Shown: one piece after another, positions 1-29,765 of the stretch
How the letters are laid out: each line of letters starts with the position of its first letter
How positions within the stretch are numbered: position 1 is the first letter of the stretch
From: Patescibacteria group bacterium
GTDB taxonomy: Bacteria; Patescibacteriota; Minisyncoccia; Phycocordibacterales; UBA1006
Assembly (NCBI GenBank): GCA_020428615.1
Contig: JAGQMO010000011.1
Coordinates: 1 to 29,765, forward strand
Length of the DNA stretch: 29,765 nucleotides
Direction of reading: 5' to 3'
Notes under the pieces: model-generated
What the model saw: only the letters and a program-made list of their open reading frames with translations
The model's database searches: none
What the model was told of the DNA's origin: nothing
Position numbers and translations under genes: made by a program

Positions 1-1
1 G

Positions 2-74
2 TCCCCCCGGAAGGGCTCGAACCTTCGACCGTCAGCTTAAAAGGCTGCTGCTCTACCGACTGAGCTACAGGGGG
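2..74 (-). tRNA. tRNA-Lys(UUU)
   Basis: Reverse complement folds as a cloverleaf: acceptor CCCCCTG/CGGGGGG, D-arm GCTC/GAGC, anticodon loop CTTTTAA (TTT), T-arm GAAGG-TTCGAGC-CCTTC, discriminator A at position 2. Any CCA runs off the window edge. Confidence 0.95.
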
Positions 75-113
75 AGTATGTATCTAAATAAAAACGTCCT
101 TTAGGACAAAGCC

Positions 114-142
114 ACTATAGGAAAAAAGGTTTTGAAAGTCAA
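114..142 (-). promoter_or_regulatory. sigma70 promoter for tRNA-Lys
   Basis: Minus strand TTGACT (137-142) - N17 - TATAGT (114-119), about 40 nt upstream of the tRNA. Confidence 0.7.
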
Positions 143-187
143 TGAATCCTAGTAATGTGTGAACGCAATGTGGTACGATTACGATGT

Positions 188-1153
188 ATGATATTATTCT
201 GGATTATTATTTTTGCAGTGAGTCTCTTTGGACTCATCAAATCAGCTGATTACTTCACCGAATATAGCGAGAAAATTGGTTTAGCACTCGGTATGAGTTC
301 ATTTATTGTTGGTGCAACCATTGTGGCAATTGGAACCTCGTTGCCTGAACTCGTCTCTTCCCTCTTTGCACTCGGGGCAGGCACCACTGAATTCGTAGCC
401 GACAATATTATCGGTTCAAATATTGCGAATGCCCTCTTGATCTTGGGAATTGCGGGTGTGGTTGCAAAAAAGGGATTAAAAATAAACACGTCTCTCATTG
501 ATGTTGATTTGCCATTTTTCTTCATGTCGATGGCAGTATTTGGATACTTTGCGCTTGATAAAACCATATCGCTCGTAGAAGGAGTTGCTTTGTTGGCATT
601 TTTCCTCGTCTTCATCATGTACAGTATCAAATCAGAACCCGGAGCAAACGACAAAGATGAAATGGCGGACATTACCAAACACAACAAAAACGGAAAACAC
701 TCCAAACACATGGTCAAATATATCGGTATTATTCTGGTGAGCGTTGCGGTGCTTGCCCTGTCGGCAAAGTACCTCATTGACAGTATTCTCTCTCTCTCTG
801 AATTGTTGAAAATCTCTTCTTCAACACTTACTATAACAGTCGTTGCGTTTGGGACTTCGTTACCTGAGATTCTCACCTCAATTGCAGCTGTGAAACGAGG
901 AAATCACGGTATGGCCATTGGAAACGTATTGGGCTCGAATACCTTTAACGTTCTCCTTATCGCGGGACTACCAGCAGTCATCAAACCACTCGCAATCGAT
1001 CCAACAACATTCGTCATTGGTCTTCCATTTCTTGTCATGGCAACGTTCATTGCTATCTTCGTTATGTTCGACAACCACATTAGACGTTGGGAAGGTGTTG
1101 CTATGCTGTTCTTCTATGCCGTATTTATTGGAAAGATCGTTGGCCTCATGTAA
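188..1153 (+). CDS. Calcium/sodium:proton antiporter, CaCA/YrbG family (321 aa)
   Basis: Two alpha-repeat motifs (GTSLPEL...GSNIAN and GTSLPEI...GSNTFN) and about 10 TM segments. Start moved to ATG 188 (MILFWII), which follows TG-G-TACGAT-N8. Confidence 0.9.
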   Translation: MILFWIIIFAVSLFGLIKSADYFTEYSEKIGLALGMSSFIVGATIVAIGTSLPELVSSLFALGAGTTEFVADNIIGSNIANALLILGIAGVVAKKGLKINTSLIDVDLPFFFMSMAVFGYFALDKTISLVEGVALLAFFLVFIMYSIKSEPGANDKDEMADITKHNKNGKHSKHMVKYIGIILVSVAVLALSAKYLIDSILSLSELLKISSSTLTITVVAFGTSLPEILTSIAAVKRGNHGMAIGNVLGSNTFNVLLIAGLPAVIKPLAIDPTTFVIGLPFLVMATFIAIFVMFDNHIRRWEGVAMLFFYAVFIGKIVGLM

Positions 1154-1180
1154 AAACCATTCTTAAACGAATGGTTTTTA
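1151..1180. terminator. Bidirectional intrinsic terminator between convergent genes
   Basis: Inverted repeat TAAAAACCATTC / GAATGGTTTTTA overlapping both stop codons. Confidence 0.75.
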
Positions 1181-1855
1181 TAATGAGAGAATAAATTTCT
1201 CAATATCAATATCAAGTGTTGAATACGTATCACGATTATGAAACATGTGTGCGAGTCCTCGTGCCATATTCTGCACTTCAGTTGATGTGAAATGTCTCGC
1301 ATACCCTGAGGTTTTTTTATAGACAAAAGGATTCATACCAGGGTTTGTATTCGAACCGTGAACGAGAGCAAGGTTTTTGATCTGCCAAAACAAAATACCA
1401 TGAATTTCCTCAGGACTGCCGTTTTTGAGTGCTTCCTGAAAAAGGAGCCATAGTTTTTTCTTGTCTCGTGCGCCAAGAGCGTCAGTCAACGAGAACATAT
1501 TGAACGATTCTGTTTTCATTTTCTCCTCTTTGCCAAAGTCTTCTATGATTGCATTTACTTTTTCAAATGCTTTGAGAATGGGTTTAGTGATACTTTCCTC
1601 AGAGAAAACGAACACATTATCGGATTCTGCAAACTCAGCAAGAAAACTTTTCAAATCAAGATTTCGGGCAAGATCGTGAATAACGTACAATTCCTTGTCG
1701 CCAAAGAGCCCCGTTTGTGTTTGAACAATATCGGTGAGCTCGCGATCCGCAATGTCGTTATCGTACACATGCTGAGGAGTAACAGTGTATTGTTTGACGA
1801 GTTGTAGAACGTAGTCTTTGCGATGATCAGATTTTCCCGAGAGGAGGTAGAGCAT
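1178..1855 (-). CDS. holA: DNA polymerase III delta subunit, short CPR-type HolA (225 aa)
   Basis: N-terminal MLYLLSG, a GLFG...LYVI motif, and a C-terminal domain F.L.DA...RDKKK...EE..GIL.WQ...L typical of delta subunits. ATG 1855 follows TATACT-N6. Confidence 0.7.
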   Translation of the reverse strand: MLYLLSGKSDHRKDYVLQLVKQYTVTPQHVYDNDIADRELTDIVQTQTGLFGDKELYVIHDLARNLDLKSFLAEFAESDNVFVFSEESITKPILKAFEKVNAIIEDFGKEEKMKTESFNMFSLTDALGARDKKKLWLLFQEALKNGSPEEIHGILFWQIKNLALVHGSNTNPGMNPFVYKKTSGYARHFTSTEVQNMARGLAHMFHNRDTYSTLDIDIEKFILSL

Positions 1856-1888
1856 ACGTAAAGTATAAAGTGACACGTTACAAGCGTC

Positions 1889-1917
1889 TAGTCCCCCACA
1901 TTCATGTGGCGGGATTA
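1889..1917. repeat. REP-like imperfect GC-rich palindrome
   Basis: TAGTCCC-CCACA ttca TGTGG-C-GGGATTA. It is separate from the terminator at 1935-1963 and resembles the sequence at 11531-11545. Confidence 0.45.
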
Positions 1918-1934
1918 CAAGTTTTGGAAAGAAA

Positions 1935-1963
1935 AAAGGCGGAAAGCAAAGCTTTCCGCCTTT
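1935..1963 (-). terminator. Intrinsic terminator of the 1984-2784 gene
   Basis: 13-bp perfect stem AAAGGCGGAAAGC / GCTTTCCGCCTTT with a T-tract on the minus strand. Confidence 0.8.
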
Positions 1964-1983
1964 GACTCAGCACTATTCATTTT

Positions 1984-2784
1984 TTACGCTATTTCGAGCT
2001 TTTCTTTAGCTTTGCTTGTCTTCTTTCTTGTTGCATGCCACAGTAGTGCCAGACCAAGTCCGGCAACAGCTGGGACAAACAAAACAAAAGTATCAAAAAA
2101 ATACCAAGTAGCTGCCATCGTAAGCAATGATCCAATAAAGAATACACTCTTTACGGTTCTGTATAGAGACGTGGCGTTTAATTTATTCCCAAAGACACCG
2201 ACAGCTAGAGCTAAAATTGGGGCAATACAGCCAAAAATAAGTAACAATTCAAGTCTAATTCTTGTGCTGAACCCGATGTAAAGCAAAAAACCACCAACAG
2301 CCACAAGAAAAAGTCTATGCGAAAGTGCGAAATCCATCTTTCCTTTTCCTCTTTTTACTGCCGCTATCCCCTTACCACATAGCAAATAGTAAAGGAAGGT
2401 AAGCAACATTACCAACCAAGCAACTTTCCAATCATCTTGTGGCAATGAATCAACATGGGTTACAATTCTACCGTGATCACCCAAGCTCTCATCAAATCTG
2501 AGAGTGGTCTCGTGACGAACAGACTGTTGGTACCAATCCTTCAGGATGGTAGTCGTGGAATTGTTCACGATATAGGGCTTTCCGCCTAGTTTGTAAGCAT
2601 TCCAGTTTTCTTCATTCGAGTATTTTTCGTTAAATACCCCAGATGGGATTACTATCGCCCTTGCCAATTGTTCGGTGGTTAGGTAAAGAGTTTCTTCAGT
2701 AATGGTTGGTACAAGTACATCATCGCTGTCAACACACGATACAAACAATAATCCGCAAAACAAAGCAATAAATAATGTTTTCAT
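1984..2784 (-). CDS. Hypothetical lipoprotein with C-terminal multi-TM domain (266 aa)
   Basis: Signal peptide II MKTLFIALFCGLLFVS-C, then a soluble region of about 100 aa and about 5 hydrophobic segments. Has its own promoter and terminator. Confidence 0.75.
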   Translation of the reverse strand: MKTLFIALFCGLLFVSCVDSDDVLVPTITEETLYLTTEQLARAIVIPSGVFNEKYSNEENWNAYKLGGKPYIVNNSTTTILKDWYQQSVRHETTLRFDESLGDHGRIVTHVDSLPQDDWKVAWLVMLLTFLYYLLCGKGIAAVKRGKGKMDFALSHRLFLVAVGGFLLYIGFSTRIRLELLLIFGCIAPILALAVGVFGNKLNATSLYRTVKSVFFIGSLLTMAATWYFFDTFVLFVPAVAGLGLALLWHATRKKTSKAKEKLEIA

Positions 2785-2815
2785 AATTCAGTTATTTAAG
2801 ATTATTCTGCTTTTT

Positions 2816-2843
2816 ATATTATCATATAATTGTATCTTGTAAA
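2816..2843 (-). promoter_or_regulatory. sigma70 promoter with extended -10
   Basis: TTTACA (2838-2843) - N16 - TAATAT (2816-2821), with TG at -15/-14. Confidence 0.55.
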
Positions 2844-2866
2844 TAACGCACCAACCATTATGGACG

Positions 2867-2915
2867 TGGGGCAAATTAAAATAGAGCAATTTCTGCTCTA
2901 TTTTAATTTGCCCCA
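2867..2915. terminator. 22-bp perfect hairpin overlapping the polA 3' end
   Basis: TGGGGCAAATTAAAATAGAGCA / TGCTCTATTTTAATTTGCCCCA with a 5-nt loop. One arm is the last polA codons (WGKLK*). Confidence 0.7.
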
Positions 2916-5279
2916 ATGTTCCCCATGCGAAGAGTGCACAACAAGCGGAACAGGTGAATCGTATTTCAAGTATGAGCTTTTCAATATATCTTCCATGATA
3001 CGCTCAGCGTTTTTTGAGAACTCTTGTACGAAACTATCATTCACCTCGTAGATAATCTCGTCATGAATTTGAAGAATCAGCTTTGCGTCTAGTTTCTTTT
3101 TTTCCTCTTCAAGCCATGCGTTGATGTGTACCATAGCGAGCTTTGTAATATCGGCATTCGTTCCTTGAATTGGAGCATTCAATGCCATGCGTTCCGCCAT
3201 CGCACGAATGAAACCGAGTTTCGAGTTAATATTCTTGAACTGACGCTTTCTACCAAAGAGCGTTTTTGTGAATCCATGTTTGCGTGCATGTTCTTTTGTC
3301 GCTTCAAGGTACGCGGTTGCCTTTGGAAACTGAGTGAAAAATCCGTTGTAGAATTTCTCTGCTTCTGCTCTATCAGTTCCCATTTCACGTTTTACTGAAT
3401 TAATTCCCATGCCGTAGAGAATACCGAAGTTCACAATCTTTGCTTTTCGGCGCATTTCTCGATCAACATCTTTGACCGAAACTCCACCAATGAGAGCAGC
3501 AACTGCCGCGTGAATATCCTCACCATCTTGGAAAATCTTTATCAACGCTTCATCACCTGAGAGCATGGCCAAACACCTGAGCTCAATCTGCGAATAGTCG
3601 AGCGAAACGAGTTTGTGACCTTTTTCCGCAATAAATCCTTCGCGAATTTTTCGTCCGAGATCGGTTCGCGTTGGAATATTCTGCATGTTGGGATTGCGAG
3701 ACGAGAATCGTCCTGTTACGGTTCCGTTTTGCAGAAACTCTGCATGGAGGCGTCCGTCATTCCCCACCATTCCAGGAATATTGTCGATGTATGTTGAGAG
3801 GAGTTTGTCGAGTTCTCGGTACTCAATAATGAGCGGAATGATTTCGTGCTGATCTTCAAGTTTGTTCAGTGTCTTAATATCTGTCGAATACGCGCCTGTT
3901 TTTGATTTCTTAATTCCTTTAGTCGGTAAACCCATGTTTTCAAATAACACTACTGAAAGCTGTTTGGGTGATTTTATATTGAACTCCGATCCTGCGAGCG
4001 TGTGAATCTGCTGTCCGAGTTTATCGAGTTCACGGTGATAATTTTTCGAAAGCTGAGCAAAAAACGGTTGATCAATCATAATCCCATTTTTCTCCATATC
4101 AGCTGTTACGGAGATGAGCGGTTCTTCAATATGTGCAAATACCTGTGCATCCTCAGAATCCTCGTTTAACTGTTGTTCAATGATTTTTGTGGCATCATCC
4201 AATGATGTTGTTTTTGTATACAATAAGATATCTTCGAAGCTTGCGTCTGTTTTGTCTGAATCAATCAGCCACAACTGAATCGCTGTTCTCTTGATGTCCC
4301 CAACATGTACAGGTTCCGATTCTTTCTTTTCTCCTTCAGATGTCTGCACCAATCCAGAGAGACCAAGGGAAAGCTCCAGTCTCTGTGGGAGCGAGCGAAG
4401 TTCGTATTTTTCAAAAATATTCAACGCTTGAGGTGTATCAACAGCATCTTTCCACGAGTGTTCAGGCAATTCAAACACAATCGGCGCATCATGTCGAATG
4501 GTAGCAATCACCTTCGAGAACTCGGCCTCTTCTTTGCCTTCTCTCATCAAATTCACCATGCGTTTGGTCAATCCAATATCAAGGAGCGCCTGGTCGTTCT
4601 TATCAAGCGCAGTGTACATATTCTCAATTGTACCGAACGCCGCAATAGCAAGAGTTGCGGCTTTGTCTCCAATACCCTTGATACCGGGAATGTTATCGGA
4701 CGGATCACCACGGAGTGCCTTGTAGTCAATGATCGACAACGGCGGAAAACCAAATCGTTCAATAACGCTAGATTCATCATACGTAACCGTATCGTTCAAA
4801 CCTCGTTTGAGGGTGTAGACTTGTACTCGTTTTTTATCAACGAGCTGAAGCGTATCCATGTCCCCCGAGGCGATGAGTACTTGGAGTTTTTTATGGTCTT
4901 TTAGTTGAGTTGCAATAGTCCCCAAAATATCATCCGCCTCAAATCCAGGAGCATCATAGATAGGGATCGCAAACGCTTCACAAATATCTCGAGTAGCATC
5001 AAACTGCATAACGAGCGCTTCATCAGTTTCACTGCGACTTCCCTTGTAGTCTTCAAAAGCTTCGTGTCTAAACGTAGCGCCTGGTAAATCATAGCAAGCG
5101 ACAATGTAATCAGGTTGAAACTCATCAATAATTTTTAAGACCATGGTTGCAAAACCGTAAATAGCACCAGTTGGCCTGCCATCGCTCGTTGTAAAGTCAG
5201 GCATAGCGTGATAAGCGCGATGAATGATTGCATGTGCATCAAGCAAAACCAGAAGTTGTTTCTTGGAATCTCGATTCAT
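2898..5279 (-). CDS. polA: DNA polymerase I (793 aa), 5'-3' exonuclease plus polymerase, proofreading domain vestigial
   Basis: LLDAHAIIHRAYHA, EADD and GDPSDNIPGIKGIG (5' nuclease). TGRFSSRNPNMQNIP, DYSQIELR, K..NFGILYG and QIHDE (Pol A motifs). ATG 5279 follows TG-G-TATACT-N6. Confidence 0.97.
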   Translation of the reverse strand: MNRDSKKQLLVLLDAHAIIHRAYHAMPDFTTSDGRPTGAIYGFATMVLKIIDEFQPDYIVACYDLPGATFRHEAFEDYKGSRSETDEALVMQFDATRDICEAFAIPIYDAPGFEADDILGTIATQLKDHKKLQVLIASGDMDTLQLVDKKRVQVYTLKRGLNDTVTYDESSVIERFGFPPLSIIDYKALRGDPSDNIPGIKGIGDKAATLAIAAFGTIENMYTALDKNDQALLDIGLTKRMVNLMREGKEEAEFSKVIATIRHDAPIVFELPEHSWKDAVDTPQALNIFEKYELRSLPQRLELSLGLSGLVQTSEGEKKESEPVHVGDIKRTAIQLWLIDSDKTDASFEDILLYTKTTSLDDATKIIEQQLNEDSEDAQVFAHIEEPLISVTADMEKNGIMIDQPFFAQLSKNYHRELDKLGQQIHTLAGSEFNIKSPKQLSVVLFENMGLPTKGIKKSKTGAYSTDIKTLNKLEDQHEIIPLIIEYRELDKLLSTYIDNIPGMVGNDGRLHAEFLQNGTVTGRFSSRNPNMQNIPTRTDLGRKIREGFIAEKGHKLVSLDYSQIELRCLAMLSGDEALIKIFQDGEDIHAAVAALIGGVSVKDVDREMRRKAKIVNFGILYGMGINSVKREMGTDRAEAEKFYNGFFTQFPKATAYLEATKEHARKHGFTKTLFGRKRQFKNINSKLGFIRAMAERMALNAPIQGTNADITKLAMVHINAWLEEEKKKLDAKLILQIHDEIIYEVNDSFVQEFSKNAERIMEDILKSSYLKYDSPVPLVVHSSHGEHWGKLK

Positions 5280-5320
5280 ACACTCAGTATACCACGCGCA
5301 CAAACGCCAATTGACCCTGT

Positions 5321-5752
5321 TTATATAAAGGAAATTGTTCGCGTATGGTCGCTGTTGAGTTGTAATTTAATACGAAGAACATCTGGCAGTTCAATACCAG
5401 AAACTTTTTCAGGCCATTCAAAACAAATGAGTGTTTCAGGATCGTCAATGATTACATTCCAACCAAGATGTTCGAGGTCTGTTTTGTTTTCAAGTCTGTA
5501 CGCATCAATATGAACGAGACGTCTCACCCACGCATGACTCGAAACAGTATATTCTTTCTGTATAACAAATGTGGGACTAGTAATAGGTTCAATAATACCT
5601 AGTTGTTTGGCAAGTTCTTGAACAAGTGCGGTTTTGCCAACTCCAAGATCCCCTGAGAGCGTAATAATGGTAGCTTGTTTTTTTTGTGGTAACGATAACA
5701 TATTGTCTTGTATCCAAATGGCAAGATCGTTAATGGTGCTGAGAGTCTTCAT
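5321..5752 (-). CDS. tsaE: tRNA t6A biosynthesis ATPase TsaE (143 aa)
   Basis: LSGDLGVGKT, SPTF, HIDAYRL and EWPE motifs. Start placed at MKTL (5752). Confidence 0.95.
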   Translation of the reverse strand: MKTLSTINDLAIWIQDNMLSLPQKKQATIITLSGDLGVGKTALVQELAKQLGIIEPITSPTFVIQKEYTVSSHAWVRRLVHIDAYRLENKTDLEHLGWNVIIDDPETLICFEWPEKVSGIELPDVLRIKLQLNSDHTRTISFI

Positions 5753-5780
5753 AATATTCAAACTATACCTGATGGTATCT

Positions 5781-5815
5781 GAAAACAAAAACAGCTAAAA
5801 GCTGTTTTTGTTTTC
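5781..5815. terminator. Intrinsic terminator after the surface-protein gene
   Basis: 16-bp perfect inverted repeat GAAAACAAAAACAGCT / AGCTGTTTTTGTTTTC, 1 nt after the stop codon. Confidence 0.75.
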
Positions 5816-5816
5816 A

Positions 5817-8800
5817 TTAACCTCGATTAGGTCTATATGGCTCATAGTAATCATCACGATAATTTGTATCTGGGGTTTGAGGTATGTTGTACGATGGTTC
5901 TGGTTCAACATACGCGCGAGGTTCTGGATAATTATTATAATGATATGGCAACGGAGCGTATGGCGCATACCCTGCATATGCTTGAGCCCGCATTTCTTCA
6001 CGTTCAAGGTACAACCAACGCGCTACCAAGAAGATAATAAAGAGTCCGAGAAGAATCACTAACCAACCAAGGAAAGTAATGTTCGCGAGTCCAAAGACAG
6101 AAGCGGTTACACCAGCAACTTGAACTCCGTAACCATCAACGTCCCAATCAATAGCATTTTCTTGGGCGTCATTGACTGGATTATCATACGCAATTTCTGC
6201 CTGTGCAGTAACGAGGTTACCGATGGTTCCTCGTCCAACAATTCCATCAACCGTAAGGAATCCGTCTTCTCCCGCCTCAAGTTCATCAATAGTAAAGTAA
6301 ATGGTATTGCTGTCTTGATCAAATCGTCCTCGAGAAATATCGGTTACCTCAATTTCTGGAGGCATTACCACCTTGAGATCAAGATCAAAGAGATCAAGGT
6401 CATTGGTAATATTTTCCCATTCAACAACATATTCCACCGATTGACCTCGAGATACGACTTCTTCTTGGTCATCAATTTCAAGACGAACGAGTGAGAGTCC
6501 GAGTCCGAGAGTTGAAAGATCAATCTCAGTATTATCATCAATCACAACAACTGGAGGAGGTGTTGGTCCGCCTGTTGAAGGGGGGGTGTTGAAACACCGC
6601 ACCGCTCCAGTATCAGTTCCATACGGAGTTTGAATGACCGCTTGGATACAATACTGCGTGTTTGATGCAAGATTAGTGAAATTGTGAACACAATTACCAT
6701 AACCGCTCACGCTATATGTTCGTGTTTGTCGTCCAAGAGAAGATGTTCTTCCGTAGTTAAACCAACAGGTACCGGAAGGTGCGTTGGTAACGTAGGTACC
6801 ATTGAGGGTAGCGCTATTCGAACGAATATTTGTTGGATTGTCAGTCGTAATAACTGGTTGTCCAATTGGAACATCAGTACCAAGTGTTCTGAACGAACGT
6901 GTTGGCGCACATCCTTCCGGAGTACATGCACGGTAGAGGTATGAGGTGTTCCCGGTCAATCCACTCACTCGTTCACAAAATGAAGTTGCGTGTCGCTGAC
7001 GAATTGGAGTACTGGTGTAAAAACTCTGATTTGCATTTCGGAATTCAATCCATGTTTGAACTGAATCTCCCCCATCTTCAACGAGGGTTCCACACATCTC
7101 AGCAGTGGTTTGGGTAATATTTCGAGGAGCATCAGTTTCAATTTCAATATTATTATTTTCGTTAAGCTCAAAATCTTCTCTATTTCCCTCTATTATATCT
7201 CCATCATTATTAATGGCACACGCCCTATAGTAATAACGTTCATTTTCATTAAAACTGTCTGCATCAATATCGAGATCAAAATCTTCATCATTATCTACTT
7301 CATCAACGATAAGAGGGAAATCATCTTCACAAGAAACACCTGTTGAATCATCGAGTACAAAGTACACCCAGTATGTTTCATCAACATTGGTAATCTCTCC
7401 GCGAAGTGTCACTTCGTTATCATTAACGTGGGGGGATTTTGTTTCAACATCCGCATTGGCATTACCTCCATTATTATCAGTAGTAAACTCCTCGCGCAAT
7501 CCTGAAACAACTTGACCATTGAGGTCTTGCGCACACGCTTTGTAATAGTACGTTCTATTTGGTGTTAGCTGTCCGTTTCCAAATTCATATTCAAAATTAT
7601 CTCCACCCTCAAGAAGAATACCAAAATCTTCTGGGAAAGTAGGTGTGTCGGTAGAACAGTTGAGCGATAGGTTCTCTTCTTTCCATACAAAATATGGATA
7701 AGTTGTTTGACCCGCAATTACTCGTCCTCGAATAGTCGCGGTATTTTCAGACACGTTGGTTGCAGTACGTGTTTCAATAATGAGATCATCATTACCTCCA
7801 CACGACTCCTGTGTTGGTGGTTTTGGTTCAACATTTGCAATACAAAATTGGTCTGCAACTTGGTGATCACTTGAATCACGACATACAACCGTACGTGTTC
7901 GTATACCATTGAAACACTGTGTCCATTCACCAACATCCCAGTAGTAACCCACATTAACATTCAAAGTTGTAAATTGAACGGGTGAACCCTGGGCTGATTG
8001 TCCAGGTACAGAGGCACATGCTCTATACCAATAGGTAGTATTAGAACTCAATCCTGTTTTCGTCTTACTAAAAGGTTGAAACGGATTATAAGTACCAGAA
8101 ACAGACACTGAAGGAGAGGTGTTACAATTTGGATTGCTGTTTGTTGCATATACGAACCATACACTCGCATTGCTTCCTGAGGTTAACTGACCATTGAACA
8201 CCGCTGAGTTTTCAGTCACCGTACCTACGCTGAGTGTTTGCACTGCGAGGTTTGGGGTTGATGATTGGGTAGTAAATTGAACTGGATTACCATGAGCTGA
8301 TTGTCCGTTTTGAGTTGCACACGCTTGATACCAATAGGTAGTATTTGAGGAAAGTCCTGATTTTGTTTTGGTGAACGTTTCATTCACATTCACATTTCCA
8401 ACAGAAATCGAAGGAGAGGTATTACAGTTAAGATTGCTGTTTGTCCCGTATACAAACCACGCATTGGCTGTAGTGTTTGCTCCTTCAGTAACCTTTCCTC
8501 TGAACACCGCTGAATTCTCGGTTACCGTACCTACGCTGAGCGTTTGCACCGCGAGGTTTGGGGTTGGGGTCGTATCAATAACACGGAATCGTGCAAACAC
8601 GTATCCTTGGTCACACCAACCATCTCCCCAATCATGGAGATTTCCAATTGTGGTGTATCCGGGATTAGAGAATGAAAACTGCCATGGCCATGTTCCTGGA
8701 TATACGTTGGAACATGAAGTCCCTGAATTTGTATAGTGTTCTTCAACACGCACAAAACCACTCACAAATTCAATTTGCCAGTTGTTTGGAAGATTGGTTA

Positions 8801-9167
8801 CGTATGAGGTATCATTAATAGCCCCAGCATTGCTTCCGTTGAGTTGTGCACTAAAAGTAGCTGTAGAACTAGTTCCTGAGGATGGGAAAGAAATGGAAGC
8901 ATTTGCTCCATTCAGTGTTCCAGAAGAAGCGTTTCGAAAGTTAAGGTAAACGGTAAACTCACCTCCACCATTATTGACAATATTGCTATATGACACTTCA
9001 TTGTAGTCATTCGCGCAGTCATTGCTACAACCGGTATTAATCGTGTTGAAACCGTCATTTCCAAGGGGTTCCGGATCAAAACTCGCCGCATGTGCAAAAG
9101 CAACTCCACCCATAAAAAGTGTTGCAACGAAAATTGTTTTCAGAATTGTTGTAATAAATGTTTTCAT
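5817..9167 (-). CDS. Large membrane-anchored surface protein or adhesin (1116 aa)
   Basis: Signal peptide (..AFAHA-A), a beta-rich N domain, six modules of about 100 aa with Fn3-like pattern T....V....A...G....WF.Y......L...T.YYY.ACA.......F.T, one TSP1-like module, a DUF11-like domain (VSRGQSVEYVVEWEN), a C-terminal TM helix and a Tyr/Pro-rich tail. Confidence 0.85.
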   Translation of the reverse strand: MKTFITTILKTIFVATLFMGGVAFAHAASFDPEPLGNDGFNTINTGCSNDCANDYNEVSYSNIVNNGGGEFTVYLNFRNASSGTLNGANASISFPSSGTSSTATFSAQLNGSNAGAINDTSYVTNLPNNWQIEFVSGFVRVEEHYTNSGTSCSNVYPGTWPWQFSFSNPGYTTIGNLHDWGDGWCDQGYVFARFRVIDTTPTPNLAVQTLSVGTVTENSAVFRGKVTEGANTTANAWFVYGTNSNLNCNTSPSISVGNVNVNETFTKTKSGLSSNTTYWYQACATQNGQSAHGNPVQFTTQSSTPNLAVQTLSVGTVTENSAVFNGQLTSGSNASVWFVYATNSNPNCNTSPSVSVSGTYNPFQPFSKTKTGLSSNTTYWYRACASVPGQSAQGSPVQFTTLNVNVGYYWDVGEWTQCFNGIRTRTVVCRDSSDHQVADQFCIANVEPKPPTQESCGGNDDLIIETRTATNVSENTATIRGRVIAGQTTYPYFVWKEENLSLNCSTDTPTFPEDFGILLEGGDNFEYEFGNGQLTPNRTYYYKACAQDLNGQVVSGLREEFTTDNNGGNANADVETKSPHVNDNEVTLRGEITNVDETYWVYFVLDDSTGVSCEDDFPLIVDEVDNDEDFDLDIDADSFNENERYYYRACAINNDGDIIEGNREDFELNENNNIEIETDAPRNITQTTAEMCGTLVEDGGDSVQTWIEFRNANQSFYTSTPIRQRHATSFCERVSGLTGNTSYLYRACTPEGCAPTRSFRTLGTDVPIGQPVITTDNPTNIRSNSATLNGTYVTNAPSGTCWFNYGRTSSLGRQTRTYSVSGYGNCVHNFTNLASNTQYCIQAVIQTPYGTDTGAVRCFNTPPSTGGPTPPPVVVIDDNTEIDLSTLGLGLSLVRLEIDDQEEVVSRGQSVEYVVEWENITNDLDLFDLDLKVVMPPEIEVTDISRGRFDQDSNTIYFTIDELEAGEDGFLTVDGIVGRGTIGNLVTAQAEIAYDNPVNDAQENAIDWDVDGYGVQVAGVTASVFGLANITFLGWLVILLGLFIIFLVARWLYLEREEMRAQAYAGYAPYAPLPYHYNNYPEPRAYVEPEPSYNIPQTPDTNYRDDYYEPYRPNRG
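7965..8564 (-). repeat. Tandem intragenic duplication, 306-bp period
   Basis: Two units starting TPNLAVQTLSVGTVTENSAVF at 8564 and 8258 (102 codons apart), with long stretches of nucleotide identity. Confidence 0.9.
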
Positions 9168-9207
9168 AAAAAATTGAATAAAAATGCGTGATTGAATAAT
9201 CGAAGAT

Positions 9208-9236
9208 ATATTAGCATATCATAATCATATTGTCAA
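9208..9236 (-). promoter_or_regulatory. Near-consensus sigma70 promoter for the surface protein
   Basis: TTGACA (9231-9236) - N17 - TAATAT (9208-9213), with extended TG. Confidence 0.75.
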
Positions 9237-9291
9237 TGATTTCACTGATAAACCCTCAATTGTTAGTATCTCAATTAAAAGCTTATTAGTG

Positions 9292-9320
9292 AAGACTTTC
9301 GTGTAATACACGAAAGTCTT
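9292..9320. terminator. Hairpin, probable terminator after the 9336-10154 gene
   Basis: 12-bp perfect stem AAGACTTTCGTG / CACGAAAGTCTT. The T-tract on the minus strand is weak. Confidence 0.6.
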
Positions 9321-9335
9321 TTTCGTTAAGTTGTT

Positions 9336-10154
9336 TTAAAAACGAAATGTTGTTTGAAAAACAAACTCTTGTCCCGAATCATTTGGGTTGAAAGGCCCAT
9401 CATCGATATTAGGATTCATAGGGTCCGTGTTCGGACTCCAATCAAAATCAATGTTACCGTCAGTGACTAAATCACCAATGGTACCAACGATGAGACCTAC
9501 TACAATACCATCAACAATGACAGAGAGAATGGGTGTCATACGATCTTGCCAGCCGAGAATTTTGTACGTTACCGGTCGCCACGTAATAGGCACTCTTCCA
9601 AACGACACAGTTTGTTTTGGAATCGTCTTGGTATCAACATCAACGTAACCAGTCAAATCGATATTATCAAATGTCTGGTTGCCAAATTGAACGTTATTAC
9701 GAGTAAAAGAACCAGTGAAATCACCATCTTCCAACTTAGGTAGTTCGATTGGTTGTTTCTTGATATTCTCAATAACCAAATCGGCAATGTACACGAGATC
9801 CTTGTTTTGTTCCTTACAATACTTGTAAATCAATGTATTGTAAGGAACGTTGCTATCCTTTTTCTCTACTTCTTTTTGAAGGTCAGATACCAATGTCCCG
9901 CTGTTTTGAATAATACGAGATTCTCCAGCATAGGGATAGGAAACCTTCACCCATGTTCCATCTTTGTAACCAGCTGAAGGAATTTTTTTGATGGTAAAAT
10001 CGAATATTCCATTTGCTTTAAAATAACCAGTGTAAGCTGTCTCCAGCAAGTCGATCCGCTCTTGTGTACCGTCAAGCACGATAGTATTTACTGATTTTTG
10101 AGCGGTTGTAAGTGTGCTCACAAGCACACTTATGATTAAAAGTATATTTTTCAT
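9336..10154 (-). CDS. Hypothetical exported protein, paralogue A (272 aa)
   Basis: Signal peptide MKNILLIISVLVSTLTTA-Q, a hydrophobic segment near the C-terminus, and a terminal F.F...F.F. Shares motifs with 10292-11302. Confidence 0.75.
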   Translation of the reverse strand: MKNILLIISVLVSTLTTAQKSVNTIVLDGTQERIDLLETAYTGYFKANGIFDFTIKKIPSAGYKDGTWVKVSYPYAGESRIIQNSGTLVSDLQKEVEKKDSNVPYNTLIYKYCKEQNKDLVYIADLVIENIKKQPIELPKLEDGDFTGSFTRNNVQFGNQTFDNIDLTGYVDVDTKTIPKQTVSFGRVPITWRPVTYKILGWQDRMTPILSVIVDGIVVGLIVGTIGDLVTDGNIDFDWSPNTDPMNPNIDDGPFNPNDSGQEFVFQTTFRF

Positions 10155-10190
10155 TGTAAGTGGGTTTTATATGATTGAAATTTTGTATTT

Positions 10191-10219
10191 AAAATATCAA
10201 CAAATCACGATATTGTCAA
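10191..10219 (-). promoter_or_regulatory. sigma70 promoter for paralogue A
   Basis: TTGACA (10214-10219) - N17 - TATTTT (10191-10196), with extended TG. Confidence 0.6.
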
Positions 10220-10239
10220 TTATTTTATCGTCTTTATAC

Positions 10240-10268
10240 AAAAAATGCCCCCAAATAGTGAGGGCATT
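10240..10268 (-). terminator. Intrinsic terminator of paralogue B
   Basis: AATGCCC / GGGCATT stem followed by TTTT on the minus strand. Confidence 0.65.
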
Positions 10269-10291
10269 ATGCTTAAAATTTCAAGACAAAC

Positions 10292-11302
10292 TTAAGATCT
10301 TTTCCTTTTGTATGCCTTGTTGACGGTGTTACTCATGGAGGTGAGTTGGGTTTGAAATGAATTAAAAGTATTCACCCTGTTACCCGTGCCATTTCCTCCG
10401 TTGAAATTTCCGGAGCCGTTAGGATTGAATCCTCCTCCGTTTCCAGATTCGTTTCCAGAATCATTCGGTTTAATAGGTTCATTAATCACAACTTCTGGGT
10501 TATCTCGATGTTTCTTAAAGAGATTAAATAAATTTATCTTACCATCTTCAAGAAGATCAAGTCCAATCACGGTCGCAACAACGGCTACTGGAATAATCCA
10601 ACCGTTTTTTCGCTTTACTTCCAACCTATCATTAAGGCAAACTGGATACTCTAATGCAAGAGTCGCAAAGGCATCTTCGGCTTCCTGTCTGGTTAATCCC
10701 CAACTTTCTTGATAGGGTAATCCATTCCTCAAACCTATTCGACGAGCTTTACGAGCAGTCGGCGTCCGTCCTATTTTTTCAAGAACTTCAATTCTAGCCC
10801 ACTCTGTAGCGGCAATCTCGCATGGCGTCATTGGTGGAGGAGTTTTTTGATTTGGTAATTCATACCTATCAGCAGAATCAGCAAGTAAAGGTAACGTAAC
10901 ATCTTCGGAAAGTTCCTTGGTTGCTTTTTTTGGCAACATACTCAAGACAAGAAGGATTACCCTCCTTTGTACATCACAATAGGTATCAACAATTTCGGAT
11001 ACGGAGATATCAGAATACGGATTATGCATTTTGTTTTGCATGGTATTACTCACAAAAACATCTCCTACATGAATATTTTGGTACTCAATTCTAATTTCCT
11101 TACCATCTCTTCCGTATGGCATAGTGTCACCAACAATGACTTTACTACGCATATCAAAACCGTTTTCAGGCTTCTTGATTTGGTAATTCATACCGTTTGC
11201 CATGGTTGTTGCTCTTTCTTTATCACCAGAAAGAACAATGGTGTTTTGGGCATATAACCCAAAGGTAACTAACAAACTAAAAATAAGGATTATTTTTTTC
11301 AT
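10292..11302 (-). CDS. Hypothetical exported protein, paralogue B (336 aa)
   Basis: Start moved to ATG 11302, giving signal peptide MKKIILIFSLLVTFGLYA-Q. Has a hydrophobic segment (WIIPVAVVATVIGL) and an Asn/Gly-rich tail. Confidence 0.75.
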   Translation of the reverse strand: MKKIILIFSLLVTFGLYAQNTIVLSGDKERATTMANGMNYQIKKPENGFDMRSKVIVGDTMPYGRDGKEIRIEYQNIHVGDVFVSNTMQNKMHNPYSDISVSEIVDTYCDVQRRVILLVLSMLPKKATKELSEDVTLPLLADSADRYELPNQKTPPPMTPCEIAATEWARIEVLEKIGRTPTARKARRIGLRNGLPYQESWGLTRQEAEDAFATLALEYPVCLNDRLEVKRKNGWIIPVAVVATVIGLDLLEDGKINLFNLFKKHRDNPEVVINEPIKPNDSGNESGNGGGFNPNGSGNFNGGNGTGNRVNTFNSFQTQLTSMSNTVNKAYKRKRS

Positions 11303-11312
11303 TTTCTTGGAA

Positions 11313-11397
11313 TTTGTGGAGGGAGAAACCTCCTGGTTTGACTTCTCTCTATACACCACACACGTGGTATCCAGAGAGAAGTCAAACCATTCACAAA
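11313..11397 (-). ncRNA. Structured 5' leader, candidate cis-regulatory RNA
   Basis: 17-bp perfect inverted repeat (11334-11350 / 11373-11389), an adjacent GGAGG/CCTCC hairpin (11318-11333) and an outer TTTGTG/CACAAA pairing, lying between the promoter and the ATG. Confidence 0.55.
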
Positions 11398-11461
11398 AAA
11401 TGAAAAATCGTCAAACCATATATTCTTTTTAATTATAAAAAGTACTGACTTCTTGTATTAT

Positions 11462-11490
11462 ATATTATCATATATAATACATTATGTCAA
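11462..11490 (-). promoter_or_regulatory. Near-consensus sigma70 promoter for paralogue B
   Basis: TTGACA (11485-11490) - N17 - TAATAT (11462-11467), with extended TG. Confidence 0.75.
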
Positions 11491-11493
11491 TAC

Positions 11494-11524
11494 TAAATCC
11501 CCTACCATTTCTGGTGGGGATTTA
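11494..11524. terminator. Hairpin after the 11546-12391 gene (terminator or REP-like)
   Basis: TAAATCCCC-t-ACCA tttc TGGT-GGGGATTTA. Confidence 0.55.
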
Positions 11525-11545
11525 ATTAAATTGTGGGGAGACTAC

Positions 11546-12391
11546 TTAGAATCCTTCGGTACGAATAACCGCTTGTTTAGGAACTACCCTAAACTTCACG
11601 ATATCTAAACGCACATCGGCATTAGATACTTCATATACAGCATTGGTATTTTTTTCCAAAACTACATATGATCCGTCATCGGTTCTTGCGTAACTGTTGG
11701 AATCTTTGTTCAAATTCATATCAGTCCCATTGGGCACCTCATCAAATTTTAAACATTTCCATTGATACCGTCCTGCATTGGTATTGCGCAAGGTTTGCGG
11801 TGTTAGATTAGTTTCGGAAATTTTTCCATTATCGCGAATGATATATCGCAAATGCGGTTTAGATCCACGAACATAACCTTTAGAGTCCCTTCCTCCTTCG
11901 TTTTTCAACACCAGTGCCTTTTCATCCTCGGTGAGATCACTTTCTTTCAGAAAATTAACCTCGGGTGTTGAAACAATTTCGAAATCAAACATAAGTTTGA
12001 TGGTATTTGAAACATCTTGGTTTTTAGGCGTACCGTTTGGTTCTTGTGAAAATGTTACTTCCAAAGTCTTTGGAACGTATGGATTATCTGTCATTTCCAT
12101 AACGCGTAATTTACCTACACTGGATATCCCAGGCAAGGTAATATTTCTGGTCGTGAATTTAAACTTGCCATCAATTAGCTGGAAAGAATCCTTCAGTTGC
12201 AAAACAATTGGCTTGTCAATGTTTGCTTTCGCTCCATTGATACGATCCTCTGTTAGTTTAAAATCGTTAAATGTTTTGGCTACAGCCGGAGCTGATTGCC
12301 ATTGTTCGGATTCATTAACTTCCTGGTAGATCTTTTTTGAGCAAGAAGCGGAAAGAATTCCTAGCAGCAATAAAAGTGTTATGTATTTCAT
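11546..12391 (-). CDS. Hypothetical lipoprotein (281 aa)
   Basis: Lipobox LSAS-C after MKYITLLLLLG. The remainder is soluble and beta-rich. Has its own promoter and a downstream hairpin. Confidence 0.75.
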   Translation of the reverse strand: MKYITLLLLLGILSASCSKKIYQEVNESEQWQSAPAVAKTFNDFKLTEDRINGAKANIDKPIVLQLKDSFQLIDGKFKFTTRNITLPGISSVGKLRVMEMTDNPYVPKTLEVTFSQEPNGTPKNQDVSNTIKLMFDFEIVSTPEVNFLKESDLTEDEKALVLKNEGGRDSKGYVRGSKPHLRYIIRDNGKISETNLTPQTLRNTNAGRYQWKCLKFDEVPNGTDMNLNKDSNSYARTDDGSYVVLEKNTNAVYEVSNADVRLDIVKFRVVPKQAVIRTEGF

Positions 12392-12446
12392 TATGAACGT
12401 GTTTGATGCTTAAAAATTAAGCTGGTTATACAATATTTTCAAATAA

Positions 12447-12474
12447 AATATACCAAAATATATAATATTGTCAA
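12447..12474 (-). promoter_or_regulatory. sigma70 promoter for the 281-aa lipoprotein
   Basis: TTGACA (12469-12474) - N16 - TATATT (12447-12452), with extended TG. The -35 sits inside the palindrome AATATTG-A-CAATATT. Confidence 0.6.
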
Positions 12475-12488
12475 TATTCTTATCCCCA

Positions 12489-12513
12489 AAAAATAAAAGC
12501 CTATTTGGCTTTT
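12489..12513 (-). terminator. Intrinsic terminator of pilB
   Basis: AAAAGCC-aaata-GGCTTTT followed by ATTTTTT on the minus strand, overlapping the stop codon. Confidence 0.65.
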
Positions 12514-14618
12514 GTGAGTGTATCGTGGTGTTCAATTTCTTCTCGGACACGCCGCAGTTTTTGAGAAGCATCCATGCTCGGGTTCTTTTTGGCATGTTCA
12601 TGTAACTCACCAAGATCATCCGCAAGGCGCGTAAAGGTTTTGTGTGTTTCGGCAAAATCTTCTCCGTCATCAAATATTGCTTCCGCTTGACCATATTTGA
12701 GAAGTTCTAAGATAGTTGTTTGTACTTCTCTAATATCATCCTTGATATCCCAGTCTGGATTTACCGTTTGTTTATGCTCAAGCTTTTTCAATCGATCAAT
12801 GAGCATCGAGAGTTCAACACTTTGTTTGGTTAGGAGCGCTCCTGGATTCATCGCCGGAGAATCAATAACTGGTGGTACGCTTTTTTTTTCTTGCAAAGTT
12901 GTTGTATGGTCGGTACCATCGGTATCATCAATCTCAAGATCAACTACTTTTTGTACTTCTTCAAAACTTGTCGTTCCATCAAGAATTTTAATTACACCGT
13001 CTTCCCGCATATTGAGTAATCCCTGTTTCTCAGCAACTTTTCGTACTTCTTGTTCAGAGGGTTTTTTGTTTAAAAGTGCTTCAATATGTTCATCGGTAAT
13101 AATGGCTTCAAACAATCCTACGCGGCCTTTGTATCCAGTCCCGTTACATTCTTTACATCCCTTACCTCGCGTGAGTGTAATTTGTTGGTCGGGGTTCAGC
13201 CCATATTCATGAAGTGGTTTGTTATTGTTCGCAGCTTCTCTCAAGATGGCTCGAATAATGCGTTCCTCTTCTTGGTTGGGATCCTCTTGTTCAGCGCAGT
13301 GTTTGCACACTCGCCTCACTAAACGTTGTGCAAGAGATACTGAGAGTGCAGCAGCAAGAATTTGAGGAGAAACACCAAGATCCAGGAGGCGCGGAATAAC
13401 CCCAGCGGCACCATTCGTGTGAAGGGTTGAAAATACCATATGTCCCGTGAGAGAAGCATTCACCGCAATATTTGCTGTTTCAGGATCTCGAATTTCCCCC
13501 ACCATGATAATATCAGGGTCTTGTCGCAACGCAGCTCGCAAACCTGAAAGAAAATCGTAACCTTTTTTACGATTTACTTGAGTTTGACTGATTCCCTCAA
13601 GGTGATATTCAATTGGATCTTCAATGGTGAGTATTTTCACATCAGGTGAGTACACCTTGCTCATGAATGAATAGAGAGTTGTGGTTTTACCCGAACCTGT
13701 TGGTCCCGTTGTTAAAATCATACCGTTTGGTTTTGCGATTTCCTTCATGAGAATTTCATACAAACGTGGCTCAATACCCAAATGCTCAACGCCCACTCGG
13801 ATATTATCTGGATTTAAGATACGCATCACAAACGATTCCCCATAGGCACTTGGAATAACCGATACGCGAACTTCAATTTCTTTATTGTCAAAATCAATAG
13901 TAAAACGTCCATCTTGAGCGTTCTCTGTTTGTGTCAATTTCATTTCAGATAATAACTTGATGCGAGAAAGGAGTTTTTTATAAGATTCATGATCAAATGT
14001 TGTAATATCTTGAAGCACTCCATCTTGACGAAAACGCAACCGTACCTGTTCGTCTTGCGACTCAATATGAACATCGGATGATTCGGTCGCAATCGCTCCC
14101 CCAAAAATCACCTCCATAAGTTCTGTTGTCTTTTTTACATCTTTATTGTTAATAACCTGAGAAATTTCATCAGCAATATCTTGATTTGTTTGAATTTCAT
14201 CAGCAATACGCTTGAGTTCATCGGTTGAAATATCAAGCATCCCTTCATGTGACGAGCGTGCATAGGAAACATCAGCATAACGTTCCCATGCTTTCTCTAG
14301 ACTGCGTGTTGAAACCAAATGGAGCCCGAGATTATAATCTTTCTCGAGTTTCGCAATGACCTTTTTCGTTTCAGGAAGATTGGGCGATTTAATTCCTACA
14401 TACAGGTCTTTTCCAACAATTTTAAAGGGGGCTACAAATGCACGCCGAGCTTCTTGTTCATCAAGCGTAGTGAGCGCGTCTGTTTCAATAGTCGTTCCGG
14501 TCAAATCAATGTATGGCAGTTTAAAACGTTCAGCAATGCGTTGCACGAACGATTCTTCTTCCTTTTTTCTAATTTCGTCTATCTTCTTCGCTTGTTTGGT
14601 GTTATCAAAGTCGACCAT
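12501..14618 (-). CDS. pilB: Type IV pilus assembly ATPase, PilB/GspE family, with C-terminal extension (705 aa)
   Basis: ASDVHIE-like ESSDVHIE, Walker A GPTGSGKTT, Asp box TIEDPIE, Walker B DPDIIMVGEIRD, His box STLHTN, and two CxxC motifs. ATG 14618 follows TATACT-N9. Confidence 0.85.
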   Translation of the reverse strand: MVDFDNTKQAKKIDEIRKKEEESFVQRIAERFKLPYIDLTGTTIETDALTTLDEQEARRAFVAPFKIVGKDLYVGIKSPNLPETKKVIAKLEKDYNLGLHLVSTRSLEKAWERYADVSYARSSHEGMLDISTDELKRIADEIQTNQDIADEISQVINNKDVKKTTELMEVIFGGAIATESSDVHIESQDEQVRLRFRQDGVLQDITTFDHESYKKLLSRIKLLSEMKLTQTENAQDGRFTIDFDNKEIEVRVSVIPSAYGESFVMRILNPDNIRVGVEHLGIEPRLYEILMKEIAKPNGMILTTGPTGSGKTTTLYSFMSKVYSPDVKILTIEDPIEYHLEGISQTQVNRKKGYDFLSGLRAALRQDPDIIMVGEIRDPETANIAVNASLTGHMVFSTLHTNGAAGVIPRLLDLGVSPQILAAALSVSLAQRLVRRVCKHCAEQEDPNQEEERIIRAILREAANNNKPLHEYGLNPDQQITLTRGKGCKECNGTGYKGRVGLFEAIITDEHIEALLNKKPSEQEVRKVAEKQGLLNMREDGVIKILDGTTSFEEVQKVVDLEIDDTDGTDHTTTLQEKKSVPPVIDSPAMNPGALLTKQSVELSMLIDRLKKLEHKQTVNPDWDIKDDIREVQTTILELLKYGQAEAIFDDGEDFAETHKTFTRLADDLGELHEHAKKNPSMDASQKLRRVREEIEHHDTLTKAK

Positions 14619-14658
14619 ACTGACAACAGTATACAACAGACGACTTTTAAATGATATG

Positions 14659-14685
14659 AAAAAATCCTCTCGGCGAGGATTTTTT
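14659..14685. terminator. Intrinsic terminator ending the leftward ncRNA
   Basis: AAAAAATCCTC / GAGGATTTTTT stem with T-tracts on both strands. Confidence 0.75.
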
Positions 14686-14688
14686 CTT

Positions 14689-14860
14689 CTTGAGAACAGT
14701 AATCTCTAAACAAACAGAAAAAAACTTTAAAATAAAGGATGACTATACTTCAACGAGATATTCAGCGGAGTCCACTACGAGGGTGGGAGCCAACTATTCC
14801 TATCCGGATAGCCAAATTCGCGAGATCCGATTGTTTAGAGATTACCATTTTCAAGGTACT
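14689..14860 (-). ncRNA. Rod-shaped ncRNA, 6S RNA (ssrS)-like candidate
   Basis: 25-bp closing stem (14855-14831 with 14713-14689, two G-U pairs and one mismatch), a central bubble, inner helices and an apical CCAC/GUGG hairpin. Bounded by a promoter and a terminator. Confidence 0.55.
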
Positions 14861-14866
14861 GTCGAT

Positions 14867-14894
14867 ATCCTATCATAAAGATATTTTTTGTCAA
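14867..14894 (-). promoter_or_regulatory. Proximal promoter of the ncRNA
   Basis: TTGACA (14889-14894) - N16 - TAGGAT (14867-14872), with extended TG. Predicted TSS near 14860, 5 nt before the closing stem. Confidence 0.65.
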
Positions 14895-14973
14895 GTTGCT
14901 TTCTCGTACGCAAAGCAAGGCAACACGTAGGATAATAACACCCCTAGTGAGGAAATGCTATAAACAGTTGTGT

Positions 14974-15002
14974 ATAATATGTGCATAACTTAATTTTGTC
15001 AA
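14974..15002 (-). promoter_or_regulatory. Distal leftward promoter
   Basis: TTGACA (14997-15002) - N17 - TATTAT (14974-14979). Confidence 0.6.
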
Positions 15003-15043
15003 ATATTAGTGAGGGGAAGTTACAAATAAGGTATACTGGGGGC

Positions 15044-16012
15044 ATGTCAGATATACCAGTAACTCAACTTCTTGATCCTCAGCTTCGTCCTACAACGTGG
15101 GATGAATATATTGGACAGCAATCAATCAAAGATAATCTACACATTCTTTTGACAGCTGCAGCTCAAAGAAACCAACAACCCGAGCATATCTTATTCTACG
15201 GGCCACCAGGTCTCGGAAAAACAACCCTCGCCCACCTTATCGCAAAGGAAATGAATACTGCCATTAAAATCACTTCCGGTCCGGCTATCGAGAAAGTTGG
15301 CGATCTTGCCAGTATTCTCACAAATTTATCACAGGGAGATATTTTATTTATCGATGAAATTCATCGATTGAATACTAATATTGAAGAAGTTCTCTACCCT
15401 GCTATGGAATCAGGGGTGCTCGACATCATCATAGGAAAAGGACCCTCAGCACGCACGATACAGCTCGATCTGCCACCGTTTACCTTGATTGCAGCAACAA
15501 CAAAAATCGCTATGCTTTCAGCTCCGTTGCGCTCTCGCTTCTCTGGAGGAACCTTTAAACTTGAATTCTACACCCAAGAAGAAATGGAAAACATCATCAA
15601 TCAATCTGCAGGCAAACTAGGAATTCGCATTACCGATGGGGGTGTTCATGCAATTGCGAGTCGTAGTCGAGCAACTCCACGTACCGCAAATTATTTCTTG
15701 AAACGAGTCCGAGATTATGCTGAGGTACACAGTCGTGAAATTGATGAAGAAACTGTTCTCGAAGCGCTCAATATGATTGGGGTTGATGAGCTCGGGTTGC
15801 GACAAACTGATCGCAATGTCCTCTTGGCAATTATCGAAAAATTCAACGGCGGACCGGTTGGAGTAAAAACCATCGCAACCGCCACACATGAGGAGATTGA
15901 TTCAATCGAATCAGTCATCGAACCCTACCTCATCCAGAGAGGTCTCATCGAACTCACTCCTCGAGGTCGCGTAGCTACACAAAAAGCATACACTCATTTT
16001 GATAGAGGATAA
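15044..16012 (+). CDS. ruvB: Holliday junction branch migration helicase RuvB (322 aa)
   Basis: LRP..WDEYIGQ, GPPGLGKTT, FIDEIHRL and GPSAR motifs. ATG 15044 follows TATACT-N6. Confidence 0.97.
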   Translation: MSDIPVTQLLDPQLRPTTWDEYIGQQSIKDNLHILLTAAAQRNQQPEHILFYGPPGLGKTTLAHLIAKEMNTAIKITSGPAIEKVGDLASILTNLSQGDILFIDEIHRLNTNIEEVLYPAMESGVLDIIIGKGPSARTIQLDLPPFTLIAATTKIAMLSAPLRSRFSGGTFKLEFYTQEEMENIINQSAGKLGIRITDGGVHAIASRSRATPRTANYFLKRVRDYAEVHSREIDEETVLEALNMIGVDELGLRQTDRNVLLAIIEKFNGGPVGVKTIATATHEEIDSIESVIEPYLIQRGLIELTPRGRVATQKAYTHFDRG

Positions 16013-16034
16013 AAACCGCTTAATTCGCGGTTTT
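16012..16034. terminator. Bidirectional terminator between ruvB and the kinase
   Basis: AAAACCGC / GCGGTTTT inverted repeat between convergent genes. Confidence 0.65.
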
Positions 16035-17402
16035 GTGTTTTCTAAGAACAATGTCTTGCAAAATAATTTTTAGGTTTCTCGGAAGATCTTGTAATACCGA
16101 AACAATATCTTCAGATACATCTACAAGATGAGATACTGATGCGTGCTCTTTAATGAATGCTTCAGTGTACACTTCGAGCAAACGTTTCTTTCCATAATCA
16201 GAGAAAGAAAAATGTGGATGGAGACGAAGCACTTGACCATCAAGATTAACCGCTGAACGTGTATAGAGAATGAGACTCCACGGATACTCAAACCCTTGAT
16301 GCAAAGAGAGTTTTAGAATATCCAAAATCACCTTGGTTGAACTCACATCTTTTGCAGCCATACCCGAGTAATCATATAAAAGTTTACTGAGATCCTCATA
16401 CACCTCTTCTCGATTAAAGGTTGATTTGTTCTTTGCAAAGAGCTCAGCGGATTTGAAAATGAGTTCTGGAGAATTTGAAGTGATGCCGAGAAGGAACAAT
16501 ACCGTTCCTCGCCGGGCCTCTTTGCTGAAGAATTTAATGAGTCCAAAATCGATTAATCCTATCTTTCCTTCTGGTGTAATAATGATATTTGCTGGATTCA
16601 GATCCGCATGAAAATAACCTCGCAATAAGGATTTAATAGCAACATCGTGAATCAGTTCTTCTAATTTTTCCTCAAGGGAGAAATGAAAATGAGGCAACTC
16701 ATCTTTTCGCTTCATTCGAATAAGATCAAGCATTGAATAGCCCTCAACCCAATCCATAACAAAAATGTACTGATTGCTGAATTCGGGGTACGCGCGAGGA
16801 ATTAAAATATTATCAAAAGAATCGAGATCTCTTCTCATTGCTTCAATATTTTTCATCTCATGGATATAATCTGTTTCCTGAAGAAGCCAGCTTTCAACCT
16901 CACGTACAAGATCAATCCAATGTTTTCTGTCGAGTCGGCCAAAACGATTGCCAAAAATACTGACGAGTCGCCGTAAAATATAAAAATCTTCCTGTACAAT
17001 ATCTCGCACATCTGGTCGCAAGACCTTCACAGCAAAGGTCCCTGATGCAAGCTCTACCTTATACACCTCAGAAAGAGATGCTACGGCAACGGGTTGCCCG
17101 AGCGATTCAACAATGTCTCGTTGGTTTGGTTGTGCAACACGATTCAAGTATTTTCTCATTTTTGATCGTGAGATAGGTCTCCCCGAATCAAGCAAATGTT
17201 CGAATTCATGACAGTATACGTCATTGATATAATCAGGTCTCATGCTGAGAATCTGACCAAGTTTAATGTAGACTGGACCGAGCGACTCGAATGTTTGGCG
17301 TATTTTAACAGCAAAAAGATGGTCGAAATTCTTTTTGCGTCTATGAAGAAATCGATACATCAGCAATCGTGTTGCTGCAAAACATAGGATAAGTAAACGC
17401 AT
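16020..17402 (-). CDS. ABC1/UbiB/AarF-family atypical protein kinase-like protein (460 aa)
   Basis: KxGQ motif (YIKLGQILS), ASLSEVY, AVKV, FHADLNPANI and IDFGL. Start placed at ATG 17402, 1 nt after the upstream TAG. Confidence 0.88.
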   Translation of the reverse strand: MRLLILCFAATRLLMYRFLHRRKKNFDHLFAVKIRQTFESLGPVYIKLGQILSMRPDYINDVYCHEFEHLLDSGRPISRSKMRKYLNRVAQPNQRDIVESLGQPVAVASLSEVYKVELASGTFAVKVLRPDVRDIVQEDFYILRRLVSIFGNRFGRLDRKHWIDLVREVESWLLQETDYIHEMKNIEAMRRDLDSFDNILIPRAYPEFSNQYIFVMDWVEGYSMLDLIRMKRKDELPHFHFSLEEKLEELIHDVAIKSLLRGYFHADLNPANIIITPEGKIGLIDFGLIKFFSKEARRGTVLFLLGITSNSPELIFKSAELFAKNKSTFNREEVYEDLSKLLYDYSGMAAKDVSSTKVILDILKLSLHQGFEYPWSLILYTRSAVNLDGQVLRLHPHFSFSDYGKKRLLEVYTEAFIKEHASVSHLVDVSEDIVSVLQDLPRNLKIILQDIVLRKHKTAN

Positions 17403-17403
17403 A

Positions 17404-17724
17404 CTATTTTTTACACGTACCACAAACGGTACGTTTTTTACCTGCATTGGTTTCTTGGATTTTTATCTTTGAACCTCTTTTAATTTTCTTATCACAAAGG
17501 GAACACATAGTATCAGAAACTGCTTTCCCATCGTATTCAAAATCAAATATCTGTTCACGAGGAGTGAGAATCTCGCCAGCAACATCAGAGATAATTTCGC
17601 AGCTGTCTTGAATGAATCGCCGTGCAGTGCTTGATATCGTCTCATGATTTTCGGTGGCTTTTTTCTTAATCTTTTCGTAGAGTTCCTTTGAAATACGAAA
17701 ATTGAGGGTTTTTTCTTTGGTCAT
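17404..17724 (-). CDS. Ribbon-helix-helix plus Zn-ribbon protein (106 aa)
   Basis: N-terminal KTLNFRISKELYEKIKKKA...TISSTARRFI matches the RHH pattern. C-terminus carries CSLC-x23-CGTC. Confidence 0.7.
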   Translation of the reverse strand: MTKEKTLNFRISKELYEKIKKKATENHETISSTARRFIQDSCEIISDVAGEILTPREQIFDFEYDGKAVSDTMCSLCDKKIKRGSKIKIQETNAGKKRTVCGTCKK

Positions 17725-17749
17725 ATTCTAATTTCATTACTATTGGTAA

Positions 17750-17779
17750 TGTAATACATATGTATCACAATGTGTTACA
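17750..17779. promoter_or_regulatory. Putative operator: three phased TGT-N3-ACA sites
   Basis: TGTAATACA (17750), TGTATCACA (17761) and TGTGTTACA (17771), spaced 11 and 10 bp, in the divergent intergenic region. Confidence 0.5.
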
Positions 17780-17819
17780 TTTTGCAAATATGAAACTTTA
17801 CTCATGTTATAATCAAGTA

Positions 17820-18290
17820 ATGAAAGAACGTCATAAAGCTGTACCAGCAAGTTATCTCATTTTAAAAAATGACAATAACATTTTACTTGGTCACAGAATT
17901 AATACTGGATACTACGATAATTATTGGGGAGTACCTGCTGGACATGTTGAAGAAGGCGAACTTCCTATCGATGGGCTCGTACGAGAGGTGCGCGAAGAAG
18001 TTGGTATCGAACTAAATCGAGAAACCATACAACTCGCCCATGCAATGTACCGAACAAAACATGACCCTACAGGTGATCGGGTTGACTATTTCTTTACTGC
18101 TTCTGATTATACTGGTGAGATAACAAACATGGAACCACACAAATGTAGTGAGTTACAATGGTTTAATATTGATGATCTACCTGAAAATATTATGGATCAC
18201 GTAAGGGTAGGAATAGAGTACTACAAAGAGGGTGTTGTGTACTCGGAGCTCGGAATTGACGAAGTTGTTCAAAACCCTAACATTCGTTAG
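17820..18290 (+). CDS. NUDIX hydrolase (156 aa)
   Basis: Nudix box GHVEEGELPIDGLVREVREEVGI and NMEPHKC. ATG 17820 follows TG-T-TATAAT-N6. Confidence 0.92.
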   Translation: MKERHKAVPASYLILKNDNNILLGHRINTGYYDNYWGVPAGHVEEGELPIDGLVREVREEVGIELNRETIQLAHAMYRTKHDPTGDRVDYFFTASDYTGEITNMEPHKCSELQWFNIDDLPENIMDHVRVGIEYYKEGVVYSELGIDEVVQNPNIR

Positions 18291-18293
18291 TAC

Positions 18294-18322
18294 TTGCAAC
18301 TCAAAACTAAGAACTATACACT
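18294..18322 (+). promoter_or_regulatory. Promoter for yebC, near-leaderless
   Basis: TTGCAA (18294-18299) - N17 - TACACT (18317-18322) - N8 - ATG. Confidence 0.6.
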
Positions 18323-18330
18323 ACCGGTAT

Positions 18331-18858
18331 ATGTCAGGACACAATAAATGGTCAAAAATTAAACACAAAAAAGCAGCGACCGATGCTCAGAAATCAAAGA
18401 TTTTCGGTAAACTCGTGCGCCTCATTCAAGTTGAGGCGAAAAAGTGTGGCGGGGATGTAAACTCGCCTGGTCTTGCGGCAGCGATTGCAAAGGCAAACAA
18501 GGAAAACATGCCAAAAGACAACATTGAACGAGCTATTAAAAAAGCTGCTGAATCAGGCGATAGTATCTCAGTTATGTATGAAGCGTATGGGCCAGGGGGT
18601 GTCGGGCTCATCATTACAGGACTTACCGATAACACCAATCGAACGAGTGCTGAGATTAAACACACGTTGTCAAAGATGAATGGGTCTCTCGGTAGTTCTG
18701 GTTCAGTATCTTGGAATTTTACGCAAAATGAAGAACGTGATTGGATTCCAAACAGCACAGTTGAAATTAATGATGAAATTGCAGCGAAACTTGAAACACT
18801 CATAGAGGCACTTGAAGAACATGATGATGTGCAAGATGTGTACCATAACGCAGAATAA
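18331..18858 (+). CDS. yebC: YebC/PmpR family protein, internally shortened (175 aa)
   Basis: MSGHNKWSKIKHKK, YEAYGPGGV, TDN.NRT and DDVQDVYHN motifs. Confidence 0.93.
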   Translation: MSGHNKWSKIKHKKAATDAQKSKIFGKLVRLIQVEAKKCGGDVNSPGLAAAIAKANKENMPKDNIERAIKKAAESGDSISVMYEAYGPGGVGLIITGLTDNTNRTSAEIKHTLSKMNGSLGSSGSVSWNFTQNEERDWIPNSTVEINDEIAAKLETLIEALEEHDDVQDVYHNAE

Positions 18859-18884
18859 AATCCCTTTTCGGGATTTTATTCTGC
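18850..18884. terminator. Bidirectional terminator between yebC and pbp1A
   Basis: 15-bp perfect inverted repeat GCAGAATAAAATCCC / GGGATTTTATTCTGC. The left arm includes the yebC stop. Confidence 0.8.
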
Positions 18885-21758
18885 TTACAACTGGAGAGTG
18901 AATGATATTTCTTCACTCGACTTGATACCATTTTCGTCGGTCACAATCACTCTCATAAGGTTATTCTCATCGTAGTATTGGAGTTCTTCAGGAACAAAAT
19001 TCAAAGTAAACGGGGCACGATCATCGCTTCCAACAAAAGCATTATTAACGAAGAATTGAACATTTTCAATCTCACTATTAGATCGGTCATCACTCTTAAT
19101 GCCTACTTCTATTGGTTCATTAAATGCGTAACGCAGTGTTTCATCAATTCCGGTAATGCTAAAACGAAAGTTTTCAGTATTATCAACTGTATGAATGTCA
19201 TCGTAGTCTGTCGGAAGCGGAATATCAATGTTGAGAATAGTTTGGAGATTTTCTTGAACGTACTGCCGAACTCCATACTCCCAATTTTCATATTGGGGAT
19301 CATCATGTGATTCATTCAACACGGTCGGATCATTTTTATTAATCCAATGAAGAATGGTATGTGGGTTTGGTTGCGGAACAGCCAACTTTGTTTCTTCAGG
19401 AGTAAAATCAGTAGCTAATTTTCCGGAAACAGTATCAATATACACTGTTGTTCCTCCATACCAATCCCCCTTAATCATATTTGGATAGGTATTAAAGTTC
19501 TCTGGCAAATCATACGCTTGGAACGATTCATTGTCGTAATTTTTAATGATCTCGTTCATAAAGGCACGCCACGGCTTTCCTGAAATAGATGAACCCTTCT
19601 TCATCGGTGTATTGTCGTTGTTTCCTGTCCACACACCCACAGCAACTTGCGGAATATAGCCAATCAACCAGGCATCTCGATTATCGTTAGTCGTTCCTGT
19701 TTTACCAGCGACATCACGTTCGCCGAAGTACAAGAAAGATTGTGCACCAAAGAGAGGGGTTCTCGCAACATTATCTGAGAGAATACTATTTACCATGCGA
19801 GCAGCATTGTTATCAAGTACTCGCTCTTCATTTGATTCAAACTTTTCAAGAACATTCCCATTTAAATCAGTAACCTCAAGAATACCTGTCGGTTTATTGT
19901 ACACTCCGTCATTGGCAAAAACCGTATAAGCGCTCGTCATTTCAAGGAGCGACACCTCTCCTCCTCCGAGTACCAATCCAAGCCCATAGTAATCGGCAGG
20001 TTGGTCTAACGAAGTGATTCCCATATCGCGAGCTTTTGCAATAACATTCCCAAGTCCGGCTAGATAATTTACCTTAATTGCTGGAATGTTCCTCGATTGA
20101 GCGAGGGCATTTCTAAAGGTAAGAGGCCCTTTGAAATCGAAATCATAGTTATTTGGCGAATAACATCCGTTGTCACTTGTCGTGTCGTCAGCTCGACAAC
20201 GCGCGTTAAACTGTGTCTCAACATCAAAGATTGTGCTTTCAGGCAAATACCCTCGCTCAAATGCTGTTGCGTATGCGATTGGTTTAAATGATGATCCTGG
20301 CTGTCGTGGTGCAAGCGCAACATTAAAGTTACCGTCAAACTCTTCAGTATCAAAATAATCACGAGAACCAACCATGGTGAGAATTTGCCCTGTACCGGAT
20401 TCAATAGCTACGAGCGCAGCATTTGAAGCACTGTAGAGTTCTTCGACTTCCTGAATGTGATCTCTAATAATTTCTTCAGCTTGTTGTTGTAATTTATAAT
20501 CGAGAGTTGTAATCACCTGGAGCCCTCCATTTTCAACCATATCTGTTCCGTACGTTTCTTCAAGTTGTGCACGGATATACTGAACAAAGTGGAGTGATTT
20601 TGCATAGTTATTCTCTTCGGGAAGAAATTCCACCTGTTCATTCAGTGCCGAGCGATATTCATCCTCAGAAATAAATCCGTAGCGTTTCATTTCTCCGAGT
20701 ACGACTTTTTGACGTTGGTCGAGTTTGTCTCGATGTGGTCCATAGGGTGAGTAATAGGTAGGTAGATTCGGGATTGAAGCAAGGTACGCAGATTGCGCTA
20801 GAGAAAGTTCTGATGCGGGAATACCAAAGAATCTCTTTGATGCCTCTTCAATACCATAAATAGTTCCTCCGTAAGGGGCTTCGTTGAGGTATATTTCAAG
20901 AATTTCATCTTTTGTGAGACGTTTCTCAATTTTGTACGCAAGAACCCATTCTTTTACTTTTCGCGTAATGCGTTTGTCTTTATTGAGGAGGGTGTTTTTT
21001 ACAACCTGTTGGGTTAACGTTGACCCCCCTGCTGTCCCACCACTCCTTAAACCAAGTTTGTACAGAAGTGTCTGGAAAGCGCCCCGAATGGTTGATTTCC
21101 ATACCACCCCATTATGTTCATAGAACGTATGATCCTCAATAGCAACAATCGCGTCTTTTGCAGACTGTGCGATACTGTCAAAATCGACAACGGTTCTTTG
21201 AATATTTTCGTGAATATCATACAAAAGTATCTCGCCAGTACGATCGTAGATCTTTGTAGAGTTTGATATTTTACGATTCTCAAAATTTTGAATGCTTGGT
21301 ATTTGTAGTGTAGCCACCCAGATAAAAAATAGTCCAGAACCTATGAGAAATAATATTCCTAAGGTCAACAAAAGTCTCCTGAAAGACCATCGCTTGTTGT
21401 GCTCGTGCAAACGATGTTTGCGAGTATGTTGGGCATATTTTTTTAATGGTGTTTTTTTCATAATGGGATAAATGATTGTATCGAGGAACGCATACCATGC
21501 TTTTTGAAGCCAATACTGTGTATTCATAATAATTAACTCAAAAATTGTTTTTGCAACGAGTGCCCACTCTTTCAATAGAGACCACACATCCATACAGAAC
21601 CGATGCAAGACTTTTTTTACACTCAGGTGGTCTTGATTTTTTCTGATGCGTCTCATATCACGTAATCTCATATAACGTTTGTGTTTCTTTGCAAGTAAAC
21701 GCTGGCGTTTCAAATATGCACGAGTATGCCGAATATGTGGTTGTTTCGGGTCAAACAT
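18885..21758 (-). CDS. Class A penicillin-binding protein, bifunctional transglycosylase/transpeptidase (957 aa)
   Basis: GT motifs AIEDHTFY, GGSTLTQQVVKN and RKVKE. TP motifs SSFK, SRN and KTG. C-terminal Ig-like domain (VQFFVN..FVG.DD.APF). ATG 21758 follows TATAAT-N6. Confidence 0.93.
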   Translation of the reverse strand: MFDPKQPHIRHTRAYLKRQRLLAKKHKRYMRLRDMRRIRKNQDHLSVKKVLHRFCMDVWSLLKEWALVAKTIFELIIMNTQYWLQKAWYAFLDTIIYPIMKKTPLKKYAQHTRKHRLHEHNKRWSFRRLLLTLGILFLIGSGLFFIWVATLQIPSIQNFENRKISNSTKIYDRTGEILLYDIHENIQRTVVDFDSIAQSAKDAIVAIEDHTFYEHNGVVWKSTIRGAFQTLLYKLGLRSGGTAGGSTLTQQVVKNTLLNKDKRITRKVKEWVLAYKIEKRLTKDEILEIYLNEAPYGGTIYGIEEASKRFFGIPASELSLAQSAYLASIPNLPTYYSPYGPHRDKLDQRQKVVLGEMKRYGFISEDEYRSALNEQVEFLPEENNYAKSLHFVQYIRAQLEETYGTDMVENGGLQVITTLDYKLQQQAEEIIRDHIQEVEELYSASNAALVAIESGTGQILTMVGSRDYFDTEEFDGNFNVALAPRQPGSSFKPIAYATAFERGYLPESTIFDVETQFNARCRADDTTSDNGCYSPNNYDFDFKGPLTFRNALAQSRNIPAIKVNYLAGLGNVIAKARDMGITSLDQPADYYGLGLVLGGGEVSLLEMTSAYTVFANDGVYNKPTGILEVTDLNGNVLEKFESNEERVLDNNAARMVNSILSDNVARTPLFGAQSFLYFGERDVAGKTGTTNDNRDAWLIGYIPQVAVGVWTGNNDNTPMKKGSSISGKPWRAFMNEIIKNYDNESFQAYDLPENFNTYPNMIKGDWYGGTTVYIDTVSGKLATDFTPEETKLAVPQPNPHTILHWINKNDPTVLNESHDDPQYENWEYGVRQYVQENLQTILNIDIPLPTDYDDIHTVDNTENFRFSITGIDETLRYAFNEPIEVGIKSDDRSNSEIENVQFFVNNAFVGSDDRAPFTLNFVPEELQYYDENNLMRVIVTDENGIKSSEEISFTLQL

Positions 21759-21792
21759 ATTTGTATTATACATTCTCAGTATCTTTTACAAA

Positions 21793-22284
21793 CTAAACAC
21801 CTAACTCATGTTCAGTATTTTTATACAAAGCAAAAAATGTCAAACCGATCGCAATTGCGTCAATTTCGTCATCTAATTTTTTACCTTTTCCAAGATCAAT
21901 GAGACGAGATACCATAGTGTAGACATCTATCTTTGAGGCCTTCCCATAACCTGTTACCGCCACCTTGATTTGATTTGGAGTGTACTCATAGACGGGAATA
22001 TCCGCATCAATTGCTTGAAAGATCACTACTCCGCGTGATTCACTCACCTTGAGCGCTGTTTTGGTATTTTTGGAGAAAAAAAGGTCTTCAACAGCGATTG
22101 CGTCAGGTTGATAAGAACTAATGAGCTCTCGTACTCGATTACCAATGAGTCCAAGTCGTTCCGGAAATGGTAGGTCGTTTCTTGTTTGATAACACTCAGA
22201 ATATAGAAGGGTTTCTTTTTTATTTTTTTCAATCACAGCCAACCCAAGCCGGTCATATCCGGGATCAACAGACAAAACTTTCAT
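21793..22284 (-). CDS. ruvC: Crossover junction endodeoxyribonuclease RuvC
   Basis: VDPGYDRLG, AVEDLFF, RGV, YTP..IK.AVTGYG.A.K and DDEIDAIAI motifs. Confidence 0.96.
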   Translation of the reverse strand: MKVLSVDPGYDRLGLAVIEKNKKETLLYSECYQTRNDLPFPERLGLIGNRVRELISSYQPDAIAVEDLFFSKNTKTALKVSESRGVVIFQAIDADIPVYEYTPNQIKVAVTGYGKASKIDVYTMVSRLIDLGKGKKLDDEIDAIAIGLTFFALYKNTEHELGV

Positions 22285-22286
22285 GA

Positions 22287-22538
22287 TTATATAATATCAT
22301 GAACAGATACATTCCTCTTTTGTGCTTCACGGATGATGTTATTTTTATTGAGTGTGATATGAAATTTTTTTTGCGGTGAGAGATTAACAATAAACAAGGT
22401 GCTCTTTTGTAAAGAAAGGTTGTGAACGCTTATATCTGGAATATATCCCTGTAATATTTGAACTAAAACATATTCAGGGGTTGTGCTTTTTTGTTGTTCA
22501 AAATTCTTTTTAAGGTATTTTCCAATATTAAAATCCAT
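22287..22538 (-). CDS. Small protein, possible DciA/DUF721-like helicase loader (83 aa)
   Basis: Tightly packed between dnaN and ruvC. The segment LSLQKSTLFIVNLSPQKKFHITLNKNNII resembles the DciA KH-like core. Call rests on position and pattern only. Confidence 0.45.
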   Translation of the reverse strand: MDFNIGKYLKKNFEQQKSTTPEYVLVQILQGYIPDISVHNLSLQKSTLFIVNLSPQKKFHITLNKNNIIREAQKRNVSVHDII

Positions 22539-22544
22539 ACATTA

Positions 22545-23645
22545 CTATCGATTCATCGGCATAATGAGGTAGAGAAATGATGAATCTCCGACACTTCGAA
22601 CAAGACATGGTTTATTTTTTTCAAGAAATGAAAATTGTATACTGTCTCCCGATAAAATTGGAAAGATATCTGAGAGATACTTATGATTCAAATACATTTC
22701 AATATCACTTCCTGTTACCGCTGCATCAACCGATGTTTTATTTTCTCCTATGTCCGTATTTCGAGAGTGGAGTAAAAGCTGGCCGGCTTTTGCATCAACA
22801 CGAATGGAGAGTTGGTTAAAATTATCCGAGAAGACATTAATTAAACGGAGTGATGTAATAATATCATCTTTAAGCACTATTGCTTCAGTAGTTGATTCTT
22901 GAGGTATGATTTGTTTATAGTCAGGATAATTACCATCTATAATACGAGAGGTAAAATAGATACTATCTGACTGTAGAGAAAGTTGATTCTTTCCAATTGT
23001 TACATCAACATCTCCTATTATCCCTGTAAATACCTTAATACATTCCTGAATATTTTTTACAGGAATAATAACACCATCGATATCTATTTTTGTATCAACT
23101 ACTACTCGTTTCTCAGCGAGACGGAACGAGTCTGTAGAAACAAAAACAAGTTCGTTGTTTTCATTATAGATATATACACTTGAAATTTCAGGTTTAATAT
23201 CAGAGAGTGATGCACTATACACCACACTTCGTACCCCATCAATAATAGTTTCTATTGGCATTTTGAGTGTTTTTCCATCTTCGATATGAGGAAGTGTTGG
23301 AAAATCATTGTGTGGAAATAATTTAATATCCATTTGTGATTTTTCTGTACTAATATGAAGAGTATTATCAACAACCTCTAAATAGACAATGTGGTCTTTT
23401 TCAAGAGAATTTATAATTTGACCAAACACATCAAGTTTTACTGATACTTCTCCTTCTTTTTTGATTTTAACAGGAATAGTAACTTCAACCCCAACATGAA
23501 GATTAGTGGCTCTTAAAATAAGATTTTTATCTTTAGCAATAAGAAGAACATTCTCAAGTATTGGCAAGCTGAGATTTTTGGCTGAGATTTTTTGAACTCG
23601 TGATACCGCATCTTTAATCTTTTCAAGTGTTGTTTCTATTTTCAT
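22545..23645 (-). CDS. dnaN: DNA polymerase III beta sliding clamp
   Basis: LPIL.NVLL, ATNL..G, DFP.LP, VSTDSFRLAE, G.YPDYKQIIP and YLIMPM motifs; lies downstream of dnaA. Confidence 0.97.
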   Translation of the reverse strand: MKIETTLEKIKDAVSRVQKISAKNLSLPILENVLLIAKDKNLILRATNLHVGVEVTIPVKIKKEGEVSVKLDVFGQIINSLEKDHIVYLEVVDNTLHISTEKSQMDIKLFPHNDFPTLPHIEDGKTLKMPIETIIDGVRSVVYSASLSDIKPEISSVYIYNENNELVFVSTDSFRLAEKRVVVDTKIDIDGVIIPVKNIQECIKVFTGIIGDVDVTIGKNQLSLQSDSIYFTSRIIDGNYPDYKQIIPQESTTEAIVLKDDIITSLRLINVFSDNFNQLSIRVDAKAGQLLLHSRNTDIGENKTSVDAAVTGSDIEMYLNHKYLSDIFPILSGDSIQFSFLEKNKPCLVRSVGDSSFLYLIMPMNR

Positions 23646-23876
23646 AATTTGATAGATAGTTTTTAAAATATTATTAGTATTACTATTAGGTTTGTTAGTT
23701 GTGTGGATTTCTTATTATCACCTTTTATTTCTTTGTTTTTTAGGTGTTTCATTGTGTATATGTGATGGTATGTGTATTGAATAAGTAATGAGTATTACAC
23801 AATCACTCTAATACAATATTTATTTTACACAAACTATTAACAATATATTAAGAAGTTATCCAATACGTTTTACACA
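23646..23876. other. oriC, unwinding part between dnaA and dnaN
   Basis: AT-rich gap with DnaA-box-like 9-mers at 23702 (TGTGGATTT), 23753 (TGTGTATAT), 23793 (TATTACACA), 23823 and 23868 (TTTTACACA), plus a 7x TAN trio array at 23669-23689. Confidence 0.75.
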
Positions 23877-25222
23877 TCAAGTATTGATCGAAGTTGGTCA
23901 ATTTCTTGTTGAAGGTTTGGGTCTTCTTTAAGGTTTTCAACAACTCGTTCGTACGAATGAATAACAGTGGTATGATCTCTTCCCCCAATCTCTTTTCCAA
24001 TAGCGGGGTATGAGATATTAAAGTATTCACGAAGTACGTACATAACTATTTGTCGAACATAGACAATCTCTTTTTTCCTTGTTTTTTCATAAATTTTTTC
24101 AGGCTCGATGGTATAAAAACCCGCAATTATTTTAACAATTTCTTCTAGAGCTAGGTGCTTCTTTGGTTTTACATTGTTTTTAATGAGTGTTTTTACCTCG
24201 GCGATTGAAAGTTTTCTCCCCCGAAGATCTGTTTGAATACTGATAGCGTTTAAGATTCCTTCAAGCTCTCTAATGTTTCCATCAAGGTTAGATGCTAGGA
24301 AGTCTATAACCTCATCGCTGACAGGTGTCTTTTTTTGAGTCGCTTTTGTTTTTAATAGTGCAGCTCGAGATTCATAGTCAGGTTTTGTTACATCCACAAT
24401 CATTCCTGCTGAAAACCGAGATCGTAATCTATCCTCAAGTCCAACAATATAATTAGGGTGTTTGTCTGAAGAGAATACAATTTGCTTTCCTTTATCGTAC
24501 AGGATATTAAAGAGATGGAAGAGTTCTTCTTGTAGCTTTTCTTTCCCTGAGAAAAATTGAATATCGTCCATAATAAGAACATCATAGCTACGATATTTTG
24601 TTTTGAATGCGTTAATACGGTTGTTTTTAAGAGCGTTTACGTAATCTTGTGAGAATTTTTCTGAACTCGTGTAGAAGATATTAATATTTTCGTTCTCTTT
24701 TTGGATTTTATTTCCCGTTGCTTGTATCAAGTGAGTTTTTCCGAGCCCTGTAGCACCATAAATAAAGAGTGGGTTGTAAACTCCTGGTTTTTTGATAATC
24801 GCTTGCGCTGCTGAATATGCTAATTCGTTGAATGGCCCAACAACGAATGAGTTGAAAGAATAACGGTCGTTGAGGTTACTTGATTTATCAATTTGTACAT
24901 TTTCAAGTGGCAACTGAGAGTTATTTGAAGGTTCCCTTTGAGATTTTCCTTGGTGCGGGGTTTCCACATCAACTCCCCTTTTCACTATGTATTCAATGTT
25001 TTTTATTGAAGCATCTATACTTTGTAATTTTGTAAGGATTGTGTCGTGAAATTTAGTATGTAACCATTCTTTATTAAATTCGTTGGGTACACCAAGGTAA
25101 AAGATCCCTGACTCTTGTCTTATAGGGAATGTTTTTTTGAACCACGTATTAAAATTTGGACGTGATATTTCGAGTTCAATCTCGGTCAAAACGTCCTTCC
25201 ATGTCTTTTCGATGGTGTTCAT
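23870..25222 (-). CDS. dnaA: Chromosomal replication initiator DnaA (about 450 aa)
   Basis: YSFNSFVVG..NELA, NPLFIYGATGLGKTHL, DDIQF, RLRSRF and GGRDHTTVIH motifs. Start is ATG 25222 or 25240. Confidence 0.97.
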   Translation of the reverse strand: MNTIEKTWKDVLTEIELEISRPNFNTWFKKTFPIRQESGIFYLGVPNEFNKEWLHTKFHDTILTKLQSIDASIKNIEYIVKRGVDVETPHQGKSQREPSNNSQLPLENVQIDKSSNLNDRYSFNSFVVGPFNELAYSAAQAIIKKPGVYNPLFIYGATGLGKTHLIQATGNKIQKENENINIFYTSSEKFSQDYVNALKNNRINAFKTKYRSYDVLIMDDIQFFSGKEKLQEELFHLFNILYDKGKQIVFSSDKHPNYIVGLEDRLRSRFSAGMIVDVTKPDYESRAALLKTKATQKKTPVSDEVIDFLASNLDGNIRELEGILNAISIQTDLRGRKLSIAEVKTLIKNNVKPKKHLALEEIVKIIAGFYTIEPEKIYEKTRKKEIVYVRQIVMYVLREYFNISYPAIGKEIGGRDHTTVIHSYERVVENLKEDPNLQQEIDQLRSILDV

Positions 25223-25253
25223 AGGATAGAAGATATCCATAGTATAGTATGAA

Positions 25254-25302
25254 TGTGGATAAAAGTGAAAACTGTGCACAACATACATATCATTGTGGAT
25301 AA
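25254..25302. promoter_or_regulatory. DnaA boxes upstream of dnaA
   Basis: Perfect TGTGGATAA at 25254-25262 and 25294-25302, and a degenerate TGTGCACAA at 25273-25281. Confidence 0.85.
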
Positions 25303-25405
25303 ACATACCCACTATATCTTAATAGTTTGAATAAGAAAATCTTGATTATTTTTACAGTTATACTAGTATAGTCCTATTACTATCTTTGTAATTCTATCTA
25401 TTACT

Positions 25406-25552
25406 ATGCAAGCTAAATCAGGAACACTTAGAAAACGAAAAAATCGTAAAATGAACAAAGCACACGGTTTTCTTTCGCGAATGAAAACAACAGGAGGACA
25501 AAAAGTACTCGCGGCTCGTCGTCGAAAGGGGCGAAAAAAACTGAGTGTGTAA
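25406..25552 (+). CDS. rpmH: 50S ribosomal protein L34 (48 aa), not in the ORF track
   Basis: Hand translation gives [48 protein letters not shown], with the HGF..RM.T..G..VL..RR.KGR signature, divergent from dnaA and ahead of rnpA. Confidence 0.95.
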
Positions 25553-25557
25553 TTCTT

Positions 25558-25590
25558 AACAAAAATCCTTTTAAAAAGAGGATTTTTGTT
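25558..25590 (+). terminator. Hairpin between rpmH and rnpA
   Basis: 12-bp inverted repeat AACAAAAATCCT / AGGATTTTTGTT. Confidence 0.6.
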
Positions 25591-25603
25591 ATATACCAAT
25601 GGT

Positions 25604-25945
25604 ATGTTTTCTAAACAGCAACGGTTAAATTCTCGTGCAGTTAACAGAATAATTATAGGTAAACATCGTTTTTTTACTTCGTGCTTTAGGGTTCATTTTG
25701 AACCTGCGGATGCTTTTCGTGTTGCTCTTATCATTCCAAAGAAAATAATTCCGAAACGTGTCATGAGAAGCCGTCAAAAGAGACGAATACTTCACGTATT
25801 AAAAAGTTTTGTAAACAACATTTCGCCATCAACTTGTCATATATTACTCATACTCCAAAAAAATACCCAAGACGTATCTTTCGTTGATCTTGAAAAGGAA
25901 GTAGAATTAGTGATTCAAAAATTACCCACTTCCGATAAAATTTGA
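25604..25945 (+). CDS. rnpA: Ribonuclease P protein component (113 aa)
   Basis: MFSKQQRL start, RVALIIPKK, an RNR-like helix VMRSRQKRR, and canonical rpmH-rnpA-yidC synteny. Confidence 0.8.
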   Translation: MFSKQQRLNSRAVNRIIIGKHRFFTSCFRVHFEPADAFRVALIIPKKIIPKRVMRSRQKRRILHVLKSFVNNISPSTCHILLILQKNTQDVSFVDLEKEVELVIQKLPTSDKI

Positions 25946-25960
25946 TACAATCCTTCCTAT

Positions 25961-26683
25961 ATGATTACTCTTTGGAACATTATTTTTTATAAACCTCTTT
26001 ACAATGCTCTCGTGTGGCTTGTTGATATCTTGCCCAATCATTCTTTGATTATTGCGGTAGTTATTTTAACGATCCTTGTTCGACTTATTATTTCACCTCT
26101 GTCTTATAAGGCGTTGAAAACTCAGATTCAGACAAAAGCGTTGCAACCAAAACTGAAAACACTTAAAGAAAACGTTACTGATAAACAAGAACAAGCTCGT
26201 CAAACGTTTGCTCTGTACAAGGAACACGGTGTTAATCCATTTTCAAGCTTTCTGGTTATTCTCGTACAATTTCCAATTATCCTTGCGTTGTACTGGGTAT
26301 TTCGAGATGGTGGAGTTGAGATAGACCCCACACTCCTTTATTCGTTTGTACCAAGACCAGATACTATTGTTAACACCATGTTTGGTTTTGATCTCGCTAA
26401 CAAGAGTTATGTACTGGCATTACTTACCGGATTAACCCAATATATACACCTTTCACGGTCTGCAAGTTTCAAACAAAGCGCTACACACGACAAACAAACA
26501 GATCAGGAAAAAATGATGGCTATGCTTGGAAAGTCAATGAGATATACCATGCCAATTATGATTACTATTTTTGCTTATATTATTGGAGGAGCTGTAGCAT
26601 TGTATTGGGTGACCTCCAACACCTTCATGATTGTTCAAGAGTGGTATATTCAGAGACGTTTGGCAAAAAAACAGATTGTTTAA
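25961..26683 (+). CDS. yidC: Membrane protein insertase YidC/Oxa1, short form (240 aa)
   Basis: LTILVRLII.PL, LQPKLK, L.KEHGVNPF, QFPI and LYWVTSN motifs. Confidence 0.95.
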   Translation: MITLWNIIFYKPLYNALVWLVDILPNHSLIIAVVILTILVRLIISPLSYKALKTQIQTKALQPKLKTLKENVTDKQEQARQTFALYKEHGVNPFSSFLVILVQFPIILALYWVFRDGGVEIDPTLLYSFVPRPDTIVNTMFGFDLANKSYVLALLTGLTQYIHLSRSASFKQSATHDKQTDQEKMMAMLGKSMRYTMPIMITIFAYIIGGAVALYWVTSNTFMIVQEWYIQRRLAKKQIV

Positions 26684-26693
26684 TCTGTTTTTT
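26666..26693 (+). terminator. Terminator built on the yidC 3' end
   Basis: AAAAAACAGATT / AATCTGTTTTTT. The left arm encodes the final KKQI residues. Confidence 0.65.
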
Positions 26694-26736
26694 GTTTGGG
26701 ATGGTGTGTACGGGTTTATGATATACTGAAGGTATT

Positions 26737-27201
26737 ATGGATATCCACATACTCACAAAAGAAGCAGAAACAATTCTTACCATGATGGATATCCACGTTA
26801 AGGATATTTCAGTTTCCACAGACCCTGATTTGCGCATTACTGTACTCAGTATTCGAATTTCTGGAACCGACCAAGAGATTTTTACAGAACAACACAATAC
26901 CCTTACCCGTGATTTTAGCTTGATTTTAAAGATTATTCTCGAGAAAAAACATCACTATTACAAAGATGTTGTGGTTGATATTAATGGTGATAATCAAAAA
27001 CTCATAGATTATACAAAAGAAAAAGCGGCTATTGCAGTTGAACGTGTTCGTTTTTTTGACAAACCGTATGAATTTGGCTACCTCAATGCCTACGAACGTA
27101 TGTTGATTCATCATTACTTTAAAAATATCCCTGAGCTCATCACAGAGTCTTCCGGAGAAGGGAAAGACAGACGCCTCACGGTTAAGAAAAAACAATCCTG
27201 A
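26737..27201 (+). CDS. Jag/KhpB (EloR)-like KH-R3H RNA-binding protein, short (154 aa)
   Basis: VVVDING, R3H motif LNAYERMLIHH and TESSGEGKDRRL; located after yidC. Confidence 0.85.
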   Translation: MDIHILTKEAETILTMMDIHVKDISVSTDPDLRITVLSIRISGTDQEIFTEQHNTLTRDFSLILKIILEKKHHYYKDVVVDINGDNQKLIDYTKEKAAIAVERVRFFDKPYEFGYLNAYERMLIHHYFKNIPELITESSGEGKDRRLTVKKKQS

Positions 27202-27215
27202 TAGAGGGTTGTTTT
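27189..27215. terminator. Bidirectional terminator between jag and the VirB4-like gene
   Basis: AAAACAATCCT / AGGGTTGTTTT stem (one G-U pair), overlapping both stops. Confidence 0.65.
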
Positions 27216-29064
27216 AGTTTGCAAATGAATTACTCTCTTGCGATTGTTTGAATTCCTCACGTGCTTTCTTTATAGAAAGCACCTGTGCTGGATCAGATGT
27301 TATTACCTGGTCTTCGGTATATGAAGCGATAATTTTGATTGCGACATGTTTGAGACCAGCAAAGAATATCCCTTCTCCTACATTCGATTCAATAAGAAGA
27401 TATTTTTCTTCATCGGTGAGTCTGAAAATTTCTTGAAGATTGTCGATAGCACTCGGTGATTGTTTTAACAAGAGTTGCATGGATGAGTTTGTAATAATAG
27501 GGATGCCATAACGCGATTTAATAAAGTCGCCAACATCTTGGGTGATTGTCGCAAGTCCCAGGAAGTATTTACGCCCACGTTTTGCAATCATAAACAAGAA
27601 CGAGGCGGTATCGTCTGATTTCATCATCCACCAAGCTTCATCAACCACCAAAAGACGTTTCTTAATATCTTTTCTTACAGCGTTCCAAATAAATTGAGTG
27701 ATAATATACATTGCAGCCGGTTTCAATTCGTCTTCCATATCTCTAATTGAAAAGACAACCAACTTTTTATTGATATCAACGTTTGAGGGTTTGTTAATAA
27801 AGCCGGCCCATGTTCCGCGAGTATATTTTGTTAAACGTGTTAAGAGTGACTCACTGCCCTCGACTGATGATAATACCATTTCAAAGTCTGACATGAGCGG
27901 AGGTTCAATGTTTGCATAGTCGGCGCTCGGTGTGATGTCTTTGAGTGCATACGTTTCGGTAATTGCACGATCAATCAGAGAATCTTCCTCAGGAGAAAGA
28001 CCGCCAAGCATAATCCGGAATAAGCCAACCAGATGAATAATATGTGTACGAAGAACATCAGCAGGATCTTCATCTTCAAGAGGTCTTGGAACATCAAATG
28101 GATTGATGTGGTGTTCTGATGACAGTGAAATGTTAAAGTATCGCCCTCCAACAGCTTCAGCAAGATACTCATATTCGCGTTCAGGGTCAATAACGATCAC
28201 TTCGGTATCGAACATCATGGTTCTTAGAATTTCAAGTTTTGTGGCGTAAGATTTACCTGCTCCTGAAGTTGCAAAAATAACGGAGTTGTAATTCGGTAAA
28301 GAGTATCGGTCAAAAATAACCAAACCAGAATTGTGTCTGTTGATACCGTATAAAATTCCTTTGTTGTCGGTCAATTCTGAGGAAATAAAAGGAAAGAATG
28401 ATGAAACAGGACCTGTATTCAGTTTGGTATGCACTTGAAGTTTGTCTTGCCCGATCGGTGCAACCGACAAGAAACCTTCCATTTGTTGAAAGAGCGCGGG
28501 TTTAAGGTATACCAGTTTTGATTCCAAGAGAGAACGTATTTCATTTTCTGTTTTAAAGAGCTCGTCTTCATCATCAGCATAAATTGTGATGTACAATCCC
28601 ACAGAAAATATTTTTTCTTGTGCTTGTTGTAGTGCATCACGTAGTGATTCAAGGTCTCGGTATGCGGTATCTAAAATAGGATCTCGTACTAGACCTTTTG
28701 ATTCTCGGGTATTTATTTGCGATTGTACCTCTGCAACTTTTTTCTTGAATTCAGAGAGTATTTTTTCTGTTGGTATTGGATGAATATGAATACCAACATC
28801 AAACACCTTGTCGAGATTAACAATAGGAGCAAGCCATCCATCACTCAGAAAACGTGGATATGACATGACAAAGAATGTACGTGAGGTTTTTCCTGCGATT
28901 TTTATTGATTTTGAGCTTACCTCAAGAGCAGCTGGAGCCAGAATATCTTGAAGTTGCAGTTTTGCAGTACGATAAATTTCTCCCGGCAAGACCGGCACTG
29001 CTGTTTTTTTTGTAACACCCTTTTTGTTTTTTGATGTTCCTATCAGATCTGAAAGCAATGACAT
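27214..29064 (-). CDS. VirB4/TraE-like P-loop ATPase (616 aa)
   Basis: N..IFATSGAGKS Walker A, VIDPEREY, HINPFD, LLVVDEAW, KRGRKY and ITQDV.DF motifs. ATG 29064 follows TATACT-N9. Confidence 0.85.
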   Translation of the reverse strand: MSLLSDLIGTSKNKKGVTKKTAVPVLPGEIYRTAKLQLQDILAPAALEVSSKSIKIAGKTSRTFFVMSYPRFLSDGWLAPIVNLDKVFDVGIHIHPIPTEKILSEFKKKVAEVQSQINTRESKGLVRDPILDTAYRDLESLRDALQQAQEKIFSVGLYITIYADDEDELFKTENEIRSLLESKLVYLKPALFQQMEGFLSVAPIGQDKLQVHTKLNTGPVSSFFPFISSELTDNKGILYGINRHNSGLVIFDRYSLPNYNSVIFATSGAGKSYATKLEILRTMMFDTEVIVIDPEREYEYLAEAVGGRYFNISLSSEHHINPFDVPRPLEDEDPADVLRTHIIHLVGLFRIMLGGLSPEEDSLIDRAITETYALKDITPSADYANIEPPLMSDFEMVLSSVEGSESLLTRLTKYTRGTWAGFINKPSNVDINKKLVVFSIRDMEDELKPAAMYIITQFIWNAVRKDIKKRLLVVDEAWWMMKSDDTASFLFMIAKRGRKYFLGLATITQDVGDFIKSRYGIPIITNSSMQLLLKQSPSAIDNLQEIFRLTDEEKYLLIESNVGEGIFFAGLKHVAIKIIASYTEDQVITSDPAQVLSIKKAREEFKQSQESNSFAN

Positions 29065-29105
29065 GTTATGTACAGTATACTACATACTCTTTTCTTTTAT
29101 AAGAA

Positions 29106-29129
29106 AACCGCCCATCACAATGCGCGGTT
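29106..29129 (-). terminator. Terminator after the last, partial gene
   Basis: AACCGC / GCGGTT stem overlapping the TAA, followed by TTCTT on the minus strand. Confidence 0.5.
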
Positions 29130-29765
29130 AAAAATCAATGAGTCGATAGCTCCACAAGAATTCGTTGTTTTTATCAATAAAGTAAAGATATTCTCCTTTG
29201 CTATCAATGTTGATGCTATCAATGTCAATATTCTCACTGTATTCTCGATTGAGATCCGAAATCATTGTTTCAGCCATTGTTTCAGTGTTTACTTTCCATA
29301 GAGAATCATTATACGTTTCTAATCCCTGATACCACGTGTCGGGATACTCGTTCCCATAGGCAAGCGTATTAGGAACTCCGCAATAAACGTCTCTGCTATT
29401 ATAAGACCAAACGCATTTCTCTGGGAAAGTCTGTAGAGAGAGTTGGCGAGTACGTTTTGATGTTCGGTCAAATATGGATAAGACAGTATCGTTTTCGGTA
29501 ACCTCCATAGTCAGTATCTTTGTGTTGTCGGGACTCACCAAAGTGAGCAGTCCTTTTTTTTCAGGAAGAGATTTAAAGTATCGATGAGTATCAACACTTA
29601 ATTCATAACTGTATCCTTGTGCAGCATAACTTGGTTTTGTACTAATCTCTATCGTGTTTTCAGAATCCCATTGGCTCGTCCATTCGCTAAACGGAGATTC
29701 AAAAATAGTTTCTTTCGTTTCATTTAAAAGATCTCGCACAACCCCAAGTACACCTAAATCATCTT
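29128..29765 (-). CDS. Partial hypothetical protein, probable beta-propeller C-terminus, 5' end beyond the window
   Basis: The frame stays open to the window edge (DDLGVLGVVRDLL...). Blade-like motifs SPDNTKIL, CVWS....VYC.VP, DSLWKVN and DSKGEYLYFIDK. Confidence 0.7.
   Translation of the reverse strand, partial: DDLGVLGVVRDLLNETKETIFESPFSEWTSQWDSENTIEISTKPSYAAQGYSYELSVDTHRYFKSLPEKKGLLTLVSPDNTKILTMEVTENDTVLSIFDRTSKRTRQLSLQTFPEKCVWSYNSRDVYCGVPNTLAYGNEYPDTWYQGLETYNDSLWKVNTETMAETMISDLNREYSENIDIDSINIDSKGEYLYFIDKNNEFLWSYRLIDF

Follow-up and report, generated by a model that had tools for sequence, protein, structure and literature searches.

Promoter -10 boxes set close to start codons suggest leaderless mRNAs in a Parcubacteria genome that lacks the anti-Shine-Dalgarno motif

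Start sites in the window

The window (the whole stretch of 29,765 nucleotides that was analysed) comes from a tiny uncultured wastewater bacterium of the Parcubacteria, in the candidate phyla radiation, with a 606-kb genome of 40% GC. The sequencing runs listed for the window are DNA runs only, from wastewater or activated sludge, and an RNA run was likewise absent from the runs listed for yebC. An original prediction listed twelve genes with a -10-like hexamer 6–9 nt before the ATG, and all twelve hexamer/ATG pairs are present where it placed them. Here, the loose motif is TANNNT, the strict motif is TAYAVT, and the gap is the number of nucleotides between hexamer and ATG. Eleven of the twelve sites also match the strict form. 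They are given below, followed by two candidates absent from that list.

174..190, + strand: antiporter (Na/Ca exchanger), TACGAT-N8-ATG; a tandem TACGAT duplicate, outside TAYAVT and the weakest of the twelve
1853..1867, - strand: holA-like gene, TATACT-N6-ATG; start 7 codons inside the longest ORF
5277..5294, - strand: polA, extended -10 TGgTATACT-N6-ATG
5750..5767, - strand: tsaE, TATAGT-N9-ATG
14616..14633, - strand: pilB (T2SSE ATPase), TATACT-N9-ATG
15032..15046, + strand: ruvB, TATACT-N6-ATG; start 21 codons inside the longest ORF
17805..17822, + strand: NUDIX hydrolase, extended -10 TGtTATAAT-N6-ATG
18294..18333, + strand: yebC, -35 TTGCAA, 17-nt spacer, -10 TACACT-N8-ATG (TACACT to ATG, 18317-18333)
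21756..21770, - strand: pbp1A, TATAAT-N6-ATG
25943..25963, + strand: yidC, extended -10 TGaTACAAT-N9-ATG; directly after the rnpA stop codon
26719..26739, + strand: jag (R3H/EloR-like), extended -10 TGaTATACT-N9-ATG
29062..29079, - strand: VirB4-like conjugal ATPase, TATACT-N9-ATG
22282..22296, - strand: ruvC, candidate, TATTAT-N6-ATG; RuvC profile position 1 at residue 3
25587..25606, + strand: rnpA, candidate, TGtTATATA, 8 nt to the ATG; directly after a hairpin and T-run

The gene identities given by the original prediction agree with Pfam and NCBIfam, apart from holA, for which Pfam has no match and the NCBIfam match is partial and below threshold (48 bits, cut-off 80). In polA, position 2 of the 5'-3' exonuclease profile aligns to residue 10, and in ruvB, position 1 of the RuvB_N profile aligns to residue 14. 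YebC read from its motif-linked start begins MSGHNKW, in agreement with the Pfam domain edge, and the yebC promoter is contained in the 3' part of the NUDIX gene. In tsaE, the seventh base after the box is an A, which suggests a 3-nt leader. The rnpA genes of relatives have TATAAT or TATACT at the same place.

Enrichment in the genome

A count over the whole genome that uses no gene calls gives 112, 83, 61, 53, and 57 instances of TAYAVT followed by ATG for gaps 6 to 10, whereas other gaps have about 35. An ORF of 100 codons or more begins at 77% of the gap-6 sites, compared with 14% of all ATGs. With the first ATG of long ORFs taken as the start, the strict motif is found at gap 6–9 in 137 of 595 ORFs versus 10.5 ± 3.0 after shuffling (z = 42), and the loose motif in 237 of 595 versus 91.5 ± 8.5 (z = 17). 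The motif is thus enriched at -12 to -15 over shuffled controls, and the same holds for offset controls: 186 genes are linked to TAYAVT, against 32–45 at control offsets. These genes number 74, 47, 26, 26, and 13 at gaps 6 to 10, and their start codon is ATG in 177 cases (95%). Between one in four and one in three genes have a -10 box 6–9 nt 5' of the ATG; genome percentages are approximate because the gene set is a home-made ORF call of at least 90 codons.

AT-rich intergenic DNA combined with a free choice of starts could also yield apparent TAnnnT boxes near ATGs. The loose motif is indeed frequent by itself (13–21% at control offsets), and the antiporter site is a weak tandem. Such an artefact is refuted by the gene-call-free counts, the first-ATG shuffles, and the offset controls, while the conservation of the boxes across species also argues against it, which leaves it scarcely credible.

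The pattern had further been expected to correct over-extended starts, and it does so on a genome scale. Among the 186 motif-linked starts, 82 lie downstream of the longest-ORF start, and Pfam domain edges are respected. Gene callers that expect Shine-Dalgarno (SD) sites will over-extend many starts in such genomes.

Promoter character of the box

Upstream of the hexamer, the extended -10 positions carry T in 56% and G in 56%, and a weak TTG is found 17 nt upstream of the hexamer. The box also occurs at most 70 nt upstream of 13 of the 26 tRNA genes, six of them 7–11 nt from the mature 5' end, and TATAAT lies 17 nt before the 5' end of the 16S gene on contig C37. The genome contains a primary sigma factor with regions 1.1 to 4. 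A scan of the window for TTGACA-N16-18-TATAAT shows no enrichment over shuffles (45 vs 37; 43 vs 49). This generic two-hexamer scan is uninformative because the -35 is weak, so the argument depends on the -10 element and on where it lies.

The bases between hexamer and ATG are also characteristic. Gap-6 genes have a pyrimidine at -1 in 99%, with +1 being the A of the ATG, and at gaps 8–9 a pyrimidine (Y) at position 6 and a purine (R) at position 7 follow the hexamer. Both signatures fit the predicted transcription start site (TSS), which would lie at the ATG or no more than about 3 nt from it. At gaps 8–10, the signature favours leaders of 2–4 nt over strictly leaderless RNAs.

Absence of Shine-Dalgarno pairing

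SD-like words show no enrichment in the -16..-4 region (142 genes, against 128–160 at control offsets), and they are depleted just upstream (-20..-1) of the remaining starts, those without a box. An Rfam 16S search of the genome gave no match; the 16S ends were found by blastn with the loci of relatives, each at a contig edge (C5 and C37). The 3' end at the C5 edge has GGAUCAAUUCAAGG in place of GGAUCACCUCCUUA. Here, GGATCAATTCAAGG follows helix 45, and CCUCC(U) is absent. SD pairing is impossible because the 16S tail is AAUUCA where CCUCC should be. The anti-SD is likewise absent from the 16S 3' end in all eight relatives of the order that were read, while CCUCC is kept in 30 of 30 other members of the phylum. 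The two sequence-based checks proposed with the original prediction, the motif search against controls and the inspection of the 16S 3' end, thus both turn out in its favour. The ribosomal protein uL1 (PF00687) has no match in this 92%-complete MAG and is matched in all 14 control genomes, although a gene missing from a MAG falls short of proven loss.

The non-leaderless genes have upstream regions that are A-rich, G-poor, and SD-free. In every class of genes, coupled ones included, U stands at -1 in 63–81% of starts, against 34% at internal in-frame ATGs. A substitute SD that would pair with the altered tail of the 16S was considered and rejected, as there is neither excess pairing energy nor enrichment of complementary words.

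The hexamer might instead be a translation signal in the mRNA, namely a non-SD ribosome-binding motif such as an S1 site rich in A and U or a sequence that partners the altered 16S tail, with transcripts that start further upstream. A lineage without anti-SD needs another start signal, an S1 protein with four domains is present, and the sequence upstream of starts is AU-rich in general. Against this stand the promoter-type TGn extension and -35 spacing of the hexamer, and the same box before tRNA and rRNA genes. The pairing of upstream regions with the genome's own 16S tail (-3.07 kcal/mol) is no better than that of shuffled or control regions (-3.23 and -4.07 kcal/mol), and operon-internal genes, which would need a ribosome site most, have the box no more often than background. 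A translation signal is very improbable on these grounds.

Operon position

The box depends on how closely a gene follows its neighbour. Genes that overlap a same-strand neighbour or lie less than 15 nt behind it (117 of 508) have the box at the background rate of 8%, and genes 15–80 nt behind a neighbour have it in 41–59%. Among all genes not packed behind a same-strand neighbour, the strict box is found in 159 of 391 (~40%), against a background of ~6%. The gene-by-gene expression of the original prediction is thus overstated for the genome as a whole, given its packed genes.

Within the window alone, the leadered genes looked like genes for exported proteins. This is rejected genome-wide, with signal-like N-termini in 21% of genes linked to the box and 20% of those without it (Fisher p = 0.91).

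Conservation in relatives

The promoter layout of yebC is kept in nine loci of the same genus, together with the N-terminus MSGHNKW. The proposal that even yidC and jag have their own -10 is sustained by the sequence. Of 29 yidC loci from the order, 28 have a TAnnnT 5–11 nt before the ATG, and TATACT or TATAAT is kept before jag in 12 of 12 loci of the genus and is not found in more distant families. Flanking sequence diverges in the relatives while the position of the box holds. A second yidC-like fragment is present in the genome bin, so the bin may contain some strain mixture. In more distant Parcubacteria, ruvB has a TAGCAT-like box 11–14 nt upstream without the 6–9 nt layout, and the ruvB arrangement is therefore not conserved beyond the genus. 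Six genomes of Patescibacteria outside the order were sampled over 68–80 kb, and in five of them the strict box precedes 10–17% of genes, even where SD sites are kept. Leaderless expression may be a general trait of the phylum, with the SD-free state as its extreme. Motif position, its conservation, and the absence of SD sites and of the anti-SD are direct readings of the DNA.

The boxes could be real promoters that are mostly secondary or internal, with longer leadered or polycistronic transcripts dominating and leaderless translation playing a minor part. Several boxes lie inside or directly after the preceding gene, as in yebC and yidC, and within the rnpA–yidC–jag stretch no hairpin resembling a terminator was called between the genes. 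The fixed distance between box and ATG across genus and order, however, is unexpected if only promoter activity mattered. Without an SD system, read-through transcripts would give these ATGs no obvious ribosome entry unless they were tightly coupled, and the box genes, with spacers of 15–80 nt, are not. A dominance of longer transcripts is improbable. Additional promoters may lie further upstream.

Proposed mode of expression

The best explanation is that sigma-70 -10 boxes are placed for leaderless or near-leaderless mRNAs with SD-free initiation, with a probability of roughly 85%. With the mRNA-docking tail of the 16S lost and -10 boxes 6–9 bases before the ATG, the 5' end of many mRNAs very probably coincides with the start codon or lies no more than 3 bases from it. 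The hexamers would be -10 elements recognised by sigma-70, often extended by TGn and accompanied by a weak -35. Transcription by RNA polymerase would begin with the A of the ATG at gaps 6–7 and 2–4 nt before it at gaps 8–10, so that about 25–30% of all genes, and ~40% of the loosely packed ones, would give leaderless or near-leaderless mRNAs. The 5'-terminal AUG would be recognised directly by the ribosome and initiator tRNA, without SD pairing. The other genes would be translationally coupled in tight operons or have leaders without SD, rich in A and poor in G. The actual TSS positions and the mode of ribosome loading are deduced from the genome in this scheme.

A wider and still tentative proposal, on balance doubtful, is that the order does without any SD:anti-SD pairing. 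It would use three SD-free routes, namely promoter-set 5'-terminal AUGs, tight operon coupling, and A-rich leaders, with a preferred U before the AUG common to all. The loop of the initiator tRNA could read this U as a fourth base of the start codon. Should this be true, the lineage would offer a natural model among bacteria of how starts are selected without SD and of how the anti-SD can be lost.

Comparison with known systems

Leaderless initiation is an already known mode of translation start. The literature searched yielded no description of leaderless mRNAs in CPR bacteria or Patescibacteria.

GeneMarkS-2 group D: In these archaea, for example Haloferax and Sulfolobus, the promoter box lies ~26 nt upstream (Lomsadze et al. 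2018, PMC6028130). The present genome resembles them in the large share of mRNAs predicted to start at AUG and in the little or no part played by SD pairing. The box distance and the transcription machinery are different.

GeneMarkS-2 group B: The Bacteroidota, with non-SD initiation, have one motif before all genes, operon-internal ones included (PMC6028130). The A-rich, G-poor, SD-free upstream regions of the non-leaderless genes are similar. In contrast, the present hexamer has promoter features and is at background (8%) before packed genes. The Bacteroidota, as far as is known, keep the anti-SD sequence.

GeneMarkS-2 group C: This group, mainly Actinobacteria and Deinococcus-Thermus, has a Pribnow-type -10 located 6–8 nt from the start of operon-first genes; 25–50% of operons are predicted to be leaderless, and the 5' ends are ATG-led (PMC6028130). 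The present -10 box likewise peaks at gap 6 and falls to gap 10, affects 159 of 391 unpacked genes, and is ATG-led. Group C keeps SD sites for its other genes as well as the anti-SD, whereas the present genome has neither, and differs further in its 40% GC, its size of 0.6 Mb, and its often extended -10 promoters.

Parcubacteria without anti-SD: A Parcubacteria subgroup without the anti-SD motif overlaps a group that lacks uL1 (Tsurumaki et al. 2022, RNA 28:1041, PMC9297842). The present 16S 3' end without CCUCCU and the failure to find uL1 in the 92%-complete MAG are in line with this subgroup. The present genome shows the leaderless layout of group C, minus the SD sites of that group, and belongs to a lineage whose missing anti-SD had been reported before. 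Tsurumaki et al. (PMC9297842) left the mode of translation start unstated and leaderless mRNAs unmentioned, and with them the question of how start codons are found; for about a third of the genes, promoters placed at the ATG offer an answer.

Box before the start codon

All twelve hexamer and ATG pairs of the original prediction (the antiporter, holA-like, polA, tsaE, pilB, ruvB, NUDIX, yebC, pbp1A, yidC, jag, and VirB4-like genes) are present in the window at the predicted spacing of 6–9 nt, and none of the twelve genes (0/12) has a GGAG-like word upstream. The strict box TAYAVT fits 11 of the 12 hexamers, and the weakest site is the tandem TACGAT of the antiporter. On both strands of the genome, counted with no gene calls, TAYAVT occurs 112, 83, 61, 53, and 57 times at gaps of 6 to 10 nt between hexamer and ATG versus about 35 per gap. 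ORFs of 100 codons or more begin at 77% of the gap-6 sites and at 14% of all ATGs. When several candidate starts are allowed, the strict box lies at gap 6–10 in 186 of 614 long ORFs, compared with 32–45 at five control offsets. With the first ATG only, a start chosen without any use of the motif, it lies at gap 6–9 in 137 of 595 ORFs versus 10.5 ± 3.0 in shuffled upstream regions (z = 42), and the loose box TANNNT in 237 versus 91.5 ± 8.5 (z = 17). These counts show that the pattern is not a local accident of the window. A lack of enrichment over an AT-matched background had been named in advance as refuting the claim, and the claim stands because the motif is enriched over shuffled upstream regions. 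The percentages come from our own ORF calls (minimum 90–100 codons); small genes were left out, which makes each measured distance to the upstream gene an upper limit.

Promoter identity of the hexamer

By several features, the hexamer is predicted to be a sigma-70 −10 element. Alignment on the hexamer gives T (56%) and G (56%) at the extended −10 TGn positions and a weak TTG 17 nt upstream, and yebC has a complete promoter, TTGCAA-N17-TACACT. At gap 6, a pyrimidine precedes the ATG in 99% of genes and the next base is the A of the ATG, a pattern that follows the usual Y(−1)R(+1) rule for start sites. For boxes at gaps 8 and 9, a pyrimidine occupies position 6 after the hexamer in 62–81% and a purine position 7 in 69–77%, which suggests that transcription of these genes starts 2–3 nt before the ATG. 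The primary sigma factor is complete, with regions 1.1 to 4.

The box also stands in front of untranslated genes, within 70 nt upstream of 13 of the 26 tRNA genes. TATAAT or TACAAT lies 7–11 nt before the mature 5′ end in 6/26, and on contig C37 a TATAAT is 17 nt upstream of the 16S 5′ end. The intervals concerned on contigs of the source genome are:

C1:554–627, C18:3273–3347, C54:24–97, C77:3384–3456, and C80:126–200, tRNA
C37:1–160, 16S

With the box only 7–11 nt away, the six tRNAs would be made as precursors nearly devoid of a 5′ leader. The RNase P protein (window 25604–25945) and RNase P RNA (contig C82) are present despite these predicted short leaders.

Position in gene order speaks for a promoter rather than a ribosome-binding motif, since the latter should also precede internal genes. 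Among genes that overlap a same-strand neighbour or follow it by less than 15 nt, the box occurs only at the background rate (9/117), compared with 41–59% of genes with 15–80 nt spacers. The promoter reading is consistent with this distribution. The prediction of gene-by-gene promoters is toned down accordingly, as it does not extend to the packed genes.

A second promoter class in the window precedes exported or orphan surface-protein genes:

2816–2843, 9208–9236, 10191–10219, 11462–11490, and 12447–12474, minus strand

It has a near-consensus TTGACA, a 16–17 nt spacer, and a TG-extended weak −10 (TAATAT, TATTTT), with leaders of about 25–150 nt and no Shine-Dalgarno (SD) sequence. Genome-wide, no link was found between a leader and a signal-like N-terminus.

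Shine-Dalgarno words and the 16S tail

SD-like words are not enriched upstream of starts. In the 20 nt preceding starts without a box they are depleted (GGAG 4 vs. 11, GAGG 2 vs. 16). The rRNA operon is unassembled and an Rfam search of the assembly found no 16S, but blastn with the rRNA loci of relatives recovered two 16S ends on contig edges:

C5:1–30, contig beginning within the 16S 3′ end
C37:1–75, 16S 5′ end

The genome's own tail has the helix-45 strand GGAAGCTGGTCGTGG followed by ATCAATTCAAGG, where the canonical sequence is ATCACCTCCTTA, and CCUCC is absent. The anti-SD is likewise lost in the 16S 3′ ends read from four same-genus and four further same-order genomes, so the expected check at the 16S end agrees with the prediction. 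Elsewhere in the Patescibacteria, CACCUCCUUUC is kept in 30/30 of the 16S genes sampled, one of which belongs to the same class. A replacement SD matching the altered tail was ruled out, since upstream regions pair with the new tail no better than shuffled or control regions.

Anti-SD loss has been described in a Parcubacteria subgroup overlapping the group that lacks uL1 (Tsurumaki et al. 2022, PMC9297842). Consistent with this, uL1 was not found in the genome. bS21 was not found either, and it also had no match in the controls Thermus, Deinococcus, and Corynebacterium, which are members of leaderless-rich groups. The genome encodes a short S1 (356 aa, four domains) alongside IF3 and RNase P RNA.

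Conservation and spread

yebC has TAnnnT 6–9 nt before the ATG (MSGHNKW) in nine same-genus loci, most with a TTG(C/T)A −35 as well. Across the order, 28 of 29 yidC loci carry a TGnTAnAAT-type box 5–11 nt upstream of the ATG, within surroundings that are not conserved. The jag box (TATACT/TATAAT) is found in 12/12 same-genus loci and is not kept in other families. The usual layout at rnpA in relatives is a hairpin, a T-run, and then the box. In ruvB of many distant Parcubacteria (loci L015–L030), a conserved TAGCAT-like box lies about 11–14 nt before ATGTCAAG, and the MSS start is also conserved. This box may be a candidate −10 giving a 5–8 nt leader, unlike in the source genus.

Fixed-pattern ratio (count of TAYAMT-N6-ATG vs. 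the reversed pattern), and share of starts with the strict box at gap 6–9 and with SD-like words (68–80 kb sample per genome, first-ATG starts)
Ratio, source genome: 6.1
Ratio, same genus: 2.1–7.5
Ratio, same order: 1.5–6.7
Ratio, 120 other Patescibacteria: commonly 1–2, judged by eye; 4–12 in a few lineages
Box and SD, source genome: 25% and 3% (control 5%)
Box and SD, same-genus genome: 26% and 0%
Box and SD, two anti-SD-less genomes of the order: 14–15% and no enrichment
Box and SD, six Patescibacteria from outside this order (16S 3′ end read in four, with the anti-SD confirmed in all four): 0–17% and 7–39% (controls 0–6%)

From these ratios and samples, the box-at-ATG layout is widespread in the phylum. 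The source genus has the highest box share and has lost SD use completely.

Proposed mechanism

The analysis shows predicted promoters 6–10 nt before ATGs, conserved in place, without SD or anti-SD. Together with the Y(−1)R(+1) signature, they support the leaderless expression originally proposed. At gaps 6–7, about two thirds of cases, transcription would start on the A of the ATG, and at gaps 8–10 it would start 2–4 nt upstream. By analogy, the 5′-terminal AUG would be engaged directly by the ribosome with initiator tRNA. Initiation of this kind is an established route for the leaderless mRNAs of Mycobacterium, Deinococcus, and archaea (PMC6028130). About 23% of genes follow the preceding one within 15 nt, and coupling is probable for these. 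Leaders of the remaining genes have 43–51% A at −14 to −3, about 10% G, and no SD words.

A U directly precedes the ATG in 63–81% of starts in every class, whether box-linked, leadered, or tightly coupled and operon-internal (75%). Internal in-frame ATGs have it in 34% of cases, and for all NATG the share is 24%. Examples in the window are:

17402, ABC1 kinase, TAG-T-ATG
25961
26737

It is also frequent (57–75%) in some other low-GC Patescibacteria, with 16–46% in higher-GC members. This U might form an extended start-codon context, in which U-1 would pair with A37 of the initiator tRNA.

Source genome and window content

The window is the entire contig C52, the longest of a metagenome-assembled genome of 605,987 bp in 84 contigs (39.8% GC, standard code, completeness 92%, contamination 2.8%). 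DNA runs containing it come from wastewater and activated sludge. RuvB has its relatives in MAGs of Parcubacteria/Paceibacteria that carry the label Nomurabacteria, Kaiserbacteria, Zambryskibacteria, or Minisyncoccia. The window contains one tRNA-Lys and about 24 long ORFs, including dnaA, rnpA, yidC, jag, ruvB and ruvC (without ruvA), polA, pbp1A, pilB, and a VirB4-like ATPase. Individual features are:

27214–29064, minus strand, VirB4-like ATPase, aligned only from profile position 183 of a CD1110-family model
23870–25312, minus strand, dnaA, start ambiguous
C22:2210–2794, second YidC-like fragment, 77% identical to residues 45–239 of the window YidC

The VirB4-like ATPase is missing the usual N-terminal part, and the ORF upstream is unrelated. 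In the 478-aa reading of dnaA, DnaA_N starts at residue 34, and other ATGs lie at 25240 and 25222. The C22 fragment may represent a paralogue, or its contig may come from a related strain, so that some strain mixture in the bin is possible. A near-complete same-genus genome gives the same box signal.

Relation to known systems

No published description of leaderless expression in Patescibacteria/CPR was found in the literature searched, whose coverage excludes most subscription journals. The predicted expression architecture is of a known, leaderless-rich type. It is not that of GeneMarkS-2 group B, because group B has the same motif before internal genes, where the box is missing here. Group C has a Pribnow box 6–8 nt from operon-first starts, affecting 25–50% of units, and both features are found here. 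The other genes of group C use SD sites, whereas those of this genome do without SD use; the leaderless layout would here be found in bacteria entirely devoid of an SD:anti-SD system, a lineage that it would help to explain.

Follow-up and report, generated by a model that had tools for sequence, protein, structure and literature searches.

Do the genes beside the type IV pilus motor gene of this Patescibacterium (CPR) form an island of Bacteroidota origin, or are they native genes whose export signals resemble those of Bacteroidota? The question concerns three cassettes (c1, c2, and c3) between pilB and an adhesin gene in a 29,765-nt stretch of DNA, hereafter the window. A first-pass annotation had read them as an array of orphan exported proteins, acquired from or mimicking the envelope of a Bacteroidota host. 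The window belongs to a 606-kb, 92% complete MAG from activated sludge, whose PilB shares 75% identity with its counterpart in a "Candidatus Paceibacteria bacterium" MAG. The evidence assembled here indicates that the organism, a Patescibacterium of the Paceibacteria class, probably inherited the region vertically as part of a fast-evolving surface-protein module.

Transcription units of the pilB slot

The annotated layout of three co-oriented minus-strand genes, each with a promoter and a downstream hairpin, is borne out (Table 1). Four minus-strand promoters, starting at 12474, 11490, 10219, and 9236, provide one site per cassette and one for the adhesin gene. All four have a perfect TTGACA, a 16- to 17-nt spacer, and a TG-extended -10 element, with 10 to 11 of 12 consensus matches. 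The whole scan returned 17 promoter-like sites versus 13.0 +/- 3.3 in shuffled sequences; because this total is near the shuffle level, only these four best-scoring minus-strand sites stand out, by their perfect -35 element and their placement. The hairpin after c3 was called on the plus strand in the scan, and it is a palindrome and therefore identical on the minus strand. The one after c1 was read from the sequence and has approximate coordinates; it was missed by the automatic scan because it lacks a T tail. Together, these elements suggest that the cassettes are transcribed separately, each from a predicted strong sigma-70-type promoter and each closed by an intrinsic-terminator-like hairpin.

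The c2 gene is preceded by a 5' leader with a long stem, for which Rfam gave sub-threshold hairpin-like matches only; across positions 9000-12800, no Rfam match exceeded the threshold. The start of c2 is most likely the ATG at 11302 and not the GTG at 11359, because MKK or MR followed by a hydrophobic stretch opens every orthologue. The adhesin ends in a transmembrane helix and a conserved tail terminating in YYEPYRPNRG.

Table 1. Features of the pilB slot and a further gene of the window (window coordinates)
Feature	Position	Strand	Description
pilB	12501..14636	-	Type IV pilus assembly ATPase; Pfam T2SSE, E=7.5e-117; upstream border of the slot
Hairpin after pilB	12513-12495	-	Terminator-like
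c3 promoter	12445..12474	-	TTGACA, 16-nt spacer, TG-extended TATATT; 11/12 consensus matches
c3 gene	11546..12391	-	281 aa, from translation
Hairpin after c3	11500..11519	-	8-bp stem, 5 GC pairs
c2 promoter	11462..11490	-	TTGACA, 17-nt spacer, TG-extended TAATAT
c2 5' leader	11303..11455	-	~150 nt; long stem at 11334-11389
c2 gene	10292..11302	-	336 aa
Hairpin after c2	10244..10268	-	Terminator-like; 10-bp stem, then T run
c1 promoter	10191..10219	-	TTGACA, 17-nt spacer, TG-extended TATTTT
c1 gene	9336..10154	-	272 aa
Hairpin after c1	9291..9323	-	13-bp inverted repeat; coordinates approximate
Adhesin promoter	9236-9208	-	Perfect TTGACA
Adhesin gene, promoter included	5817..9236	-	1116-aa Fn3/TSP1-type surface protein; fourth conserved member of the module
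Further gene	1984..2784	-	266 aa; lipobox-like start LFVS-C

The cassettes lie directly downstream of pilB in all relatives examined except G006, a position that would suit parts of the type IV pilus machine, such as minor pilins or assembly factors. However, c1, c2, and c3 lack the class III (prepilin) signal G↓F/M-xxx-E and carry classical Sec signals instead, and none has a pilus or pilin Pfam match. Each gene also has its own promoter and terminator, the copy number in the slot ranges from 1 to 4 between species, and a separate pilus cluster with pilin-like genes is located on contig C14. A role as pilus components is thus quite unlikely.

A genus-restricted protein family in native DNA

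The label "orphan" holds in part: Pfam assigned no credible family to c1, c2, c3, or the protein encoded at 1984-2784. However, the cassettes do not encode three unrelated orphans, since comparison of the translations identifies c1 and c2 as paralogues. They represent two old subfamilies within a family that is restricted to one genus and had not been described before. In order, c2 consists of a signal peptide, a thioredoxin-like alpha/beta domain, a three-helix domain, a short hydrophobic anchor, and an Asn/Gly/Ser-rich tail carrying PNDSG. The N-domain and the C-terminal anchor/PNDSG module are common to c1 and c2, while the middle region differs. The anchor of family members places an acidic motif beside a hydrophobic stretch of 11 to 17 residues, which has low AF2 confidence; in several members, basic residues precede and acidic residues follow it, a poor fit to a simple type I topology.

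The AF2 model of c2 is confident for residues 20-125 (pLDDT >90) and helices 160-218 (~85-94). Searches with this model (PDB by Foldseek, PDB by VIA-align wide, AFDB clusters, and ESM Atlas) returned noise-level thioredoxin-like or helical matches only. The best matches of the N-domain (Foldseek E=0.03; VIA Z=4.7-4.9) all fall in the noise range, and comparison with a 109-aa phage thioredoxin-like protein gave a TM score of 0.52 normalized on the match and 0.22 on the query. The modelled N-domain has the same general topology as thioredoxin-like alpha/beta folds such as SD1 of FlhA/InvA and SelW, but the CxxC motif is absent and the likeness supports no functional inference. A language-model neighbour search with c2 was unusable, and the predicted heterodimer of the c2 and c1 ectodomains scored 0.00, which weighs neither for nor against binding.

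The exported c3 protein is rich in beta structure, and its N-terminus is of the lipobox type (ILSAS-C). Its AF2 model is poor (pLDDT 48, built from 4 sequences). Orthologues at 26-32% identity directly follow pilB in L001, L002, L101, L085, L159, and L161, and the lipobox Cys is kept in 7/7 proteins examined at this position. The gene at 1984-2784, annotated as a fourth similar gene, does share a lipobox-like start, but its product is unrelated to c3 by sequence. Its translation has several later hydrophobic stretches, and the sole relative found is a "Patescibacteria group bacterium" hypothetical protein (51% identity over 55% of the query); L001 encodes an unrelated secreted protein at this position.

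The c1/c2 family is narrow in distribution. A word-indexed search of 5.8 billion clustered proteins gave 2 matches, c1 itself and one orthologue, and a profile search found 20 homologues among 1.84 billion representatives, all from Patescibacteria of one genus. In the word-indexed search, c3 retrieved only itself. Among 40 relatives, the family occurs in 3/17 other genomes of the same genus and in 0/23 from other genera. No search yielded a Bacteroidota homologue of the cassette proteins, so the expected affinity to that phylum does not hold.

In every context checked, the homologues sit in the slot between pilB and tsaE. The order pilB, c3-like gene, one or two family members, adhesin, and tsaE is kept in L001, L101 (on a 636-kb contig), L159, and L161. 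On the short contig L085 (G015), part of the slot is present with the order unchanged, and G006 has one family member and lacks the c3-like gene. Two family members on contig C67 were considered as extra paralogues and rejected: C67 is the co-binned pilB slot of a sister species (G015), because it is 97.5% identical to the G015 slot and the MAG also has a diverged second copy of each of ruvB and holA.

Identity between the window and L001 declines from RuvB (88%) through PilB (75%), PolA (72%), and the adhesin (54%) to c1 (about 50-52%), c2 (36%), and c3 (28%). At short range, a c2-type gene shows 5 non-synonymous and 11 synonymous changes (dN/dS 0.12). The cassettes therefore diverge rapidly under purifying selection.

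This coding signature also bears on whether the region could be an artefact, i.e., misassembly, contaminant DNA, or non-coding ORFs. The sister-species fragments of the MAG (C67 and the duplicate RuvB and HolA pieces) could invite such a reading. However, the window is syntenic with the four independent assemblies that keep the slot order. Moreover, an independent contig from what is probably the source run covers the region with 0 differences, and every junction is tiled with 0 mismatches by short contigs from three additional runs on different activated-sludge samples. These data exclude the chimera that had been raised as a concern and leave an artefact a negligible chance.

The DNA also appears native. 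Cassette GC lies at the 25th-37th percentile of the genome and GC3 at the 44th-59th, codon usage is within range, and no mobility genes were found in the slot. Foreign composition, mobility genes, patchy presence, and donor homologues, by which genomic islands are recognized, do not characterize the cassettes. An island that was itself acquired from a Bacteroidota host, or that mimics its envelope with signals distinct from the rest of the genome, is consequently very improbable. Its appeal lies in the Bacteroidota-like signal peptides (MKK and a hydrophobic stretch leading to either A↓Q or a lipobox) and in the language-model neighbours of c3, which are Bacteroidota lipoprotein-type clusters with scores of 0.75-0.80, a level also reached by shuffled sequences. 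Opposed to this are the family's confinement to one CPR genus and one conserved slot, the native composition, the genome's own sigma-70-type promoters, and the occurrence of the same signals throughout genome and genus.

Export signals and processing enzymes

The signal ends had been described correctly. Those of c1 and c2 are LTTA↓QK and GLYA↓QN, with cleavage predicted by a home-made application of the -3/-1 rule, and c3 has its lipobox Cys. All of the first five aligned family members have Gln at +1, as do 11/16 remoter members. Four of the five members without it carry Asn, which is unable to form pyroglutamate; this indicates a signal-peptidase preference rather than dependence on glutaminyl cyclase (QC).

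To assess how common such signals are, we counted A-Q pairs in the signal-peptide c-region, a statistic that is independent of cleavage-site choice and replaced two rules mixing membrane anchors with true signals; ~100 kb was sampled per relative. In this genome, 23/138 candidates carry A-Q (33% of A-polar pairs), with a few counts possibly stemming from the co-binned sister species. The values are 27/80 (40%) in the same genus, 12/60 (26%) in other genera of the family, 3/61 (11%) in other families of the order, 2/50 (9%) in other Patescibacteria, and 8/168 (5%) in other phyla, against a background of 6-9% in mature protein parts. An automatic site rule placed Gln at +1 in 28% of cases here versus 5% in other phyla (Fisher p=0.002), while hand curation gave ~23/~41; because the automatic rule misplaces many sites, the share is bracketed at about 28-56%. 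The enrichment is thus clear, although this range falls on both sides of a majority.

Thus, +1 Gln and N-termini resembling a lipobox are found throughout the genome and the genus and, less strongly, in the family as a whole. They appear to be the family's ordinary export style and not marks of foreign origin, contrary to the idea that they set the island apart from a CPR genome. Nor does a lipobox in general denote a diderm Bacteroidota cell, as had been supposed, because lipoproteins are also made by monoderm bacteria. Only ~4/17 lipobox proteins have an acidic stretch following the Cys, comparable to the Bacteroidota lipoprotein export signal, and this feature was given no weight.

The enzymes named for a check in the first-pass annotation (QC, Lgt, and LspA) are all absent over threshold. 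Signal peptidase I is present in a single copy. Searches for the two QC types, plant (PF05096) and animal within M28 (PF04389), gave no match in this genome and none over the cut-off among 41 genomes of the family, with the M28 control matched in 14/14 control genomes. Lgt and LspA were likewise not found in this genome and each gave 0/41 over the cut-off in the family, with controls matched in 10/14 genomes. This makes classical diacylglyceryl modification and signal peptidase II cleavage unlikely; cleavage immediately before or beside the Cys by signal peptidase I would be an alternative. The T9SS C-terminal sorting domain (PF18962/TIGR04183) was not found by Pfam on c1, c2, or c3. It occurs elsewhere in this genome, on C73 and C79, and PF18962 tails are present in 44/55 family genomes, including contigs of 200-380 kb. 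A search for SprA (T9SS) matched no control genome and is uninformative.

These lineage-wide features raise another explanation, namely, that the whole lineage is linked to Bacteroidota, its signals arising where proteins meet a host envelope or from long-term gene flow, with the cassettes directed at the host. For example, proteins might be released into a host periplasm where host QC, Lgt/LspA, or T9SS act. This would accommodate the missing enzymes, the T9SS tails, and a +1 Gln share far above that of the other phyla sampled and nearing Bacteroidetes values (mean 71%; Bochtler et al. 2018, PMC5837995). Phages of P. gingivalis also obey the Q-rule (PMC10653852), and the activated-sludge habitat is one where network studies link some Patescibacteria, not this genus specifically, with Bacteroidota (PMC10943839, PMC10031880). 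However, most genomes of the class lack Lgt (25/151 have it), and the Asn residues point to signal-peptidase preference. No CPR bacterium is known to live in a periplasm. On balance, we regard such a link as unlikely, and treat mimicry of, or dependence on, a Bacteroidota host as a hypothesis for the lineage only.

Proposed surface role and comparison with known systems

Under the preferred reading of a vertically inherited surface-protein module, Sec would export c1, c2, and c3. The single signal peptidase I would cut c1 and c2, exposing an N-terminal Gln, and their C-terminal anchor would hold them on the cell surface. With Lgt and LspA missing, c3 may be retained on the surface by an N-terminus that is either left unprocessed or processed in an unconventional way. 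For the cassette proteins as a group, the most likely role is in contact at the cell surface or with a host, alongside the adhesin and the type IV pilus; the connection with the pilus is suggested by gene position.

The cassettes would then be of an ordinary kind: lineage-specific, fast-evolving surface proteins of a symbiotic-type bacterium. What is new is a protein family whose ectodomain is modelled with confidence yet is unmatched. The slot beside the pilus motor gene is conserved and fast-diverging, with a hint of strain-level replacement, which makes it a sensible first target for host-recognition proteins in uncultured Paceibacteria. Less expected are a Q-rule-like bias in a CPR family with no recognizable cyclase and a conserved lipobox Cys without Lgt/LspA. 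Either these signals work differently here, through signal-peptidase preference, spontaneous cyclization, or an unfamiliar lipidation route, or they reflect a host. Maturation or routing of the family's proteins, cassettes included, by Bacteroidota host envelope machinery would imply an association far more intimate than surface attachment. We consider this unlikely; a milder form would be a convergent, cyclase-independent Q-rule in a single-membrane bacterium.

Parts of the module recall known sorting systems. LPXTG, PEP-CTERM, and VPDSG-CTERM are C-terminal sorting or anchor modules (TIGRFAMs) that follow variable N-terminal domains, and one C-terminal module is likewise fused to varied N-domains in P0017, P0018, P0020, and L085. 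However, the motif of this family (PNDSG or HTEP-G) comes after the hydrophobic segment, not before it. Similar to lipoproteins matured by Lgt and LspA, c3 and the 1984-2784 protein have a lipobox-like L/I-S/T-A/S-C after the hydrophobic core, but neither enzyme was found in this genome or 40 others of the family.

Descriptions of the Q-rule confine it to Bacteroidetes and couple it to an essential glutaminyl cyclase. As in that rule (PMC5837995; PMC10653852), c1 and c2 have a small residue followed by +1 Gln, and the bias spans a large share of the exported proteome. The case differs in that it concerns a Patescibacterium, its +1 Gln share falls short of the Bacteroidetes mean, and no glutaminyl cyclase of either type was found in 41 family genomes.

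A parallel in setting is provided by the type IV pili of Saccharibacteria, which mediate host attachment (PMC9894109, PMC12206443). Saccharibacteria belong to a different CPR class, and their pilus systems have no homologues of the cassette proteins. Nevertheless, both are CPR systems in which pilus genes lie beside genes for surface proteins or adhesins.

Organization of the cassette region

The window is contig C52 of MAG G000, which comprises 606 kb in 84 contigs and is 92% complete. Three co-oriented genes, c3, c2, and c1, lie between pilB and the adhesin gene. Like the adhesin gene, each is preceded by its own promoter, consisting of a perfect TTGACA, a 16- to 17-nt spacer, and a TG-extended -10 box, and hairpins were found 3' of pilB, c3, c2, and c1. 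Together with the predicted N-termini of the products (c1, ...TTA/QK; c2, ...LYA/QN; c3, ...LSAS-C; slashes mark predicted cleavage), these data confirm the first-pass annotation of self-contained cassettes encoding exported proteins. In addition, c1 and c2 are paralogous (29% identity, E=3e-7).

Features of the pilB region and of two proteins elsewhere in the MAG (identity is to the orthologue at locus L001)
Feature	Position	Strand	Promoter	Identity	Remarks
pilB	12501-14636	minus		75%	First in gene order
PilB C-terminal extension	12501-12941				Past ATPase core
c3	11546-12391	minus	12474	28%	After pilB
c2	10292-11302	minus	11490	36%	After c3
c2 5' leader	11303-11455				~150 nt; stem at 11334-11389
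c1	9336-10154	minus	10219	50%	After c2
Adhesin gene	5817-9167	minus	9236	54%	Fn3/TSP1-type surface protein, 1116 aa; after c1, then tsaE, polA
Adhesin C-terminus	5817-5900				TM helix, cytoplasmic tail
polA				72%	
ruvB				88%	
Fourth gene	1984-2784				
FG-GAP protein, 560 aa	C73:280-1962 (L105)				PF18962, E=4.5e-14; adjoins tpiA, pgk, RNase H, recA, ftsK
102-aa protein	C79:4708-5016 (L107)				PF18962, E=1e-10

The start codon of c2 is most likely the ATG at 11302, at the end of a leader that contains a long perfect stem and for which Rfam returned hairpin matches only, all sub-threshold. The leaders of c3 and c1 are short, and an obvious Shine-Dalgarno sequence was seen for none of the three genes. 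Some public gene calls for c1 and c2 (P0005, 263 aa; P0007, 327 aa) begin nine residues late; as this cuts into the signal peptide, the export signal would escape automatic annotation. Among the flanking genes, the PilB extension is conserved in the L001 orthologue, with the alignment reaching residue 707 of 711. A clear TM helix followed by a cytoplasmic tail forms the C-terminus of the adhesin, and the final residues of the tail (YYEPYRPNRG) are kept at loci L159 and L161, with SYQPYRPNRG as the L101 variant. This conserved end may be a docking motif.

Origin and evolution of the cassettes

The proposal that the cassettes form an island acquired from Bacteroidota is refuted by the criterion given for it at first pass, as homologues were found in Patescibacteria only and no search made returned a Bacteroidota homologue. 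The best relative of PilB (75% identity) comes from a MAG titled "Candidatus Paceibacteria bacterium," followed by other Patescibacteria, and the sole relative found for the fourth gene is annotated "Patescibacteria group bacterium." The c1/c2 family gave two matches in a 5.8-billion-cluster protein collection and 20 proteins in a profile search of 1.84 billion representatives. Within 40 relatives, it occurs in the same genus only (3 of 17 other genomes there), and 23 further genera of the taxonomic family and order yielded no member.

Wherever context was visible, c1/c2 family members occupy the same slot between pilB and tsaE, and gene order in this slot is conserved within the genus. Loci L001, L159, and L161 carry pilB, a c3-like gene, two c1/c2 family members, the adhesin gene, and tsaE, while the slot holds four cassettes in L101 (a 636-kb contig) and one in the related genome G006. 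The composition of the cassettes is native, with GC at the 25th to 37th percentile of the genome's genes, GC3 at the 44th to 59th, and codon usage within the genome's range. Nor is the window a chimera, a possibility raised at first pass: the contig that a second assembler built from the probable source run crosses the region with no difference, and all gene junctions are covered with 0 mismatches by short contigs of three additional runs, of which two belong to other studies of activated sludge. The cassettes are thus native, vertically inherited, separately transcribed genes, whose products are fast-evolving predicted surface proteins; identity to the L001 orthologues is highest for RuvB and lowest for c3.

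MAG G000 includes pieces of a sister species. Contig C67 (L083 1-2074) shares 97.5% DNA identity with the pilB slot of the related genome G015 (L085). A second RuvB, encoded on C68, is 86% identical to that of the window, and another HolA fragment (74%) lies on C42. The estimated contamination of 2.8% agrees with these pieces. Two c1/c2 family members on C67 were considered as extra paralogues of this genome and rejected, as C67 is G015-like sister-species DNA. Between C67 and G015, the c2-type gene shows 5 nonsynonymous and 11 synonymous changes (dN/dS of 0.12) and is therefore under purifying selection at short range; all five amino acid changes fall within the C-terminal tail.

The c1/c2 family is modular, since P0017, P0018, P0020, and a 301-aa gene of L085 join another N-terminal domain to the same C-terminal module. 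In P0011 and P0020, the middle and C-terminal module are almost identical and the N-terminal domains unrelated, a pattern that points to probable domain shuffling inside the family. In sequencing run X2, contig depth drops from ~7 in pilB and the adhesin gene to 2 to 4 over 9914-12370 (the 5' part of c1, c2, and c3), and within the c3 promoter, at 12444 and 12475, contigs of runs X2 and X3 run on into dissimilar sequence. Because contig depth measures poorly, this is only a hint of a co-existing strain carrying a replaced c2-c3 segment.

Predicted properties of the cassette proteins

The c1 and c2 proteins establish a new protein family. Conserved in its members are Q/N-x-TIV-x-G at the start of the mature protein and the motif Y/L-C-x-x-Q. 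A short hydrophobic segment is likewise conserved, with the acidic motif D-L-x-x-D/G-G-x-I-D after it, as is a tail carrying P-N-D-S-G or H-T-E-P-x-G. The AF2 model of c2 (alignment of 22 sequences, mean pLDDT of 71) contains a confident alpha/beta N-domain (residues 20-125, pLDDT above 90) and a three-helix domain (residues 160-218), with low confidence for the hydrophobic segment and tail. The N-domain is predicted to adopt a thioredoxin-like topology lacking CxxC, and fold searches with the model gave nothing above noise in any library searched. The c3 protein is beta-rich, its AF2 model being unusable, and proteins at the c3 position keep the Cys in 7/7 examined, at 26 to 32% identity or less. 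Function can be inferred only from the export signals, anchoring, location next to the pilB and adhesin genes, and evolutionary pattern; our best guess is that the cassettes encode cell-surface proteins acting in contact with host or substrate.

Export signals and maturation enzymes in the lineage

The cassette signals are not special to the island. Signal peptides ending in A/Q occur genome-wide, among others in many small secreted proteins, in one that binds peptidoglycan, and in one with a T4SS pilin domain, and both these signals and lipobox-like N-termini (10 in this genome, 9 in 300 kb of genus) extend across the genus. A-Q pairs were counted in the c-region window of signal-peptide-like N-termini, independently of cleavage-site choice; their background in mature protein parts is 6 to 9%.

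A-Q pairs in signal-peptide-like N-termini
Group	A-Q candidates	Share of A-polar pairs
This genome	23/138	33%
Same genus	27/80	40%
Family's other genera	12/60	26%
Order's other families	3/61	11%
Other Patescibacteria	2/50	9%
Other phyla	8/168	5%

With a conservative automatic site rule, Gln stands at +1 in 28% of cases in this genome versus 5% in other phyla (P = 0.002), and a hand count in this genome gave ~23 of ~41. T9SS sorting tails (PF18962) are carried by two proteins of this genome, both with signal peptides ending in A/Q. The domain is shared by 44 of the 55 family genomes, with some of the matches on 200- to 380-kb contigs. Such tails are not taken as a specific pointer to Bacteroidota as host of this genus.

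Signal peptidase I is present in the MAG. Lgt, LspA, and glutaminyl cyclase (QC), enzymes named at first pass in connection with these signals, are absent from it, as judged for QC by the plant type and by M28, the family holding the animal type; the same four gave 0 matches above cut-off in 41 family genomes (28 high-quality), with controls matched. Of 151 genomes sampled across the class, only 25 have Lgt (PF01790), so most such CPR bacteria are without the canonical lipoprotein pathway. The genus keeps many lipobox-like N-termini despite this rarity.

It is improbable, in our estimate, that the proteins are matured or routed by host envelope machinery. Activated-sludge network studies, which do not cover the genus, connect certain Patescibacteria with several phyla, Bacteroidota being one of them (PMC10943839, PMC10031880). 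Alternatively to host dependence, the export style of the lineage may be convergent biochemistry. In five c1/c2 family members the +1 residue is not Gln, and in four of these it is Asn, which would fit a signal-peptidase or mature-N-terminus preference better than a pyroglutamate requirement.

The remaining interest lies at the lineage level, in Q-rule-like export and a conserved lipobox Cys in a CPR family that lacks the cognate enzymes, a combination of which no description was found in the literature searched. According to published work, the Q-rule, Gln at +1 after signal peptidase I cleavage, is confined to Bacteroidetes, where the Q-value averages 71%, and goes together with an essential QC (PMC5837995, PMC10653852). 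This CPR family differs in having no QC over the cut-off in the 41 genomes examined.

Follow-up and report, generated by a model that had tools for sequence, protein, structure and literature searches.

The stretch of DNA analyzed here, hereafter the window, spans 29,765 nt (positions 1 to 29,765 of the forward strand of contig JAGQMO010000011.1, assembly GCA_020428615.1) from a Patescibacteria group bacterium, and all positions follow its numbering. The genome assembly amounts to 606 kb in 84 contigs, is 92% complete, and has a GC content of 40%. On the minus strand lies gene B (10292..11302), the "paralogue B" of an earlier note on this DNA, which encodes a 336-aa protein with a signal peptide, a C-terminal hydrophobic segment, and no Pfam domain. 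Gene B is preceded by an untranslated leader of ~152 nt, running from its start codon to the predicted transcription start site (TSS) (11303 to ~11455, minus strand). The flanking gene on either side of this leader is without a Pfam match, and the next gene upstream encodes a PilB-like ATPase, the closest named relative of which comes from a Candidatus Paceibacteria MAG (75% identity). The same DNA is present in several wastewater and activated-sludge metagenomes. In four such runs the contigs carrying the locus are identical, which leaves no natural variants to compare and makes such a comparison uninformative.

Protein B belongs to a small and fast-evolving family. It has no Pfam match, its Atlas structure model is of low confidence, a word-indexed protein search returned only the protein itself, and a profile search found 19 representatives of the family among 1.84 billion proteins. 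Where a locus contains two genes of this family, the leader is found on the first only, while the second has a short, unstructured leader; paralogue A, also in the window, has a short, unstructured leader.

The upstream gene extends to 11546 and has a hairpin terminator after it, beyond which lies a promoter (11462..11490, minus strand) with a -35 box TTGACA (11490-11485), a 17-nt spacer, and a TG-extended -10 box TAATAT (11467-11462), which matches the consensus at 10 of 12 positions in addition to the TG preceding the -10 box. The same layout, TTGACA-N16-18-TAnnnT, is found upstream of every homologous leader described below. From the promoter only, we infer a TSS at ~11455 and, with it, the presence in the transcript of the 5'-terminal element that we call arm 1.

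A leader of ~150 nt with extensive structure is exceptional in this genome, since an SD-like motif is absent from ~88% of the long ORFs and a -10 box or -10-like hexamer ends 6-9 nt before the ATG in ~100 of 445 ORFs, the signature of leaderless mRNAs. Judging by these genome-wide sequence features, most genes appear to be translated from leaderless or unstructured mRNAs.

Architecture of the leader

The earlier note had described the leader as highly structured, which is borne out by folding. At -63.8 kcal/mol, its minimum free energy (MFE) lies far below the -31.3 +/- 3.7 kcal/mol of dinucleotide shuffles, a z-score of -8.7 (roughly -8 to -9), and none of 200 shuffles is as stable. The elements listed in that note, that is, a 17-bp perfect stem with a structured loop, a GGAGG/CCUCC hairpin, a UUUGUG/CACAAA closure ~10 nt before the AUG, and partial copies of both arms of the stem, are all present, on the minus strand, at the coordinates given below. 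The energies are nearest-neighbor predictions, in a model that does not cover a possible pseudoknot combining the arm 1:arm 2 and arm 2':arm 3 pairings introduced below.

The central hairpin, P2 (11334..11389, minus strand), is composed of arm 2 (TGGTTTGACTTCTCTCT, 11389-11373), arm 3 (AGAGAGAAGTCAAACCA, 11350-11334), and a tip hairpin. Arm 2 is the exact reverse complement of arm 3, with which it forms the perfect 17-bp stem, while the tip hairpin of 7 bp (AUACCAC/GUGGUGU, with a GUGU loop) pairs 11370-11364 with 11359-11353 in the predicted fold, which brings P2 to 24 pairs. A repeat search delineates the same element as two 26-nt arms (11334-11359 and 11364-11389) that are 88% complementary and separated by a 4-nt loop. 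Assemblers break contigs at this hairpin.

Directly 3' of P2 is a second hairpin, P3 (11318..11333, minus strand), in which GGAGG (11333-11329) and CCUCC (CCTCC in the DNA, 11322-11318) are separated by a 6-nt loop. In relatives (designated below by handles such as L027 or G012), this position is also taken by a small hairpin, whose sequence is unrelated to that of P3: its stem is 9 bp long in L027, for example, and CCAGA/UCUGG in L029 and L030. The translation initiation region (11297..11318, minus strand) consists of CACAAA (11318-11313), an A-rich spacer, the AUG (11302-11300), and the first codons of gene B, and there is no Shine-Dalgarno (SD) sequence at working distance from this AUG. 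It forms the 3' strand of an outer helix, the 5' strand of which, in MFE folds, is a segment that we call anti-start (UUUUCAUUUUUUGUG, 11392..11406, minus strand). The anti-start segment pairs in the MFE fold with CACAAA and with AGAAAAUGAAA around the start codon; the UUUGUG/CACAAA closure (11397-11392 with 11318-11313) ends 10 nt before the ATG.

The remainder of the leader, 5' of the anti-start segment, contains the partial copies of both arms. The first, arm 2' (AUGGUUUGAC, 11410..11419, minus strand; the ATGGTTTGAC copy at 11419-11410), repeats the beginning of arm 2 and offers the 3' half of arm 3 another partner. Its presence is confined to the closest subgroup of leaders, which comprises those of the window, L027, and L020, and the same subgroup is alone in having an AUG-GUU-stop mini-ORF, absent from the other leaders. 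A segment further upstream (CUUUUUAUAAUUAAAAAG, 11425..11442, minus strand) is predicted to form a small 5' hairpin in the MFE fold and to pair with the anti-start segment instead in an alternative fold. Finally, arm 1 (AGAAGUCA, 11446..11453, minus strand) lies at the 5' terminus of the predicted transcript. This element copies part of arm 3 (the copy AGAAGTCA at 11453-11446), is complementary over 8 bp to UGACUUCU within arm 2, and is part of a conserved 5' box whose consensus in relatives is about AGAGUCAAGUUCUUU. The motif TGGTTTGAC occurs six times in the 606-kb genome, three times within the leader (in 80 bp) and three times elsewhere.

P2 is followed by CAGGAGG, with no U-tract on the mRNA strand, and a scan of the minus strand reported no terminator at P2, whereas the genuine terminators in the cluster do carry U-tracts. 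An attenuator based on intrinsic termination is therefore not supported, and a terminator mechanism is unlikely.

Homologous leaders and covariation of the central hairpin

We found 15 further leaders with an identical order of elements, all in the same genus or in metagenomic relatives. They were collected from contigs encoding family proteins and from related genomes (L027, L020, L025, L028, L026, L029, L030, L021, G012, and contig C67, with which the near-identical copy of G015 is counted) and by means of a covariance model built from eleven leaders, which identified five more (G011, G005, G014, G013, and G004). Within the genus, 7 of 17 related genomes match this RNA model, each at the corresponding locus. 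There is no match in 37 genomes from the 15 other genera of the family, nor in 35 scanned PilB-like loci that are more distant (out of 80 from GTDB genomes, the rest being mostly non-CPR). Wherever the flanks are available, the orthologous PilB-like ATPase is encoded 1-3 kb upstream of the leader, and it is on the same strand in all five model-found genomes, where it is also preceded by a TTGACA-N17-TAnnnT promoter.

Copy number is low throughout. In the genome of the window, blastn found only the leader itself, that is, no second near-identical copy, and a second site was reported by the RNA model, which corresponds to the diverged copy on contig C67; the other genomes have at most one site each. 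Contig C67 has a near-identical counterpart in another species of the genus and was probably mis-binned, so that we count one leader per genome. There is no significant complementary sequence elsewhere in the genome that would represent a partner in trans. The 5' box was also considered as a general promoter-proximal motif, and this was rejected: its exact pattern has 78 matches in metagenomes, close to what chance would give (a rough estimate is about 16-140), only one of these 78 fits the RNA model, and, of 400 other genomes in the class, a single one contains the pattern. Four matches to the 5' box that are accompanied by long hairpins (L146, L171, L135, and L172) may be remote relatives.

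The leader is better conserved than its cargo. The genes downstream of the five model-found leaders begin with MKN or MKK and encode a signal peptide, and their proteins have no detectable relation to the protein B family. Moreover, the proteins of the window and L027 share 36% identity across just 125 aa, while the P2 arms of the two leaders differ at one base.

The earlier note had suggested collecting homologous leaders in order to look for covariation, and P2 does covary among those that we found. The alignments, generated using MAFFT, were built without structural input, and the statistics overstate independence, since all homologues come from one genus-level lineage and are phylogenetically close. 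With nine sequences, 92.6% of the cells are paired, 11 of 16 pairs show compensatory changes, and none of 500 shuffles reaches the observed value. With 16 sequences, the core helix of P2 is 90.7% paired and 12 of its 14 pairs are compensatory, a value again reached by none of 500 shuffles, and sliding this core by 1-3 columns lowers the paired fraction to 34-50%. RNAalifold independently recovers both P2 and the tip helix. Among orthologous leaders, the arms differ in sequence and in length while complementarity is kept, with stems of 12-25 bp that have covarying tip hairpins of their own. One pair of P2 illustrates this at the scale of single bases: the window has G:C, L027 has G:U, and L020 has A:U, a series that points to pairing being maintained at the RNA level rather than a DNA motif. 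On the strength of the fold's stability, the shared layout, and these alignments, the structure is real and under selection.

These results also bear on the possibility that the leader does nothing for the gene and arose by chance or as selfish DNA, whether as a MITE, an invertible segment, a REP-like palindrome, or a fortuitous inverted repeat. Mobile elements typically end in long perfect inverted repeats, and contigs are broken at the hairpin by assemblers. The element is nevertheless not multi-copy, as the MITE considered in the earlier note would have been: it occurs as one copy in the window and a diverged one on C67, in conserved synteny and with compensatory covariation. The four metagenome runs contain no alternative joints, and the promoter is outside the repeats, which led us to reject an invertible segment. 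A selfish or accidental origin is thus hardly credible.

A competing helix and exposure of the start site

Of the mutually exclusive pairings that were proposed in the earlier note, that of the AGAAGUCA copy with the 5' arm recurs in most homologues, with different sequences. In every subgroup, arm 2 is complementary to the nucleotides that directly follow the predicted TSS, with sequences that change from one subgroup to the next. The pairing of arm 1 with a segment of arm 2 extends over 8 bp in C67 (UAAGAGUC with GACUCUUA), 11 bp including one G:U in L026 (AAGUUAAGUUC with GAACUUAGCUU), 11 bp in L030 (AACCAGUUCCU with AGGAACUGGUU), and 10 bp in G014 (GAGUCAGUUC with GAACUGACUC). In G012, it reaches 14 perfect bp (UAGGAGUAAGUUCU with AGAACUUACUCCUA) and is better than the leader's own hairpin. 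When the nascent RNA is folded up to the end of arm 2, 14 of the 16 leaders have arm 2 paired with the 5' box in the MFE structure. Arm 1 of G013 is interrupted by a small hairpin, yet arm 2 pairs with the parts on both sides of it, so that a three-way junction results. Arm 1 pairs poorly with arm 2 in L020 and G004.

Compared with dinucleotide shuffles of the 5' segment, the arm 1:arm 2 duplex is significant in the window (p = 0.004) and reaches p <= 0.01 in 11 of the 16 leaders; Fisher's combined p is 4e-14, a value that overstates independence, as the sequences are related. The pairing is also register-specific, with 71% of the cells paired in the column test versus 32-50% when the columns are slid. 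Column covariation is marginal, 40 of 500 shuffles reaching the observed value, because both sides are fairly conserved. Arm 3 likewise has an alternative partner in the closest subgroup, where arm 2' covaries with it, G facing C in the window and A facing U in L027 and L020. This amounts to one compensatory change in three sequences and is in line with the role of alternative partner that the earlier note had given to the ATGGTTTGAC copy.

The outer helix was detected in relatives as well. Its 5' strand, located between arm 1 and arm 2, is paired with the nucleotides that immediately precede the AUG, as in UGAAAGGUUU with AAACCUUUCA, GUAGAUGUU with AACAUCUAC, UCGAAGUUUUA with AAAACUUCGA, or GUGAUGUUUU with AAAACAUCAC. 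This helix reaches significance in 11 of the 16 leaders, where it ends 0-6 nt from the AUG and its sequence differs from one leader to another. In the window itself, the outer helix is AU-rich, interrupted, and no better than shuffles (p = 0.58), which is the weakest point for this copy.

Taken at face value, the three TGGTTTGAC copies could instead be DNA operators, as the earlier note had offered as an alternative, bound by a transcription factor at arm 1, on the TSS, and at the inverted pair formed by arm 2 and arm 3, so as to repress the promoter. Arm 1 does overlap the predicted TSS, a classic position for a repressor, and three copies lie within 80 bp, against three in the rest of the genome. 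However, TGGTTTGAC is restricted to the closest subgroup, the orthologous leaders having other arm sequences, so that the motif is not conserved at orthologous promoters. Furthermore, the covarying tip hairpins, the tolerance of G:U pairs, the covarying outer helix, and the hairpin inserted in arm 1 fit pairing in RNA, and no regulator gene was seen among the leader's immediate neighbors. We therefore regard DNA operators as extremely unlikely.

In folding models, the two arrangements differ in how far the start site is exposed. The unpaired fraction of positions -18 to +3 of the window leader is 0.33 in the MFE fold and 0.86 when arm 1:arm 2 is enforced. Across 12 leaders, it is 0.71-1.0 with arm 1:arm 2 enforced, compared with 0.19-0.81 in the MFE fold, in which the start region is largely paired in most leaders but unevenly buried, the unpaired fraction rising to 0.81 in G012 and above 0.5 in three others. 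The two states are separated by 2 kcal/mol in G005 and by up to 22 kcal/mol elsewhere; in the window leader, the difference is ~16 kcal/mol in favor of the MFE (OFF) fold, which is too large for simple equilibrium switching. The outer helix, being short and AU-rich, is compatible with the melting that an RNA thermometer would require, while P2 is far too stable to melt.

Could the leader be static? P2 would then be an RNase III processing site or an mRNA stability element, and the similarity of arm 1 to arm 3 would be incidental; a cut in P2 would part the anti-start segment from the start region and unmask translation, or else the hairpin would set the half-life of the mRNA. The 17 perfect bp of P2, 24 pairs with the tip, provide the ~20 bp of near-perfect double-stranded RNA needed for RNase III, the rnc gene is present in the genome, and the OFF fold is strongly favored in the window leader (ddG of 16 kcal/mol). 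A static leader would leave unexplained, on the other hand, why arm 1:arm 2 complementarity is kept across diverged leaders, even across a hairpin insertion, and why arm 2' covaries with arm 3. We consider it unlikely, and note that processing by RNase III can coexist with a switch.

A metabolite riboswitch is another reading of the same helices. Arm 1:arm 2 would close an aptamer, and a ligand stabilizing this closing helix would block both P2 and the helix that sequesters the start. The topology is that of translational riboswitches, where one strand is common to a P1-like closing helix and the hairpin that competes with it, and an expression platform is suggested by the models together with the comparison of leaders, arm 1:arm 2 and arm 2:arm 3 being alternatives that differ in predicted start exposure. 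The region enclosed by arm 1:arm 2, in contrast, is 45-60 nt long, AU-rich, poorly conserved, and poorly aligned, and its predicted shape varies between leaders, so that no ligand pocket is evident and an aptamer for a metabolite is improbable. Nor is a ligand suggested by the downstream genes, whose products are variable secreted proteins and not enzymes or transporters. In keeping with the earlier note, which could not match it to a known family, the leader corresponds to none: when scanned against Rfam (release 15), the window has only a tRNA at the curated gathering thresholds. The best sub-threshold match over the leader is Anti-Q RNA (33.5 bits versus a threshold of 45), and miRNA-precursor models score far below their thresholds, all of these being chance matches to generic long hairpins. 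The likeness to a riboswitch or attenuator drawn in that note thus holds for the mutually exclusive helices and fails for the conserved aptamer and the U-tract, and a metabolite riboswitch seems to us very unlikely.

A candidate two-state leader and its likeness to known systems

Across the aligned leaders, the helices of both states can be seen to be conserved and to covary. That the RNA switches between them, and that translation is the output, we infer from the folding models. We consider it probable, with moderate confidence, that the leader exerts cis-acting, two-state translational control on the mRNA of a secreted or surface protein and is OFF by default. The shared anatomy would be, from 5' to 3', arm 1, anti-start segment, arm 2, arm 3, and start region. 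State A would form first during transcription, by pairing of arm 1 with arm 2. The anti-start segment would then be held inside a long 5' hairpin, leaving arm 3 and the start region free (ON). Once transcribed, arm 3 could displace arm 1 and bring about the more stable state B, which is the MFE fold and the predicted thermodynamic end point, with arm 2:arm 3 forming P2, the anti-start segment pairing with the start region, and the 5' end of the transcript single-stranded. Because the anti-start segment pairs before or across the start codon, the initiation region would be buried to a varying degree in state B. In an organism that makes almost no use of SD sequences, initiation probably needs an open, A-rich start region, and state B would therefore be OFF.

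Expression would depend on a factor that holds state A or reopens state B. Candidate triggers are a protein or RNA recognizing the conserved 5' box, temperature or folding kinetics, and a cut of P2 by RNase III, which is encoded in the genome (rnc, C61:9780-10172, 136.6 bits). Neither a cold-shock-domain protein nor CsrA was found in this 92%-complete genome. More tentatively, the leader may be a lineage-specific riboregulator whose 5' box is read by temperature or by a factor in trans (protein, small RNA, or small molecule) that flips it from OFF to ON. If so, the flip would time the production of a rapidly diversifying surface protein beside the type IV pilus motor, possibly on contact with a host cell.

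In its general kind the element is familiar, but as a cis-regulatory RNA family it is new and narrowly distributed. After a limited keyword check of the literature, we know of no described cis-regulatory RNA that is specific to CPR/Patescibacteria. These bacteria are presumed to live attached to other microbes. Type IV pili drive this attachment in Saccharibacteria that have been cultivated (PMC9894109, PMC11623550). Amid apparently leaderless or unstructured mRNAs, one gene slot beside the pilus ATPase has a long, covarying leader with two predicted states, which makes the control of a variable surface protein in a minimal cell accessible to testing. An RNA of ~150 nt is small enough to be studied in vitro without cultivation, while restriction to one genus-level lineage limits the immediate reach of the finding.

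Several well-characterized leaders offer points of comparison. In translational riboswitch platforms such as that of E. coli thiM (TPP), competition between a closing helix at the 5' end and a downstream hairpin decides whether the start is sequestered. Our leader is similar in that a closing helix formed by the 5' end shares a strand with the downstream hairpin and the initiation region would be gated, and differs in having no conserved ligand core, Rfam match, or SD, and an OFF fold far more stable than is usual where a ligand tunes the platform. In trp and pheST attenuators (1:2, 2:3, and 3:4 pairings), mutually exclusive helices likewise overlap in the order of transcription. The window leader, in contrast, has no U-tract after P2 and no evident conserved leader peptide, and its output appears to be access to the start rather than termination.

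RNase III-dependent leaders include those of E. coli adhE and phage lambda N. Here the likeness is in a long perfect duplex in the 5' UTR coupled to an occluded start, in a genome that encodes RNase III. Those systems lack a conserved competing 5' helix, however, and cleavage of the window leader is putative. Messenger RNAs of the hok/sok type are known for 5'-end pairing and metastable folding. As in these, the extreme 5' end pairs with a distant segment and sequential folding would decide translatability; unlike in these, there is no antisense RNA or toxin gene, and the partner segment is inside the leader rather than at the 3' end.

The 5' UTR of E. coli cspA mRNA, finally, is a thermosensor of ~160 nt with a conserved "cold box" at its extreme 5' end. 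Our leader has no sequence similarity to it, and no cold-shock-domain protein was found in the genome, but it is reminiscent of cspA in its unusual length, its conserved 5'-terminal box, and the predicted succession of an early fold that exposes the start and an equilibrium fold that hides it.

Promoters and leaderless transcripts

Between the gene for the PilB-like ATPase and the large adhesin-like gene lie four genes, each with a promoter and a terminator of its own. The promoters, all on the minus strand (window 9208-9236, 10191-10219, 11462-11490 and 12447-12474), read TTGACA-N16/17-TAnnnT with a TG-extended -10, and strict TTGACA-N17-TAnnnT sites number only 23 across the 606-kb assembly to which the window belongs (G000). 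In the whole of this assembly, about 100 of the 445 ORFs of at least 150 aa have a -10-like hexamer, TAYAHT, ending 6-9 nt before the ATG, and among 326 ORFs of at least 200 aa, counted separately, an SD-like motif of any kind lies upstream of only about 12%. Leaderless mRNAs appear to dominate this genome.

In four related loci (approximately L027:3610-3630, L020:1530-1550, L029:3375-3400 and L030:3775-3800), the -35 box of the second family gene is preceded, at a distance of about 25 nt, by a conserved motif, approximately GTGAATTnTGTGGAAAAC. It may be a transcription-factor site, and it is not present upstream of paralogue A in the window.

Inverted repeat and mini-ORF in the leader

Logan contigs from four independent wastewater/sludge runs, identical in sequence to the window, end at the hairpin of the gene B leader (window 11347-11357) and at the repeated copy of its arm (11421-11433). 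The inverted repeat evidently troubles assemblers.

The same leader contains two copies of AUGGUUUGA (11419-11411 and 11390-11382), each of which spells a mini-ORF, AUG-GUU-stop. A G-to-A change in L027 and L020, the loci with the leaders closest to that of the window, turns UGA into UAA, and the mini-ORF is thus preserved in all six copies of these three leaders; it is missing from all other leaders.

Cargo genes, copies and possible relatives of the leader

Behind the orthologous leaders of four genomes of the same genus (L114 in G005, L113 in G011, L117 in G013 and L118 in G004) lie genes for secreted proteins whose lengths are at least 272-385 aa, the length in G004 being a lower bound since the ORF extends past the end of the locus. 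When compared with the family profile of protein B, the secreted product of gene B, these proteins score at most 5 bits, that is, with no detectable similarity. The position downstream of the leader seems to be occupied by cargo that is either rapidly replaced or hyper-diverged.

A diverged copy of the leader is borne by a 2-kb contig of G000, C67 (L013). Over the leader and that part of its flanks which was compared, this contig is nearly identical to C38 of G015 (L009), from another species of the genus, and it is probably mis-binned, rather than a second locus.

In four metagenome contigs (L146, L171, L135 and L172), a promoter is followed by a AGTYAAGTTCTTT box and then by a 23-27-bp hairpin. 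The gene after the hairpin begins MKN or MKI in L146 and L171, while the next ATG in L135 opens MERIHKLFSY. The four contigs, which the covariance model built from eleven homologous leaders missed at E <= 0.01, may be distantly related to the leader family.

Hairpin preceding pheS

Elsewhere in G000, pheS is preceded, at about 4150-4200 on the minus strand of contig C81 (L122), by a hairpin resembling a terminator, AAAACCTTACGA ... TCGTAAGGTTTT with a T-run after it. This hairpin has no Rfam match even at E <= 1. Its 3' arm has an exact 12-nt copy 58 nt upstream, and the 1:2/2:3 layout is attenuator-like.

Follow-up and report, generated by a model that had tools for sequence, protein, structure and literature searches.

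A single-copy four-armed RNA predicted beside ruvB in an order of Paceibacteria, without a match among known RNA families

We describe here a structured RNA with a four-armed fold, which is near-universal in one order of Paceibacteria (CPR), is present in other orders of the class, and matches nothing in Rfam 15 or in the literature searched. It was found on the minus strand of a 29,765-nt stretch of DNA (contig JAGQMO010000011.1, hereafter the window), between pilB and ruvB. The gene with its strand and boundaries, its fold and covariation, its distribution and synteny, and its non-membership in known families are established by the comparisons presented below. Taken together, they point to a single-copy, independently transcribed structural RNA gene, the product of which would most likely be a trans-acting, protein-binding RNA. 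We give this statement as a whole a probability of about 0.55, trans action, protein binding and abundance being the parts of it that we infer. An order of more than 100 families has kept this RNA as a single copy at a single locus, with a strong promoter and a strict structure, which makes it almost certain that it is biologically important.

Results and Discussion

A predicted RNA gene on the minus strand

The window carries, on its minus strand, a near-consensus promoter, then a structured body and then an intrinsic terminator (Table 1), so that all three elements of the unannotated promoter-to-terminator non-coding RNA put forward in the original prediction were found in their place. The promoter is made up of the -35 box TTGACA (14894-14889), a 16-nt spacer and a TG-extended -10 box, TAGGAT (14872-14867), and relatives have TTGACA...TATAAT-like boxes at the equivalent position. 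The strong terminator that had been read directly after the body is the sole terminator-like site in the kilobase scanned, and each of the genus homologues examined has a different terminator hairpin at the same position. The start of the RNA near 14860, the ends of the transcript and its abundance are deductions from these sequence signals. The public sequencing runs listed for the locus are DNA only, from wastewater and activated sludge metagenomes, with no RNA runs among them, and for the RNA gene by itself no RNA run was listed either.

Folding had been suggested as a check, and it agreed with a structured RNA: a 204-nt stretch gave a minimum free energy of -62.6 kcal/mol (z = -4.44 against dinucleotide shuffles), and none of 200 shuffles was as stable. 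In the strand test, G.U combinations made up 14.3% of cells as against 2.4% for A.C, which identifies the minus strand as the transcribed one. This G.U excess, together with covariation in the genus alignment, where 23 of the 48 pairs predicted by RNAalifold show compensatory changes, bears out the selection at the RNA level that had been proposed. These data suggest an unannotated and independently transcribed non-coding RNA gene, maintained by RNA-level selection, with a predicted transcript of ~200 nt.

Table 1. Coordinates of the RNA gene, its structural elements and the flanking genes in the window
Feature	Positions	Strand	Remarks
Sigma-70-type promoter	14867..14894	-	10/12 consensus matches
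Structured RNA body, 172 nt	14687..14858	-	limits from covariance models
P1 closing stem, 5' strand	14831..14856	-	inner part AAUCUCUAAACAA is the class-conserved box
5' junction segment UCGGAUCUCGCGAAUU	14815..14830	-	decayed remnant of hairpin P2
P3 long arm	14740..14814	-	base UGGCUAU/AUAGUCA; AGGA box and UGG/CUG box with tandem G.U
P3 apical hairpin CCAC-CCUCGUA-GUGG	14786-14772	-	apical helix, 4/4 pairs covary
P4 remnant, mini-hairpin CCUUUA-UUUU-AAAG	14725..14738	-	8-9-bp hairpin in most of the order
U-rich linker, P4 to P1 3' strand	14714..14724	-	sequence read directly
P1 closing stem, 3' strand UUGUUUAGAGAUUACUGUUCUCAAG	14689..14713	-	self inverted match
Intrinsic terminator	14658..14686	-	12-bp hairpin and U-tract; begins 2 nt past P1
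ruvB	15044..16012	+	divergent from the RNA gene; conserved neighbour throughout the class
pilB	12501..14618 (start 14618)	-	downstream of the RNA and co-directional in the window

A closed four-way junction is the ancestral fold

The ancestral fold of the family is a closed four-way junction of the helices P1, P2, P3 and P4, joined by linkers of 0-4 nt, and members outside the window's genus each fold individually into this same junction. P1 is a closing stem of 25-28 bp across the order; its inner part reads AAUCUCUAAGCAAU/AUUGCUUAGAGAUU, and its inner 13 bp are conserved in sequence. P2 is a short 5' hairpin and P4 a 3' hairpin. The long arm P3 contains two invariant boxes, A-G-G-A/U-C-C-U and U-G-G/C-U-G, the second with tandem U.G/G.U pairs, and ends in a variable apical hairpin.

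Covariation supports this fold well beyond the genus. With 21 sequences aligned by MAFFT, the share of paired cells was 88.4%, compared with 39-52% when the partners were slid, and 45 of the 67 pairs had changed on both sides; none of 500 shuffles came up to these values. Covariation among relatives, which the original prediction had named as a check, was also seen when 53 sequences of many families were aligned to the model: 89.0% of cells were paired, 59/67 pairs were compensatory and all 8 helices covaried. An alignment of this kind is biased toward the structure of its model, and the independent MAFFT alignments show the same helices, with P4 less well aligned. Among the 53 sequences, the P1 helix was 93% paired with compensatory changes in 18 of its 21 pairs; P2 was 93.5% paired with all six pairs compensatory, and the seven pairs of P4 (helices 7-8) covaried without exception. 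In the boxes of P3, an A-U and two G-C pairs were invariant (53/53), and G149-C204 was unpaired in 7/53. The pairs that are invariant or nearly so lie in the inner helix of P1 and in the two boxes, AGGA/UCCU and UGG/CUG.

The copy in the window departs from this fold at its centre. Its closing stem is real and contains the two G-U pairs that had been reported, but of the 25 bp claimed for it (14856-14831 with 14713-14689) 24 positions are paired and one is an A.C mismatch. The smaller helices of the original prediction, UGGCUAU/AUAGUCA, the apical CCAC/GUGG and the mini-hairpin CUUUA/UAAAG, are all present. The AGGA box is paired with UCCU across the order and faces UCU/CUCG in the window's genus, where one pair has been lost and only GGA/UCU pairs. 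In addition, both side arms have decayed in this genus. The sister genera have a GGGAUC-UCGC-GGUCUU hairpin as P2; in the window's genus the P2 sequence has gone from GAUCUCGCGGUC to GAUCUCGCGAAU, leaving a 16-nt, mostly unpaired 5' junction segment that is near-invariant in the genus, CGG in the window for the usual CAG being the sole difference, and P4 has shrunk to CCUUUA/UAAAG. As a consequence of the decay of P2 and P4, the centre of the RNA resembles an asymmetric bubble. The rod and the size from which a 6S shape had been recognised are there, as is the 3' hairpin, but the bubble is peculiar to the window's genus and gives way to a four-way junction elsewhere. Judged from the compared sequences, the "6S architecture" is a derived, genus-specific look produced by two decayed side arms, and this 6S-like appearance of one genome was misleading and could be corrected only by comparison across genera. 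The decay itself shows either that the two arms are dispensable or that the function of the RNA has shifted in this genus.

Distribution and synteny

The RNA is single-copy in the 606-kb genome to which the window belongs. By DNA similarity it was found in 15 of the 17 genomes of the genus at 75-86% identity, with promoter spacers and terminator hairpins that diverge completely. A covariance model built from the genus (R1) detected one full-length copy in 41/55 genomes of the family, and a second model, built from other genera of the family (R2), detected the RNA in 121 of the 151 order genomes sampled, representing 106 of 132 genera, with scores of 51-110 bits and one copy each but for one tandem duplication. 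Both models match the window's copy over its full length (R1, 182.8 bits; R2, 67.9 bits). When five complete "negative" genomes were searched without filters at the ruvB locus, the RNA was recovered upstream of ruvB in all five (36-73 bits), which indicates that the "negatives" are largely filter losses. With default filters, 24/151 genomes of a class-wide sample were positive, including the window's genome and three more of its order, the remainder belonging to several other orders; a sample of the phylum outside the class gave only two weak matches. The RNA is near-universal in this order and extends to other orders of the class.

The tandem duplication is in genome G104, where the copies lie at L089:1501-1684 and 1700-1884 with scores of 97.9 and 78.5 bits, and P1 of the second copy has diverged.

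The RNA gene is invariably head-to-head with ruvB, ~100-400 bp apart, and pilB lies on its opposite flank. Across most of the order, and in the other orders as well, pilB and ruvB point the same way, with the RNA lying between the two on the opposite strand and converging on pilB. Among the loci compared (L069-L109), pilB is inverted, with the RNA upstream of it and co-directional, in three genera of the family (g1, g2, g15), namely the window's genus, a sister genus and one more.

Relation to 6S RNA and a second RNA in the order

6S RNA is rod-shaped, and its central bubble has relatively little structure; the start of the pRNA lies in the open 5' part of this bubble, and a 3' hairpin is often found on the side opposite (PMC8876501, PMC8414754). 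The original prediction likened the RNA of the window to this family, and the possibility to be weighed is that the four-armed RNA is a 6S-type promoter mimic that binds sigma-70 RNA polymerase, either as the sole 6S of these genomes or as a second, atypical paralogue comparable to Bacillus 6S-2 or the core-binding Ms1. Like 6S RNA (SsrS, RF00013), and especially 6S-1 of Firmicutes, it would be a stand-alone gene of ~170-200 nt with its own strong promoter and a terminator, and it has a long end-to-end closing stem, a long interrupted apical arm and a central hairpin on the 3' side. The two stems of the 6S rod, one closing and the other apical with small internal loops, correspond to P1 and P3, both with covariation support, and the 3'-side hairpin, opposite the 5' junction strand, corresponds to P4, reduced in the window to CCUUUA/UAAAG. 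In the window's genus, and there only, the mostly unpaired and near-invariant 16-nt strand on the 5' side of the centre adds to the likeness. The two tandem copies in one genome also fit a 6S-type RNA, as does the fact that Rfam 6S matches stay below threshold order-wide, so that the 6S slot is not formally filled.

Unlike 6S RNA, however, the four-armed RNA has no covariance-model match: RF00013, whose gathering score is 46.4 bits, gave no hit to it at E<=10 in the window or in the genome and four near-complete relatives, nor at E<=1 in 10 diverse members, and it was above cut-off in 0/151 order genomes. Furthermore, the 5' side of the centre, an open bubble in 6S RNA (PMC8876501, PMC8414754), is here the hairpin P2, which covaries order-wide within a tight, closed four-way junction, an open strand being confined to the window's genus. 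The sequences of its helices are conserved over more than 100 families, which is not the case for 6S, and the best 6S candidate of the genome is a different RNA with which it coexists.

This second RNA came from four sub-threshold RF00013 matches in the order, which scored 22-27 bits and were mutually homologous. A covariance model built from them (R3) found one copy in 122 of the 151 order genomes, at a different locus and co-occurring with the four-armed RNA. The second RNA is ~125 nt long and comprises a 17-bp closing stem, an open 5' bulge of ~20 nt, an apical stem GGGAGYC.../...GRCACCC and a 3' hairpin, a modelled layout that is that of canonical 6S-1. Its usual place is immediately downstream of ndk, and a beta-CASP/metallo-beta-lactamase gene follows slightly further on. 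The window's own genome (G000) has it at the syntenic site, C79:1877-1993 (locus L134:178-294), as a ~120-nt RNA with its own -10 box and terminator, which matches R3 with 21.9 bits (E = 3.8e-5 in the locus) and has no Rfam 6S match. A regular expression for its motif, GGGAG...CACCCACC, missed this copy, and it was synteny and R3 that located it. By layout and model similarity, the second RNA is clearly the better 6S candidate of the two, its 6S identity being putative in view of Rfam scores that are sub-threshold. This separate RNA, which has the canonical layout and the only Rfam-6S similarity and is present in most genomes of the order including the window's, weighs against a 6S role for the four-armed RNA. 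Thus, the 6S identity and architecture originally proposed are not supported, the four-armed RNA is not the 6S orthologue of these genomes, and a 6S-like action as a second RNAP-binding RNA seems to us unlikely.

In two genomes, R3 also gave a weak second match that lies downstream of the main copy at a distance of a few hundred nt: L116:1743-1925 in G135 (29.6 bits) and L114:1966-2076 in G102 (27.5 bits). They may be diverged tandem paralogues.

Other possible identities

A compact four-way junction with covariation support, whose gene invariably stands head-to-head with ruvB both throughout the order and elsewhere in the class, could also be a Holliday-junction-like RNA, acting as a decoy or regulator that binds, titrates or modulates the RuvA/RuvB encoded next door. 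If so, it would be a nucleic-acid decoy for a DNA-structure-specific machine, doing for recombination what 6S does for transcription, and it would have faced ruvB head-to-head since before the orders of Paceibacteria diverged. However, synteny by itself counts for little where genomes are streamlined, and the presence of pilB on the other flank is just as conserved. In addition, the conserved boxes are far from the junction, in P1 and P3, and two of the four arms have decayed in the window's genus. RuvA and RuvB recognise B-form DNA junctions, and binding to the A-form arms of an RNA is not expected. Since synteny is the sole support for a RuvAB ligand and RuvAB is built for B-form DNA, we rate this explanation as very improbable.

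We give similarly little credence to a ribozyme or to a new class of ligand-binding RNA. Four-way junctions form the framework of several self-cleaving ribozymes and riboswitch aptamers, and the multi-helix junction with invariant nucleotides found here is of that general kind, but these nucleotides are mostly Watson-Crick or G.U paired within helices and are not in junction strands or loops. No Rfam ribozyme or riboswitch matched, and the RNA has neither an expression platform nor a conserved downstream gene.

That the RNA might act in cis, as a leader or attenuator of pilB or as an antisense or cis element for ruvB, is suggested by g1, g2 and g15, in which it lies on the same strand as pilB and ~40 nt ahead of the pilB start. 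Yet between it and pilB stands a strong terminator, a P1 of 25 bp is not a plausible switch, and with respect to ruvB it is on the opposite strand with no overlap. Moreover, most of the order and class have pilB in convergent orientation to the RNA. Because the gene 3' of the RNA is convergent in most genomes, the RNA is not cis-regulatory and a general role as pilB leader is excluded, in agreement with the original prediction, which had held a mere leader to be unlikely; what chance is left to a cis-acting element is slight indeed. A riboswitch or cis leader was rejected on the same kind of evidence, with no conserved co-directional gene downstream and a P1 of 25-28 bp followed by an independent terminator.

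Scarcely any weight can be given, finally, to a divergent SRP RNA, to a Y RNA or to an element of the DNA itself, for example a MITE or a palindrome, to which one might be led by the 25-bp terminal inverted repeat around 120 bp, by the long conserved terminal stem, as in Y RNAs, and by an SRP RNA that is undetectable in these genomes, but which the lack of a helix-8 motif in the genome, of a partner for an SRP RNA and of a TROVE/Ro60 gene speaks against. A MITE is ruled out by the single copy, the fixed syntenic position and the G.U-rich covariation. For SRP RNA, RF00169 and RF01854 had no match at E<=10 in five genomes, and the partner proteins are absent. A regular expression for SRP helix 8, a motif marked by a GNRA loop and AGCA/AGG loops, returned only noise in the genome, and its conserved 22-mer had no approximate match with up to six substitutions. 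The Ffh M domain (PF02978) was missing from all six genomes searched and PF00448 from G000. Among 40 order genomes of at least 95% completeness, PF00448 gave seven weak matches, two of them nominally at the cut-off, which cover the P-loop only (~positions 2-58 of 196), and none of the seven is a credible SRP54-type GTPase domain. With neither an Ffh M domain nor a credible SRP54 GTPase, an SRP RNA would be left without a partner. For Y RNA, TROVE/Ro60 (PF05731) is absent from G000, a genome 92% complete. RNase P RNA and tmRNA were also rejected as identities: RNase P RNA was found elsewhere above its cut-off in five of five genomes, which shows that Rfam searches work in these genomes, and tmRNA was found by ARAGORN.

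As a side observation, the SRP/FtsY targeting pathway appears to be missing from this order, judging by G000 and the near-complete genomes searched (no PF02978, no PF00448 beyond P-loop fragments and no SRP RNA), and our search found no paper stating its loss there.

Possible role of the four-armed RNA

Non-membership in known families was consistent across searches. Rfam 15 scans of the window and of 10 diverse members, at gathering and at permissive E-values, returned chance matches only (miRNA, snoRNA, and Phe_leader and CRISPR-DR, both driven by the terminator). In the literature, no paper joined 6S RNA with "candidate phyla radiation", the one retrieved for "Patescibacteria" was irrelevant, and nothing relevant was found on structured RNA in Parcubacteria.

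We favour a stable RNA that would act in trans by binding protein, as a scaffold or decoy within a ribonucleoprotein. Its recognition sites would be the helical boxes of conserved sequence in P1 and P3; P2 and P4, the arms that vary, would only set the geometry of the junction. A strong promoter of constitutive type with a dedicated terminator, the high stability of the fold, one near-universal copy and conservation concentrated inside helices, combined with side arms that vary freely or decay, form a pattern typical of RNAs that proteins recognise by particular helical elements. Against this stands the class-wide adjacency to ruvB, which could point to a ruvB-linked role more specific than that of a generic ribonucleoprotein.

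The protein-binding, trans-acting mode favoured here is also that of Y RNAs (YrlA/Yrn1, bound by Ro60/Rsr), which likewise have a long terminal stem with a sequence-conserved helix and a multi-branched domain on top. In contrast to Y RNAs, the four-armed RNA has no T-loop- or D-loop-like motifs, does not lie beside rsr, has no Rfam match and is not accompanied by a TROVE/Ro60 gene. It also resembles the orphan non-coding RNA classes raiA motif RNA, OLE and ROOL, which are lineage-restricted, covary strongly, consist of several helices, carry transcription signals of their own and have a conserved gene neighbourhood and no known biochemical function. It differs from them in having no Rfam 15 match in sequence or structure, in its Paceibacteria host and in its four-way junction closed by a stem of 25-28 bp.

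Paceibacteria are ultra-small, uncultivated bacteria that occur in abundance and possess very few non-coding genes. Besides tRNA, rRNA, RNase P RNA and tmRNA, the four-armed RNA and the 6S-like RNA are two more widely conserved RNAs that had gone undescribed. If the partner of the four-armed RNA were identified, a ribonucleoprotein or a regulatory mechanism specific to this lineage would come to light, in bacteria on which almost no experiments have been done.

Two further promoter-like signals were observed in the window between the RNA promoter and ruvB. On the minus strand, ~110 nt upstream of the RNA promoter, is a near-consensus promoter-like site at 14974-15002 (TTGACA-17-TATTAT, 11/12), and it is overlapped on the plus strand, at ~14972-14983, by an extended -10-like sequence, TGTGTATAAT, that faces ruvB. 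The two sites at ~14972-15002 may represent back-to-back or overlapping divergent promoters, or may give rise to a longer precursor of the RNA.
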